A DNA stretch of 64,000 nucleotides from Gammaproteobacteria bacterium (GTDB lineage Bacteria > Pseudomonadota > Gammaproteobacteria > JAJFKG01), in the NCBI GenBank assembly GCA_965116795.1, contig OZ220716.1, positions 458,503-522,502 of the forward strand, written 5' to 3'. Made by a program: the position numbers and the translations under genes. Each line of letters begins with the position of its first letter. Position 1 is the first letter of the stretch. The notes below the pieces were generated by a model. The model worked only from the letters and a program-made list of their open reading frames with translations. It was not told the origin of the DNA and searched no databases. Positions 1 to 64,000 of this stretch are shown here, piece after piece.

Positions 1-1128
1 TGGTGGTGACAAACGCACTACCACTTCATGTGTCTCACGACTAATAATACCTCGCGATAACAATGCTAAACAAATATCGCGTGCACTGGCATATTCGGGA
101 TGCACTTCAATACCAATCATTAATCCTTTACCACGGATCGCTTTAATCGCAGGGCTGTTAATACGCTGTAACCCTGACATAAAAAATTTCCCAAGCTTGT
201 GTGCACGTTCAACTAATTGTTCATCACATAATACACTTAATGCTGCTTTACCCACAGCAGCTGCTAAGCAATATCCACCAAATGTGCTGCCATGTGTACC
301 TGGGGTAAATACATCCATAATCGGATTGTTGGCTAACACTAATGATACTGGAATTAAACCACCGCCTAGTGCTTTACCCAGGATCAAACAATCTGGTTTA
401 ACATGCTCGTGTTGCGACGCAATTAATTTTCCAGTACGTCCTAAACCTGTTTGAATTTCATCACACATTAATAATACATTATGCTTACGACATAAACGCG
501 CACATTCATGCAAATAACCATTCGGTGGCACGATAATCCCACCTTCACCTTGGATCGGTTCAACTAAAAATGCAGCGGTATTCGGTGTAATGGCTTGGGC
601 TAATGCATTAGGATCACCATAAGGGATTGTGGTAAACCCAGATGTAAAGGGACCAAAGTCCGCACGATAACCACCTTGTGTAGAAAAACCGGTAATAGTT
701 ACAGTGCGTCCATGAAAATTACCTTGACATGCAATAATCTCAGCACAATCTTCAGCTACACCTTTAACAGTATACGCCCATTTGCGTGCTGCTTTAATTG
801 CTGTTTCGACAGCTTCTGCACCCGTGTTCATCGGTAAACATTTATCATAACCAAATAACTCACACGCTGTTTTTAAAAAATCTCCCAATACATTGTTATG
901 ACATGCACGCGATACAATGCTTAATTGATTTGCTTGCGCAGTTAATGCAGCAACTAACTTTGGATGACAATGCCCATGACTAACTGCAGAATACGCTGCC
1001 ATCATGTCAATATAGGACTTGCCCTGCTTATCCCATAAACACGCACCCTCACCTTTAACAAACACAACAGGTAACGGATTATAATTATGTGCACCATATT
1101 GTATTTCTAGATCGATCATCGTTGACAT
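1..1128 (-). CDS. rocD: Ornithine--oxo-acid aminotransferase (3' end runs off the window)
   Basis: Not in the ORF track. Manual translation from ATG at 1128 gives MSTMIDLEIQYGAHNYNPLPVV...MNTGAEAVETAIKAARKW...NFHGRT...EPIQGEGG...DEIQTGLGRTG...LGKALGGG...HGSTFGG (class III PLP aminotransferase). Directly downstream of arginase. Confidence 0.93.
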   Translation of the reverse strand, partial: MSTMIDLEIQYGAHNYNPLPVVFVKGEGACLWDKQGKSYIDMMAAYSAVSHGHCHPKLVAALTAQANQLSIVSRACHNNVLGDFLKTACELFGYDKCLPMNTGAEAVETAIKAARKWAYTVKGVAEDCAEIIACQGNFHGRTVTITGFSTQGGYRADFGPFTSGFTTIPYGDPNALAQAITPNTAAFLVEPIQGEGGIIVPPNGYLHECARLCRKHNVLLMCDEIQTGLGRTGKLIASQHEHVKPDCLILGKALGGGLIPVSLVLANNPIMDVFTPGTHGSTFGGYCLAAAVGKAALSVLCDEQLVERAHKLGKFFMSGLQRINSPAIKAIRGKGLMIGIEVHPEYASARDICLALLSRGIISRETHEVVVRLSPP

Positions 1129-1132
1129 AATA

Positions 1133-2044
1133 CTATTTCCTTAATGCAAATAAACTGTGTGCTAACTTAGCAATGACTTGTTGGGTTTGTTGATTGTGAT
1201 CTAATGATGGATTGTATTCAGCAATCTCAGCACCCACCAAATTTGGATCACCACGTAATTGAGTGAACAGATCACAACAGGTATTTACATCAATGCCATC
1301 AGCAACCGGTGAGCCAACGCCAGGAACTTGTTTAGGAGCATATCCATCTAAGTCAATACTGATCCCATATGCAACTGTACCATTTTTCACGATAGTTAGC
1401 GCCTCTTGCAATACTTGCGCTAGACCACGTTGTTTAATCTCATCCATGTAAAAAACACGCACACCTAACTGTTGTAATAATGCAGCTTCACCAGATTCAA
1501 AGCTGCGCACACCGACTAAACAAACATGTTGTGGATCGAGCACACGTGTTGTATTGATATGGATTAACCGCTTATCACCATAACCTAACAGACATGCTAA
1601 TGGCATTCCATGAATACAGTTACTCAGAGAAGTTACAAAGGTATGGCTATCCATATGTGCATCTATCCACAACAAACCAAATGCTGCATTAACTGATAAT
1701 CCAGCTAACACGCCATACCAGGTACCAATCGCACATGAATGATCACCACCAATCGTTAAAAATGGTTGCCGTTTTGCGACGCATGCTGTTGTAATTTGAC
1801 TTAATGTGTTGCAATCAGCACTCACTTGATTAATTACCGTTTCTAATACGGCGGGATCATCAAGTGTCTCAATAGGTGTATTAATGATTGTATGCCATTG
1901 ACTGGAAAGATCAGAACATTTTTCAAAAACAGCATTGCTTTGCAAATCTAACGGGCCTGATTGACAACCCGGATCACGCGCACCAAGTCCCCAGGCAGCA
2001 CCAATTAATGCAAGTGGTAATGTTTGTGATAATTTCGATTGCAT
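1133..2044 (-). CDS. rocF: Arginase
   Basis: GGDHS, WIDAHMD, HGMP and SIDLD Mn-binding motifs; adjacent to rocD. Confidence 0.9.
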   Translation of the reverse strand: MQSKLSQTLPLALIGAAWGLGARDPGCQSGPLDLQSNAVFEKCSDLSSQWHTIINTPIETLDDPAVLETVINQVSADCNTLSQITTACVAKRQPFLTIGGDHSCAIGTWYGVLAGLSVNAAFGLLWIDAHMDSHTFVTSLSNCIHGMPLACLLGYGDKRLIHINTTRVLDPQHVCLVGVRSFESGEAALLQQLGVRVFYMDEIKQRGLAQVLQEALTIVKNGTVAYGISIDLDGYAPKQVPGVGSPVADGIDVNTCCDLFTQLRGDPNLVGAEIAEYNPSLDHNQQTQQVIAKLAHSLFALRK

Positions 2045-2066
2045 AATTATCTCAATATCAATTTAC

Positions 2067-2125
2067 TATACTCAAAGCGTTTTGACTGTAGCTGCCTCGC
2101 CTATAGTCAAAACGCAAAGAGTATT
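2067..2125. repeat. Short, internally deleted ERIC-like palindrome
   Basis: TATACTCAAAGCGTTTTGACTGTAG...CTATAGTCAAAACGCAAAGAGTAT; left arm identical to the copy at 26389. Confidence 0.8.
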
Positions 2126-2206
2126 AATAGCATAGCAAATTGACACAACAAGACACATTGCATTCTCAACAACACTCGGGTATCTTCACTACTATATACT
2201 GAGTCA

Positions 2207-3661
2207 GTGCGCAACTTTGTTCGTTGTTGTGCAATAAACCAGTTTGAATTAAGGCACAATCAATCAAACAAAGTTGAATATAAATTGAGCATTATTAACC
2301 GTTTTACCCAGCAGCTTACTACTGTATTACGCTCTTTACGATCACGTCCTGTCACAACAGCACAACAGTATCCTAACGCCATTATTATTCCGCGACAGCA
2401 GCACGGTATTTCACGCAAACAAATCAACGTTAATGCATTAAAAGTATTATACCGTTTACACAATGCTGGATTTAGTGCGTATTTAGTTGGCGGCAGTGTA
2501 CGTGATTTATTATTGCAACGTGCACCAAAAGATTTCGATGTTGCCACTAATGCGCATCCTGAAGAAGTACGTCGTTTATTTACTAATTGTCGCTTGATTG
2601 GACGACGCTTTCGTTTAGCGCATGTATTTTTTGGTAGAGACATTATTGAAGTCGCTACATTTCGTGCTCACCACCACGATGCAGATAATTCACAACAAGC
2701 TTATATGCAAAATGGACAAATTATTCGTGACAATGTTTACGGTACGATCGATGATGATGCACAACGGCGTGATTTTACGATTAATGCACTGTATTACAAT
2801 ATTGCTGATTTCTCAGTTGTTGATTTCAGCACAGGGATGGCAGACATCCAGCAAGGGATTATCCGCATATTAGGTGATCCTGAACAACGTTATCGTGAAG
2901 ATCCAGTACGGATGCTACGTGCCATTCGATTTGCAGTCAAAACAGGTTTTAATATTGAAAAAAATACTAAAACTCCACTGTTTAGTTACAGTCATTTACT
3001 GAAAAATGTGCCTAAAGCTCGCTTGTTTGAAGAAATCTGTAAGCTACTGTCTTCAGGACAAAGTGTGGCAGCCTTTGCTAAATTAGAACATTATCAGATG
3101 CTAGCATACTTGCTACCACTCACTGATGAACACATCAATAATACAAAACAACAACTCGACCAAGACACTATATTATATAATCGTCGCTTTATTGAGTCCA
3201 TGCTCGCTAATACTGACGAACGTATTGCTAATGGAAGGCCAGTTACCCCTGCTTTTTTCTTAGCAGTATTATTATGGCCAACACTGCAACAACACATGCA
3301 AGCACTGCTTGATAAAAGTATCCCAACATTTACTGCACTGGATATGGCAAGCAATCAAGTACTCGACATACAATTAACTATTTTTGCTATTCAAAAACGG
3401 TTCACATTAACTGTGCGCGATATTTGGTATTTACAATACCAATTGCCTGCAAGGTATCGTGCGCCTAATCTAATAACACGATTAAAATTTCGTGCTGGTT
3501 ATGACTTTCTATTACTGCGTGTGCAAAGTGGTGAACATCAATTAGCAGAATTAGCAACGTGGTGGACAGACTACCAAGAAGCAAATCCACAAGTAAAACA
3601 CGATATGATTGCTGCATTACCCAAACCAAAACGCCGTAAACGTCGACGCCAGCGCAAATGA
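2207..3661 (+). CDS. pcnB: Poly(A) polymerase I (start codon uncertain)
   Basis: YLVGGSVRDLL, PKDFDVAT, IGRRFRLAHV, RRDFTINAL, EDPVRMLRA motifs; basic C-terminal tail; followed by folK. Confidence 0.95.
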   Translation: MRNFVRCCAINQFELRHNQSNKVEYKLSIINRFTQQLTTVLRSLRSRPVTTAQQYPNAIIIPRQQHGISRKQINVNALKVLYRLHNAGFSAYLVGGSVRDLLLQRAPKDFDVATNAHPEEVRRLFTNCRLIGRRFRLAHVFFGRDIIEVATFRAHHHDADNSQQAYMQNGQIIRDNVYGTIDDDAQRRDFTINALYYNIADFSVVDFSTGMADIQQGIIRILGDPEQRYREDPVRMLRAIRFAVKTGFNIEKNTKTPLFSYSHLLKNVPKARLFEEICKLLSSGQSVAAFAKLEHYQMLAYLLPLTDEHINNTKQQLDQDTILYNRRFIESMLANTDERIANGRPVTPAFFLAVLLWPTLQQHMQALLDKSIPTFTALDMASNQVLDIQLTIFAIQKRFTLTVRDIWYLQYQLPARYRAPNLITRLKFRAGYDFLLLRVQSGEHQLAELATWWTDYQEANPQVKHDMIAALPKPKRRKRRRQRK

Positions 3662-4119
3662 AAAATACGATTTGTTATATTGGACTAGGTAGCAACTTAG
3701 CCAACCCACCGCAGCAATTACACACTGCCATTGCTAAATTATCTGCATTACCTTATATCCAGGTTATTAACATATCACAATTTTATCAGACAACACCGGT
3801 CGGCCCACAAGATCAGCCAGATTTTGTTAATGCCGTCGTAGCAATCGACACGTCTCTTAATGCCATAGATTTACTCAGTCAACTACAACATATTGAGCAA
3901 CAACAAGGACGAATACGTCAACAACGTTGGGGACCACGCACTTTAGATTTAGATTTATTGTTATATGGCGATGCTATTATTAATACGCCACAACTCACTG
4001 TGCCACATCCTGAATTACTAAACCGACGTTTTGTGATAGAACCTTTATTAGAAATCGCACCGATGCTGACATTGCCAGATGGCGGTTACTTAAGAGATCT
4101 CGCTAGTCATTTAAATTAA
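3658..4119 (+). CDS. folK: 2-amino-4-hydroxy-6-hydroxymethyldihydropteridine pyrophosphokinase
   Basis: YIGLGSNL, QPDFVNAV, RWGPRTLDLDLL, PHP; pcnB-folK synteny. Confidence 0.95.
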   Translation: MKNTICYIGLGSNLANPPQQLHTAIAKLSALPYIQVINISQFYQTTPVGPQDQPDFVNAVVAIDTSLNAIDLLSQLQHIEQQQGRIRQQRWGPRTLDLDLLLYGDAIINTPQLTVPHPELLNRRFVIEPLLEIAPMLTLPDGGYLRDLASHLN

Positions 4120-4595
4120 TAGGTCGACCGTTTGCTCGCTTGCCAGAGAGTCAACAATTCTTCGCATTCCTCACGCAAAAAATCTGGCACAATGTCGAGT
4201 TGTGCTTTGCCCAGACGGCACATGTCTTGATTAGAAATTGATAATTCACGAAAACCCAGACGGCTAACATCACTAATATTAGTACCATAGATAATCCGAT
4301 CGATATTGGCCCAATGAATCGCTGAAAAACACATTGGACAGGGCTCAGTGGTAGAATAAATTACGCAGCTTTGCAAGTCATAAGTTCCTAATACTTTACT
4401 AGCAAAACGGATGGCATTGACTTCAGCATGACAAGTGGCATCTTCTGATAAGACCGTATTATGAGCAATAGCAATGATATTGTCATCTTTGACGATACAA
4501 GCACCGAACGGCCCACCATCATCAGCATCAACACCAGTTTTAGCATTATCGATGGCGGCACGCATAAATGTAGCATCAAGGGGGGACTGTTTCAA
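4116..4595 (-). CDS. Nucleoside/guanine deaminase (cytidine deaminase fold)
   Basis: GGPFGA, HAEVNAIR, EPCPMC, AIHWA motifs; TTG start. Confidence 0.85.
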   Translation of the reverse strand: MKQSPLDATFMRAAIDNAKTGVDADDGGPFGACIVKDDNIIAIAHNTVLSEDATCHAEVNAIRFASKVLGTYDLQSCVIYSTTEPCPMCFSAIHWANIDRIIYGTNISDVSRLGFRELSISNQDMCRLGKAQLDIVPDFLREECEELLTLWQASKRSTY

Positions 4596-4735
4596 AAAAG
4601 TTAGCCCTTTAAATAACTAGAAAATACATTCTAACATTCTAACATTATTTGTAAATGCTAGTTAATCAAGTTTCCGGGATAATAGACAAAATGTGATGGT
4701 AAAACGAGTTTAGCTTAAGCTAATGATTTTTTAGG

Positions 4736-4936
4736 TTGCTTCGTTCAGAAGAAGATGATGATGCAGAATCAGTAGACATATTTAAATTGATTCATGCCAA
4801 GTATGCTGTTGCAATACATTTCGGTACTTTTCAATTAACTAATGAAACGTATACTGCACCGGTAACCGATTTAGAACACAGTTTAACAGCAGCACATATT
4901 TCAAATAAGCGTTTTCAAGTATTAGATGTTGGTTAG
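4736..4936 (+). pseudogene. C-terminal remnant of an MBL-fold (NAPE-PLD/RomA-like) hydrolase
   Basis: AIHFGTFQLTNE...P..DL...L...FQVLDVG resembles the C-terminus of this family; the N-terminal HxHxDH part is absent. Confidence 0.6.
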
Positions 4937-4962
4937 AGTTAGCAAGTGCCAATAAACTGATA

Positions 4963-7044
4963 TTATTGTTTGTATTTATTCAGCAACAATGCTTGTGCAT
5001 AAACAGGTTTGGCTTTTCCAGGTGTCAACCGTTTGTACGTTCCATTTGCTTGTAGGCGCCAGCTATGCGTATTATCAGATAATAATAATTCTAATGAATC
5101 TTGTCGTAATTGTTTCATTAATTTCTTATCTTCAACTGGAAAACACAATTCAACACGTTTATAAAAATTACGTGCCATAAAATCAGCACTGGCACAAAAT
5201 AATTTTTCATCGCCCCCATGGTAAAAATAAAAAACCCTACTGTGTTCTAAAAACTGTCCTAATACCGAATAAACACGGATATTCTTCGATATCCCTTTAA
5301 CACCCGGGCGTAGACAACAAATACCTCGAATAATTAAATCAATTTTAACGCCAGCATTAGATGCTTTATATAAAGCACGAATCACTTTTTCTTCGGTCAA
5401 TGAATTTACTTTTAATATAATGTGTGCACGTTTTCCTGCTGTTGCTTGTGCTATTTCAAACTTAATCATTTCCAAAATAAAGGTATGTAGACCAAATGGT
5501 GCATAGTGTAGTTTATGCAATGTATTGGCTTTGCCCATGCCAGTAATGTGTTGAAAGATACGCTGCACATCACGACCAATATCTTGATCATAGGTGAGCA
5601 AACCAACATCAACATATTGTTTGGCAGTCTTTTCATGGTAATTACCAGTTCCAAGGTGCACATAATGGCGTAACTTGCGGCCTTCACGACGCACGATTAA
5701 CGTCATTTTTGCATGGATTTTATAGCCCATTACACCATATACCACCAACGCCCCTGCCTCTTGCAATGTATTGGCTAATGCAATGTTATGTGCTTCATCA
5801 AAACGTGCACGCAATTCAACAACGACCGTAACTTGTTTACCTGCACGCGCTGCATTCGCCAGCGCATTAATCATTTCAGAATCGGCACTAATTCGATAAA
5901 TTGTTTGTTTAATGGCTAGCACATTGGGATCGGCTGTTGCTTGACGAATAAAATCAACAACAACAGTAAATTGTTGGTAAGGATGATACAGTAATACATC
6001 ACGTTGTTGGATGATTGCGAATAAGTCACCATTCTTTTTGTAATTAACTGGCATCGACGGTACAAAACTTGGATAACATAAATCGGATCTATCGACGACA
6101 TCTAACAAAGACATATAACGTGACAAGTTAACTGGGCCGGACACTGGGTATAAATCTTCAGTCGATAATCCGTGTTTTTTAAGCAAAAAATCAGATATCT
6201 CTACTGGACAGTCATCAGCAATTTCAAGGCGCACTGCACTGGCAAAGCGTTTTTCAATTAATTCTTGTTTTAATGCCAACGCTAAATCATCTGTATTACC
6301 CTCTTCTAATAATAAATCGCTATCACGGGTTAATCTAAATTGGTAACAACCCGTTACTTTCATCCCTGAAAATAATTCACTGGCATGGGTTTGAATAATT
6401 GTTGTTAATAATACAAAGTTATAGTGATGTTGTTCATCTTGATCTTCTGCTGGGATCTGAATCAGTCGTGGTAGCGATCGTGGTGCGTGCACAATGGCCA
6501 AGCCACTACCTCGCCCAAAAGCATCTTCTCCTTCCAGTGATACAATAAAATTTAAACTCTTATTAGCCAAACGCGGAAATGGATGTGCCAGATCCAATGC
6601 AACAGGGCTTAGCATTGGCAAGATATCCGTCATAAAATAACGCTGTAACCAATCGCGTTTGGTTTTGGTTAATTGTGCTTCAGTTAAAAACCTAACGTGT
6701 TGCTTTTCTAACTGTGGGATAAATTCATCATGAAACAATGTATGTAAACGTGTTTCCATAGCATGTGCACGTTCACTTAATTGATTTAATACATCACTAG
6801 GTGGTAATCCATCCGGATCAGTCGGCGTATTACTATACGTTAACTGTTGCTTTAGACCTGCTACCCGAATTTCAAAAAATTCATCTAAGTTAGCGCTGCA
6901 AATAAATAAAAAACGTAAGCGCTCCAACAGCGGAGTTTGTTTATCTTCAGCTAATGCCAATACACGTTCATTGAACTGCAGCAAACTGAGTTCACGATTA
7001 AGGTACCACTGTTTATCTTTGAGATCAGGTTGTGAATTTGCCAT
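4963..7044 (-). CDS. ppk1: Polyphosphate kinase 1
   Basis: NRELSLLQFNERVL, NLDEFFEIRVAGL, HPFP, LLYHPY, ELRARFDE, KIHAK, HLGTGNY, FLEHSR. Confidence 0.96.
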   Translation of the reverse strand: MANSQPDLKDKQWYLNRELSLLQFNERVLALAEDKQTPLLERLRFLFICSANLDEFFEIRVAGLKQQLTYSNTPTDPDGLPPSDVLNQLSERAHAMETRLHTLFHDEFIPQLEKQHVRFLTEAQLTKTKRDWLQRYFMTDILPMLSPVALDLAHPFPRLANKSLNFIVSLEGEDAFGRGSGLAIVHAPRSLPRLIQIPAEDQDEQHHYNFVLLTTIIQTHASELFSGMKVTGCYQFRLTRDSDLLLEEGNTDDLALALKQELIEKRFASAVRLEIADDCPVEISDFLLKKHGLSTEDLYPVSGPVNLSRYMSLLDVVDRSDLCYPSFVPSMPVNYKKNGDLFAIIQQRDVLLYHPYQQFTVVVDFIRQATADPNVLAIKQTIYRISADSEMINALANAARAGKQVTVVVELRARFDEAHNIALANTLQEAGALVVYGVMGYKIHAKMTLIVRREGRKLRHYVHLGTGNYHEKTAKQYVDVGLLTYDQDIGRDVQRIFQHITGMGKANTLHKLHYAPFGLHTFILEMIKFEIAQATAGKRAHIILKVNSLTEEKVIRALYKASNAGVKIDLIIRGICCLRPGVKGISKNIRVYSVLGQFLEHSRVFYFYHGGDEKLFCASADFMARNFYKRVELCFPVEDKKLMKQLRQDSLELLLSDNTHSWRLQANGTYKRLTPGKAKPVYAQALLLNKYKQ

Positions 7045-7089
7045 AAGCCAATCTAATACTTACTAATACATTAGCAGATCATCAGGTAT

Positions 7090-8106
<1,017 letters not shown>

Positions 8107-8150
8107 TTATAATGATGATTAACTGCAACAAGCCTAATGAGGCACAGAAT

Positions 8151-9410
8151 CTACTGGCGCTTCATTGCTTCAAAGAATTCAGTATTGGTTTTGGTATTGC
8201 GTAAGCGTTCGATTAAAAATTCAATGCTAGCAATTTCATCCATTGGATGCAGTAATTTGCGTAAAATCCACATTTTTTGTAATTCATCGGATTTAATTAA
8301 TAATTCTTCACGACGCGTACCTGAACGGTTAATGTTAATTGCTGGGTAAACACGTTTTTCAGCAATCCGTCTATCTAGGTGAATTTCCATGTTACCCGTG
8401 CCTTTAAATTCTTCGTAAATCACTTCATCCATTTTAGAACCGGTATCGACTAGTGCTGTGGCTAAAATGGTTAAGCTACCCCCTTCTTCAACATTACGCG
8501 CTGCTCCGAAAAATCGTTTAGGGCGCTGCAAAGCATTGGCATCCACACCACCAGTAAGCACTTTCCCCGACGCTGGCGCCACTGTGTTGTATGCCCGTGC
8601 CAAACGGGTAATCGAATCTAATAAAATAATCACATCTTTTTTGTGTTCTACTAATCGTTTAGCTTTTTCAATCACCATTTCTGCCACTTGCACATGGCGA
8701 GCAGCCGGTTCATCAAACGTACTCGCAATCACTTCACCACGCACTGAGCGCGCCATCTCTGTCACTTCTTCTGGACGCTCATCAATCAGTAACACCATTA
8801 AATGACATTCTGGGTAATTGTGCGCTAATGACTGTGCAATGTTTTGTAACATCAAGGTTTTCCCAGCTTTTGGCGGAGAAACGATTAAACCACGCTGTCC
8901 TTTACCAAAGGGAGCAGTTAAATCAATAATACGTGCCGTTAAATCTTCAGTACTTCCATTACCGCGTTCGATACTTAAACGTTCGTCTGCAAATAACGGG
9001 GTTAAGTTTTCAAATAAAATCTTATTGCGTGCATTTTCCGGTGCTTCAAAATTAATTTCGTTGACTTTAAGACAAGCAAAATAACGCTCACTTTCTTTAG
9101 GCGGACGGATTTTGCCAGAGATGGCATCGCCAGTACGCAAATTAAAACGGCGGATTTGACTTGGGGATACGTAAATGTCATCAGGTCCAGCCAGGTAAGA
9201 ACTGCCTGCTGAACGCAAAAAGCCAAATCCATCTTGCAAGATCTCAAGTACCCCATCACCATAAATATCTTCACCATTTCTCGCGTGTGCCTTTAAAATG
9301 GAAAAGATCATATCTTGCTTACGCGATCGCGCTAGATTATCTAACCCCATTTCTGCGGCTATCTTAGCCAAGTCAGCAGGCATTTTTGCCTTCAATTCAG
9401 TTAAATGCAT
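8151..9410 (-). CDS. rho: Transcription termination factor Rho
   Basis: [55 protein letters not shown]. Confidence 0.98.
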
Positions 9411-9557
9411 ATATTGATACCTTTAGTGTGTTAAAAAAATTAGAGGGAATGACTACTTTTAAAGTGTATTATGATGTTGGTTATTCATTTACGTTAATTG
9501 GAGCGATATACTCTTCGTGATTTAACAGCATGCTTTGTTGACTACGTCCATTCACAA

Positions 9558-9890
9558 TTATACATTTTCATCTAAAAAGGCAGCTAGCTGTGACTTTGTT
9601 AATGCCCCTACTTTGGTTGCAACCACATTGCCTGATTTAAATAACAATAAGGTTGGGATCCCACGTACACCATATTGACGCGGCGTTTGCGTATTATCAT
9701 CAATATTGACTTTGGCAACACGAATACGGTCAGCATATTCACTGGCAATATCATCTAAAATGGGTGCGATCATTTTGCATGGGCCACACCATTCTGCCCA
9801 AAAATCAACTAATACCGGAATACTTGCTTGCAGTACATCAGCCTCAAACGAGGTGTCAGTAACTGCAATAACAGTAGATTGTTCGCTCAT
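9558..9890 (-). CDS. trxA: Thioredoxin
   Basis: WAEWCGPCK; trxA-rho synteny; start placed at ATG 9890 after a GAGG RBS. Confidence 0.96.
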
Positions 9891-10119
9891 GCATAGCCTC
9901 ACTTAACATAAATGATTATCTCTGGACAGCTGCCAAAGTTTATTTCTTCTAAAGTTGATACGTGGTGGATATTTACTGTAAGCAGTGTCGCGAATCCTAC
10001 ACCAATTCCTACATAAAGACAATACTATTTGCAACAGGACACGGATGATGGCCATCTAGTAGTAAGTTATTGGGTAAAACGGTAGCATGTTTACCATGAT
10101 TCAGCGATAATTTACGCCC

Positions 10120-11781
10120 ATGAGTACAACCAATCATCAAACTGTTTGGCAAGCATTAGCAACCCACCAACAAACGTTAGTAAACACGACGTTGTTATCT
10201 CAGTTTGCTAGTAATCCTAACCGTTTTCAACAGTATAGTTTGCAAGCCGCTGGGTTATTATTTGATTTTTCTAAGCAACACATTAACCAACAAACACTGC
10301 CATTATTACTCCAATTGGCACAAACGTGTGAACTAGAATCAGCTCGCACACGTTTATTTGCTGGAGACATAATGAATACTTCAGAACAACGCCCTGCATT
10401 GCATATGCTATGGCGCTGGTCTGAGCAAGCTACTTTCCCAACAGCTGTGATCAAACAAACGATCAAGCAAACGACTACGCAGCTGAATAACGTGAGTCAG
10501 GCAATACGTAATAGCGATATCACTGGGATCGACGGTGAGTCATTTACTGATATTATTCACATTGGTGTTGGGGGGTCGAGTACTGGCTGTAAACTGTTAT
10601 ATGATGTATTGAAACGAGCAGATAGCCACCGCGTACGTATTCACTTCGTTGAAACACTGGATGCGAGCCAATTGTATACTGTGCTTGATCATTGTCATCC
10701 AGCTACCACAGCGATTGTGATTGCGTCTAAGACATTTACTACTATCGAAACACAACATAATGCAACACTTGCTATCGATTGGTTAGTGTCACAGTTACCA
10801 GCACACAGTAAATCAGCGTTAATCAACACACATTGTTTTGCAATCACTGCTAACATTGAAAAAGCACATGCACTCGGGATTGATCCACAATACGTATTCC
10901 GTTTACCTGATTGGGTAGGTGGACGTTATTGCATTTGGTCAGCGATGCGCTTTTCGCTCATTGTTTCTGTTGGGACCCACTGTTTCGATGCTTTTCTAGC
11001 GGGTGCTTATGCGATGGACCAACACTTTTTAACAGCACCATTGGCTACCAACATGCCTGTTATTCATGGCTTATTACGTATTTGGTTACGTCATTTTTGG
11101 CAACAACCCTATTATGCAGTACTGCCATACGCACATGATTTGCGTAAATTGCCAACTTATTTACAACAATTGGATACAGAAAGTAATGGTAAGTCAGTTC
11201 ACCATGATGGCACACCTGTTAATAATGCAACTGCCCCACTACTCTGGGGAAGCGGTGAAACTCAAGCGCAACACAGCATCCATCAATGGCTACATCAAGG
11301 AACCGATGGTTGTCCAATTGATTTTATTACATGTGCACGTTTTGAGTTAAACTCACATGCACAACAAACAGCATCAGCGATGTTTGCACACTGCCTTAGT
11401 CAAAGCCTGTCATTAATGCAGGGTATATCGCAAGCGGCTTGTCAGCAGCAATTGATTGACAAGGGTCTATCTACAACCGACGCAGAACAACTCAGTCAAC
11501 ATCAAATGTTACCCGGAAATAGGGTGAGTAATACGATTATATTATCCAGTTTAAATGCCAATACATTAGGTGCATTGCTCGCACTGTATGAACACTCCAC
11601 GTTCGTGCAATCCGTCATTTGGCAAATAAATCCATTTGATCAGTGGGGAGTTGAACAAGGAAAGCATCTAGCTCAGCAATTACAAACACTATTAACTGAG
11701 CCAACTGCAAATAAACACGACATTGATACTAGTACCCATGGCTTAATCGAATTTTATCAGCAATATTGTCACACTAAGTGA
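10120..11781 (+). CDS. pgi: Glucose-6-phosphate isomerase
   Basis: IGVGGS, SKTFTTIET, WVGGRY, QQLDTESNGK, QH...HQGT, NPFDQWGVEQGK. Confidence 0.9.
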   Translation: MSTTNHQTVWQALATHQQTLVNTTLLSQFASNPNRFQQYSLQAAGLLFDFSKQHINQQTLPLLLQLAQTCELESARTRLFAGDIMNTSEQRPALHMLWRWSEQATFPTAVIKQTIKQTTTQLNNVSQAIRNSDITGIDGESFTDIIHIGVGGSSTGCKLLYDVLKRADSHRVRIHFVETLDASQLYTVLDHCHPATTAIVIASKTFTTIETQHNATLAIDWLVSQLPAHSKSALINTHCFAITANIEKAHALGIDPQYVFRLPDWVGGRYCIWSAMRFSLIVSVGTHCFDAFLAGAYAMDQHFLTAPLATNMPVIHGLLRIWLRHFWQQPYYAVLPYAHDLRKLPTYLQQLDTESNGKSVHHDGTPVNNATAPLLWGSGETQAQHSIHQWLHQGTDGCPIDFITCARFELNSHAQQTASAMFAHCLSQSLSLMQGISQAACQQQLIDKGLSTTDAEQLSQHQMLPGNRVSNTIILSSLNANTLGALLALYEHSTFVQSVIWQINPFDQWGVEQGKHLAQQLQTLLTEPTANKHDIDTSTHGLIEFYQQYCHTK

Positions 11782-11793
11782 CGGAACTTTACG

Positions 11794-13380
11794 CTATGTT
11801 AACAACTCCGGTTGTGCAGCTAAAATAGCGTCACTCACCGTAAACCGTTTAAAGTTTTCAATAAACTTATTGATCAACACATTGGCTGTGTCAACATACG
11901 CTGTTTGTGATTGCCAAGTACGACGTGGATCTAACAAGTTGGTGTCAACACCAGTTAATTGGGTTGGCATTTGCAAATTGAATCCTGGCAATGTAGTAAA
12001 GTCTGCTTTACGTAATTCACCTAATAAAATAGCGGTGATCACTGCACGAGTTGTTGGAATCGCAAAGCGTTTGCCATCACCATAAGCACCACCTGTCCAA
12101 CCGGTATTCACTAAATATACCTCACTATTAAACCCATTAACTCGCTTCATTAACAGTTCAGCATATTCAGCAGCAGGACGTGGGAAAAAAGGTGCACCAA
12201 AACACGTACTAAACGTAGAGCGAATCGCCGCTTCATCTTCATTACCCACTTCAGTACTACCAACCAACGCTGTATAGCCACTTAAGAAATGATACGCCGC
12301 TTGCTCTAAGGTTAAACGTGATACAGGTGGTAACACACCATATAAATCACATGTTAAAAAGATAACAGATTGCGGTTGTGCGCCACGATTGGTTAACACC
12401 CGTTTTTCGATAAAATCACGTGGATATGCCGCACGACTATTTGCTGACAAACTGTCATCGCTATAATCAGGTTGCTTGGTTTTCGCATCAAGGACAACAT
12501 TTTCCAGTACACTTCCAAAACGAATTGCATCCCAAATAATCGGTTCACGCTCTTGAGATAAGTCGATGCATTTAGCATAACAACCGCCTTCAAAATTAAA
12601 TACACCGTGTTCACCCCAACCGTGTTCATCATCACCAATCAACAACCGGTTCGGATCAGCTGATAGTGTGGTTTTCCCGGTACCGGATAACCCAAAAAAT
12701 AAGGCAACATTACCGTCTTTACCTTGGTTAGCTGAACAATGCATCGGTAAAATGTCATGTTGTGGCAACATGAAGTTTAATACAGTAAACATCGCTTTTT
12801 TCATTTCACCCGCATAATAGGTACCCGTCACTAATACACGACGCTGACTAAAATTTAAAATGACGGCGGCATCACCATTCACACCATGACGAGCAGGATC
12901 CGGAGTAAACCCAGGGGCACTTAGAATTTGCCAACGCGGTTGCTTAAATTTCACATCTTTTTCAGGGTGAATAAATAAATTATTAACAAATAAATTTTGC
13001 CACGCTAATTGGTTATACACAGTTACCGGTATCGCATGTTGTAAATCGGCACCGACTTGTAAATCAGCAACAAATACATCACGTTGTTGCAAAAAGGCTT
13101 TGGCTTCATTCCACAACACAGTAAACGCATCACTGGTTATCGGTTGATTGACTGCCCCCCAATCAACACTGGTTTCCGTGATCTCATCTTTGACAATAAA
13201 CCTGTCTTTTGGTGAACGCCCAGTACGTTTACCAGTATTGACGGTTAACGCACGGTTTGCAGCTAATTCACCTTCATTACGCGCTAAGGCATGTTCAATC
13301 AGTTCAGCAGGGGTTAAGTTACGATACAATTGCCCAGTTGTTGTGGCTAACTCGTTATCGATATCAATCGTACTACTCAT
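11794..13380 (-). CDS. pckA: Phosphoenolpyruvate carboxykinase (ATP)
   Basis: [44 protein letters not shown]. Confidence 0.97.
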
Positions 13381-13624
13381 ACGTTAAGTCCTCTTCACCC
13401 GTCTTTGGTTATGCATTGATATTGACCAATAATTGGCCTCTCGCTAGTTTGCTGGCCATTATGACAAGAAATGCTGATGGTTGCGAGCGTGATGATGACT
13501 GACCTGTTTTGGTATAAATTTCATCAAGTTGTTCAAGTCGTTAAGGATGCACTGATACAGATAATATGGCACTATCAAAAGAGTTATAGACATAGTAAAT
13601 CGTTGCTACCACAGGAAATAACCA

Positions 13625-14059
13625 ATGTCACCATCACCCTATTTCAACGATATGCTGAACGCTGCACACGCTACACTACAACATGCTTATGCACCGTATT
13701 CACATTTATTAGTGGGCACCTGTTTTCGTGCTGAAGATAATACCTTGTATAGCGGTTGCAATGTTGAAAATGCATCATATGGATTAACATTGTGTGCCGA
13801 GAATGTTGCATTAGGTAAACTCATCAGTACTGGTAAACGGCGTATTGTCGAAGTCGTATTGGTTAGCTCTGGCAACACAGTTTGTCCACCCTGTGGGCGT
13901 TGTCGTCAATTGATCCGTGAATTTGCTGACGATGATGTTAACATTCATCTAGTCACAGGTGATATGGATTCACCAACGATTATAACTTACACCATTAACA
14001 CATTACTGCCTGCTGCATTTGGTCCAGCACAGCTAGTCACAAAACAAGGTAATACATAA
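13625..14059 (+). CDS. cdd: Cytidine deaminase (tetrameric type)
   Basis: AYAPYS, GCNVENASYGLTLCAE, PCGRCRQ, LLPAAF. Confidence 0.93.
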   Translation: MSPSPYFNDMLNAAHATLQHAYAPYSHLLVGTCFRAEDNTLYSGCNVENASYGLTLCAENVALGKLISTGKRRIVEVVLVSSGNTVCPPCGRCRQLIREFADDDVNIHLVTGDMDSPTIITYTINTLLPAAFGPAQLVTKQGNT

Positions 14060-14060
14060 T

Positions 14061-14891
14061 ATGCAACACGTAGAAACCCACCCACAACATGCTGTTGATG
14101 TCATTCGTGCAGCAGGTTATCACGCTACACCGCAAATCGGTTTAATCACGGGCTCTGGTTTAAATAAGTTAGCCGACTGCATCAATAACAAATTGGTGGT
14201 GTCATATGCTGATTTACCTGGCTTCAGTCAAAGCAGCGTACAAGGGCACGGTAGTCAATTAGTACTAGGCGACATTGCTGGTGTACCCGTTGCATGTTTA
14301 CAAGGACGCGTTCATGTTTACGAAGGCATGCCTTTCTCAGCAATGAAACAAATGATACGTACATTAAAATTATTAGGTTGTCACAGTGTCGTATTAACTA
14401 ATGCAGCGGGTTCATTACGTAAAAAAGTAAAGCCGGGTGAGCTGATGTTGATCACTGATCATATTAATATGCAACCGGGTAATCCATTAATTGGTGCTAA
14501 TGACGATGAATTTGGGCCACGCTTTTTTTCAATGGATACTGCTTATGATCTCGAACATCGCAATTACTTATTACACGCTGCTAAACACTTAAAAATCCGT
14601 TTAGCACAAGGGGTATACCTTGCAACAAGCGGTCCTGGGTTTGAAACACCTGCTGAAATTCATGGGTTTCGTACGATGGGGGCCGATGCTGTTGGGATGT
14701 CAACCGTACCTGAAGTACTCATTGCACGTCATTGCGGTTTGAGAGTCGCTGCTATTTCAACCATTACTAACTTTGCTGCAGGAATGAGTAATGAATTGTT
14801 AACCCATGATGGTACATTGCATTTTGCCAGTATCGGGGTCGAAAAATTACTGTCTTTACTTGTTCAATTCATTGGAATGCACGCTACATGA
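14061..14891 (+). CDS. xapA: Purine nucleoside phosphorylase, trimeric PunA/XapA type
   Basis: GSGL, VQGH, QGRVHVYEG, TNAAGSL, GPGFETPAE, GADAVGMSTVPE. Confidence 0.88.
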   Translation: MQHVETHPQHAVDVIRAAGYHATPQIGLITGSGLNKLADCINNKLVVSYADLPGFSQSSVQGHGSQLVLGDIAGVPVACLQGRVHVYEGMPFSAMKQMIRTLKLLGCHSVVLTNAAGSLRKKVKPGELMLITDHINMQPGNPLIGANDDEFGPRFFSMDTAYDLEHRNYLLHAAKHLKIRLAQGVYLATSGPGFETPAEIHGFRTMGADAVGMSTVPEVLIARHCGLRVAAISTITNFAAGMSNELLTHDGTLHFASIGVEKLLSLLVQFIGMHAT

Positions 14892-15631
14892 ATCGACATA
14901 AACAAATTGCCAGACAAGTATTACCGTTAATCGATTTAACCAGTTTAAACGATACGGATACTGAAGAAGATATTATTGCATTATGTAATAAAGCATCTGG
15001 AAAGCAAGGGCATGTGGCTGCTGTGTGTATTTACCCACAATTTGTCAAAACTGCAATTCGTTGTTTACGCCTCACCGGCATACCGGTAGCAACCGTGGTT
15101 AATTTTCCCAATGGCAATGATCCGATAGACACTACTTGCCAACACATTCAGCAAGCTATCCGTAATGGCGCCACTGAAATTGACGTGGTTATGCCATATC
15201 ATCGCTATCTAGCCAATCATGTTGATGACGTGCGCGAATTTATTCGTACGTGTAAAATAACGTGTGGTAAGCAAACGATATTAAAAGTCATTTTAGAAAC
15301 CGGTGCGTTACTGGATCCCAGTTTAATTGAACGTGCCGCACTGGATGTGATCGATGCAGGCGCTGATTTTATCAAGACATCTACTGGCAAAATCAGCATC
15401 GGTGCAACCGTTTCTGCAACTCAAGCAATGTGTCAAGCCATTCAAAAAACACATCAACACAGTGGACGTAACATTGGTTTTAAAGCATCTGGTGGTATTC
15501 GTTTTCTTGCACAAACGCTACCATTTTTGGCGACTATTGAAGAAATATTAGGTGAACAATGGCTGCATCCTAATACGTGTCGTTTCGGGGCAAGTTCACT
15601 GCTCGATGATGTGCTAGCACAGTTGCGCTAA
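14888..15631 (+). CDS. deoC: Deoxyribose-phosphate aldolase
   Basis: IDLTSL, ATVVNFP, LKVILETG, ADFIKTSTGK, GFKASGGIR, RFGASSLL. Confidence 0.95.
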   Translation: MNRHKQIARQVLPLIDLTSLNDTDTEEDIIALCNKASGKQGHVAAVCIYPQFVKTAIRCLRLTGIPVATVVNFPNGNDPIDTTCQHIQQAIRNGATEIDVVMPYHRYLANHVDDVREFIRTCKITCGKQTILKVILETGALLDPSLIERAALDVIDAGADFIKTSTGKISIGATVSATQAMCQAIQKTHQHSGRNIGFKASGGIRFLAQTLPFLATIEEILGEQWLHPNTCRFGASSLLDDVLAQLR

Positions 15632-16521
15632 TGCTGACTCAATTGATCCAGCGTTAACGTAATCAGCCGTTCCATAGATGTTGCCGTATTACGACTAAAT
15701 TCACCGGTGACTCGATTAGCCACGACTGTTGATAATGACAAACAACGATGGCTTAATGCGTTGCCTAAACCATACAAAGCGGCTGTTTCCATTTCAAAGT
15801 TCACGATTCTTTCAACAGAGTCACCTCGATTAACGCAAAACTGCTGGATTAACTCTAAAAAGTCAGTCATTTGCGGTTTTAAACGAATGTGTCTGCCTTG
15901 GGGACCATAAAATCCTGCGCACGTTGCTGTTAACCCAACATGGCAATGGTTAGCAAATAGATTAACTAATTCCGGATCAGCATCACAAGCATACGGTAAT
16001 AATCGTTGATTAGCGTACTGCTGACAATGCTGACTAATGGCATCGGCAAGGCGCTGTTCAGGTTCTGTGTAAGTGACATCATAATAATGCAGTAATCCAT
16101 CAAAACCAATACCGCCACTGGATGCAACAATATCATCGGTAGCGATATCTGCTTGCAAACCACCGCACGTGCCAACACGTACTAATACTAATGGAGTTAA
16201 CGTTGATTTGATGCTCCGTTTACCAACATCAACATTAAATAAGGCATCGATTTCATTGACGACAATATCGATATTATCAGTGCCAATGCCTGTTGATATC
16301 ACTGATAATCGCTGTCCTTTATAGTAACCAGTATGGGTAATGAATTCACGCTTTTGTCGAGTCAGTTCGATACGATCAAACTGACGCGATACTTGAGCAA
16401 CTCGATCTGGATCACCGACCAGTATAATACGCTCAGCTAATTCACCCGGACAGAGCGCTAGATGATAAATACTACCATCTTGATTAATGATTAACTCGGC
16501 ATTGGTTAACTTATCATTCAT
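15628..16521 (-). CDS. Nucleoside (uridine) phosphorylase-like protein
   Basis: ELIINQDGSIYHL, VGDPDRV, STGIGTDNIDIVVNE, GFYGPQGR, NFEMET; start moved to ATG 16521 after an AGAGGG RBS. Confidence 0.85.
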   Translation of the reverse strand: MNDKLTNAELIINQDGSIYHLALCPGELAERIILVGDPDRVAQVSRQFDRIELTRQKREFITHTGYYKGQRLSVISTGIGTDNIDIVVNEIDALFNVDVGKRSIKSTLTPLVLVRVGTCGGLQADIATDDIVASSGGIGFDGLLHYYDVTYTEPEQRLADAISQHCQQYANQRLLPYACDADPELVNLFANHCHVGLTATCAGFYGPQGRHIRLKPQMTDFLELIQQFCVNRGDSVERIVNFEMETAALYGLGNALSHRCLSLSTVVANRVTGEFSRNTATSMERLITLTLDQLSQH

Positions 16522-16575
16522 TATTGCCCTCTTTAATATTGCATACACAAGGATTATACAGATAATATTGACTAT

Positions 16576-17367
16576 ATGAAGATAGATGAAATCCACAAAC
16601 ACTGTATTGTCTGTTATGATGATCAAACCCAGCAAACACTTGCTAGCAAGTTGGCTGCGACACTCATGTTAGCGTGTGATAGTTACCATCATTCATCACA
16701 TCAACACTATGCCTACGTATTATATTACAAAGCACAGCAACTGTTTTTATTATGTCAACAACAACCTGCTTTCAAACCATTTACTGTTGATTTTACCCAA
16801 GGACAATTAGCTTATCGATTACGCCAAGAAACCAGTATACGTCAACCAATAGCACGAGCCATTGGTATTAAACCAAAGATACGCCCAACTGTACTCGATA
16901 TCAGTGCGGGATTTGGTCAAGATGCTAGCATCTTAGCTAATTTAGGCTGCACAGTAATATTGTTAGAGCGTCACCCTATTGTATGGGCATTGTTACATGA
17001 TGGTTTGACTCGAGCAAAGAATGCTGGATGTCTATGGGCAACACACATCACTCTGCATCGACAAGCAGCACAATTGTATTGTGATCAAATAATCATGTCT
17101 AATCGATTGTACCCTGATGTTATTTATTATGATCCGATGTTTCCACCAACCAATAATACGGCTAATGTACAAAAGCCAATGCAAATTTTACAAGCGTTAG
17201 TTGAACACGAAGACACTGATATTAGATTATTTAATACCGCTAAGCAGCTTGCTGCAAAACGACTGGTGGTAAAGCGACCTAATTACGCAGTACCGTTATT
17301 TGATATGACGCCATCGCTACAAATTAAAATGGTTAAACACCGTTTTGATGTGTATTTATGTACTTAA
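16576..17367 (+). CDS. rsmJ: 16S rRNA m2G1516 methyltransferase (RsmJ/YhiQ family)
   Basis: VDF, VLDISAGFGQDA, ERHP, YYDPMFP, KRLVVKRP, RFDVY. Confidence 0.85.
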   Translation: MKIDEIHKHCIVCYDDQTQQTLASKLAATLMLACDSYHHSSHQHYAYVLYYKAQQLFLLCQQQPAFKPFTVDFTQGQLAYRLRQETSIRQPIARAIGIKPKIRPTVLDISAGFGQDASILANLGCTVILLERHPIVWALLHDGLTRAKNAGCLWATHITLHRQAAQLYCDQIIMSNRLYPDVIYYDPMFPPTNNTANVQKPMQILQALVEHEDTDIRLFNTAKQLAAKRLVVKRPNYAVPLFDMTPSLQIKMVKHRFDVYLCT

Positions 17368-17381
17368 AAATAAAGCATAAG

Positions 17382-18008
17382 TTACTGACTTTGTGTTAAC
17401 ACAAAACGTCGATAATAATCTAAATCCGTTGCATGTTTACCAAACCCAATAATCGTCACATTATTTTTTGCTCGTTCAAGTGTGGTATGTTGACTAGCAA
17501 GTGGATAATGACTGCCTAATGCTAAAACTAAAACAGGTATCTTTTCTAGTCTACGCTGCTTTTGTAAGTATTTAGCAACCGCATTTGCTTGATGACTCGT
17601 TACCGTAAATTGTGTGTTCGTAAAACCAATATCTGCCATATGGCCAATTACTGTAATTTGTTTTGCATTGCAAGCTAATGTAGCAACTGTAGTTAATATA
17701 GCCTTTGCACTTGCAACGAATTCAGCAGTAGTAGGCTTAAATAAATAATGATTAGGAATAATGATTATTTTACTGTCATCAGACTCAATGACACTAATAC
17801 CACGCTTGGCAAGCAACTGGTTTATCTGATTACGATTACTAATAGAGGTTGGAATAGTACATTGATCACTATTACACGTTGCCGGTGGCGCTAATGCTAC
17901 TGGTGTTGCGCCATCAGTTACCTGAGCCTGTTCAGACACACAACCTAATACTAGTGATACAAGCCCTAATATACACAAGCGAGTTATCATTCTATTGGTA
18001 ATAAACAT
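17382..18008 (-). CDS. OmpA-family lipoprotein, IcmN/DotK-like
   Basis: Lipobox LVLG-C; OmpA C-terminal-like pattern IIIP...F...ITVIGH..D...QANAVAKYL...G...PLAS...RAKN. Confidence 0.65.
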   Translation of the reverse strand: MFITNRMITRLCILGLVSLVLGCVSEQAQVTDGATPVALAPPATCNSDQCTIPTSISNRNQINQLLAKRGISVIESDDSKIIIIPNHYLFKPTTAEFVASAKAILTTVATLACNAKQITVIGHMADIGFTNTQFTVTSHQANAVAKYLQKQRRLEKIPVLVLALGSHYPLASQHTTLERAKNNVTIIGFGKHATDLDYYRRFVLTQSQ

Positions 18009-18046
18009 ACAATCATTAACCTAAATTCAAAATGTGAACAGCATAA

Positions 18047-18568
18047 TTAAAATTTCATATCGCTTATTAATCTACTAACATATAAATCACGTTCGCCACT
18101 TTGCGGTACCGTTAATATATCTAAATAACTCTGCAAACTATCCATAGCACCATTGCGTTTTTCATTCTCAGTTATATCAGACTGACTCGGATAGAAAATA
18201 TGATCGGCTAATAATCGTTGCTCTTCCTTTTCTGCATGGATTTCATCTTGTAATATCGCTTTGATTAAGCCTTGATAACCTGCCTGGTTTGTCTTGCGAG
18301 GAAAGATTTCACGTAATTGTCGTAATAATGTTGTGATATTAGTATGCCAGGTAAATAGTAATTCATTAGCTTTCAATAATTCCCAGCGAGTTAATTTACC
18401 TTGGCCACTGTAAGCAAACCAACAACAAAAAAGAATAATGTTAATGTTAACACTGTATTTTTCTTGCAGTGCAAGTAATTGTGTTTTTATATCTGCGCGT
18501 CGATATATTGTCAGAGAATATTTGCAAAACGCAGTAGCACGTTTACTAAGCTCCATTGATGCTGGCAT
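18047..18568 (-). CDS. TIGR02444/DUF2390 family protein
   Basis: F.KYSL.IY...LL.LQ.KY.VNINI.LFCCW...LR.LR...EI.AEK.EQ.LL pattern; start after an AGGAGA RBS. Confidence 0.7.
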   Translation of the reverse strand: MPASMELSKRATAFCKYSLTIYRRADIKTQLLALQEKYSVNINIILFCCWFAYSGQGKLTRWELLKANELLFTWHTNITTLLRQLREIFPRKTNQAGYQGLIKAILQDEIHAEKEEQRLLADHIFYPSQSDITENEKRNGAMDSLQSYLDILTVPQSGERDLYVSRLISDMKF

Positions 18569-18658
18569 TATTTTATCTCCTGTGTGATCTATGATCAGTT
18601 CCGACAACACTACAAATATGCATGATTACACTTGATTTAGCAAGTTGTTAAAAGAGAC

Positions 18659-18829
18659 CGTTATTCTGGAGAGTATGCAACGTAGGCAAGCCCAGAATTT
18701 AGCCTCTCTGTTTTTTCAAGTATCATGAAAACTGGATTCTGGATCCTTGACTACTCAAGGACAAGCTCGCATCCCTGGATAATCTCCGATTTCCAGGGCA
18801 AGGTTTTATACATGCTCTCCAGAATGACG
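18659..18829. repeat. CGTC-type palindromic element carrying two nested hairpin+CAAG modules
   Basis: Imperfect terminal IR CGTTATTCTGGAGAGTATG / CATGCTCTCCAGAATGACG; inner hairpins at 18744-18765 and 18772-18802. Confidence 0.7.
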
Positions 18830-18904
18830 AATGCGTGGAAATAATAAAACTTGAGGAACAAGTTAACTTTACGTATCTGAGCCTCGGTAATTACACTATA
18901 TTAT

Positions 18905-20806
18905 TTATAAATAATCTTGGCGTAGATTTTTTAATACATTTGTAATTACATCATGCCATTGGTTAGGTACAGTTTGTCGAAATAAACAAATACTGGGATA
19001 CCATAACGGCACATCACTATCATTTAACCAATACCACTTGGCAGCAAATGGCAAGATTAAATAAACCGGTTTATTCAATGCACCTGCAATATGTGCAACT
19101 GTATTATCTGCAGTCATTACAACATCCATTTTTTGAATCACAGCACACAGTATTTCAATATCACGGGTACCAATATCATGTAGCCCAAGCTTCTCTCCCA
19201 CTTGATACTGTTTTTGATTTTGATAAGGCGTAATATTAAACATTGCCCCTTGTTCAACATGTTTTGCAATGGTTGCAAACACTGAAAATGGTACATCTTG
19301 TGCAGGATTGGGTAACGCAGCACGTTCCCAAGATAGTCCTATTTTATATTTCTGTGATGGATACCGCTGCAACATGTTTTCCCAAGTATGCAATTGATCT
19401 GGATTAACAGGCAAATAAGGAAATTGATCTGGAATCGTATCAACCGTTGTATCAAATACTGTTGGTAATGTACTCAACGCTACTTGCAAATCGATTGGCA
19501 TTATTTTAGTAAGATCGGTACTAAGCAACCAAACCTTTTCCACTTCCTCCATTTTTTCTAGTAATGGTAGTAACCTAACTGGAGACGTTACTACAATCCG
19601 TCTTCCATATTGGGTTAATAGTGGAATATAACGTAACAATAAAATAGCTTCTTCGATTTCAGTATCAACATATACTAATAGTACTTTCCCAGGGAAAACC
19701 CCACCTTGCCAACGAGGATAATCATAATCGATAGCAGCATTATGTCGCTGATACTCACTGCGTTGTTGCCAACCGGTTTGATACTCACCAATACTCAGTA
19801 ATGCATCACTTAGTACATTTGAAACAACAAGATGACTCGTTGACAATTGTAGTGCGCGCTGATAACTCTTCACTGCTTTTTGAGGATGATTTTGTAATAA
19901 CAAATTGCCAGCAAAATGTACATAAAAATCTGCTTGCGTATTATCTAATGTTAATGCTTGTCGCATTGCCACATTACCACTACCAAAACAATAACGGTAT
20001 TGCAATGCAACCGACAAATTTGCATAGGCTAATGCATTTTCTTCATCAAACTCAATGGCTTTTTCAAAACTGTGTTGTGCCAATTTAAATTGGCGTTGAT
20101 TTAGCGCATTAATACCATAATAAGTATATACAGTTGATGAATTGCTATTAATAGCTAATGCACGTTTTAAATAATTATCTGCTTCGTGGTAATGATACAA
20201 ATACGTATGTGCCTGCCCAAGATTGACGATAGCTTCATAATAAGTCACATCAAATTGTAATGCATGATTAAATTGAGAAATAGCTTCTTGATATTGCTGA
20301 CGACTCAAATAAATACAACCTAATAAATTATACGCAGGTGCCAATGTTGGGTACGCATGGATCCAATTGACTGTACTCTTTTGCGCTAAATCCAATTCAT
20401 TCTGCTGGTAATAACTTAAGCTTAAATACGCTAACGATTCAGCATGCTTTGGTTCAATGGTTAATGCATTTTGATAGTAAGTAATCGCATCATCAAGTTC
20501 ACCTAACTGATGATAACATCTTGCTAATTGAAAAAAACTCTCACAAGCAGTAGGTGTTAATCGACACGCTTCTAATAAATAATCTTTTGCCTGAATAAAC
20601 TGATTGTGTTGTAAGAAAGCCAAGCCAATATTGTAATATCCTTCACCCAAATCGGCTGCTTGTGTAACTATTCGTAATAAATCATCTTCAGTAATATTGA
20701 TATTTTCAGATTGAACAACTTGCAATGCCTGAGCAAACAGCACTTGTTGCTGTTGCGATAGGGATGAAGTGTTATGTGCAGTTGTTTCGGATGCCGTCTG
20801 TTCCAT
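18905..20806 (-). CDS. TPR-repeat protein with C-terminal GT-B (GT9-like) glycosyltransferase domain
   Basis: About 8-9 TPR-like repeats, then PRWQG, PYL, KIGLSW, DVVMTADNTVAHIAGAL, WYPS..LFRQ. Confidence 0.8.
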   Translation of the reverse strand: MEQTASETTAHNTSSLSQQQQVLFAQALQVVQSENINITEDDLLRIVTQAADLGEGYYNIGLAFLQHNQFIQAKDYLLEACRLTPTACESFFQLARCYHQLGELDDAITYYQNALTIEPKHAESLAYLSLSYYQQNELDLAQKSTVNWIHAYPTLAPAYNLLGCIYLSRQQYQEAISQFNHALQFDVTYYEAIVNLGQAHTYLYHYHEADNYLKRALAINSNSSTVYTYYGINALNQRQFKLAQHSFEKAIEFDEENALAYANLSVALQYRYCFGSGNVAMRQALTLDNTQADFYVHFAGNLLLQNHPQKAVKSYQRALQLSTSHLVVSNVLSDALLSIGEYQTGWQQRSEYQRHNAAIDYDYPRWQGGVFPGKVLLVYVDTEIEEAILLLRYIPLLTQYGRRIVVTSPVRLLPLLEKMEEVEKVWLLSTDLTKIMPIDLQVALSTLPTVFDTTVDTIPDQFPYLPVNPDQLHTWENMLQRYPSQKYKIGLSWERAALPNPAQDVPFSVFATIAKHVEQGAMFNITPYQNQKQYQVGEKLGLHDIGTRDIEILCAVIQKMDVVMTADNTVAHIAGALNKPVYLILPFAAKWYWLNDSDVPLWYPSICLFRQTVPNQWHDVITNVLKNLRQDYL

Positions 20807-20822
20807 AGCAATACAGTACCAA

Positions 20823-21689
20823 CTAAGGGGTTAAATCTCGTAAGCACTCTGGAACAGCCAATGCACCAGCATGAATCGCTGCATTATAATAGCGTGTTGC
20901 AAATGATTTACGTTCTATGTCTTTCTGGCGAAATGTTGGCAAATTAGTATGTTTGCTTGCCATTGTCGCTGACCACCAACCTGAAGGATAACACGGTTGT
21001 GGGAATTGTAATGTGTGTAACGATTTAAACTGTGCAGCATGCATATTAGCACGCATCTTTTGTATTAATGGTTTATGATACAAAGGCGATTCGCTTTGCT
21101 GAATTAACATTCCATCTTCAGTTAACACATTAAAGCAATCTTGATAAAACCGCTGAGTGAATAATCCTTCTCCCGGTCCAATTGGATCAGTTGAATCTAC
21201 AATAATCACATCTACACTATTGGGTTGTTCAATTGCTCTGTGTTGCATCCATTTGATCCCATCAATAAAAGATAACGTTGCTCTGGGATCAGTATTTGAT
21301 GCACATAATTCTGGGAAATACTGTTCAGCGAGTCGAGTAACTTGCTCGTCAATATCAATTAAATGTGCCGATTGCACAACATCATGTTTTAATACTTCGT
21401 GCAATGTACCACAATCTCCACCCCCGATAATCACAACTTGTTGCGGTGCAGGATGGGTAAACAATGGCATATGGGCTAACATTTCGTGATATAAAAAATT
21501 ATCCCAACTGGTTAACATGGTACAGTCATCTATTACCATTAAATAACCAAAATGCGTTGTTTCATAAATAGCAATGGTTTGGTAGGGCGTTACCTCTTCA
21601 TGCACTTTTGCTTTAATTGCAAATGACAGTGCCGTACCTGCTTCAGTGCACGATTCAGTAAACCACTGTTGCTCCGTTAACGCTGTCAT
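20823..21689 (-). CDS. speE: Spermidine synthase
   Basis: WFTE, TPYQ, FLYHEM, IIGGGDCG, DID, IIVDSTDP, YPSGWWS. Confidence 0.95.
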   Translation of the reverse strand: MTALTEQQWFTESCTEAGTALSFAIKAKVHEEVTPYQTIAIYETTHFGYLMVIDDCTMLTSWDNFLYHEMLAHMPLFTHPAPQQVVIIGGGDCGTLHEVLKHDVVQSAHLIDIDEQVTRLAEQYFPELCASNTDPRATLSFIDGIKWMQHRAIEQPNSVDVIIVDSTDPIGPGEGLFTQRFYQDCFNVLTEDGMLIQQSESPLYHKPLIQKMRANMHAAQFKSLHTLQFPQPCYPSGWWSATMASKHTNLPTFRQKDIERKSFATRYYNAAIHAGALAVPECLRDLTP

Positions 21690-21860
21690 GCATTTATCTC
21701 CTGTTAATACCGTAAAGCACGCTTGTTACGTTTTACTGGTCAATAAGGTTGCGGATTTTATCACTAATCCTAATGTAAATATACCTGCTAACACAGCCCA
21801 TATTGGAGAAAATAATTACAATATCTGTCGGTTGAATAAAAACAAAGGGAAGAGAATTGG

Positions 21861-22868
21861 TTATCTATAAAAATCGATAGTTTTTTGTAGGCCGTCAATT
21901 AAATCTTGTGTTGGTCGCCACGCCAATGCGTGTTGTATCTTGCTAGTATCCATTGCATAACGCCAATCATGTCCAGGGCGATCGGCAACAAACTGAATTA
22001 ATCGGTGATGTGGTGCATGTTTGGGGATGCGCTCATCCATTAAGTCACAGACCTGTTGTGCTAATGCTAGATTTGTTAGCGTTTGATGACCACCAATATT
22101 ATAGGTTTCACCGACATCAGCATAACGCAATACTGCATCAATGCCACGACAATGATCGGTAACGTACAGCCAATTGCGAAGTTGACTACCGTCACCATAT
22201 AGTGGGATCGGCTGTTGTTGTTGGCAGGCATGAATAATCGTTGGGATGAATTTTTCTGAATGCTGGAATGGCCCATAATTATTAGAACAATGTGTAATAG
22301 TCGTTGGTAACTGATAAGTATGTTGGTAGGCTCGAACAATATGATCCGATCCGGCTTTACTTGCTGCATACGGTGAATTAGGGGCATACGCCGTTTGTTC
22401 AGTAAACGCTGCATCAGCTTTAGTTAATGTACCAAACACTTCATCGGTTGAGATATGATGAAAACGACATTGATCAGCTGTGTAACGTTGCTCTGTTAAC
22501 CAGTACTGACGTGCCATATCCAATAATATAAAGGTACCATTTACATTGGTTTGAATAAAAGGCGCCGGTTTATCGATAGACCGATCAACATGACTTTCTG
22601 CTGCAAAATGGACAATGGTATCTATTTGGTGATCATGCATAATACTGTTTACTACGTATTGATCACAAATATCACCTTGATAAAAATCATAACGATCATT
22701 ATCGTCAATGTCTGCTAAATTCTGTTTATTGCCTGCATAGGTTAATTTATCCAATACCACCACTGTTACTGTCGGATCAGTTGTCAACATATAATGCACG
22801 AAGTTAGCACCAATAAACCCAGCACCACCGGTAATTAACACTTTTTTAGGAGTAAACTTAACCTTCAT
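21861..22868 (-). CDS. rfbB: dTDP-glucose 4,6-dehydratase
   Basis: TGGAGFIG, DKLTYAG, HFAAESHVDRSI, HISTDEVFG, PNSPYAASKA, DRPGHD; ATG 22868 overlaps the rfbD stop. Confidence 0.95.
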   Translation of the reverse strand: MKVKFTPKKVLITGGAGFIGANFVHYMLTTDPTVTVVVLDKLTYAGNKQNLADIDDNDRYDFYQGDICDQYVVNSIMHDHQIDTIVHFAAESHVDRSIDKPAPFIQTNVNGTFILLDMARQYWLTEQRYTADQCRFHHISTDEVFGTLTKADAAFTEQTAYAPNSPYAASKAGSDHIVRAYQHTYQLPTTITHCSNNYGPFQHSEKFIPTIIHACQQQQPIPLYGDGSQLRNWLYVTDHCRGIDAVLRYADVGETYNIGGHQTLTNLALAQQVCDLMDERIPKHAPHHRLIQFVADRPGHDWRYAMDTSKIQHALAWRPTQDLIDGLQKTIDFYR

Positions 22869-23734
22869 TGATAATACGCCTTTATCATTTGATTCACCTC
22901 TGCGTGCCAATGTGGTTGTTCAATGGCAAATTGTTGATTGATTTCACTGCAATCTAATTGTGGATGCAGTGGTCTAGGTGCTATCGCAGCATATTCTTGA
23001 GTAGTCACTGGTACAATTTGTTTAATTGCTAATGTTGTATAGCGTTGTGCCTGAGTAATGCAGTGTTGTGCAAGCGTATACCATGAAATAAATGGTATGC
23101 CGGTATAATGATAAATACCCCATGCCGGATCAGCTTGTAACTGTTTTATTAATGATAAGGTTGTTTGTGCAATCGCGTTTGCACTGGTTGGCCCAACATA
23201 TTGATCAGTAATAACACGTAAACTGCTTTGTGTATTAGCTAATTGCAAAATCGTATTAATAAAATTACGGCCATGCAACCCAAACACACCCGAAACACGT
23301 AAAATAAGGTATTGTGTTAAGCATTGTTGAATGACTTGTTCGCTTAAACATTTTGTATGGCCATATTGATTGCATGGCGTGGTTGGATCTGTTTCTGTAT
23401 ATACGCTATCTGGCACACCCGAAAATACATAATCTGTTGAATAATGAAATAACGGGATATCCAGCTGATGACAAACCTGTGCGAGCTGTTTAGCACCATC
23501 AACATTAACCACCATCGCTGTTATTTTCTCTTGTTCAGCACGATCAACATCGGTATACGCCGCTGCATTGATCACAACATCAGGTTGATGTTGGGTTAAT
23601 TGCGTTGTGATATCCGATAAGTTGGTAATATCACAGTCTTGGTGTGACAATGCAATGAGTTGATCGGGTTGTTTAACCTGTGCACGTATTGCTGATCCGA
23701 CTTGCCCCTGACTACCCGTCAATAGCAGTTTCAT
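22865..23734 (-). CDS. rfbD: dTDP-4-dehydrorhamnose reductase
   Basis: GSQGQVG, INAAAYTDVDRAE, STDYVFSG, YGHTK, DQYVGPT. Confidence 0.94.
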   Translation of the reverse strand: MKLLLTGSQGQVGSAIRAQVKQPDQLIALSHQDCDITNLSDITTQLTQHQPDVVINAAAYTDVDRAEQEKITAMVVNVDGAKQLAQVCHQLDIPLFHYSTDYVFSGVPDSVYTETDPTTPCNQYGHTKCLSEQVIQQCLTQYLILRVSGVFGLHGRNFINTILQLANTQSSLRVITDQYVGPTSANAIAQTTLSLIKQLQADPAWGIYHYTGIPFISWYTLAQHCITQAQRYTTLAIKQIVPVTTQEYAAIAPRPLHPQLDCSEINQQFAIEQPHWHAEVNQMIKAYYQ

Positions 23735-24300
23735 GCTGACTCCAGATAAACAGGCAATTGGTCAGGACGCAAATCACACAAACGCCAACTGTGTTTATCA
23801 TGTTCGGATAAAACTGGATCATGGATCGGCCAAGGAATATTTAAATCCGGATCATCCCATTGTATTGTCATTTCTGACGTCGGATCATACACAGCAGTAC
23901 ACTTATATTGAAAATCAACAACCGGTGCTAATGTACAAAAACCATGTGCAAAGCCAGGTGGAATATAAACTTGCTGCTGGGTTTCGGCATCTAATTCAAT
24001 AGTTACTGATTGCGCAAAGGTTGGTGAACCATGGCGTATATCAACAATCACATCAAATGCTCGACCTTGTGTTACCCACACTAATTTACCTTGTGGATGA
24101 GGCCATTGATAATGTAAACCGCGGATGATCCCTTGACCAGATCGCGACATATTATCTTGCACAAATGTCACATTAAGGCCAGCTTGTTCGACATAGCGTT
24201 GTTGATGATAATGTTCGATAAAAAAACCACGTTCATCGTTACAAAGATTAGGTTGAATCAAGATAACACCAGGCAAATTGGTGTTGGTGATATCCATCAT
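23731..24300 (-). CDS. rfbC: dTDP-4-dehydrorhamnose 3,5-epimerase
   Basis: DERGFF, FVQDN, RGLHYQ, QGKLV, GFAHGF, YKC. Confidence 0.95.
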   Translation of the reverse strand: MMDITNTNLPGVILIQPNLCNDERGFFIEHYHQQRYVEQAGLNVTFVQDNMSRSGQGIIRGLHYQWPHPQGKLVWVTQGRAFDVIVDIRHGSPTFAQSVTIELDAETQQQVYIPPGFAHGFCTLAPVVDFQYKCTAVYDPTSEMTIQWDDPDLNIPWPIHDPVLSEHDKHSWRLCDLRPDQLPVYLESA

Positions 24301-25187
24301 TCATCTCCTGATACGCTAGGAAAATTTGATTCTGGCAAACGACGTAAATAATCACCGTAATCATTATGAAAGTGCTGTGCAAGCGTTAATAATTGTGTAG
24401 TGTCGATATAACCCATGCGCCAAGCAACTTCTTCGGGACAACCAATCTTCAATCCTTGACGTTGTTCAAGTACTTGAATAAAACGCGACGCATCGGTTAA
24501 TGCATTATGGGTTCCTGTATCTAACCAAACAGAACCCGGCATTAGCTTGTGTACGTGTAGACGATCTTGTTTAAGGTAACATTGATTTAGATCAGTAATT
24601 TCTAATTCATTGCGTGCCGATGGGGTTAACTGTTTTGTTAATTCCACTGCGTCATGTTGATAAAAATAAAATCCTGGTACTGCATAGTGGGAAATAGGTG
24701 TTGATGGTTTTTCAATTAATTGCTTTGGTTTACCTGTTTCATCGAATTGCACAACACCGTAGCGACTCGGATCACGTACATGATAAGCAAACACGGTTGC
24801 ACCCGGATTCGTATCACGTGCTTGTTGAAGAAATTGTGCAAGATGATATCCGTAAATTAGGTTATCACCAAATGCCAATGCGGTCGCTTGCCCATCGAGA
24901 AATGTTTCTGCCAAGATTAGCGCTTGTGCAGCTCCAGCAGGCGTGGGTTGCGCGAGAAAGGTAAAACGCAATCCCCATTGACTCCCATCGCCCAGTAATC
25001 TCTCAAATAAGGGCTTGTCGATTGGTGTCGTAATGACTAAGATGTCAGTCAGTCCACTGAGCATCACCGTTGACAATGCATAGTAAATCATTGGCTTGTC
25101 ATAAACTGGTAATAAGTGTTTACTAACGCTCAATGTAGATGGATATAGGCGTGTCCCTGAACCGCCTGCAAGTATAATTGCTTTCAT
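24297..25187 (-). CDS. rfbA: Glucose-1-phosphate thymidylyltransferase
   Basis: ILAGGSGTRLYP, PVYDKPMIYY, EKP, SARNELEITD, WLDTGT. Confidence 0.95.
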   Translation of the reverse strand: MKAIILAGGSGTRLYPSTLSVSKHLLPVYDKPMIYYALSTVMLSGLTDILVITTPIDKPLFERLLGDGSQWGLRFTFLAQPTPAGAAQALILAETFLDGQATALAFGDNLIYGYHLAQFLQQARDTNPGATVFAYHVRDPSRYGVVQFDETGKPKQLIEKPSTPISHYAVPGFYFYQHDAVELTKQLTPSARNELEITDLNQCYLKQDRLHVHKLMPGSVWLDTGTHNALTDASRFIQVLEQRQGLKIGCPEEVAWRMGYIDTTQLLTLAQHFHNDYGDYLRRLPESNFPSVSGDE

Positions 25188-25203
25188 ATGGTAACCAATT
25201 GTT

Positions 25204-26346
25204 GTGACAAGATTTGCTTTTTGCCTATTTAGCTATTTTCCCTACGGTGGCTTACAAATTGACTTTAGGCAGATCCTGGCGTTGTGTCAACACGCTGGAC
25301 ATACTGTTGATATTTACACAATGGATTGGCAAGGCCCTCTTCCCGATGATCATCATATTCATTTCATTAATACATCAGCATTAACCAATCATAGCCGTGC
25401 ACAACAATTTAGCCAACAGGTTATGCATACTGTGACTAAACAACAATATGACTGTATCGTAGGATTTAATCAAATCCCAGGCATTGACGTTTATTTTGCT
25501 GCTGATGTGTGTTTTGCTTGGAAAATGGCATTGCAACATCCACATTATTACCGTTGGCTGCCACGTTATCATACTTATCTCACATTAGAACGCAAACTCT
25601 TTCAAGAAACACCACATTGTTTATGGTTAACACCAATGCAACAAGCTAATTATCAAGCCCATTACCACATTGCTGATGATAAAAATCATTTATTACTGCC
25701 TGGACTAACTTGTGATTGGCAATACCCAACTGATACACAGCATATACGTCAATGTTATCGAGACAAATTAAATCTCGCACAAGATGAAATATTATTACTG
25801 TCAGTTGGTTCACATTTCAAAACAAAAGGCATTTCGCGTAGTTTACGCGCTTATGCAGCATTGTCAGCAACATTACAGGAAAAAACACACTTCATCGTGA
25901 TTGGAAAAAGTAAAGAAAAACCATATTTAGAACTTGCTAGAAAATTACAGATCGAATCACAGATAACGTTTTTAGGGGCACAATCAGACATATTACCATT
26001 TATGCTAGCGGCTGATTTACTATTACATCCGGCATTGTATGAATCTGCAGGGTTAGTGTTGCTCGAAGCACTTACCTTGGGTTTACCGATCATCACTACA
26101 CAAGATTGTGGACATGCTTGGCATATTCAACAAGCCAATGCTGGCATGGTGCTACCCACACCGTTTTCTCAGCACGAATATAACAATGCATTATATAGTG
26201 CATTATCAACTGGCAAGTTAGCCACATGGAAAACAAATGGGTTAACGTATGCTAAACAAACTCAGTTACATGGCTTGCACGAGAAAGCTGTTAATATTAT
26301 TGAAACTGTCGCGAGTAATGGATCCCGCAGTCAAGCTGCGGGATGA
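25204..26346 (+). CDS. waaG: LPS core glucosyltransferase WaaG-like (GT4)
   Basis: AFCLFSYFPYGGLQ N-terminus, VGSHFKTKG, HPALYESAGLVLLEA; GTG start. Confidence 0.8.
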   Translation: MTRFAFCLFSYFPYGGLQIDFRQILALCQHAGHTVDIYTMDWQGPLPDDHHIHFINTSALTNHSRAQQFSQQVMHTVTKQQYDCIVGFNQIPGIDVYFAADVCFAWKMALQHPHYYRWLPRYHTYLTLERKLFQETPHCLWLTPMQQANYQAHYHIADDKNHLLLPGLTCDWQYPTDTQHIRQCYRDKLNLAQDEILLLSVGSHFKTKGISRSLRAYAALSATLQEKTHFIVIGKSKEKPYLELARKLQIESQITFLGAQSDILPFMLAADLLLHPALYESAGLVLLEALTLGLPIITTQDCGHAWHIQQANAGMVLPTPFSQHEYNNALYSALSTGKLATWKTNGLTYAKQTQLHGLHEKAVNIIETVASNGSRSQAAG

Positions 26347-26349
26347 CGG
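26319..26349. repeat. Single-hairpin CGTC-tagged REP-like unit overlapping the waaG stop codon
   Basis: TGGATCCCGCAGTCAAGCTGCGGGATGACGG; same family as 38762, 54878 and 57650. Confidence 0.85.
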
Positions 26350-26388
26350 ACCCAAGGATCGATATCTAACTTTCAAAGGCGCAATGTC

Positions 26389-26514
26389 TATACTCAAAGC
26401 GTTTTGACTGTAGGCGAGGCGGCAAGCCTTCTCGTCAAAGGAGTGTATTGAAATACATGACTTTGACGAGAAGGTGCAGCCAACAAAGCATACCGTTAAA
26501 ACACGAAGAGTATA
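26389..26514 (+). repeat. Full-length ERIC-like palindromic element (126 bp)
   Basis: TATACTC...GAGTATA ends; GGCGAGGCGGCAAG, GGAGTGTA..TACATGACT and GCAGCCAACAAAGC blocks; perfect 14-bp inner stem. Confidence 0.9.
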
Positions 26515-27420
26515 CTAATATAACGGAGGTTCGCCCCTAGGCCGCGTACGAAATCGACGATACTGCCATAAATATTGTTCCGGTTTATGACGAACTAATT
26601 TTTCAACTTCCATATTAATGCGTGTAGCATCATTGACAGCATCTCCTGTTGGAAAATGTTCAAGTGGTGGATAAAATGTTATATCATAGCCTTTATGATC
26701 ATCACGCCTAAAATAACTAGTCATTAATACGCTGGCATTTGTTATTTGTGCAAGACGCGCTGTTGTCTTAAGCGAATGTGCAGTGACCCCAAAAAAAGGA
26801 GCAAACACACCACGTCGTTTACTTGGATCGATATCAGGGCTATACCATAGTGGGATCCCTTGATTTAATTGCTTAACCAATGTGCGCATATTCTTACGTT
26901 CATGCAGTTGGTTATAATGCGGTTTACGCGCCAATTTCAGTACTGCACTTAATAATGGATGCTTAGGGTTTCGAAACATGATTGAAAAATCTAGATGCGA
27001 ACTCATCAACCTGCCAGCCATTTCCATTGATAAGAAATGTCCCCCAAGGATTAGAATATTTTTATGCTGTGCACGTAAACGCTCGAGATGTTCTAAACCG
27101 TGGATATGTGCCAATTTGGTTAACTTATTTTGTGATGCCCACCACGCTACCGGCGTCTCAAATAGTGCCATTCCCAGTGATTCAAAATACTTAACAAGCA
27201 ATTGGTGACGCTGTGCTGCTGTCCAGTCAGGGAAACACAGATCAATATTAATGTTAGCAACCCGTTTTGCGCGGGTATTAAAGCAATAGTATAGTCGGCC
27301 AACATATTTACCCAGTATCAATAATAATCGGTATGGTAGCAAACAAATCACAAACCGGATAAGTTGTAATAAACACCACAGTGGCCAATAATGAATGGGA
27401 ATTGCTGTTGTTGTTTTCAT
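26515..27420 (-). CDS. lpxL: Lipid A lauroyl/acyltransferase (LpxL/LpxP family)
   Basis: INIDLCFP, GGHFLSME, WYSPD, FAPFFG, PEQYLWQYRRFRTRP. Confidence 0.88.
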   Translation of the reverse strand: MKTTTAIPIHYWPLWCLLQLIRFVICLLPYRLLLILGKYVGRLYYCFNTRAKRVANINIDLCFPDWTAAQRHQLLVKYFESLGMALFETPVAWWASQNKLTKLAHIHGLEHLERLRAQHKNILILGGHFLSMEMAGRLMSSHLDFSIMFRNPKHPLLSAVLKLARKPHYNQLHERKNMRTLVKQLNQGIPLWYSPDIDPSKRRGVFAPFFGVTAHSLKTTARLAQITNASVLMTSYFRRDDHKGYDITFYPPLEHFPTGDAVNDATRINMEVEKLVRHKPEQYLWQYRRFRTRPRGEPPLY

Positions 27421-27530
27421 CCGATTAACATATCACACACAGCGAATTTATTCTAATCAATGTTATCAATTGATACTACCCCTACACTTACTGCAAAACT
27501 TCGGTATAATTTAATAGTAATAATCATTGA

Positions 27531-28550
27531 ATGAGGGACCATCCAATGCCACTTGAAATGACACCATCCACTTCTGTTCAGCCATCTACATCGTCATTAT
27601 TTGATACGATCCAACACGCTAGACACACGTTAGAACAGCGTATTATCGGGCAACAAGCCTTAGTGTTACGCCTATTTATCGCATTGCTGGCCGATGGCCA
27701 TCTATTAGTTGAAGGCGCACCTGGATTAGCTAAAACCAGTGCTATCAAAGCGTTAGCTGAAGTGATTGAAGGCGATTTCCATCGGGTACAATTTACTCCA
27801 GATTTATTGCCTGGTGATTTAACTGGCACTGATATTTACCAACCACAAACCGGTTCATTTCATTTTCAGCAAGGCCCACTATTTCATAATATTATTTTGG
27901 CAGATGAAATTAACCGTGCACCTGCTAAAGTGCAGTCAGCATTACTAGAAGCCATGGCAGAACGTCAAATTACCATTGGTTGTAGTACGTATGCATTACC
28001 AGATTTATTCTTTGTAATGGCAACTCAAAACCCCATTGAACAAGAAGGAACTTATCCGTTACCAGAGGCACAATTAGATCGCTTTCTAATGTATGTTACG
28101 ATTGATTACCCCTCTATTAACGCCGAATACGACATTTTACAGTTAGCACGTCATCAAGCATTGACACAACAATCGCGGGACAGTCACATAGTAACTATTT
28201 CGCAAAAACAAATCATTAATGCACGCCATCAAGCTCTACAACTACACATGAGTGATGAATTATCCCAGTATATTGTGCAATTAGTGCATGCGACACGACA
28301 GCCGGATCAAACAAACATAGGGCGCTGGCTACGTTTTGGTGCAAGTCCACGCGCCACCATTGGTCTTGATCGTTGTGCACGTGTACATGCTTGGTTACAT
28401 AACCGTGATTACGTGAATCCAGATGATATTCACGCAATTGCACACGATGTATTGCGTCATCGCATTTTATTAAACGTCGAGGCGCAAGCTGAAGGAGTGA
28501 CAACTGATCAGGTTATCGATGAATTATTACATCACGTTGTAATTCCATAA
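27531..28550 (+). CDS. moxR: MoxR-family AAA+ ATPase
   Basis: HLLVEGAPGLAKT, RVQFTPDLLPGD, LADEINRAPAKVQSALLEAM, ATQNPIEQEGTYPLPEAQLDRF. Confidence 0.95.
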   Translation: MRDHPMPLEMTPSTSVQPSTSSLFDTIQHARHTLEQRIIGQQALVLRLFIALLADGHLLVEGAPGLAKTSAIKALAEVIEGDFHRVQFTPDLLPGDLTGTDIYQPQTGSFHFQQGPLFHNIILADEINRAPAKVQSALLEAMAERQITIGCSTYALPDLFFVMATQNPIEQEGTYPLPEAQLDRFLMYVTIDYPSINAEYDILQLARHQALTQQSRDSHIVTISQKQIINARHQALQLHMSDELSQYIVQLVHATRQPDQTNIGRWLRFGASPRATIGLDRCARVHAWLHNRDYVNPDDIHAIAHDVLRHRILLNVEAQAEGVTTDQVIDELLHHVVIP

Positions 28551-28562
28551 TAGGCGATCAAG

Positions 28563-29486
28563 ATGGTTAATTCACTAACAGATATTGAGCTACCTGATTT
28601 AATTGCCTGTCAGCATGCTGCAACTGATTTAGATTTGCGTCATTGTGCTTACCACATTAGACAATTAGCTGGTAATTATACTGCACACCTTCGTGGACGT
28701 GGCGTTGATTTTGCTGAAACGCGTCGCTATCAATCAGGTGACGATGTGCGTTGTATGGATTGGCGTGTCACTGCGCGCACTGGCAAACCACATGTTAAAG
28801 TTTATCAAACTGAACGTGAACGTCCGATTATATTTGCAACTGATGTTAGTCATTCCTTATTCTTTGGAACACAAACCGCATTTAAATCAGTTATTGCAGC
28901 CAAGCTAACCGCCACATTAGCATGGACAGCTGTTCATCAAGGTGATCGTAGCGGCGGTTTAGTCTTTAGCAATGATCAACAGCATGCAATTCGTCCTGCA
29001 CCTCGTCAGCAAGGGATATTGCCGTTACTCAATGCATTAAGCAAAGCCACCATGCCTAGCACAACAACAGCAGGTTATTTTAATAAAGCACTCTCTCAAT
29101 TAATACCCATTACACGTACAGGAAGTTTAGTGTTTGTTATTAGTGACTTTCTTGATATAAACGACGATAGTGCGCGTTATTTAAGTCGTTTAAGTTTACA
29201 TAATGATGTTATCTGTATCTGTATTTATGACAGACTAGAAGCTGCTGCACCTTTACCTAACCATTATCAATTTAGCAATGGTCAACATACTGTATTGCTA
29301 GATACACATAATACTAAATCTAACCAAGAATATGCCAATCAATTTAGTAAACGTATCAGTAATATAAAACAATTATTAGCACCTTACGCAATTCCATTAC
29401 TATTAATTAATACCGCTGAGCCATTGCAAACTACATTATCAGCTACATTTGGTAAATCAGCAGCAAAAACTAGGTACACTGTATGA
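28563..29486 (+). CDS. DUF58 family protein
   Basis: GRGVDFAETRRYQSGDDVR.MDWRVTAR, ERER, ISDF; follows moxR. Confidence 0.9.
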   Translation: MVNSLTDIELPDLIACQHAATDLDLRHCAYHIRQLAGNYTAHLRGRGVDFAETRRYQSGDDVRCMDWRVTARTGKPHVKVYQTERERPIIFATDVSHSLFFGTQTAFKSVIAAKLTATLAWTAVHQGDRSGGLVFSNDQQHAIRPAPRQQGILPLLNALSKATMPSTTTAGYFNKALSQLIPITRTGSLVFVISDFLDINDDSARYLSRLSLHNDVICICIYDRLEAAAPLPNHYQFSNGQHTVLLDTHNTKSNQEYANQFSKRISNIKQLLAPYAIPLLLINTAEPLQTTLSATFGKSAAKTRYTV

Positions 29487-29956
29487 ATGGCCCAACAACA
29501 TCACTCGCTCAACTGCGCGATATTCATATGCCAACACTAATTGCTTGGTGGCCACTGGCAATCGGTTGGTGGGTGGTCGCTGGTTTAATACTACTAATAC
29601 TAGTCAGTGTTATTTATTATAATTGGCGTCGCCAACAACAAAAACCATTACGTCATGTATTGGCGATGTTAGCCAAATTACAACAGCAACAAACCGAACA
29701 ACCCAATATGAACTGTTTGCCGGCACTATCAACCATCATGCATCGCATTGCATTAGTGCATTTTCCGCGAACTAATGTTACTCATTTACACAATGATGCA
29801 TGGTTACGTTTTTTAGATCACACTGGCCACACTACTGCGTTTACCCAAGGTGCAGGTCAATGTTTAGCAATAGGTCCTTATCAAAAACACGTCGATGTCA
29901 ATTGGCAAGCTGTTTTTGCGTGTGTTACACAATGGGTGAAAACTGTTTATGTTTGA
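29483..29956 (+). CDS. DUF4381 family membrane protein
   Basis: LRDIH.P..I.WWPLA.GWW, one TM helix, WL.FLD; position in the Bat operon. Confidence 0.85.
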   Translation: MNGPTTSLAQLRDIHMPTLIAWWPLAIGWWVVAGLILLILVSVIYYNWRRQQQKPLRHVLAMLAKLQQQQTEQPNMNCLPALSTIMHRIALVHFPRTNVTHLHNDAWLRFLDHTGHTTAFTQGAGQCLAIGPYQKHVDVNWQAVFACVTQWVKTVYV

Positions 29957-30968
29957 ATTTGCTACGCCACTGGCTTGGTGTTTATTACCATTACCTATTA
30001 TTATTTGGTTATGTGTACCTGCTGCCCAATTACGTACTGGTAAACCGCTTGTTATTCCGTTTTTTAATCAGATTAAATCACTACCCACATTCACAACAAC
30101 GACTTCATCTACTCTATGGCGATACATTATTGCGTATGCATTATGGAGTTTATTGGTATGTGCCTTGGCAGGCCCACAATGGCTAGGCAAACCGATTACC
30201 ATGACGCAACGTGGCCGTCCCATTTTGCTTGCGATCGATATTTCTGGTTCGATGCAAATTGCTGACATGAAGATAAAGGATCGTCTTTACGATCGATTAA
30301 CCTTAGTGAAAGCCGTTGCAGAACGATTTATCAAACGACGCCAAGGTGATCGCATTGGCTTATTATTATTTGGCAGTCGTGCCTATGTGCAAACACCGTT
30401 AACCTATGACAGACAAACAGTGATCACACAATTGCATGATGCCACAATTGGATTAGCAGGACAGCGTACTGCAATGGGTGATGCCATTGGGTTAGCGATT
30501 AAACGTTTAGATGACGTACCAGAAAATAATCGTGTGTTAGTGTTACTCACCGATGGTGCAACGAATGCTGGAGTTGATCCACTTAAAGCAGCAAGATTAG
30601 CAGCTAAACACCATGTACGTATTTACACGATTGGTTTGGGTGCAGATGAAATCGCAGTGCAAACACCTTTAGATATGCAATATCAGCAACAATCTAGTGA
30701 TTTAGACCCAGAGACGTTAAAGAAAGTAGCTAATATTACTGGTGGATTATTCTTTCGAGCAAACGATGCTGCCGCATTGGTACAAGCTTATCAACAATTA
30801 GATCAATTAGAACCGATTGTTGCCGAAGCAGCAACCTACCGACCGATCACCCCACTGTACCCGTGGCCACTTGGGTTAGCACTGGGATTTAGTTTAGGCT
30901 TGTTAGCAAGACGTATTCACTATTACAAACCATCGCCAATAGAGATGGAACAATCACATGTTAACTAA
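29949..30968 (+). CDS. batA: VWA domain protein BatA
   Basis: DISGSM MIDAS motif, GDRIGL, TAMGDAIG, LLTDG; N- and C-terminal TM segments. Confidence 0.88.
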   Translation: MFEFATPLAWCLLPLPIIIWLCVPAAQLRTGKPLVIPFFNQIKSLPTFTTTTSSTLWRYIIAYALWSLLVCALAGPQWLGKPITMTQRGRPILLAIDISGSMQIADMKIKDRLYDRLTLVKAVAERFIKRRQGDRIGLLLFGSRAYVQTPLTYDRQTVITQLHDATIGLAGQRTAMGDAIGLAIKRLDDVPENNRVLVLLTDGATNAGVDPLKAARLAAKHHVRIYTIGLGADEIAVQTPLDMQYQQQSSDLDPETLKKVANITGGLFFRANDAAALVQAYQQLDQLEPIVAEAATYRPITPLYPWPLGLALGFSLGLLARRIHYYKPSPIEMEQSHVN

Positions 30969-31970
30969 CATAACATTAATACAGCTAATGCGACCTTACT
31001 GGTTGCTTGCCTTGATCCCAGCAATATTAATCTGGTTATTAGCAACATACCGTGGCAAATCAACTGATCCATGGCAAACTGTTTGTGATCCAAGACTATT
31101 AGCTGCTTTATATGCACAACAAGCTACAAAACAAGCCATCACGTATCGCTGGCTACCGTGGTTAATCTTAATTGGATTACTATGCATGGTCTTTGCATTA
31201 GCTGGACCAAGCTGGCAACGGGAAACAACCCCACTCTATCAACGTGATCAAGCGCATGTAGTTGTACTGGATCTATCAACAGCTATGTATGCAACTGATC
31301 TAACCCCACAACGCTTAGCACGTGCACGTTATAAAATACTCGATTTGCTCGAGCAATTAACCGATGGTGAAACGGGTATGGTTGCATTTGCACAAGAAGC
31401 CTATGTTGTATCACCACTAACGCGTGATACGCACACTATTAGTGCAATGATATCTGATTTATCTCCTGAGATTATGCCAGTACAAGGTCAATCGATTCGT
31501 GCCGGTTTAATCAAAGCACAACAATTATTAACAACAACTCAACACGCCCATATTATTTTATTCACTGCCACCAATCCTACTGATGATGATTTAGCCGTAG
31601 CTAAACAGTTACATCAGCGTGGGATCACATTATCAGTCATTGGCATTGGTACTGAACACAATGCACCGATGCGCACTGATACTGGACAATTGATTAAAGA
31701 TCGCGATGGCAATATTCAAATGAGCCGTTTAGATAAACAACGGCTAATGCAATTGGCCGACCAAGGTGGCGGGATTTTTAAGTTATTTCGTGGAGATGAT
31801 CAAGATATACAGCAACTTATTCAACAAATTAACATGACCCAAGTAAACAAAAAGCAAACTGAACATACGATACAACGTTGGCACGATCAAGGTCGTTGGT
31901 TTATATTGCTAGTATTATTATTAATGTTATGTGGTTTTCGTCGTGGCTGGTTAACAGAGATAATACACTA

Positions 31971-31971
<1 letters not shown>
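30958..31971 (+). CDS. batB: VWA domain protein BatB-like
   Basis: ALAGPSW, LDLS.AM, SPLT.D, GIGT; C-terminal W.D.G.W...FRRGW. Confidence 0.82.
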
Positions 31972-32680
<709 letters not shown>

Positions 32681-32681
<1 letters not shown>

Positions 32682-34384
32682 TGAATCATTTAACATTTTC
32701 AGGTAAATATTATATTGCTATTTTGCTATTCATCTTAATTAATGCATTACCCAATGCAATGGCTGCGACTGCTGAAATCTCCAGTACCGCTGTATCTCAA
32801 GGAAAAATGATACAACTATTGCTAACTGCTGGCGGACAACAAGCCACAATAGCCGATCCTGATCTTAGCCCACTTGAACACGATTTTTATATTTACGGCG
32901 TTGCCAGAGGCAGTCAAATTCAAATTCTCAATGGTGTGTCATCAGCAAAACGTCAATGGACAATTACTCTGTTGCCGAAAACCAGTGGGTTCTTATCCAT
33001 TCCAGCATTGACTATCGGTAATGAAAAAACAGATCCTATCCAAGTACAGGTTAACAAAGTTGATCGTAATCAAGAAAAACCTGCTGTCTTTATCGAAGCA
33101 AATTGGACGCCCAAACAACCCTATGTACAAAGTCAATTGTTATATACAGTTAAACTATTTTATGATATCGACTTAGTCAATGGTGAGATAACCAACCCAT
33201 CATCACCTAACATCATTGTTAATCGTTTTAAAGATGATAAATATTATCAAGCCATGCGCTATGGTAAGTTATACAATGTCATTGAGCGCCGTTATGCGTT
33301 ATTTGCCAAAGTCAGTGGTGACTTAACAATTCAACCACCCATTTTTATTGGAGAAACAGCTGACCATAACGCAGGCATACCCAGCTTCTTAACCAATACG
33401 CAACGTGTACAAGCTGCCGCTCCTGCTACTACGGTGCATGTTAGCCCACAACCGGGGCACTACCATGGACAATATTGGTTGCCAAGTACTAACATCACGT
33501 TAACTGATACGTGGTCAGAAAATCCACCAACGTTTCAAGTCGGTGAAGCAATTACGCGTACCATTACCATCCGTGCACACGGTTTATCTGCTGAACAATT
33601 ACCTAAATTACCGGTAATATCACCTACCGGTATTAAACTCTACCCTGATAAACCACAACTAGAAAATACTATATCCAGTGATCAGTTAATTGGAACAGTT
33701 CAACAAAAAATTGCTTATATTCCAAATAAAACTGGAAAAGTAACCTTGCCTGCAATCACGTTAACATGGTTTGATATTACTAGTCATAAAACCAAAGTTG
33801 CTAAACTGCCTATTCGCGTTATTACAGTCATTCCAAGTTCAACTACAACCATTAATGATACGACGACATCAACTGTGACAGTATCAGAAAATTTAAATAA
33901 TAAGGCACAATCTGAAACAGATCATTATCAATGGCAATGGGTAATTACTGCGATTGCATTTGCTCTGCTATGGTTAATAACTACTATAATTTGGTTATTA
34001 ACAGGCAGAAAATATCGAAAAACTAATCAACAAACTAATATTAAAAAACAAGTTAAATGTAATCGATTAATCAAACAATTAAAACAAACTTGTCAACAAT
34101 ACGATTATCGGCAAATTGTAAAAATACTAATAACATTAGCACAAACACAATATCAAGATAAATCAATTATAAATTTAAATAAACTGACTTGCTATTTGCA
34201 AAATGAACAAGCAAAAACTTTCATCTGTACGTTAATCCAACAATTGTATGCACCTGAACAACATAAAAAGGAAATAAGTACAATTTGGAAATCGGTCAAG
34301 CTCGTTATTGCTGATATAGAAGCCACTGCCAAATTAGCAAAGCAAGAGAATAAAACAAAAACTATGCTACCTGAATTGTACTAA
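32681..34384 (+). CDS. batD: BatD family protein
   Basis: Signal peptide, PDLSPL..DF, YVQ.Q..Y, ERRYA.F, WLP, GEAITRTI, YPDKP; TM helix near the C-terminus. Confidence 0.85.
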
Positions 34385-34412
34385 AATTTGATAATTTTAA
34401 AGACGCTCTATA

Positions 34413-34596
34413 CTATAGCTTTTCAGAAAAATAAATTGGATTGTATCATTTCATCTTACGCTCACCTAGCCGCGTTGCTCATTCAAAAAATGCTCAAAAT
34501 AGCCCAACTATTCTTCTGCTTTTTTTCAATCGAAACCCGACTATCTAAACTCAATCTGAATGCTAAAATCTAATTTATTTTTCTGAAAAGCTATAG
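34413..34596. mobile_element. MITE-like element, 184 bp, 30-bp terminal inverted repeats
   Basis: CTATAGCTTTTCAGAAAAATAAATTGGATT / AATCTAATTTATTTTTCTGAAAAGCTATAG (1 mismatch); no convincing coding capacity. Confidence 0.75.
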
Positions 34597-34705
34597 CAGA
34601 TAAAATAAAATCGATAATAAATCATAACTTGTATTTAACCTATCATTCGGCTAGCATGAGTCACTTATTTTCCAGTATCTGTCAATAAAAAAACAGGGGT
34701 TCTTC

Positions 34706-36214
34706 ATGCGCGCTTGCATCGTTTTTTTAGTTACGTTGTTTATAACGACTTCAGTTAATGCTGTTACGCTGGCTTATGAAAAAACAGCACATCATTACAA
34801 ACGCATTCAACATGATCCGCAAGCATTACGTATGTTCATTGCAAACATGCCTAAAGGTGGCTTACTACATGAACATTTCTGGGGTAGTGAATTTGCTGAA
34901 AATCTAATTGACATGGCACAGAAACAAAAATTCTGTGTTAATAAAAATACTTATGCACTTTCTGTGATCAATGAGCGTTGTTCGGTTCATTGGTCATTAG
35001 CAAGTGCACGTAATCAACCCGAACTATATAATCGGATTATCAATGCTTGGTCAATGCGATATTTTATTCCAACTAATCAAGAGTCAGCGCATAGCCACTT
35101 TTTTAAGGCATTTGATAAGTTTCACCCAATTTACAATGCCAAGCGCAGCATGATTCTAGCAAATCAACTTAATCAATTAGCAAGCGAGAAAGTTGCTTAT
35201 GTTGAATTCATTGTACTAAATAAAATGGCAGCCATTTTGCAGATGGCCAGCAGTTTAACTAATACAACCGATCCAATCAGTATGCAAAAAGCCCTAGTGA
35301 AAGCCGGGTTAGCAGATATTGTTAAACAAATCCAAACTGAGCTGCGTGAAGATAAAAAATACATGCGGCAACAACTACATTGCGGTACATCTAATGCGAT
35401 GCCAGGGTGTAAAGTAGAACTGCGTTATCAATATGCGGCATTTCGTGATGGTACACCTGCACAAGTGTTTAGTATGCTGCTAGCTGGCTTCATGTTAGCC
35501 CAACAAGATCCACATGTGGTTGCAATTAATTTAGTTGGTCCTGAAAATGGTTATCCATCCATGCATGATTACACGCAACATATGCAATGGGTACACTTAT
35601 TACATCAACAATATCCCAGTGTTAATATCAGTCTGCATGCTGGTGAACTAACACAGCAGCTAGTACCACCACAAGGATTACGTGATCATATTGCACAAGC
35701 CATCCAAATTGCTGGTGCAAAACGGATTGGGCATGGTGTTGATATTGCCCATGAAAAGAATAGTCTTGATGTACTAAAAAACATGCGTGATAAACATATT
35801 CTTGTTGAAATCAACTTAACCAGCAATAACATATTATTAGGCGTTAATGGAAAACACTCTCCATTGCCGCTATATCTACATCATCGAGTACCCGTTGCAC
35901 TATCACGCGATGATGCAGGGATTTTACGCACTGATATTAACAACGAATTTGTCACTGCAGCGTATACTTATAATCTGTCTTATACTACGTTAAAACAATT
36001 AGTAAACAATAGTATTACGTATAGCTTCTTACCAGGCAAAAGCTTATGGGAAAATCCAGCCAAATTGATACCCGTTAGCGCTTGTGCACATGATCGGTTA
36101 GGTGCACAACATCCTTCACCAAGTTGTAAACAATTTCTTCAACACCATTTAAAAGCAAAGTTACAGTGGCAAGTGTTAACAGAATTTAATCGATTTGAAC
36201 AGCAATATGCGTAG
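34706..36214 (+). CDS. Adenosine/AMP deaminase family protein with signal peptide
   Basis: MPKGG.LH.H, YVE, NLVGPE, SLHAGE, RIGHG, S.DD.G; hydrophobic N-terminus ending VNA. Confidence 0.85.
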   Translation: MRACIVFLVTLFITTSVNAVTLAYEKTAHHYKRIQHDPQALRMFIANMPKGGLLHEHFWGSEFAENLIDMAQKQKFCVNKNTYALSVINERCSVHWSLASARNQPELYNRIINAWSMRYFIPTNQESAHSHFFKAFDKFHPIYNAKRSMILANQLNQLASEKVAYVEFIVLNKMAAILQMASSLTNTTDPISMQKALVKAGLADIVKQIQTELREDKKYMRQQLHCGTSNAMPGCKVELRYQYAAFRDGTPAQVFSMLLAGFMLAQQDPHVVAINLVGPENGYPSMHDYTQHMQWVHLLHQQYPSVNISLHAGELTQQLVPPQGLRDHIAQAIQIAGAKRIGHGVDIAHEKNSLDVLKNMRDKHILVEINLTSNNILLGVNGKHSPLPLYLHHRVPVALSRDDAGILRTDINNEFVTAAYTYNLSYTTLKQLVNNSITYSFLPGKSLWENPAKLIPVSACAHDRLGAQHPSPSCKQFLQHHLKAKLQWQVLTEFNRFEQQYA

Positions 36215-36225
36215 AAATTAATATT

Positions 36226-36585
36226 GTGAGTAATACACTATTTATAGAAAATCTGGTCATTCATACAATTATTGGTGTACACGATTGGGAACAGCAAATT
36301 AAACAGCCCATCGAATTAGATATCAAGCTGCAATTAAACGATAATAAAGCAGCTGTTACAGATAATTTAGTTGATACATTGGATTACGATAAGATGTGTT
36401 TTCAATTAGTCAATTTAGTCAGTGAATTACGCTGTAAGCTTATTGAAACACTGGCTGATCACATCATGAAACACTTACTATCATATAAATTAATCTCATC
36501 TGCCAAATTAACATTACGCAAACCAAGTGCAGTCAAACAAGCACGTTGTGTTGGTATTACTATCGAGAGTGGAGAACAGCAATAA
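36226..36585 (+). CDS. folB: Dihydroneopterin aldolase
   Basis: IIGVHDWEQ..KQ, D.L.DTLDY, LIETLA, KP.A. Confidence 0.93.
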   Translation: MSNTLFIENLVIHTIIGVHDWEQQIKQPIELDIKLQLNDNKAAVTDNLVDTLDYDKMCFQLVNLVSELRCKLIETLADHIMKHLLSYKLISSAKLTLRKPSAVKQARCVGITIESGEQQ

Positions 36586-37064
36586 TGCCACGCATCTATA
36601 TTGGAGTTGGCAGTAATATTAAACCAAAACACCATATTCACACCGCGTTTAATTTTTTTAAATCCACATTTAACAAGCCGATATTTTCTTCTGTTTACTG
36701 TTCACATGCTATTGGATTTGATGGTGCAGATTTTTACAATGCCGTTGTTGGAATTGACAGTGACATAGATATTAAACAACTATTAACACAATTAGCACAG
36801 CAAGAAAGGGCACAAGGTGTTGTTACAAAATTATCTTTTTGTAACCGTACCATTGATCTGGATCTACTATTGTATGGTGATGCCGTCTACAATGATAATC
36901 AAATTGAATTGCCACACAGCGACACTATTAAATATCCATTTGTATTGGGACCACTTGCTGAGATCGCAGGTGATGAATATCACCCAATACTCGGTTTAAC
37001 TTATGGAACTCTATGGCAACATCATCGATATAAACATCATATACTCGGCGTAATTGAATTGTAG
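36585..37064 (+). CDS. folK: Second HPPK (FolK paralogue)
   Basis: YIGVGSNI, SSVY, GFDG.DFYN, RTIDLDLLLYGD, FVLGPLAEIA; ATG overlaps the folB stop. Confidence 0.85.
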   Translation: MPRIYIGVGSNIKPKHHIHTAFNFFKSTFNKPIFSSVYCSHAIGFDGADFYNAVVGIDSDIDIKQLLTQLAQQERAQGVVTKLSFCNRTIDLDLLLYGDAVYNDNQIELPHSDTIKYPFVLGPLAEIAGDEYHPILGLTYGTLWQHHRYKHHILGVIEL

Positions 37065-37168
37065 GCTTTGTTGGCTGCACGGTTTTGCCACAGTCATGTA
37101 TGTCAATATACACTCCTGTGACAAAATCACTTGCCGCCTCGCCTACAATCCAATTGCTTGAGTCTATA
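37040..37168 (-). repeat. Full-length divergent ERIC-like element overlapping the folK2 3' end
   Basis: GCTTTGTTGGCTGCA, AGTCATGTA..TACACTCC and CTTGCCGCCTCGCC blocks in reverse orientation; TATA ends. Confidence 0.88.
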
Positions 37169-37237
37169 CTTCGTTGTAACTAAAATGAATTGTCACAAAG
37201 CCAACAAAGACCTGAAATTTAAAACACGAAGAGTATA
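37165..37237 (+). repeat. Degenerate ERIC-like copy abutting the previous one at a shared TATA
   Basis: GCCAACAAAG...AAAACACGAAGAGTATA; terminal segment matches the right end of the 26389 copy. Confidence 0.7.
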
Positions 37238-37267
37238 TTAATAAATAATTAACACCGGAGGTATGAA

Positions 37268-38734
37268 ATGCGATCTAACTTTGTCAACTATAGTATCGCC
37301 ATCGCAGTTACAGCCATTGTGTCCATTGTATGCTTTTGGCTAATACTACCTAAGCAAACCATGCCAGTTAATTTAATGCTGCCCATATCATTGCCTCAGA
37401 CAATTCATAGTTTTTTACCACAGCATGCTGACTTAGATAAACCATTATTATCAATTGCACGGCAAGATAAATACAAAAAAGATTTTTTAACTCGTTTTTA
37501 CAGTCCTTGGAACAAAAAAGATAGCAATACTACTGTATCAGCTACCGCAGATCATCAACATACATCTACCATTCTTGAAATAGAACAGCATTTAGCACAA
37601 CATTATCAAAATAAAACAACTTACGATAGTCATTACCAACCACATTCTTCACAATGGCTAGACAATATTGCGAAAAATATGGAGTTAGATACATTTCCCA
37701 ATGTAACGCAACATAGCCGCGGTATTATGATAAACAACGCTGCATTGCGTGAATTACCGACTAGTGAATCTAGTTATAATAACATCTTACAACCCGGGGA
37801 AGGTTATCCGTTTGATGATCTGCAAGAATCTGCCGTGTATTTAGGATCACCTATACACATTATTCATCAAACCAAAGATAAAAAATGGTTATTGATTAAG
37901 GCAGCAGGCTTATTGGGATGGGTTGAACACAATAATGTTAGTTATGTTGATCAAACCTTTATTGATAATTGGAAACGTAAACCGCTCGCTACACTAACGA
38001 CTTATCAGCCTATTACTAATACCACTCAACATCAATCTATGGCGATATACCCAGGGACTATATTACCAATGATTATAGAGCCCACAACTAATCAAATTAT
38101 TACTGTACTGTATCCAAAAAAAGCAACATCGCACCAAACTAGTATTGTCAGTAGAGCCGCTTCATCTGATTGGCAACCCTGGCCAATTTCACCTACTTTA
38201 CGTCACTTTGTGAATTTAGTTGAGACATTGCTAGGAATACCGTACGGATGGGGTGATTTGCATTTTCATCCGGACTGTTCTGGTTTGTTACGTAGCCTGT
38301 ACAATACTGTCGGGATCTGGTTACCACGTAATTCCAGTATTCAAGCACATTATGCTGGGAAGCTTTATTCATTACCGTTAACTGAATACCCAACAATCAC
38401 ACGTGAAACCATTCTTAACGGTAAAAATAACCAAATTGGACGCCTAACTCCATTCTTAACCTTCATCAGTTTTGGTAAAAAACAAAATCATATCAGCCAT
38501 ATCGCAATATACGTTGGACGCGATAACACTAATCATCCGATTATTTTCCATTCAATTTGGGGATTGGGTCTGCTGAATAAACAGCAAAAACAAATTGGGC
38601 GTATGATAGTGGGTCAATCAATCTTATCACGATTAGATTTAGGAGTTGATGTAGTCATACCACAACACCCACAATGGCATATTGATAACTTATTAGAAAA
38701 ACCAGAATTCAATATTACTAAACTGAATGGCTAG
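37268..38734 (+). CDS. NlpC/P60 (C40) peptidase with SH3 domains
   Basis: N-terminal TM, F.SPW, LRELPT, GEGYPFD.LQES, PYGWG...DCSG, LPRNS..Q, HIAIYVG. Confidence 0.85.
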   Translation: MRSNFVNYSIAIAVTAIVSIVCFWLILPKQTMPVNLMLPISLPQTIHSFLPQHADLDKPLLSIARQDKYKKDFLTRFYSPWNKKDSNTTVSATADHQHTSTILEIEQHLAQHYQNKTTYDSHYQPHSSQWLDNIAKNMELDTFPNVTQHSRGIMINNAALRELPTSESSYNNILQPGEGYPFDDLQESAVYLGSPIHIIHQTKDKKWLLIKAAGLLGWVEHNNVSYVDQTFIDNWKRKPLATLTTYQPITNTTQHQSMAIYPGTILPMIIEPTTNQIITVLYPKKATSHQTSIVSRAASSDWQPWPISPTLRHFVNLVETLLGIPYGWGDLHFHPDCSGLLRSLYNTVGIWLPRNSSIQAHYAGKLYSLPLTEYPTITRETILNGKNNQIGRLTPFLTFISFGKKQNHISHIAIYVGRDNTNHPIIFHSIWGLGLLNKQQKQIGRMIVGQSILSRLDLGVDVVIPQHPQWHIDNLLEKPEFNITKLNG

Positions 38735-38761
38735 TTTTAGTCGTAACTTAAGACTCAGCGA

Positions 38762-38794
38762 CCGTCATCCCGCGGCTTGACCGCGGGATGACGG
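38762..38794. repeat. CGTC-tagged REP-like hairpin between convergent genes (possible terminator role)
   Basis: CCGTCATCCCGCGG-CTTGA-CCGCGGGATGACGG perfect palindrome. Confidence 0.88.
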
Positions 38795-38814
38795 CCGGAG
38801 GGAAGAGGAGTATA

Positions 38815-41112
38815 TTATTTACCTGCACGTATTAACCCACCTAAGCCTGCTGCCTCTAAGTGTTGCTCGAGAAAACGTCGAATAATATGTGGCTCTTCCA
38901 TACAAATGGCTTCGCGTAAATAATCACGTGCCGTTCGTAAGCTAAAGTTACGGATCACCCAACGAATACGCAATAAGCTACTCGAGTTCATACTGAATGC
39001 ATCATAACCCATACCTAATAGCAAAACAGCAGACACTGGATCACCTGCCATTTCACCACAAATACTAACCTGCTTACCTTCGGCATGTACCTCATCAACA
39101 ATATGCATTAACGCAATTAACACCGATGGATGCAAGGTATCATACAAGCGTGCTACTCGCATGTTATTGCGATCAACTGCTAATAAATATTGCGCCAAGT
39201 CATTACTACCCACAGAAATAAAATCAACTCGACGAATTAATAAACGTGTTTGATAAACAGCAGCTGGGACTTCAATCATAGCACCAACCAATGGCATATC
39301 AATCATATGTCCTTCTTCATTGACTTCACGATATGTCTGACGTAGTAAACGTAGTGCTTCATCTAATTCAGCAATGTGACTCACCATTGGAAAAATAATG
39401 CGTAAATTATTCAATCCTTCACTTGCTTTTAACATGGCACGCAGTTGTACTCGAAATACTTCTGGGTGATCTAATGTGACACGAATGCCACGCCAACCTA
39501 ATGCAGGATTATCTTCATTAATTGGAAAATACGGTAATGATTTATCACCTCCTACATCTAACGTGCGCATGATCACTGGACGTGGTGCAAACGCAGCAAG
39601 TACCTGTCGATAAATCGCTGACTGTTCTGCTTCTGTGGGAAAATTTTCACGGACTAAAAATGGGATCTCAGTACGATATAATCCAACACCTTCAGCCCCT
39701 GCTGTTAGTGATAAACCAGCATCAGCGGCAATTCCAATATTGACACATAATGCCACACAATGCCCATCAGGTGTTTCAGCAGGTAGATCACGCAATGTTT
39801 GTAAATCGGCATTTAGTTCTTGTTCCTCTTTTAATAAATTTTGATATTGTTGTAACAATGCCATTGATGGAGCGACATAAGCAATGCCATAGTAGCCATC
39901 AATAATGACTTGTTGTCGTGCAAGCTGAGCAACGTTAACACCACTGATCCCCATCACAACAGGCACTCCAATCGCGCGCGCTAAAATAGCTACATGCGAA
40001 TTATCCGCACCTTTTAATGAAATAATACCTTTTAGCAATCCTTCCGGCACTTCAGCTAATGCAGCAGCTGTAACTTCTTCGCCGATTAGAATAGTTTGTT
40101 TTGGATAATCAATCTTAGTATGTTGTTGTTTCTGCAAATGTCCTAATATACGTTGAGCAAGATCTTGAATGTCAGTTGCACGCCCACGCAAATACTCATC
40201 ATCCATGCTATCAAATCGTTGTAAATGTTGTTTGACTACTTGACGTAATGCACCTTGTGCCCACTGACCAGAGCGAATAACCGCAACAACATCTTTACTG
40301 AAACTAACACTGGTTAATATACCAATATATACATCAAAAATAGCTAACTCTTCTGCAGCAATGCTGCTACTGAGTCGTTGCTTTAATTGATTGATTTCAG
40401 ATTGTGTTGCAAGTAATGCTGTATTGAATAAGTCAATTTCTCTATTGATGTGATCAGCTGTAATTGCTTTATCCGGTACTACATTCAAATCAGCAGGTGG
40501 ATACACTAGCACACTGGTACCAATAGCAACACCAGGGATTCGAGTGACCCCTTTTAATGGGCGATCACGCTTTTTACGCTGTTGATGGCGACGTTGACGA
40601 GAAACGTCTTTCGCTAATTCTACCAGTGCATCTTGACTGTTAATCTGCGAAATAGGCTCAGCAAATTGTGCTGCCAACGTCACTAGAAATGCTTCTTCTG
40701 TTTGATCATAACGACGTTTTTCTTCTTGTTGTACTACCAATACGCCAATTACATTTCCATTATATGTAATAGGTACCGCCAAATAAGCACAATAATGTTG
40801 TTCGTCAATGCCATCAACATGAATAAAACTAGGGTGTATGTTGGCATCCTCTATATTAAGCGGCTCACCACGCTTAGCAACTGCACCAATTAATCCTGTA
40901 CCATAATCAATACAGACAGTTGCATCATCTGCAATTACTAACCCACTGCTGACCATTAACAAAAAGCCACCACGTTCATCATCTTTTAAATATAACGTGC
41001 ACGCTTGTGTTTCTAATGTTTCTCGGATCCGTTGCACGATCACTGTCAATGCTGCACCTAATGTATCAGCAGCATTGAATTCATTTAAAATGCGACGTTG
41101 GATCTTTAACAT
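38815..41112 (-). CDS. ptsP: Enzyme I-Ntr (GAF domain + PEP-protein phosphotransferase)
   Basis: N-terminal GAF domain, NSHVAILARA, GVGLYRTE, RTLDVGGDK, LGWRGIR, SVGSNDL, ICGEMAGD. Confidence 0.95.
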   Translation of the reverse strand: MLKIQRRILNEFNAADTLGAALTVIVQRIRETLETQACTLYLKDDERGGFLLMVSSGLVIADDATVCIDYGTGLIGAVAKRGEPLNIEDANIHPSFIHVDGIDEQHYCAYLAVPITYNGNVIGVLVVQQEEKRRYDQTEEAFLVTLAAQFAEPISQINSQDALVELAKDVSRQRRHQQRKKRDRPLKGVTRIPGVAIGTSVLVYPPADLNVVPDKAITADHINREIDLFNTALLATQSEINQLKQRLSSSIAAEELAIFDVYIGILTSVSFSKDVVAVIRSGQWAQGALRQVVKQHLQRFDSMDDEYLRGRATDIQDLAQRILGHLQKQQHTKIDYPKQTILIGEEVTAAALAEVPEGLLKGIISLKGADNSHVAILARAIGVPVVMGISGVNVAQLARQQVIIDGYYGIAYVAPSMALLQQYQNLLKEEQELNADLQTLRDLPAETPDGHCVALCVNIGIAADAGLSLTAGAEGVGLYRTEIPFLVRENFPTEAEQSAIYRQVLAAFAPRPVIMRTLDVGGDKSLPYFPINEDNPALGWRGIRVTLDHPEVFRVQLRAMLKASEGLNNLRIIFPMVSHIAELDEALRLLRQTYREVNEEGHMIDMPLVGAMIEVPAAVYQTRLLIRRVDFISVGSNDLAQYLLAVDRNNMRVARLYDTLHPSVLIALMHIVDEVHAEGKQVSICGEMAGDPVSAVLLLGMGYDAFSMNSSSLLRIRWVIRNFSLRTARDYLREAICMEEPHIIRRFLEQHLEAAGLGGLIRAGK

Positions 41113-41173
41113 ATAAAAACCTTTAAAAACTTTTTATGCTTATTTAAAGCATCAAACTATTAGTATCACTAAC

Positions 41174-41300
41174 TATACTCAAAGCGTTTTAAATTTATGC
41201 TTTGTTGGCTGCGCCTTCTCACAAAAGTCATGTATTTCAATACACTCCTTTTGATTCGAAGACTTGCCGCCTCGCCTAAATTCAAAACGCTTTGAGTATA
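41174..41300 (-). repeat. Full-length ERIC-like element (127 bp) between rppH and ptsP
   Basis: TATACTCAAAGCGTTTT...AAAACGCTTTGAGTATA perfect termini; conserved internal blocks. Confidence 0.92.
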
Positions 41301-41305
41301 TTCAA

Positions 41306-41794
41306 TCATAAAGTATTACGCGATGCAGCAAAATCACATAACACTTTCTGATACACTTGTCGTTTAAAGAAAATAACATGTTGTACTGGGTGCCAATAAT
41401 CTACCCAGCACCAACTATCAAATTCTGGCTCATCACTATGGTTAAGGTTAATAGCACTATCTTGATTGGTGAGATATAACAAAAACCATTTTTGTTTTTG
41501 TCCGATGCACACTGGCGTGACATGCTGACGGATAAATTGCTGGGGCAAACGATAATGATACCAATCTGTTGCCTCAGCTACTAACCTAACATCATTAGCT
41601 TGCAAACCAACTTCTTCAGCTAACTCACGGTACATCGCGTCTACAGGTTGTTCACCTGCTTGCAATCCTCCTTGCGGAAATTGCCATGCCGTCTTACCAA
41701 CGCGTCGTCCCCAAAATACCTTACCTGCAGCATTGAGCAACACAATACCCACATTGGCACGAAACCCTTGCGAATCGATCAATGCTGCCTCCAT
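41306..41794 (-). CDS. rppH: RNA pyrophosphohydrolase
   Basis: IDSQGFRANVGI, WQFPQGG, RELAEEVGL Nudix box, CIGQKQKWF, PEFD.W, FKR.VY. Confidence 0.96.
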   Translation of the reverse strand: MEAALIDSQGFRANVGIVLLNAAGKVFWGRRVGKTAWQFPQGGLQAGEQPVDAMYRELAEEVGLQANDVRLVAEATDWYHYRLPQQFIRQHVTPVCIGQKQKWFLLYLTNQDSAINLNHSDEPEFDSWCWVDYWHPVQHVIFFKRQVYQKVLCDFAASRNTL

Positions 41795-41952
41795 TATTCT
41801 TTAGAAAAACAGCTATCATTCTTTCAAAAAATGAGGAACTGGGCAAGGTTAATTCCTTATTCAGTAATACTAAATTCAACTAGGGATTTATAATCACATC
41901 CGGTATAATTCTACAGCTAGTAGGTTTATCGGCATCAAAACAGAGTAGGTTT

Positions 41953-42029
41953 GTAATTACTCAGCCAGTTTTCACGTTACTGAAAGACGTCAGCCTTGGC
42001 GCTTTCCTTAACAAGCCTGAGTAGTTAAC
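41953..42029. mobile_element. Small MITE-like remnant with possible 7-bp target duplication
   Basis: TAATTACTCAG / CTGAGTAGTTA inverted ends, flanked by TAGGTTT at 41946-41952 and 42030-42036. Confidence 0.5.
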
Positions 42030-42056
42030 TAGGTTTAATCAATTGGAGGATCACCT

Positions 42057-42377
42057 ATGTTACACACAGCATATACAATTACTGTGCATTTCACTGCAAA
42101 GTCAGGTCAAGAAGACACATTAGCGGCCGCGTTAATGGCATTGGTTGCACCCACACGTGCTGAACCCGGTTGTTTACTGTATACCCTACATCGCAGTGAT
42201 AATAATCCTGCTGATTTTTTGTTTTATGAAGCATGGGTTGATCAGGCAGCGCACGAAGCCCATCGAAAAACCACACACATGCAACAATGGCGTAAGCAGC
42301 GTGATAAATTAGTTGCAAAAGCAACATCGCAATCCTGGCAAGCAGTTAAAAATTGTAATGTAGCCGCTACGGTATAG
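42057..42377 (+). CDS. ABM-family (putative quinol monooxygenase) protein
   Basis: AK.GQE, TRAEPGCL.Y.LH, F.FYE.W, H..T.H; GGAGG RBS. Confidence 0.85.
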   Translation: MLHTAYTITVHFTAKSGQEDTLAAALMALVAPTRAEPGCLLYTLHRSDNNPADFLFYEAWVDQAAHEAHRKTTHMQQWRKQRDKLVAKATSQSWQAVKNCNVAATV

Positions 42378-42402
42378 CATACAATAAATTTTGGGAGTGG
42401 TG

Positions 42403-43146
42403 ATGACAATTCAAGTGATTATTAACGGTGCTAATGGACGTATGGGTAAACAGGCTACAGCGTATTTACCCACCCAATCTGATATTCATGTGATAGCCAC
42501 CGCGGGTAAAAGCGATAACTTATCTCAGCTTATTAAACAACACCAAGCTGATGTGGTCGTTGACCTGACAACTGCTGAAGTCGCATTTGATAATGCTGCC
42601 ACTATTATTGAATCAGGGGCACGCCCAGTGATTGGTACCACTGGGTTTAGTGATGATCAAATTGCAACACTGCAAAGCCGTTGCCAACAACAAAAACGTG
42701 GTGGTGTGATTGCACCTAATTTCTCAATCAGTGCAATTTTGATGATGCAATTTGCTGCAAAAGCCGTAGCCTATTTGCCTGCTGTTGAAATCGTTGAATC
42801 GCATCACGATCAAAAAAAAGATGCACCATCTGGTACCGCAGTCAAAACGGCCAAAATGATTAGCGATGCTAGAGAAGCAGCACAATTAACTGCACCAGCC
42901 GATCCAACTGTTATTGAACAATATCCTGGTTGTCGCGGCGGTGACTGTTATTCAATTCCAACACATAGCGTGCGCTTGCCGGGCTTTTTGGCTACTCAAG
43001 AAGTTATTTTTGGCAATATAGGTGAAACCTTATCGATTCGTCATAATAGCATCAGTCGCGACGCATTTATGCCAGGCATTGCTTTGGCCTGTCGCCGTGT
43101 GATGACATTATCAGAATTGGTATATGGGTTAGAAAAATTATTATAA
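42403..43146 (+). CDS. dapB: 4-hydroxy-tetrahydrodipicolinate reductase
   Basis: GANGRMG, VIGTTG, APNFS, E.HHDQKKDAPSGTA, HSVRLPG. Confidence 0.95.
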   Translation: MTIQVIINGANGRMGKQATAYLPTQSDIHVIATAGKSDNLSQLIKQHQADVVVDLTTAEVAFDNAATIIESGARPVIGTTGFSDDQIATLQSRCQQQKRGGVIAPNFSISAILMMQFAAKAVAYLPAVEIVESHHDQKKDAPSGTAVKTAKMISDAREAAQLTAPADPTVIEQYPGCRGGDCYSIPTHSVRLPGFLATQEVIFGNIGETLSIRHNSISRDAFMPGIALACRRVMTLSELVYGLEKLL

Positions 43147-43185
43147 TGCTACTCTAATTGTGGTGATATTATTTAGCAACAAAGT

Positions 43186-44664
43186 TTATGCTTTTTCAGT
43201 ACCAACTGGTTTAGCTTGTTCGCCATTCCATACCAGATCCAATTGACGTGCTGCTTTCACATCGTCTAAGCGTCGTACTGGACACGTATGAGGTGCCTTT
43301 AAAATAATATCAGGATTAGTTTTTGCTTCTTGTTGAATAGCTAGCATTGCTGCAACAAATTGGTCAATATCTTGTTTGCTTTCAGTTTCTGTTGGTTCGA
43401 TCAATAAACATTCTGGCACCAGTAATGGGAAATACGTTGTTGGTGCATGACAGCCATAATCTAACAATCGTTTGGCTACATCCATTGCACTAATACCATA
43501 CGCTTTTACCCAATTTTTTAAGGTAATAATAAATTCATGGCTAGCACGACGTTTAGGATAAGCCAATTCAAACCCGGCTTGTTGCAAACGTGTCATCAAA
43601 TAATTTGCATTCAATGTAGCAAATTCAGCTACACGCACCATACCTTCACGCCCCAGAATGCGACAATAAATATAAGCACGTAATAAAATACTGGCATTAC
43701 CCATAAATGCTGATAACCGACCAATGCTATCCGGACAATTATGTTGATTAAGCAAACAGTATTGATTATCTTGCTTATCAACAATTGGGATCGGTAAATA
43801 AGGTTTTAATTTATCATTACATGCCACTGGCCCAGAGCCAGGTCCACCACCACCATGAGGTGTCGCAAATGTTTTGTGTAAATTTAAATGCATGACATCA
43901 AAACCCATATCACCTGGGCGTACTTTACCTAAGATTGCATTTAAGTTGGCACCGTCGTAATACAACAAGCCACCTGCTGCATGCACTTTGTTAGCAATCA
44001 CAGCAATTTGCCGTTCAAACACACCTAAAGTAGACGGATTCGTTAACATAATGCCTGCTGTTTGTGGTCCTAATGCTGCCTCCAATGCAACCAAATCAAC
44101 ATCACCATCTTTATCCGTTGGGATCTCGCGCACTGTATAACCACACATGACTGCCGATGCTGGATTGGTACCGTGTGCGGCATCCGGCACTAGAATTTCA
44201 CAACGCGCATGATCACCTCTGGCTTGATGATAAGCGCGAATCATGGAAACACCAGCGAATTCACCTTGAGCACCTGCCATTGGCGCTAATGAAATACCAC
44301 TCATGCCAGTGACATCTTTTAATATATCTTGTAATTCATACAAGCATTGCAGAAAGCCTTGGCTTTCGGTAAATGGTGCTAATGGATGGCGACGTAACCA
44401 ATCTGATAATGATGCAAGCTTATGTACACCACGCGGATTATATTTCATTGTACATGAACCTAATGGATACATATGTGTATCAATCGAAAAATTGTGCTGC
44501 GACAGTTGTGTATAATGTCGCACAACTTGCATTTCTGATACTTCAGGTAATTGTGCTGTTGATTGACGTAACAATTGATCTGGGATTGCCGTTTCCGTCG
44601 ATGAAATACGCGGTGATTGCATATGTGCTGCACGGTTTGGAGCAGATTTCTCAAAAATAAGCAT
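43186..44664 (-). CDS. gcvPB: Glycine dehydrogenase subunit 2
   Basis: [58 protein letters not shown]. Confidence 0.96.
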
Positions 44665-44697
44665 ATTATTTTCCTTTATGTTTTTCGCTTATTGCGA

Positions 44698-46050
44698 TTA
44701 CAATGTGCTAACAACATCTGCATAATGTTGAATATCATCCGGTGTTTGCATTTCAGTAGTACACACTAATAAACAATCTGCATAGTCAGGATATAATACA
44801 CCTAATGCAAATCCACCTTGAATTTTTTCAGCAAGTAATGCATTTAACACCGTATCAATTGGTTTGCTAAAACGTAACACAACTTCATGAAAACATGTAC
44901 CAGTAAATACCCTGTCAATACCATTAATATTAGTCAACGTATCAAGTAATAATTGATTATGTTGATGACTGGTTAATGCAACATTACGCAGTCCAGATAG
45001 CCCAAGTAAACTCATGTGAATGGTAGAAGCAGTGACAGCTAATCCCTGATTGGTACAAATGTTAGACGTGGCTTTAGAACGACGAATATGTTGTTCGCGT
45101 GCTTGCAGTGTTAATGTATAACCTATTTTGCCATCTTGATCAGTTGTGCGACCCACAATACGGCCGGGCAATTGACGCACTAATGCTTGCTTACAACATA
45201 AGAAACCATAGTAAGGTCCACCCGATGCTAGTGGCAATCCCAATGGTTGACCTTCACCACAGGCAATATCAGCACCATTATCACCCCAACTACCTGGCTC
45301 TTTTAATAATGCCATCGCAATTGGATTGACTACGCCTATCACTAATGCCTGTTTGGCATGTGCCCAATTTGTTAGTAAGTCAACATCTTCAATGACACCA
45401 AAAAAGTTAGGTTGTGGAATAACAATAGCAGCAAATTCGTCTTGTTGAAATGATGTTAGGGTATCTGCAATCGTGGCACCAGCTTTAGCACAATAAGGCA
45501 ACTCAACCAATTCAATCCCTTGTGCATTTACTAGTGTATGTACTACTTGACGATAATGCGGATGTAAGCTGCCAGCGCATACTATTTTACGGGTTTTCAC
45601 TTTGCGCTGCACACGTACTGCCATTAATACCGCTTCAGCTAACGCAGATGCACCATCATACAATGATGCATTTGATACATCTAACCCAACAAGACTCGCC
45701 ATCATGGTTTGGTATTCGTATAGTAATTGTAATGTACCTTGGCTAGCTTCTGCCTGATACGGTGTATATGCTGTTAAAAATTCCCCACGCGAAGCAACTT
45801 CCCATACTGCTGCTGGAATATGATGTTCATAAGCACCTGCACCAATAAAACAAACACCTCGTCTGTCTTGGGTCGCACGCTCATATAACAAACGTGCCGC
45901 TTGCATTTCACTGATCCCAGTAGAAACATGTTTCAACTTATCTATACGTAACTGCTCGGGAATTTCATCAAACAATGTATCGATATTATCAACACCAATA
46001 GTTGATAACATATCGCTGATATCAGTATCGGTATGCGGAATATAAGGCAT
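44698..46050 (-). CDS. gcvPA: Glycine dehydrogenase subunit 1
   Basis: [48 protein letters not shown]. Confidence 0.96.
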
Positions 46051-46055
46051 ATTAT

Positions 46056-46448
46056 TTAATCCTGTTCTGCCACTTTTTGTGTATATTGTTGTGCATTCAG
46101 TAATGATGTTAAGTTACTTGTTTCAGTTAATTTGATCTTATATAACCAACCTGCACCATATGGATCTTGATTGACTAACTCAGGCGTTTCAACTAATGCA
46201 TCATTTACAGCAAAGATAGTCCCGGTTAACGGGGAATACACATCAGATGCCGCTTTAACTGATTCCACAACACCTGTCTCTTCACCCGCATTCACTGCTT
46301 TTTCTACATCTGGCAATTCAACAAAGACTAAATCCCCCAGTAATTGCTGAGCATGTACTGTGATCCCAATTGTGTAAACGTCATCGGTTTCTTGACGTAC
46401 CCATTCATGACTGTCGGTGTAATGTAGGTTTTCTGGAATATCACTCAT
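46056..46448 (-). CDS. gcvH: Glycine cleavage system H protein
   Basis: [23 protein letters not shown] lipoyl motif, DPYG.GW. Confidence 0.96.
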
Positions 46449-46474
46449 AACTACTCTCTCCACATTTAAAAGTA

Positions 46475-46612
46475 CTATTTAGGGAAACGCCATATTTGGC
46501 GGATCTTGCCAGAAAATATCAACAAAACGTGCTCATGTATACCCAATACACTGCGCTGTTTTGTTGATATTTTCTGGCAACCTCCACGCAAAGCTGACGT
46601 TTTTTGATAAAG
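46475..46612. repeat. Long palindromic element (RPE-like core) between gcvT and gcvH
   Basis: Perfect 23-bp arms at 46506-46528 and 46558-46580 around GTGCTCATGTATACCCAATACACTGCGCT; imperfect outer arms. Confidence 0.85.
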
Positions 46613-46636
46613 CAAAGATCGGCCAAGCTGTTACCA

Positions 46637-47734
46637 TTAATCTACCAAAACACATTCACCTTGACTCACAAATGGCAATTTAACAATGCGCGCTGGTAAT
46701 AAGCGTCCTCGAATCTCTACTTGACAATGGGCATCGGTAGCAGCAGCTGGGATCCGTGCTAACCCAATTGCACACTGTAAACTTGGTGAGAAACTACCAC
46801 TAGTAATTTCACCATCACCAACACCCTCACAAACAACGCGTTGATGATTACGCAATACACCCTTTGTTTCTAATACTAATCCAACAAAACGTTGATCAAC
46901 ACCCGTTGCTTTCTGAGCTAACAATGCCTGTTTACCAATAAAATCATGATCTGCCGGTTCCCACGCAATTGTCCAAGCTAATCCAGATACCAACGGTGTT
47001 ACTGTCTCATCCATATCGGTACCATATAAGTGCATACCTGCTTCTAAACGCAATGTGTCACGTGCACCCAAACCACATGGGGTAACACCTGCTGCGAGTA
47101 AGCGTTGCCACAATTTAGTTGCCTCAGTTGCTGGAATAATGATTTCAACACCATCTTCACCGGTATAACCCGTGCGTGCAATAAACCAATCGTGTTGTTG
47201 ATAGGCTTGGAAACGCTTTAAGTTCTGCATTGCCTGCGCCAGTGCAGTAGGCAATACAGTCGCTACTGTATCGCAAGCTGTTGGACCTTGCACAGCAAGC
47301 ATTGCTAAATCATGACATTCGTTAATAGTTACTGCAAATTCATTTGCTTGTTTTCTAATCCAAGCAATATCTTTATCACGAGTTGCTGCATTGACCACCA
47401 TACGGTAACGACTAGGCGAGTCACTAAGATAATACACAATCAAATCATCGATGATGCCACCTTCATGATTTAACATGCAGCTATATAATGCTTTATTTAA
47501 CGATAAACGTGCAACATCGTTAGCTAATAAATAACGTAAGAAATCGCGCGCACCATCGCCTGTTAGATCAAGCACTGTCATGTGCGATACATCGAACATG
47601 CCTGCAGATTGACGCACAGCATAATGCTCTGTTAACTGTGATCCATAATGAATTGGCATTTGCCAACCGGCAAAATCTACCATGGTCGCATCTGCATCAA
47701 GATGTGCCTGATACAATGGAGTACGCTGGGGCAT
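46637..47734 (-). CDS. gcvT: Glycine cleavage system aminomethyltransferase T
   Basis: RTPLY, DFAGWQMP, FDVSHM, GGIIDDL, ARTGYTGEDG.E, GLGARDTLRLEAG. Confidence 0.96.
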   Translation of the reverse strand: MPQRTPLYQAHLDADATMVDFAGWQMPIHYGSQLTEHYAVRQSAGMFDVSHMTVLDLTGDGARDFLRYLLANDVARLSLNKALYSCMLNHEGGIIDDLIVYYLSDSPSRYRMVVNAATRDKDIAWIRKQANEFAVTINECHDLAMLAVQGPTACDTVATVLPTALAQAMQNLKRFQAYQQHDWFIARTGYTGEDGVEIIIPATEATKLWQRLLAAGVTPCGLGARDTLRLEAGMHLYGTDMDETVTPLVSGLAWTIAWEPADHDFIGKQALLAQKATGVDQRFVGLVLETKGVLRNHQRVVCEGVGDGEITSGSFSPSLQCAIGLARIPAAATDAHCQVEIRGRLLPARIVKLPFVSQGECVLVD

Positions 47735-47826
47735 TTGCAATTTCTCCATAGGACATTGTTGTAAAAAACGTTGCGATTATACCGTGCATAGGTTAGTGTG
47801 CAACTCACTGGTGCCCATATGGCAAA

Positions 47827-49047
47827 CTACTGCACACGTGCCAATACGGGCAAATCACCTTGTAATCCCATTGCACGACGGATAATTGCTTGCTTGACCA
47901 AGGGTAACCGATTAGTCATTGTTAAACCTCGATTACGTAATCGTTTGATCCAAGGAACATCATTGCTAAACAATCGTTTAAATCCTTCCATCGCCAAGAT
48001 CATTTCCCAATTATGTCCACGACGCCAACGTGCATAACGTTGTAGTGTAGCTAAACTGGCAATATCACGTCCTTTGCGATGCGCCTGTTGTAATGTTTGT
48101 GCCAAGCACGCTGCATCTAATATTCCCAGATTAGCACCTTGTCCGGCTAATGGATGTAAACTGTGCGCTGCATCACCGATAAATGCAATGTTTGGTAATA
48201 CATACTGTTTACTGTGGCGCATGGTCAATGGAAATGATTGGCGAGAAGAAACTATATTAATTTCGCCCAAACGATGTTCACACGCATTTGCAACGGCATC
48301 TGCAAATTGTGTATCTGACAATGAAAGTAATTCATTTGCACGTGCTGTTGCAGCTGACCATACAATCGAACAATCGTGTGAGTCAGCTAAAGGCAATAAC
48401 GCTAACGGGCCATCTGGCATAAAACGTTGCCACGCCGTTAATTGATGTGGTTTTTCTGTGTTTATCGTGGCTATGATTGCGGTTTGTTGGTATGACCATT
48501 GACGTTGTTCAACACCACATTGCTGACGTAACCAAGAATGAACGCCATCAGCACCAATTACTAAACGTGATTGCAATATATGATTATCATCTGTCTGTAA
48601 GGTAACGCCATGCTTGCTCACATCAATTGAGTGCAATATACATCCATAGATAAGATCAATATTGTTTGCTCGTTCAACTTGCTGACGTAATACTTGTTGT
48701 ATCACTGTATTCTCAACAATGTAACCTAACTCACTCTCACCAACATACGCTGAATCAAAATGAATTGAGCCATTATCATCCCATACATACATTTCACGAT
48801 AAGGGCTTACTCGTAAGCCACGCATGAGTTCCCATGCCCCTAAATTGTGAAAAATTGTTTGTGATGCACGGGTAATCGCACTTACGCGCATGTCATATTC
48901 ACCTTCAGAAAATACGGGACGCTGTGTACATGCATCGATTACAGTAACTTTCAGTGATGTATTAGCTAGTGCACAGGCACAGGTTAAACCGACAATGCCC
49001 GCACCAATAATGATAACATCAGTTTTGTCTTTAGATTCAATTTTCAT
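47827..49047 (-). CDS. ubiI: UbiH/UbiF/UbiI(VisC) FAD-dependent hydroxylase
   Basis: IIGAGIVG, RVSAI, GADG..S, AWQRF, GDAAH..HPLAGQG.NLG. Confidence 0.75.
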   Translation of the reverse strand: MKIESKDKTDVIIIGAGIVGLTCACALANTSLKVTVIDACTQRPVFSEGEYDMRVSAITRASQTIFHNLGAWELMRGLRVSPYREMYVWDDNGSIHFDSAYVGESELGYIVENTVIQQVLRQQVERANNIDLIYGCILHSIDVSKHGVTLQTDDNHILQSRLVIGADGVHSWLRQQCGVEQRQWSYQQTAIIATINTEKPHQLTAWQRFMPDGPLALLPLADSHDCSIVWSAATARANELLSLSDTQFADAVANACEHRLGEINIVSSRQSFPLTMRHSKQYVLPNIAFIGDAAHSLHPLAGQGANLGILDAACLAQTLQQAHRKGRDIASLATLQRYARWRRGHNWEMILAMEGFKRLFSNDVPWIKRLRNRGLTMTNRLPLVKQAIIRRAMGLQGDLPVLARVQ

Positions 49048-49052
49048 TTATT

Positions 49053-50303
49053 TTATAATAACGATTTTAGAATGGTAAATAGAACAATACAGATTGCAGC
49101 ACCAGCTGGTAATGTGATGATCCACGATAATAAAATACTGCGTATAACATTTAGTTGTAATGCCGCAATCCCACGTGCTAACCCAACGCCTAATACAGCA
49201 CCTACTAATGTTTGTGTAGTGGATACAGGTAATCCAATACCAGATGCTAATACAACTGTCGTTGCTGTTGCTAATTCAGCAGCAAAACCACGACTCGGCG
49301 TTAACTCTGTTATCTTAGTGCCAATGGTGGCAATCACACGATAACCAAATGTGGCTAACCCAATGACAATCCCGATACCACCTAATAATAATACCCAACG
49401 TGGCGCACCTGATTGTGCAGCGATCATCCCACCGTTTTTTACCACACTCACTACTGCCGCTAATGGCCCAATCGCATTAGCTACATCGTTTGAACCATGA
49501 GCAAATGCCATCGAGCCAGCAGTAAATATCATTAAAATACCAAATAAGTGCTCGACATTTGCAAAGTGCACGTGACGCCCGCCTTTATCACGAAAAGACG
49601 TCTTGGCCAAAAGAAAATAACTAATCAACATAATTAATAGTGCAAATAATGCTGAATACACAATACTACTTGCTGTTGAAATGTGTAACCAAACGTGTTT
49701 TAACCCTTTGTTTAACGTAACCAATCCAATAATAAACGCAGCTAACAAAATGTAAAGCGGTACAATCTGTTGTGCACGTTGTAGTGGATTAGCATGATTT
49801 AAAATTAATTCTTGAATGCTACGGAAAATACCGTATGCCAATAAGCCAGCAATACACGGTGTCACGATCCAACTGAGCACAATGAATATAACTTGGTGCC
49901 AATACACGGCATGCATCCCTAAGTTCATTGTACCAAAACCGATAATCGCACCAACAATGCTATGCGTTGTCGATACCGGCCAACCGCGATAGGTTGCGAT
50001 AAACAACCAAATACCCGTAGCTAGTAACGCACTCAACATGCCATAGACTAATAATTCGGGTGTATCAGCTAATACCGATAGATCAATAATCTTGCCACGA
50101 ATGGTATGCGTCACTTGACCACCGGCAAGAAAAGCCCCTAAAAATTCAAAAATGGCAGCAATGATAACTGCTTGGCGTAAACTGATTGCACGCGAACCGA
50201 CTGATGTTGCCATTGCATTGGCGACATCATTCGCACCTACTCCCCACGCCATAAAAAAACCAAATACACACGCTAGGATAATAAATAATTCAGCATGGGG
50301 CAT
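49053..50303 (-). CDS. Inorganic phosphate transporter, PiT family
   Basis: GANDVANAM, PVSTTHSIVG, HGSNDVANA, PVSTT signatures. Confidence 0.93.
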   Translation of the reverse strand: MPHAELFIILACVFGFFMAWGVGANDVANAMATSVGSRAISLRQAVIIAAIFEFLGAFLAGGQVTHTIRGKIIDLSVLADTPELLVYGMLSALLATGIWLFIATYRGWPVSTTHSIVGAIIGFGTMNLGMHAVYWHQVIFIVLSWIVTPCIAGLLAYGIFRSIQELILNHANPLQRAQQIVPLYILLAAFIIGLVTLNKGLKHVWLHISTASSIVYSALFALLIMLISYFLLAKTSFRDKGGRHVHFANVEHLFGILMIFTAGSMAFAHGSNDVANAIGPLAAVVSVVKNGGMIAAQSGAPRWVLLLGGIGIVIGLATFGYRVIATIGTKITELTPSRGFAAELATATTVVLASGIGLPVSTTQTLVGAVLGVGLARGIAALQLNVIRSILLSWIITLPAGAAICIVLFTILKSLL

Positions 50304-50305
50304 AA

Positions 50306-50989
50306 TTACCTCGCCAATAACAATTGCAAATTATCTCCAACATGTTGCGCACCATCGGCTAACTGACCAGTTGTTTCAATTACTTTATATAAGAACATGG
50401 CGTCAATCGGTGATAAGGTATTTTCAACCTCATACACTTGCTGGCGTACTGCAATTTGCATTTGATCGGTATCAGATTCAATTTCATCGATAAGACAAAT
50501 CATGCTTTCTACTGCACCAACTTCACTATTGACAAAGCCAGTTTCTAATAATTCACCTAACTCATTAATTACTTTATCAGCTTGCTGCACTGCCTCTAAA
50601 TTACGTTGCAAAAAGTTCATGAAAGTGGCATGTAATTGTTTAGGAAGGATCAGTTTACGCCCTAACATTAAGCCAGCAACATCACGTGCTTTATCCGCAA
50701 TTTTATCTTGCACTGTTAAAATTTCTAATAAGCCTGAACGTGATACTGGTAAAAATAAACTGTTAGGTAAATGCACACGCAATTCTCGTTTAATTTTATC
50801 TGCTTCGTTTTCAATACGTGCAATAGTCAGTTGATGGATTTCAGCGGTTGCCCAATCAATCGCAATAACCGCATTAAAAAATGGCTGGAGTTCCTGGGTA
50901 CATGCTGTAATTTTACTCATGTGTTCTTGTAAAGGTCGGATTGGTGAACGTCCAAACACATTGAGAATCGAGGCACGTGGCATTCCCAT
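50306..50989 (-). CDS. TIGR00153/DUF47 phosphate transport regulator
   Basis: FGRSPIRPLQEH, E.EAD..KR.LR..LP..LFLPV.R; upstream of PiT; start at ATG 50989 after GGAGG. Confidence 0.88.
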   Translation of the reverse strand: MGMPRASILNVFGRSPIRPLQEHMSKITACTQELQPFFNAVIAIDWATAEIHQLTIARIENEADKIKRELRVHLPNSLFLPVSRSGLLEILTVQDKIADKARDVAGLMLGRKLILPKQLHATFMNFLQRNLEAVQQADKVINELGELLETGFVNSEVGAVESMICLIDEIESDTDQMQIAVRQQVYEVENTLSPIDAMFLYKVIETTGQLADGAQHVGDNLQLLLAR

Positions 50990-51018
50990 AGTAATCCTCC
51001 AATTATTATTAGCGCTAG

Positions 51019-51170
51019 TATACTCTTCGCATTTTAAATTTATGCTTTGTTGGCTGCGCTGACCCCGGATCAAGTCCGGGGCAAGTCTTTATACAAAAGT
51101 CATGTATTTCATACACTCCTTTTGCTCGACAGCTTGCCGCCTCGCCTAAATTCAAAACGCTTTGAGTATA
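51019..51170 (-). repeat. ERIC-like element (152 bp) carrying a ~26-bp nested hairpin insertion
   Basis: Near-identical to the 41174 copy plus TGACCCCGGATCAAGTCCGGGGCAAG at 51060-51085. Confidence 0.9.
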
Positions 51171-51268
51171 TACTGAGAGAAATACAAATTACAATATCGT
51201 TGTACTAATACAAATGACTAAAAGTCAGTCATGCCAGCCCGAACTAAAATTAAAATGCGAAGAGTATA
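51169..51268 (+). repeat. Degenerate ERIC-like copy abutting the previous one
   Basis: TATACTG left end; right end TAAAATGCGAAGAGTATA is the reverse complement of the 51019 end. Confidence 0.6.
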
Positions 51269-51277
51269 GTTATATGT

Positions 51278-52648
51278 TTATTCCGACTCGTTAATACACT
51301 CTAAAATTTGCATCGCCATTTCTAAACTCTGTTCGTAATTTAAGCGTGGGTCAACTAAGCTTTTATAGGCATGGGTTAAATCATTCGTAGTTAATCCGCG
51401 GGCACCGCCAATACATTCAGTGATATCATCACCCGTTAATTCAAAATGTACACCACCCAGATACGTACCCAAATTAGCATGCACTGCAAATGATAATCGT
51501 AATTCTTCAAGAATATTATCAAAGTGACGCGTCTTAATACCACCTGCTGTGATTTCAGTATTGCCATGCATCGGATCACAACACCACAATACTGTTTTAC
51601 CAGTAGCACACACTGCTTTAATTAAAGATGGTAGACGTGTCTCAACCTGTGTAGCTCCCATGCGATGCACTAAGGTTAAACGGCCAGGCTCATTATCTGG
51701 GTTTAACTTGTTAACTAACTCAGTTAACCACATTGCTGTCATATCAGGGCCAACTTTAATCGCAATTGGATTGGTAATACCACGGATATATTCAATGTGT
51801 GCACTGTCTAACTGTGCGGTGCGCATACCCACCCACGGGAAATGGGTCGATAAGTTATACCACTGTTGCTGATATTGATGTGTTAAGGCTTGTTCATAAG
51901 GTAATAGTAATGCCTCGTGACTCGTGTACAAATCTACACGAGTTAGATCGCATGTTGATTCCCTAACAGCTGCATTAGCAAAATCAATAGCATTGGTAAT
52001 TGCTTGCAGTATGGCTTGATATTTTTCTTTTGATTCAGAATAATGAATAAAATCGATATCCCAATATTCTGGGTGCTGCAAATCAGCAAATCCATGTTGC
52101 ACTAATGCCCGTAAATAATTTAATGTTTTCGCTGAATGGGTATAGGCATCTAGCAATAATGTTGGATCCGGCGTACGCGCCTGTGCATTAAAATCAGCAC
52201 AATTAATGGCATCACCCCGATAATTAGGAAGTCGAATACCATCGCGAATTTCATATTCACTAGAACGTGGCTTAGCATATTGCCCTGCAATACGACCAAT
52301 ACGAATAATCGGCTTGCGTAAGCCATACAGCAATATTGCACTCATTTGCAATAATATTTTTAGCTTATTGGTAATAATATCGCGATTACAATCAATAAAG
52401 CGTTCCGCGCAATCACCACCTTGTAATAAAAAAGCATCACCACGCGCGGCTTTGGCGAGTTGCTGTTTTAATGTATCGATTTCAAATGGGACAACCAATG
52501 GTGGAACACATTGTAATTGCGATTCTATATTGGCTAATGCTGTTAGATCAGGATAGGTTGGTAGTTGGCGCACTGCTTTGTGACGCCATGAACCCGGTGA
52601 CCAAACACTTGCTTTACGTTGTTGTTTGCTTCGTTCGATAAATGCCAT
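51278..52648 (-). CDS. Class II (plant-type) DAHP synthase
   Basis: FLLQGGDCAE, GRIAGQYAKPRS, YRGD, YTSHEALLL.YE, W.G.RT, DPMHGNT, GGVH.E.TG, DPRLN. Confidence 0.93.
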   Translation of the reverse strand: MAFIERSKQQRKASVWSPGSWRHKAVRQLPTYPDLTALANIESQLQCVPPLVVPFEIDTLKQQLAKAARGDAFLLQGGDCAERFIDCNRDIITNKLKILLQMSAILLYGLRKPIIRIGRIAGQYAKPRSSEYEIRDGIRLPNYRGDAINCADFNAQARTPDPTLLLDAYTHSAKTLNYLRALVQHGFADLQHPEYWDIDFIHYSESKEKYQAILQAITNAIDFANAAVRESTCDLTRVDLYTSHEALLLPYEQALTHQYQQQWYNLSTHFPWVGMRTAQLDSAHIEYIRGITNPIAIKVGPDMTAMWLTELVNKLNPDNEPGRLTLVHRMGATQVETRLPSLIKAVCATGKTVLWCCDPMHGNTEITAGGIKTRHFDNILEELRLSFAVHANLGTYLGGVHFELTGDDITECIGGARGLTTNDLTHAYKSLVDPRLNYEQSLEMAMQILECINESE

Positions 52649-52662
52649 GCAATATCCTTGTC

Positions 52663-53535
52663 TTAATAACAGCCCAATACACAGCCCATTTTAATTGGAT
52701 CAGTTGCTCCACATTGCCATTGCACTGTTTGCTCAGTTAATACAATAACTGTAGAACCCAATTGGAAATAACCCATCTCATCACCTTGTTGAATATGCAG
52801 TTGATCATATGTCCATATTTGTACTTGCTGACTGTGAGTTGGATTCACCATCCCAGCCCATCGAGTTGCAATATTACCTACTAACATTGCCCCTACCATA
52901 ACGACGACTGTACATCCGTGAACTGTATTAAATACACAAACTACTCTTTCATTACGCGCAAATAACTGTGGCACACACTCTGTAGTTAATGGACTAACTG
53001 AAAATAATCGACCGGGTATGTAAGTCATCGATTGCAAATAACCCTCTACCGGCATGTGTACGCGGTGGTAATCTTTAGGTGATAAATAAATTGTGGCAAA
53101 TGAGCCATGTTGTAATCTAGCTGCTAATTGCAAATCACCACCCACTAACGTTACTACACGGTATTGATGTTGTTTTGCTTGTATTAATTTACCATCATCA
53201 ACTTGCCCAAGTTGACTGATTGTACCATCTGCAGGTGAGACAACATGATTAACTGCTGTTGCAATTGATCTAACATTATCTTGTAAATGTCGAGTAAAAA
53301 ATGCATTAAATGTTGAATACTGTTTTGGATTAGTTATCTTAGCTTCACTTAAGTCAACAGCATAACGCTGGATAAACCACGCAATCAGTGGTTGTGCTAC
53401 CCATCTTTTTTCTAATTGCATTACCCAACCAACTAATCGCGATAACCATCGCTGTGGTAATATATACTGATGTAATATCCGTAAACGCATTACGATTGCC
53501 GTTACTATAGTGTGTTGTTGTTGCATAACGTCCAA
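52663..53535 (-). CDS. psd: Phosphatidylserine decarboxylase proenzyme (start may be further downstream)
   Basis: FNAFFTR, SPADG, YLSPKDYHRVHMP, LFARNER, FQLGSTVI cleavage motif. Confidence 0.93.
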   Translation of the reverse strand: MDVMQQQHTIVTAIVMRLRILHQYILPQRWLSRLVGWVMQLEKRWVAQPLIAWFIQRYAVDLSEAKITNPKQYSTFNAFFTRHLQDNVRSIATAVNHVVSPADGTISQLGQVDDGKLIQAKQHQYRVVTLVGGDLQLAARLQHGSFATIYLSPKDYHRVHMPVEGYLQSMTYIPGRLFSVSPLTTECVPQLFARNERVVCVFNTVHGCTVVVMVGAMLVGNIATRWAGMVNPTHSQQVQIWTYDQLHIQQGDEMGYFQLGSTVIVLTEQTVQWQCGATDPIKMGCVLGCY

Positions 53536-53796
53536 TGACTATCCATAGGGTTAACGGCCAGCCATAGTAGTTGGGTTTCATAACAGATACAAGCGAGATT
53601 AAGCTGGCATTTTTAATAATGTAAAGAACAACTGAATCATGACTAACATCGTTGCTTATCCCTAACCAGCACTATCTCCTGCCATTTATCGCATATGATA
53701 ATGATTTACTATCAATTTAACGGTATTTTGCCTGCAAATTTACCCATTCATAATGAATTATCTTTTAAAATCATTAGCTTACATTATGGATATTCA

Positions 53797-53842
53797 TTGA
53801 CAAAAATTCAACTTTGCATTAAAATGGCGGTCTAACTATTAT
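53797..53842 (+). promoter_or_regulatory. Two overlapping sigma70-type promoter candidates upstream of the acidic hypothetical gene
   Basis: TTGACA(53797)-17 bp-TAAAAT(53820) and TTGCAT(53814)-17 bp-TATTAT(53837). Confidence 0.55.
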
Positions 53843-53891
53843 AAATTGAATTAACCAACCAGTTTGACAGTAACACAAGGGGTTTTTTGAT

Positions 53892-54713
53892 ATGCCTAGC
53901 AAAGATAACCAACCAACTATTCCCGCTGATATGATACCTGAACAATCTGTGGCAAGTCCGGCTAAGCCAGAGGATATTATTGATGCTGCAACGAATGATA
54001 ATTCAAAGGAAGCACCTCCAAAAGATCCTGATGAGCCAAAAAAACCCGACCTTCTTTCAGATAGCGGTGGGCAGCCACACTTGGCTGACTTTAGAAAGCA
54101 ATTAAATGATTTCTTTAACAAACAACTAAATGATGAACATGATGAATTAATGGAAAAATTCCGTTCAAATCAAAAAAATAATAAAAAACACAGCACAGAG
54201 ACACAAAATAACGAAAATAATACAGATGATGGTGATAACCAACAAGATACAGTAGATGAGATAGAGACATCTGATAACCTTCCTACCCCAACACCAGGAT
54301 CTGGTCATAGCGAAGCACTTGATGGTGAGAACGAAAATAACACAGATTATATTGATGGTGATAACCAACAAGATACAGTAGATGAGATAGAGACACTTGA
54401 TAACCTTCCTACCCCAACGCCAGAATCTAGTCAAAGCAAAGCATTTGATGGTGAAATTGGTGATACTCGTGCTCGTCAACAAGAAGCAACAGCTGCTAGC
54501 AATGAAAAAAAGGCAGAGGCAATGGATAGTGCCATGCCTTCGATGGAGACACCACCACAATCCATGGCCGGTCTCAATACGCAAGCTGCTAATGGCATGG
54601 GATCAGAAAACTTAGACCAAGCTACTCAAAGTAGTAGTACTGCTGGAAATTCAGGAAAACTAGGAGAGCTAGGAGAAATAGCTGAAGAAGCTGGCCCATT
54701 ATTGCTACTATAA
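53892..54713 (+). CDS. Hypothetical acidic, low-complexity protein with an internal ~40-aa duplication
   Basis: 273-aa ORF with AAGGGG RBS and promoter candidates; D/E/N/P/T-rich; no recognisable domain. Confidence 0.75.
   Translation: MPSKDNQPTIPADMIPEQSVASPAKPEDIIDAATNDNSKEAPPKDPDEPKKPDLLSDSGGQPHLADFRKQLNDFFNKQLNDEHDELMEKFRSNQKNNKKHSTETQNNENNTDDGDNQQDTVDEIETSDNLPTPTPGSGHSEALDGENENNTDYIDGDNQQDTVDEIETLDNLPTPTPESSQSKAFDGEIGDTRARQQEATAASNEKKAEAMDSAMPSMETPPQSMAGLNTQAANGMGSENLDQATQSSSTAGNSGKLGELGEIAEEAGPLLLL
54210..54455 (+). repeat. In-frame tandem duplication (120 bp + 126 bp)
   Basis: Units start at 54210 and 54330 (AACGAAAATAA...GATGGTGA); the second has a 6-bp TATATT insertion. Confidence 0.92.
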
Positions 54714-54877
54714 CGCGAATTCGACGAAATTATTCAGACCGCGGGGTAACGGGACAAATGATTAGCATGTTTGTTTTTTGTTTACTCAACCATTGATGAC
54801 AACATTAGGCTATTCCAGTTAGAATTAACCCTATTCAACGTGAGTTCGGCGAAATTATTCAGAATCATCTTATAGGT

Positions 54878-54994
54878 CGTCATCCCGCGGCTTGACCGCG
54901 GGATCCAGAGAATCGTGATATTAATTTGATATTCACCGTATTTTTATCTCTGGGTTTCATGCACTGGATCCCGCGGTCAAGCCGCGGGATGACG
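54878..54994. repeat. Dimeric CGTC-tagged REP-like element (RPE-4/WPE-like)
   Basis: CGTCATCCCGCGGCTTGACCGCGGGATCCAG - AT-rich spacer - CTGGATCCCGCGGTCAAGCCGCGGGATGACG. Confidence 0.9.
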
Positions 54995-55025
54995 GGAGAG
55001 AGGGCGCCGCAGGATGACGGAGAGG

Positions 55026-55069
55026 AAGGATCTGAACGAGCTCGTTCAAGGATCTGAACAAGCTCGTTC
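55026..55069. repeat. 22-bp tandem direct repeat containing a palindrome
   Basis: AAGGATCTGAACGAGCTCGTTC AAGGATCTGAACAAGCTCGTTC. Confidence 0.8.
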
Positions 55070-55182
55070 TAGGAACGGCCCTTGAGAAATAGTAGTACTT
55101 CTTTATATCCTATAATTAAGTCTGGTTCTTTTTAAAAATTTCGCCGAACTCACATTATTCAATCATCTCAATAAGGACTATT

Positions 55183-56400
55183 GTGGACATTTACTTAGTC
55201 GGTGGAGCGGTACGTGATCAATTACTTGGATTGCCTGTCACTGAGCGCGATTGGGTCGTGGTTGGTGCCACACCAGAGATGATGTTAGCCCAAGGGTTTC
55301 GCCAAGTTGGTAAAGACTTCCCAGTATTTTTGCATCCGCAAACTCATGAAGAATACGCACTAGCACGTACTGAACGTAAAGCAGGTGTTGGTTATGGCGG
55401 TTTTCAAGTACATGCATCACCAGATGTAACCTTAGAAGATGATTTAAAACGACGCGATTTAACCATTAACGCCATGGCACAAACAACCGATGGCACTATT
55501 ATTGATCCATATGGTGGCCAAACTGATTTAGCTAACCGCTGTTTGCGTCACGTATCGCCTGCATTTACTGAAGATCCGTTGCGTATTTTACGCATTGCCC
55601 GTTTTGCTGCCCGCTTTGCTGAGCATAACTTTCAAATTGCACCAGAGACAATACAATTAGTAAAGCAAATGGTTGCTAGCGGTGAATTGCAACATTTAAC
55701 CGCTGAACGCGTGTGGAAAGAATTACAACGTGTATTTTCACAAGCGCATCCAAGTGTATTTATTCAAACACTACGCGATTGTGGTGCACTGACTACATTA
55801 TTACCTGAAGTTGATAAACTCTTTGGTGTGCCTGCCTCTAAAAAATGGCATCCGGAAGTAGACAGTGGTATTCATACCGTATTAGCTATCGATCAAGCCA
55901 GTCAATTATCACATGATCCTTGCGTCGTATTTGCTGTATTGGTCCACGATGTGGGTAAAGGATTAACACCACGCACGCTGTGGCCAAAACATCCCGATCA
56001 TGAATGTAACGGTGTACCATTAGTCACCGCGATTTGCCAACGGTTACGCACACCTAAAGCATATCGTGAACTAGCCATATTAGTTTGCAAGTACCATCTG
56101 GAATGTCATCGTTCTCAAGCGTTATCCGCAGAAGCATTATTAACGTTATTAGAACAGTTAGATCCGTGGCGTCGTCATTCACGATTTTGCCAATTTTTAT
56201 TAGCATGCGAAGCAGACGCGCGTGGTTGTCAAGGCTTTGAAATGCGTGACTATCCACAAGCAAATTTTTTGAAAACCGTATATGATGTAACTTGTCAAAT
56301 AGATATGAATGCCTTATTAAAAACAGGTGCACAAGGCAAAGCACTGGCAACCGTGATACGTAACAAACGATTAGCTACCATCAAAGCAATGTTAACCTAA
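55183..56400 (+). CDS. cca: Multifunctional CCA-adding enzyme (with HD domain)
   Basis: YLVGGAVRD, VGKDFPVFLHP, EYALARTERK, RRDLTINA, EDPLR.LR, HPEVDSGIH, HD.GK. Confidence 0.96.
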   Translation: MDIYLVGGAVRDQLLGLPVTERDWVVVGATPEMMLAQGFRQVGKDFPVFLHPQTHEEYALARTERKAGVGYGGFQVHASPDVTLEDDLKRRDLTINAMAQTTDGTIIDPYGGQTDLANRCLRHVSPAFTEDPLRILRIARFAARFAEHNFQIAPETIQLVKQMVASGELQHLTAERVWKELQRVFSQAHPSVFIQTLRDCGALTTLLPEVDKLFGVPASKKWHPEVDSGIHTVLAIDQASQLSHDPCVVFAVLVHDVGKGLTPRTLWPKHPDHECNGVPLVTAICQRLRTPKAYRELAILVCKYHLECHRSQALSAEALLTLLEQLDPWRRHSRFCQFLLACEADARGCQGFEMRDYPQANFLKTVYDVTCQIDMNALLKTGAQGKALATVIRNKRLATIKAMLT

Positions 56401-56500
56401 TCGATTACGTCATACAGCACTAATTAAGTTTGCAATGCAAAACAAAATCTACTAGGATACGCAACGTTATTAATCAACAATATATTTATCATTTTTCTTT

Positions 56501-57598
56501 ATGCGCGTTTTATTAGTTAAATTATCATCTATGGGCGACGTAATTCATGCCCTACCTGCACTAACTGATGCAAAGCAAGCCATTCCCGATATTCAATTTG
56601 ATTGGGTAATCGATGAAAACTTTCACGAAATTGCTAATTGGCATCCTAGCGTTAATCGCATTATCAAAAGTGCACATCGACGCTGGCGCAGTAATATACG
56701 CCACGTCATGTCTAATGGCGAACTACGTCAATTTTACCGTACACTACGTCAATGTGATTACGACCTTATATTAGATGCACAAGGGAATTTTAAAAGTGCA
56801 TTGATTACACGTTTAGCACAAAGCAAAACACGTGCTGGCTTAGATAAAGCCAGTGCTGCTGAACGTATTGCCAGCTTGGCATATCAAAAACACTATCACG
56901 TTAAAAAAGGCAATCACGCCATTGATCGTTTACGTGAATTATTTGCAAAGGCACTAAATTATTCCATACCGAATACACCGGCTGACTTTGCAATCGGGCA
57001 TGATAAGTTAATGCCACTTGCCATTTCATTACCAGAAAATTATTTGGTATTTGTACCGAATGCGAGCTGGGAAAGTAAGTGGTGGCCAGAAGCCTATTGG
57101 CAAGCATTAATTAAACGTGCACAAGAAGACAATATGCACGTGGTAATCCCTTGGGGTAGTGTATTAGAAAAAGAACGTGCGCAGCGTTTAGCAACCAATC
57201 AAAATAATGTTATATTGCTACCTAAAGTAACATTATCGCAAGCAGCATATGTTATTGCACATGCCAAAGCAGCTGTGTGTGTTGATACTGGGTTAGGGCA
57301 TTTAGCTGCTGCGTTAAATATTCCTGCAATCAGTTTATATGGTGCAACCAATCCCGGTTTAACCGGGGCTGTGGGTAACAATCAATTACACTTACATGCT
57401 GATTTTCCCTGTGCACCTTGCTATCAGAAACAATGTAGTTATACAAAACCCAGTAGTCAACAACCAGCTTGCTTTACTACATTGCCGCCTGATCTAGTCT
57501 GGGAAAAACTAATCGGATTACTAGGGCCTATTTACAATTCAGATTCTTTGTATCCGTCATCCCATGGCCAAGCTCATAAGTCTTTACACAAATTTTAG
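56501..57598 (+). CDS. waaC: LPS heptosyltransferase I
   Basis: VKLSSMGDVIHALPALTD, DAQG..KSA, HAIDR.R.LFA, K.WP, PWG...E, VDTGLGHLAAA. Confidence 0.92.
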   Translation: MRVLLVKLSSMGDVIHALPALTDAKQAIPDIQFDWVIDENFHEIANWHPSVNRIIKSAHRRWRSNIRHVMSNGELRQFYRTLRQCDYDLILDAQGNFKSALITRLAQSKTRAGLDKASAAERIASLAYQKHYHVKKGNHAIDRLRELFAKALNYSIPNTPADFAIGHDKLMPLAISLPENYLVFVPNASWESKWWPEAYWQALIKRAQEDNMHVVIPWGSVLEKERAQRLATNQNNVILLPKVTLSQAAYVIAHAKAAVCVDTGLGHLAAALNIPAISLYGATNPGLTGAVGNNQLHLHADFPCAPCYQKQCSYTKPSSQQPACFTTLPPDLVWEKLIGLLGPIYNSDSLYPSSHGQAHKSLHKF

Positions 57599-57649
57599 TA
57601 AACAAACCAAACATGTTGGCTAGGTAGGAAATTAATATTATCTCTCCCT

Positions 57650-57781
57650 TGTACCCGTCATCCCGCGACTTGATCGCGGGATCCAGAGAATAGAGCAGAT
57701 GACTTTAATATTTATACTGTTTTTCTAATACTGAGTTTTGTTCCCTGGATCCCGCGATCAAGTCGCGGGATGACGGGTACA
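57650..57781. repeat. Dimeric CGTC-tagged REP-like element with perfect 37-bp inverted arms
   Basis: TGTACCCGTCATCCCGCGACTTGATCGCGGGATCCAG and its exact reverse complement; spacer alignable with that of the 54878 copy. Confidence 0.92.
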
Positions 57782-57845
57782 GAAGGATTTTTAATTCCGT
57801 TCTCTTAATTTTATTCATCGCAATAAATTGCAAACGGACCCTAAA

Positions 57846-58685
57846 TTAATCATCGAATAATTGTTGCTTACGCACAATATGCTTAGCAATGTTGCGCCCA
57901 TAAAAAATCTCTAGCATTTCACGCTTTAATTGGTGTTTTATTTGCAGCAACTCAGCACGATTAAATTCGTCTTCACCGGTACCAAATAAATAATTATCTA
58001 ATACGAATTCTTTCAATAACATTTTTACGTGAAAGATATTTTCTTGATAAACATTAACATCGATCATTTGATAATGTTTGCGTGTATCTTTCGACATGTA
58101 ATGTTGAATCGAATTAATATCATGATCGATAAATAATTTCTTGCCATTGACATCCCGGGTAAAACCGCGCACTCGATAATCAACAGTAGCAATATCAGAC
58201 TCAAAACTATGTAACAAAAAATTAAGTGCTTTTAGCGGTGAAATCACTCCGCAGGTAGATACATCAATATCAGCACGAAACGTACTAATACCGTTATCCG
58301 GATGACTTTCTGGGTAAGTATGTACTGTAATGTGACTTTTATCTAAATGTGACACCACTGCATCTGGTAATGGGCCAGGCGCTTCTTTATTTAATGCAGA
58401 CTTTTCTGTTGGTGAACTCGTTGTTTCTTCAGCAATGAGCATGGTCACACTAGCACCTTGCGGTTCATAATCCTGATAAGAAATGTTTAAAATAGTTGCA
58501 CCGATGATCTCAACCACTTTAGTTAAGATGCCAGTTAAACGTTCAGCGTTATACATTTCATCAATATATTGAATGTATTCCTTGCAATGTTGGCGAGTTT
58601 TAGCATAACAAATATCGTAAACATTAAAACTTAATGTTTTAGTTAAATTGTTAAATCCATGTAGCTTTAATCTTTTTTTCACCAC
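57846..58685 (-). CDS. speD: S-adenosylmethionine decarboxylase proenzyme (E. coli type)
   Basis: [51 protein letters not shown]. Confidence 0.96.
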
Positions 58686-58886
58686 AGGCCTCTACGCTAA
58701 TTTAGGCTTAAAAAGGGCGGCTATTATAACAAATCAACTTAGAAACACCAGGGATCATGGATGCACTGTGGTAAAATTTTCACACGAAAATAGGGATGGA
58801 ATTCAAGATGTTATCTCACCCGGCGTAGTTGTCAGCGAAGTCGCGGCTGGCTTAGCGATTTCTGGAATGACAGTGTTAAGTGTTAA

Positions 58887-60335
58887 TTATCCCAGTAAAT
58901 CTTTAACCTGGATAATTTTCATTGCATTGGTACGGCCATGCACACCGATTAAATCACCTTTGGTTAAGATCACTGCATCTTCATCGGTTAAGAACCCGTG
59001 TGCTTTCACCGCTAAAATAGCCTGTTTATTTAATTCGACACGTGCACACTGGGTCATATCAAATGACAGTGGATACACTCCACGATATAACGTCATCTTA
59101 CGTTGAGTACCCACATGGCGGGTTAATCCAAAAATAGGGATCCCCGATCGGATCCGCGACATCCACAATGGTGTTGATCCAGACTCTGTCAATGCAACAA
59201 TGGCAGTCACATCCATATGATTAGCGGTATACATCGCTGCCATCGCAATCGCTTCGTCGACTTGGTTAAATCGACATTCCACGCGATGACCAGATACTTG
59301 AGTCATACGTTGTTTTTCAGCACCTAAACAAATGGTATTCGCTGTTTCAATCACTTTTACTGGATGCTCACCACTGGCTGTTTCAGCAGAAAACATCACT
59401 GCATCAGTACTATCCAATATCGCATTAGCTACATCGGATACTTCAGCACGTGTTGGCACCACATTTTGAATCATCGACTCTAACATTTGTGTAGCCGTGA
59501 TCACGGCTTTATTATAAGCACGCGCTTTATGAATAATATCCTTTTGTACAGCAGGTAATTCAGCATAGCCAATTTCAACCGCCAGATCGCCTCGCGCCAC
59601 CATCACTGCATCAGCAACTTGAATAATGTCGTCAATATTAGTGACCGCTTCACTGCGCTCAATTTTAGCGATAATACCCGCTGTGCCATTTGCTTCAGCG
59701 ATTAAGTTTTTGGCTAATTGAATATCCGCCGCATCCCGCGGAAATGACACAGCAATGTAATCAACATCATGTTGTACAGCAAAGGTTAAATCATCACGAT
59801 CTTTATCGGTTAATGCCGGCGCACTTAACCCACCACCTTGACGGTTAATCCCTTTATTGTTTGACAACACCCCACCGGCTTCTACTTTGCACTGAATAAT
59901 GTGTTGCTCAACATTAATAATCCGCAATTGAATTAAACCATCATCTAGCAATAATAAATCATTTGGTTTAACATCGTTGGGCAGTGCTTTGTAATCAATG
60001 CCAACAGCATGTTGATCACCTGCATCATCGGCCAACTGTGGATCCAAACAAAATTTATCGCCTTCTGTTAAAGTAATACTGCCTACTTTAAACCGTGTAA
60101 TACGAATTTTAGGACCTTGCAGATCAGCTAAGATCCCGATGGTTTTTTTTAATTGTTGACTAATGGTGCGCACACGCTGCATACGCTGCAATTGTTGTTG
60201 TTGGGTACCATGAGAAAAGTTTAAACGTACTAAATCGACACCCGCTGCTAATAAATCTTGCAAAATTGCATCATCATCTGTTGCTGGCCCCAAGGTAGCA
60301 ATCAGTTTAGTGCGACGTAATGTTAATGACGTCAT
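58887..60335 (-). CDS. pykA: Pyruvate kinase II
   Basis: RRTK..ATLGPA, RLNFSHG, DLQGPKIR, GGGLSA.ALT.KD, AKIER, MVARGDL, ATQM.ESM. Confidence 0.93.
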   Translation of the reverse strand: MTSLTLRRTKLIATLGPATDDDAILQDLLAAGVDLVRLNFSHGTQQQQLQRMQRVRTISQQLKKTIGILADLQGPKIRITRFKVGSITLTEGDKFCLDPQLADDAGDQHAVGIDYKALPNDVKPNDLLLLDDGLIQLRIINVEQHIIQCKVEAGGVLSNNKGINRQGGGLSAPALTDKDRDDLTFAVQHDVDYIAVSFPRDAADIQLAKNLIAEANGTAGIIAKIERSEAVTNIDDIIQVADAVMVARGDLAVEIGYAELPAVQKDIIHKARAYNKAVITATQMLESMIQNVVPTRAEVSDVANAILDSTDAVMFSAETASGEHPVKVIETANTICLGAEKQRMTQVSGHRVECRFNQVDEAIAMAAMYTANHMDVTAIVALTESGSTPLWMSRIRSGIPIFGLTRHVGTQRKMTLYRGVYPLSFDMTQCARVELNKQAILAVKAHGFLTDEDAVILTKGDLIGVHGRTNAMKIIQVKDLLG

Positions 60336-61525
60336 GTTGATTGTCCTTTTTCAACAAGCACAGCAATCGCTGGCAATAACTTACCTTCTAAATATTCTAA
60401 AAAAGCCCCACCACCCGTAGAAATATAAGACATTGCCGATTGTAATCCTGCCATTTCAATCGCTGCTAATGTATCGCCACCGCCTACCATTGAGAATGCA
60501 GAAGATGATGCTACTGCTTGTGCAATGGCTAATGTGCCTGTGGCAAAGTGTGCACACTCAAACACACCAACAGGACCATTCCATACAATGGTACCTGCAT
60601 TAGCAATGCTTGTTTCATATTGTTTAATTGTTTGTGGGCCAATATCTACGATCATGTCAGGTTCCACTACAGCATCGACCATCTTTGTCGTTGGAATTGC
60701 AGTATCAGTAATCTCAGTGGCCACTACAACATCGCTGGGTAACAACAATGTTGTGCCATGTTGTTCAGCTTGGATCAATAAGCGTTTAGCATCAGCCAAC
60801 AATTCTGTTTCACACAGTGAACAACCAACCGGCTTACCACTTGCAGCTAAAAACGTATTAGCCATACCACCACCAATGATCAATTGATCAACTTTCGTGA
60901 TTAAATGTGCTAGCACTTGTAATTTGCTAGATACTTTCGCACCACCAACAATCGCTAATAATGGGTGTGCCGGATCTTGTAATGCGTTGGCTAAGGCTTC
61001 TAATTCACTTGTTAATAATGGGCCTGCACACGCAATCGGAGCAAACTTAGCTACCCCACACGTTGATGCATGCGCACGGTGCACTGTTGCAAACGCATCC
61101 ATTATAAATACATCACATAATGCCGCCATGCGTTGTGATAACGCAACATCATTTGCTTTTTCACCCACATTGAAACGTACATTTTCTAATAAAAGAATAT
61201 GATCATTGGTTCTAGGTAATTGTTCTGGGTGAATGGCCCAATCGCGGTATAATTCCACTGGGCATTGCATTAATTCACTTAAACGTTGCGCCACCGGTTG
61301 CAATGACAATGTTTCATCAAATACCCCTTCTTGTGGACGTCCTAAATGGGATAGAATCATTACTTGTGCAGGTTGCTGAGATAAAATCTGTTTAATCCCT
61401 GGGATCGCTGCTTGCAAACGCAAGTCACTTTTTACCTTACCATCACGGATCGGCACGTTAAAATCTTCTCGAATTAAGACACGCTTATCACGCAAATTGA
61501 TATCAGCTAATTTTAAAATCGACAT
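60332..61525 (-). CDS. pgk: Phosphoglycerate kinase
   Basis: RVLIREDFNVP, SHLGRP, LENVRF, HRAHAS, GGAKVS.K, WNGPVGVFE, STGGGAFLE. Confidence 0.97.
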   Translation of the reverse strand: MSILKLADINLRDKRVLIREDFNVPIRDGKVKSDLRLQAAIPGIKQILSQQPAQVMILSHLGRPQEGVFDETLSLQPVAQRLSELMQCPVELYRDWAIHPEQLPRTNDHILLLENVRFNVGEKANDVALSQRMAALCDVFIMDAFATVHRAHASTCGVAKFAPIACAGPLLTSELEALANALQDPAHPLLAIVGGAKVSSKLQVLAHLITKVDQLIIGGGMANTFLAASGKPVGCSLCETELLADAKRLLIQAEQHGTTLLLPSDVVVATEITDTAIPTTKMVDAVVEPDMIVDIGPQTIKQYETSIANAGTIVWNGPVGVFECAHFATGTLAIAQAVASSSAFSMVGGGDTLAAIEMAGLQSAMSYISTGGGAFLEYLEGKLLPAIAVLVEKGQST

Positions 61526-61600
61526 ATGTTTCCTTGCTATGCAAACTACAAAAATGATCAGCAGCGTAGAAGATTAGCATAAAACGCCACTTTCGTCAGC

Positions 61601-61666
61601 TATACTCTTCGCGATTTGAATTTAGGCGCAGCCAACAAAGCATAAATTTAAATCGCGAAGAGTATA
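61601..61666 (+). repeat. Internally deleted ERIC-like element (66 bp)
   Basis: TATACTCTTCGCGATTTGAATTTAGGC-GCAGCCAACAAAGCATAAATTTAAATCGCGAAGAGTATA. Confidence 0.85.
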
Positions 61667-61675
61667 TAATGGCAA

Positions 61676-62902
61676 TTAGAAATGTTTCGCAATATCTTCC
61701 CAATGGCGATGCAATGCATCGTATAATGGTGTAGGAACAGCAATATTACTAATAACATTTGGCCACGTATCACTAGCTTGCTGCACAATTTCTAAAACGA
61801 TTTGTTTAATGTGTTTTTTATCCAAATCACAATGTTCAGCTAACGATTGAAAATCAGCTAATGTTACCTTGCTAAATTGGCGAACACCATTAATAGGCAA
61901 TGCTAATTCATGTGTTTGTGTGTATAACAACGTGGAAAATGGCTGTAATAAAGGGGAAATGCGCGGCGTGTTATCGTCAGAATATATAATGGCAAAACGG
62001 TTAAGATCAGCATGTGCATTACCAATTAACAAATGAAATACCATCTGTGAAATCACTGTGCGTAACGCTAACCTTTCATCTTTAAAATAAGTTTGAATAA
62101 ACGATAATATGTCAGCAAATGTAGCTGGCTTTGCTAAATCAATTCCAACCATCCCCATTGCCTGTGCCATTGTTTCTGCATGAATAGGTATGCCATTGAT
62201 TTCATCGCGATCAACGCGCCCCATAATCAACGTGTTCTGTTCGTGTAAACCCGGGATATCTTTCGGTAATTTAATATTATCAACTTTAAAACAAGCAGGT
62301 GTTGCTAAACCAATTGCATTAGCTAAATGACTCATTAAATAGACATTGTCAACAAAAAACGGTTCATTTTGACTAGCTAATTGCAAATAAAATTGTGCTT
62401 GCAGTGGATTACGTGCCAAAATAAATTGATCATTTTCTTGAATCATTGCCACTTTGGTATGATGGCCTGGTAATGCCATGTATTGCCACGAATTAGGAAA
62501 TTTGCCTAATCGAATTTCTTCTAACATACCCATGTGACTTGTGCTATCACCACTTTGTGGTAACAATTGCACACCACCAAATACATTCCCCCCATAAATA
62601 CTGAGAAATAAAAAGGTATCTTCTGGTTTAATTGCAAACAAATCGCATAGCCAAGCATAATAATCACCGTATGGTAACAAATATGAAAAAAACGATGGTA
62701 AACCACGATGCGTACTAACCGTTATCCCTGAATTCATACATTGTGCTTGTGCCAGACTCAGGATGGGCTTGTCATTGCCAAGTGCTAAATAGTCTTCTGA
62801 AAAGGTAAATCTGGCTGCTTCTGTTGGCGTTGCAGCTGGTATCAATTGACCAATACGGGTATTTTTCACAAAAACGCAGATGTGATCGCTCATGCTATCC
62901 AT
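61676..62902 (-). CDS. HipA-like protein (N-terminal HipA-coupled region + kinase-like domain), degenerate active site
   Basis: IGQL...F.F..DY...P.LSL, LPSFFS.LLP.G, G.N..G.V, LA..IGL, R.DR, IH.E.M.Q.MG, F.LLIGN; DxHxKN and YD motifs missing. Confidence 0.75.
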   Translation of the reverse strand: MDSMSDHICVFVKNTRIGQLIPAATPTEAARFTFSEDYLALGNDKPILSLAQAQCMNSGITVSTHRGLPSFFSYLLPYGDYYAWLCDLFAIKPEDTFLFLSIYGGNVFGGVQLLPQSGDSTSHMGMLEEIRLGKFPNSWQYMALPGHHTKVAMIQENDQFILARNPLQAQFYLQLASQNEPFFVDNVYLMSHLANAIGLATPACFKVDNIKLPKDIPGLHEQNTLIMGRVDRDEINGIPIHAETMAQAMGMVGIDLAKPATFADILSFIQTYFKDERLALRTVISQMVFHLLIGNAHADLNRFAIIYSDDNTPRISPLLQPFSTLLYTQTHELALPINGVRQFSKVTLADFQSLAEHCDLDKKHIKQIVLEIVQQASDTWPNVISNIAVPTPLYDALHRHWEDIAKHF

Positions 62903-63044
62903 GCCGTCATGTTACAAATCGATTCATTGGCATTAAGTGTAAAGGATGAATAAGATAACAGCAAATTCAAATTCACTATTTAATAGGTTTACTAATAACC
63001 CATTTTTATGAAAAAATATCACCTGGTACCCAAGGAGACATAGC

Positions 63045-64000
63045 ATGGCCATAGCCCCTTCACGCCGCTCTAATAAAGCATTAAGCGTATTCTCATTAGT
63101 GATGATCAACGTTATTGCTGTCGACAGCTTGCGTAGCTTACCGATTAGCGCTGAATACGGTTTATCCCTGATATTCTTTTATGCCATCGGCGCTATTTGC
63201 TTTTTCATCCCAACTTGCTTAGTCACCGCTGAACTAGCAACAGGTTGGCCAGAGACAGGGGGATTATATGTTTGGATCAGAGAAGCATTTGGTAAACGTT
63301 GGGGATTGCTCGCGATTTGGCTACAGTGGATTTACAACATTGTTTGGTATCCAACTATCCTAGCATTCTTATCAGCAACCCTGGCATATTTAATCGATCC
63401 ACATTTAGCTGAAAACCGTACGTATACCTTGATTTGCGTCATGATTATTTTCTGGAGTGTAACAACCATTAACTGCCTTGGGATCCGCGCATCCAGTTGG
63501 CTAAGCTCTGTTGGTGCATTACTCGGTACCTTAGTGCCAATGTTATTTATTATTATATTAAGTTGCATCTGGCTGTTAACCCATCACGATAGTGCTACAC
63601 CAATTACTGTTAATGCATTACTACCAAACGGACACACCGCACATAACATTGGTTTTTTCATCGCGATCTTATTTGGGTTGCTTGGTATGGAGATGTCTGC
63701 AATGCATGCAGGCGATGTTAATAATCCACAACGTGATTATCCACGCGCTTTATTAATTTCAGCTATTGTGATTTTACTGTCACTGGTATTAGCATCATTA
63801 GCGATTGCTATTGTATTACCTCAAGACCAAATCAGCTTGGTGTCTGGTTTAATTCAAGCATATCAAGCTTTCTTTAATGTCTTTCACTTAACTTGGATGA
63901 CACCCGTGATCATTGTCTTAATCATTATCGGAGGGATGAGTTGTGTTGGTGCATGGTTAATTGGCCCAGCACGCGGATTGATGGTCGCCAGTCAAGATGG
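63045..64000 (+). CDS. APC-superfamily amino acid permease (runs off the window)
   Basis: Not in the ORF track. Manual translation after an AGGAG RBS: MAIAPSRRSNKALSVFSLVMINVIAVDSLRSLP...FFIPTCLVTAELATGWPETGGLYVWIREAFG...GMEMSA.HAGDV.NPQRDYPRA. Confidence 0.9.
   Translation, partial: MAIAPSRRSNKALSVFSLVMINVIAVDSLRSLPISAEYGLSLIFFYAIGAICFFIPTCLVTAELATGWPETGGLYVWIREAFGKRWGLLAIWLQWIYNIVWYPTILAFLSATLAYLIDPHLAENRTYTLICVMIIFWSVTTINCLGIRASSWLSSVGALLGTLVPMLFIIILSCIWLLTHHDSATPITVNALLPNGHTAHNIGFFIAILFGLLGMEMSAMHAGDVNNPQRDYPRALLISAIVILLSLVLASLAIAIVLPQDQISLVSGLIQAYQAFFNVFHLTWMTPVIIVLIIIGGMSCVGAWLIGPARGLMVASQD

Follow-up and report, generated by a model that had tools for sequence, protein, structure and literature searches.

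The window analysed here, a stretch of 64,000 nucleotides from a gammaproteobacterium, contains short palindromic repeats bounded by TA whose stems change in sequence while their internal loops stay the same. This raises the question of what these repeats are, how elements without a gene of their own are moved, and why their fold is kept. Known since 1990-91, ERIC repeats serve as markers for typing strains. The relevant sections of published accounts infer the mover of ERIC from terminal similarity only and describe the conserved fold without an accepted cause; a link between ERIC and IS630 was published in 2018. We consider it probable that the repeats of the window are gene-less miniature inverted-repeat elements of the ERIC family, moved in trans by IS630, with stems that co-vary through copying as well as selection and a fold that may be recognised by the host.

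Copies of the repeat in the window and in the genome

A family terminus was present at all eight starts listed in a preliminary description of this DNA (2067, 26389, 37040, 37165, 41174, 51019, 51169 and 61601). The length of about 126-129 bp given there for full copies was borne out in part: four of the eight are full length, one of them 152 bp with an insert, and the other four are short or chimeric. The copy at 26389..26514 (plus strand, which is its purine-loop or GA strand) is a full type-A copy of 126 bp made up of TA, 122 bp and TA. Its terminal repeats lie at 26389..26414 (left, plus strand, 26 bp including the TA) and 26489..26514 (right, plus strand). The basal internal loop, which is conserved, has RGGC on its left side (26416..26420, plus strand), facing an AAC at 26482-26484, and the apical module (26440..26461, plus strand) consists of the tandem GA/GA, a G-U pair, a 4-bp stem with TA/TA at its tip, and a loop. 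The full type-B copy at 37040..37166 (minus strand, 127 bp) has variant ends around the same core and shares a TA with the adjoining element, a 73-bp chimera without the core (37165..37237, plus strand) in which a type-A right end is fused to a left end belonging to a different short element with TA termini. At 41174..41300 (minus strand) lies a full type-A copy of 127 bp whose terminal 3x3 loop has been overwritten to give a perfect match of the other arm, and at 51019..51170 (minus strand) the 152-bp type-A copy with a hairpin insert of about 25 bp (hairpin at 51063-51081). In tandem with the latter is a 100-bp single-copy element (51169..51268, plus strand) with a type-A-like right end, a different left part and no core. 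The core is also absent from the internally deleted copy at 2067..2126 (minus strand, about 60 bp), which has kept both ends, and from the 66-bp copy at 61601..61666 (plus strand), the left end of which is a copy of the right end. A ninth site, a decayed right end at 9507..9555 (minus strand), had been overlooked; the orthologous site in the sister genome G001 has a copy. REP-like hairpins were also present in the window, as well as within some repeat copies as inserts.

The apical motif occurred four times in the window and not once in 100 shuffles, and when three full window copies were folded as RNA, z-scores for either strand ranged from -7.5 to -11.0. The stem pairs quoted earlier for the 26389 and 37040 copies were found exactly as given. 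The three blocks described as essentially invariant hold exactly in all four full-length copies of the window, yet vary genome-wide, with 29 exact occurrences of the first, 67 of the TACATGACT block and 26 of the last on both strands; GGC/GCC pairs within these blocks covary. A promoter and terminator scan of 26200-26700 found none inside the 26389 copy, with two promoter-like sites against 1.4 expected.

Collection of all genomic copies yielded 52 full ones, so the family extends beyond the window. Thirty-six of them measure 126-129 bp, 14 are interrupted by REP-like hairpin inserts and two are 111-112 bp long; one copy (C1:532649) has nearly ERIC-type ends. The 127-bp element contains no transposase gene. 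None of the 52 lies inside an open reading frame of at least 100 aa and a few overlap gene ends, that is, the family is multi-copy and intergenic. Its sites are lineage-specific: of 17 insertion sites of G001 that were tried, six could be placed in the present genome (G000), five of these lack the element there, and at the sole common site the copy in G000 is decayed.

Relationship to ERIC

A covariance model, R1, was built from 47 sequences of G000 and G001 only and included no enteric sequence. It nevertheless detected 18 full-length loci in E. coli K-12 (E 8e-21 to 7e-14, 70-96 bits), among them all 15 found with an E. coli ERIC copy as query, and these hits agree with the 127-nt ERIC consensus as published (PMC2759123). 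A blastn search with one copy against E. coli genomes had given no match. On the strength of these sequence comparisons the repeat is a member of the ERIC (MITEEc1) family. Like ERIC/IRU/RU-1 of enterobacteria and vibrios, as characterised in the passages concerned (PMC2229807, PMC2759123, PMC10969869), it is 126-128 bp long with TA at both ends, intergenic and present in tens of copies, and it folds into a single long, imperfect hairpin whose loops are those of ERIC; the fold is that of the E. coli copy L022. It differs from ERIC in that ends and stems have diverged beyond the reach of blastn and in that the ends match another IS630 clade. The suggested kinship with ERIC thus stands, whereas the notion of a distant oddity does not, the family being already filed under IS630.

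The description of the genome as apparently non-enteric is in keeping with its kinship: among 30 relatives one belongs to the same genus, one to the same family and the rest only to the same class. Such a listing does not fit Enterobacterales, and the host presumably lies outside both Enterobacterales and Vibrionales. ERIC hosts are given as Enterobacteriaceae or Vibrionaceae in the text of one review (PMC10969869), a range outside which the present host would fall. Because R1 also matched 19 of 150 other genomes of the class (one genome per family), this range appears too narrow rather than defining.

Terminal repeats and the candidate transposase

The preliminary description had supposed a mobilising factor that is not encoded in the window. 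A DDE_3 profile search of the genome gave one match, for which NCBIfam IS630 scored above cut-off, and this sole IS630 element, 1200 bp long and located outside the window at C1:1315253-1316452, is the likely mover. Its 26-bp ends agree with the type-A repeat consensus at 24 of 26 bases on the left and 23 of 26 on the right. All 77 other genome sites with at most five mismatches to the IS630 end are repeat ends, while 30 shuffled ends gave 0 or 1 such sites. Type-B left ends match poorly (11/26 ungapped). Since the ends of the repeat match an IS630 element of the same genome, IS630-type transposition is very probable; the transposase of this element, or of a close relative, would act in trans, cutting the repeat out and pasting it into TA sites. 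An insert of about 93 bp breaks the IS630 reading frame and the element is single-copy, so that the genome has no intact cognate transposase and the family is now probably dormant here. The element sits in a part of the chromosome devoid of repeat copies; intact relatives, 80% identical, are present in genome G031.

A comparison of ends across 18 IS630 elements, scored out of 26 bases, showed that the type-A ends track transposase relatedness. They scored 19-24 with seven elements whose transposases are 55-100% identical, 12-17 with six at 41-52% identity, and 11-13 with five elements on enterobacterial and vibrio plasmids. The pattern is reciprocal: E. coli ERIC consensus ends matched the five plasmid elements best, at 17-20 bases, and reached 10-15 with the first seven. 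The DDE_3 search gave no match in G001. Of four other draft genomes in which IS630-type ends occur, three likewise gave none and one has an IS630 element, the ends of which are unrelated.

The repeats here are bounded by TA, and TA duplication could be read from empty and filled sites of a sister family in G031, in which six copies of a host repeat are filled and 22 empty (two TA sites, 30 loci). For the repeat family itself, no empty sites occurred over 24500-44400 in contigs of the sequencing runs X2-X5, and the alignments of orthologous sites in G001 were too diverged for reading the duplication.

Comparable systems have been described. MITEPlu5 of Photorhabdus, according to the pertinent part of PMC6267812, is 123 bp plus a TA duplication, related to ERIC and tied to IS630 by terminal similarity. 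That text stresses the terminal CCC, whereas here the match spans 24 of 26 bases within one genome; CCC near the terminus is shared, by description, with the CCC-type IS630 elements ISPlu3, ISPlu8 and ISPlu19 (PMC6267812). RUP and BOX of Streptococcus pneumoniae (IS630-Spn1, ISSpn2), compared by description only, are likewise small TA-targeting repeats, for which the sections concerned propose mobilisation in trans from end similarity (PMC2229807, PMC3049150). CGTC-type REPs with their RAYT, as outlined in PMC3733652, are also palindromic and intergenic but measure 20-40 bp with a terminal tetranucleotide, as against a 127-bp element that has terminal repeats and is bounded by TA. An identity as REP/RAYT (terminal GTAG or CGTC, adjoining RAYT) was rejected on size and ends, the Y1 matches that were read being IS200-like.

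Fold and covariation

The stems had been said to change and yet stay paired. Covariation was strong against shuffles, slid partners and tree-based re-pairing, but copying from arm to arm accounts for part of it. The other arm had overwritten the terminal loop to perfection in 7 of 52 copies, the tandem GA in one and the basal loop in none, and tip branches carried 37-43 compensated double changes, internal branches 16. It is thus likely that the stems co-vary partly through arm copying and partly through selection for pairing; they would be copied from one arm to the other and selected to stay paired.

The proposed constraint on a single-strand fold, whether of RNA or of DNA, is supported. The tandem GA/GA under the apical hairpin is present in 49 of 52 copies, and the GA strand is the better-folding one in all 52 copies as RNA and in 50 of them as DNA. 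Of 36 family representatives, 34 retain the G-U pair and 35 the basal G-C, while adjoining pairs swap; among held-out hits the G-U occurs in 36 of 41, a count biased by a finding model that rewards G-U. Covariation within the genome alone, on the other hand, is no proof of RNA selection, because the compensated double changes are often private to single copies and unpaired loops are overwritten by the other arm. On internal branches G-U outnumbered A-C by 21:2 with 47 sequences; with 64 sequences and two trees the core ratios were 19:7 (p 0.11) and 18:4 (p 0.024), and the excess over all pairs was not significant (p 0.55, 0.09). This strand asymmetry of internal branches weakened as sequences were added. 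Single-side decay on tip branches was strand-symmetric in the core (G-U 37, A-C 31-32).

A kink-turn has a three-base bulge adjoining tandem G-A/A-G pairs. The repeats here and E. coli ERIC have no bulge, and in other families it does not exceed one or two bases. On inspection of alignments A1 and A2 for the respective consensus features, a kink-turn was dropped, as were a LexA box, a CsrA site and SRP helix 8.

A core shared by elements with different ends

Other cores, or no core at all, are also found between IS630-type ends, and this genome has short coreless copies; the core is therefore not required. Conversely, within this same genome the core lies inside at least four other end types, and in genome G149 it lies within IS5-type ends that match an IS5 element of G149. 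A PF01609 search for insertion-sequence partners of other end types succeeded in one of five genomes (G149); in G079 only further short elements with the same ends were seen. Core-bearing genomes comprised 42 of 150 Pseudomonadota, 16 of 81 Bacteroidota and none of 81 Planctomycetota. A core query against plasmids matched 23 records, in each case over a short stretch only; apart from one Aeromonas record, all are enterobacterial. The core is independent of transposase type: loops and G-U pair are conserved on one strand in families with IS630, IS5 and other ends, and in two phyla the same letters are found again between stems that have turned over. No description of a core common to MITEs with different ends was found in the literature searched.

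A possible explanation could lie in recognition by the host. One folded strand would be recognised by a host factor, not by the transposase, which would aid the spread or persistence of the element and not serve a neighbouring gene. That loops, tandem GA and G-U are kept for this reason is a proposition we regard as evenly balanced. Somewhat more tentatively, the middle of ERIC may be a folded module that is strand-specific and independent of the transposase (basal RGGC/AAC loop, tandem GA over G-U, TA/TA tip) and that has been captured repeatedly by IS630, IS5 and other MITEs in at least two phyla, a conserved host protein binding the folded strand so that the 127-bp element is excised, copied or tolerated. 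ERIC would be one instance, with IS630 elements on enterobacterial and vibrio plasmids as its movers.

Alternative explanations

With the same IS630 mobility, the core might instead be conserved as a host hairpin for mRNA stability or processing, as proposed for Yersinia ERICs, which reviews describe in the parts concerned as co-transcribed, with orientation-dependent RNase E effects (PMC2229807, PMC10969869). G-U and tandem GA are features of RNA type. Two Rfam families align below cut-off to the whole element or half of the core, namely Vibrio V_AS5 (RF02818; GA strand, E 5.6e-5, 34 bits against a gathering score of 96) and Xanthomonas sX9 (RF02228; other strand, E 0.002, 28 against 44). They are filed as antisense RNA and sRNA, not as repeats; for sX9 the passage in question reports a 75-nt northern signal (PMC3300014). 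At gathering threshold no Rfam family matched the window or the core of any of 40 other loci, and at E-value level 26300-26600 gave chance hits only. Fifteen of 52 copies abut or extend into the end of a gene, and 11 of these are read on the non-GA strand (p 0.12). Over the whole family, however, flanking transcription, judged from crude gene calls, reads through the GA strand in 28 cases and the other in 21 (p 0.39), and the lineage-specific sites, the decay in G000 at the sole common site and the symmetric tip-branch decay argue against a role in host RNA, which we regard as unlikely.

Still less probable is that nothing is recognised at all, covariation stemming from arm copying, the core from descent, and the loops surviving since long perfect palindromes are unstable and purged. 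The direct signs of arm copying are consistent with this, as is a longest perfect stem of at most 9 bp in 37 of 52 copies and of at least 17 bp in only five. In 36 of 52 copies, moreover, the better-folding strand is not the lagging-strand template (p 0.008), yet this bias is absent in E. coli (9:9 among R1 hits, relative to the E. coli origin and terminus). Any mismatch would suffice to interrupt a palindrome, and would not account for identical loop letters and G-U in two phyla.

A single-strand or RNA route (HUH/RAYT-type or reverse transcriptase), with a historical similarity to IS630 ends, might be suggested by the strand-specific fold, the REP-like inserts and seven Y1 transposase matches in the genome, but is very improbable, since identical 570-bp IS200-like repeats, their ends unrelated, make up the four best Y1 matches, unrelated ends were also seen in two of the remaining three that were read, and TA duplication together with ends that follow IS630 clades fits a DDE enzyme.

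Significance

Movement of the repeats by IS630 remains the preferred reading. The near-exact match of ends between element and transposase gene in one genome makes ERIC mobilisation open to a direct plate or in vitro test, and the comparison of ends names candidate movers for ERIC of E. coli. The copying seen between arms is a warning that covariation inside palindromic repeats is partly its product. Beyond this family, the shared core points to a previously unrecognised fold inside many bacterial repeats that the host would recognise.

Copies of the repeat

The preliminary description had placed eight copies of the TA-bounded palindrome in the window. A family terminus was indeed found at all eight places, but only four carried full copies (26389, 37040, 41174 and 51019). 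The copies at 2067 and 61601 are short forms without the middle, those at 37165 and 51169 are chimeric, their right end being of family type. A further, decayed end at 9507 had been overlooked. The apical motif occurred four times in the window and never in 100 shuffles. Searched with a profile built on the window's four full copies, the 2.45-Mb genome gave 80 non-overlapping matches (52 full length), and the existence of the repeat family was confirmed overall. By blast, 27 matches were present in the sister genome, the only other genome of the genus, and none at that sensitivity in the other 29 relatives searched.

None of the 52 full copies lay within an ORF of at least 100 aa, and none mapped to 1.1-1.5 Mb or 2.0-2.3 Mb. 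The stretches of the contig (C1) without copies, about 1.05-1.56 Mb and 2.0-2.34 Mb, contain many multi-kilobase duplications, 70-89% identical, suggesting repeated integrative elements; the IS630 element described below sits within them.

Most copies have type-A ends and about a quarter of 35 aligned copies have type-B ends; a single copy (C1:532649-532777) has nearly E. coli-type ERIC ends. A TA-ended element of about 66 bp, or part of it, often precedes type-B copies (e.g. C1 312207, 2343019 and 1971836) and shares the TA with them; its end is also present at window position 37165. The short copy at 61601 adjoins a gene for a HipA-family kinase (61676-62902, minus strand).

The window holds other repeats. 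A second TA-ended MITE (34415-34594; 180 bp with 38-nt terminal arms) has at least ten full genome copies with 88-100% identity. CGTC-type REP-like hairpins, several in inverted doublets, lie at 26319-26348, 38763-38798, 54878-54994 and 57650-57781 and are represented genome-wide by at least 14 exact 30-mers; the Y1 matches read included no RAYT-like gene. A short tandem tract of AAC/AGC (32338-32431) lies at the 5' end of a cluster of 339-567-aa ORFs, and a 126-bp two-copy repeat (54227-54454) lies inside the ORF at 53892-54713.

Relationship to ERIC

The covariance model R1 was built only from copies of the source genome (35) and its sister (12). In E. coli K-12, where blastn of the repeat gave no matches, it found 18 full-length loci with E values of 8e-21 to 7e-14; every one of the 15 loci detected with the E. 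coli rpsB-tsf copy is among them. The 18 loci agree with the 127-nt ERIC consensus as printed in PMC2759123, and 19-21 E. coli copies are listed in PMC2267715. The fold of an E. coli ERIC copy has the same loops. The ERIC relationship is thus upheld by a model without enteric sequence; the earlier interpretation as a whole is supported in part. The repeat is an ERIC-family IS630 MITE. Links of this kind have been described before: PMC6267812 reports that ERIC is filed as MITEEc1 and relates MITEPlu5 of Photorhabdus to CCC-type IS630 elements, the name "MITEEc1_IS630" is used in PMC11602168, and by the 2007 account in PMC2229807 a link of this type was then known for RUP only.

A likely mover and its target sites

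The mover had been expected outside the window, and the likely candidate, judged by its ends, is indeed an IS630 element at C1:1315253-1316452 (1200 bp, 26-bp ends). It carries the only DDE_3 match of the genome, assigned to IS630 by NCBIfam. All 77 other genomic sites within five mismatches of its end are ends of the repeat, against 0 or 1 match for each of 30 shuffled ends. Ends were compared for 18 IS630 elements with definable ends, from 53 + 12 loci, many of them redundant or lacking a clear pair of ends. The more distant the transposase, the poorer the match to type-A ends: 19-24 of 26 positions at 55-100% transposase identity, 12-17 at 41-52%, and 11-13 for five elements on enterobacterial and vibrio plasmids. 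The E. coli ERIC consensus showed the reverse pattern (17-20 for the five plasmid elements, 10-15 for the seven elements at 55-100% identity); single E. coli copies match the plasmid ends less well than the consensus does (about 13-16). The plasmid elements, from Raoultella, Salmonella, Klebsiella and Vibrio (L129, L130, L133, L135 and L138), are candidate ERIC movers; their two ends are unequal, the left resembling the right end of E. coli ERIC and the right its left end.

The IS630 element is interrupted by a roughly 93-bp insert, a shorter relative of the second TA-ended MITE, and the repeat family is therefore probably dormant in this genome. No empty site for this family was obtained from sequencing-run contigs or orthologues in the sister genome; five of the six insertion sites of the sister genome that could be placed here lack the element. 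Another genome, G031, has intact IS630 relatives (80% identical) and at least 116 related repeats. A host repeat read at 30 of its loci was empty at 22, filled at six and unclassed at two; the filled ones had insertions at two TA sites, with TA duplicated at each. Also in G031 (L208:1340-1600), one ERIC-type element lies inside an arm of another, beside a third.

We propose that an IS630 transposase of this clade would bind the 26-bp ends, excise the repeat and insert it at TA; such excision and insertion is established IS630/Tc1 chemistry. End positions 8-10 are free to vary and form a purine-rich loop. Copies would then decay and drop the middle between short repeats found at its base; they would also abut one another at their TA ends and gain REP-like hairpins at set positions next to the loops. 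Hairpin inserts resembling the CGTC type occur in 14 of the 52 full copies, and since one insert is common to six, insert-bearing lineages still spread.

Covariation and arm copying

The claim of co-varying stems stands, but not all of the signal reflects selection on pairing. In the alignment of copies, both partners had changed in 29 of 45 pairs and pairing holds in 93% of cells, a level reached in none of 500 shuffles, while slid partners gave 30-48%. On the tree, the core showed 32 same-branch double changes in which pairing was retained; re-paired columns gave 1.8 (maximum 7). Compensated double changes are mostly on tip branches (37-43 versus 16 internal), and one arm can overwrite the other: among 52 copies, the terminal loop had become perfect seven times, the tandem GA once and the basal loop never. 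Covariation inside the genome is therefore partly mechanical. Single-side tip changes in the core gave G-U about as often as A-C (37:31 and 37:32). On internal branches G-U exceeded A-C by 21:2 over all pairs of 47 sequences, and in the core of 64 sequences by 19:7 (p 0.11) and 18:4 (p 0.024); over all pairs of the 64 the excess was not significant, and it is suggestive only.

The core as a module

R1 matched 13 of 30 genomes carrying the IS630 relatives and 19 of 150 genomes of the class, sampled one per family. The same middle occurs within many end types, and IS630-type ends also surround other middles or none; the ERIC core is, as far as these matches indicate, a module. Among 36 representatives, stem pairs are freely exchanged (double changes at 16 of 19 pairs), while 34 keep the G-U below the tandem GA and 35 the G-C within the basal loop. 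A G-U on one strand is an A-C mismatch on the opposite strand, from which we infer that the kept G-U is due neither to arm copying nor to a double-stranded palindromic operator.

With 23-55 candidates scored per genome, a core-only model matched 42 of 150 Pseudomonadota genomes (28 beyond the class), 16 of 81 Bacteroidota and none of 81 Planctomycetota. Held-out matches had the G-U in 36 of 41 cases and two variable pairs in Watson-Crick form, with four different dinucleotides, in 38 of 41, both being features that the model favours. The source genome itself has ten further cores within at least four other end types (C1:283810, 297158, 1026020, 1715799, 1748710, 59478, 170728, 1612300, 982039 and 1723900). 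Genome G149 has both an IS5 element and a shortened core whose surrounding ends match it; no IS partner was found in the other four genomes searched. Other structured middles within IS630-type ends (L189-L195, L201, L203-L207, L243 and L256) include several with a tandem GA a few pairs below the tip.

No Rfam family covers the core. V_AS5 and sX9 match it below threshold, on opposite strands. V_AS5 looks like a Vibrio ERIC transcript, and its best sub-threshold match is the copy at C1:532649-532777. The Xanthomonas sRNA sX9 (L353:1501-1550) aligns with half of the core on the opposite strand; its alignment begins within the apical stem, possibly at a start or cut site.

In our model the GA strand, which carries the purine loop, folds as RNA or single-stranded DNA, and this fold would be under letter-specific selection independent of transposase family. 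No tie is seen with the direction in which the host transcribes (28:21) or with particular loci, which favours a host factor acting on the spread or persistence of the element, a reading to which we give an even chance. A regulatory service to neighbouring genes is less favoured for want of either tie; mere avoidance of perfect palindromes is likewise less favoured than the host factor. In 36 of 52 copies (p 0.008) the GA strand coincides with the lagging strand, a bias not repeated in E. coli. That the core is a host-recognised module is put forward tentatively, at slightly less than even chances.

In the open-access literature searched, no paper turned up that described a core common to several MITE families. 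The close match between element and transposase ends makes the old question of ERIC mobilisation testable, and the common core does the same for the old question of why its fold is conserved.
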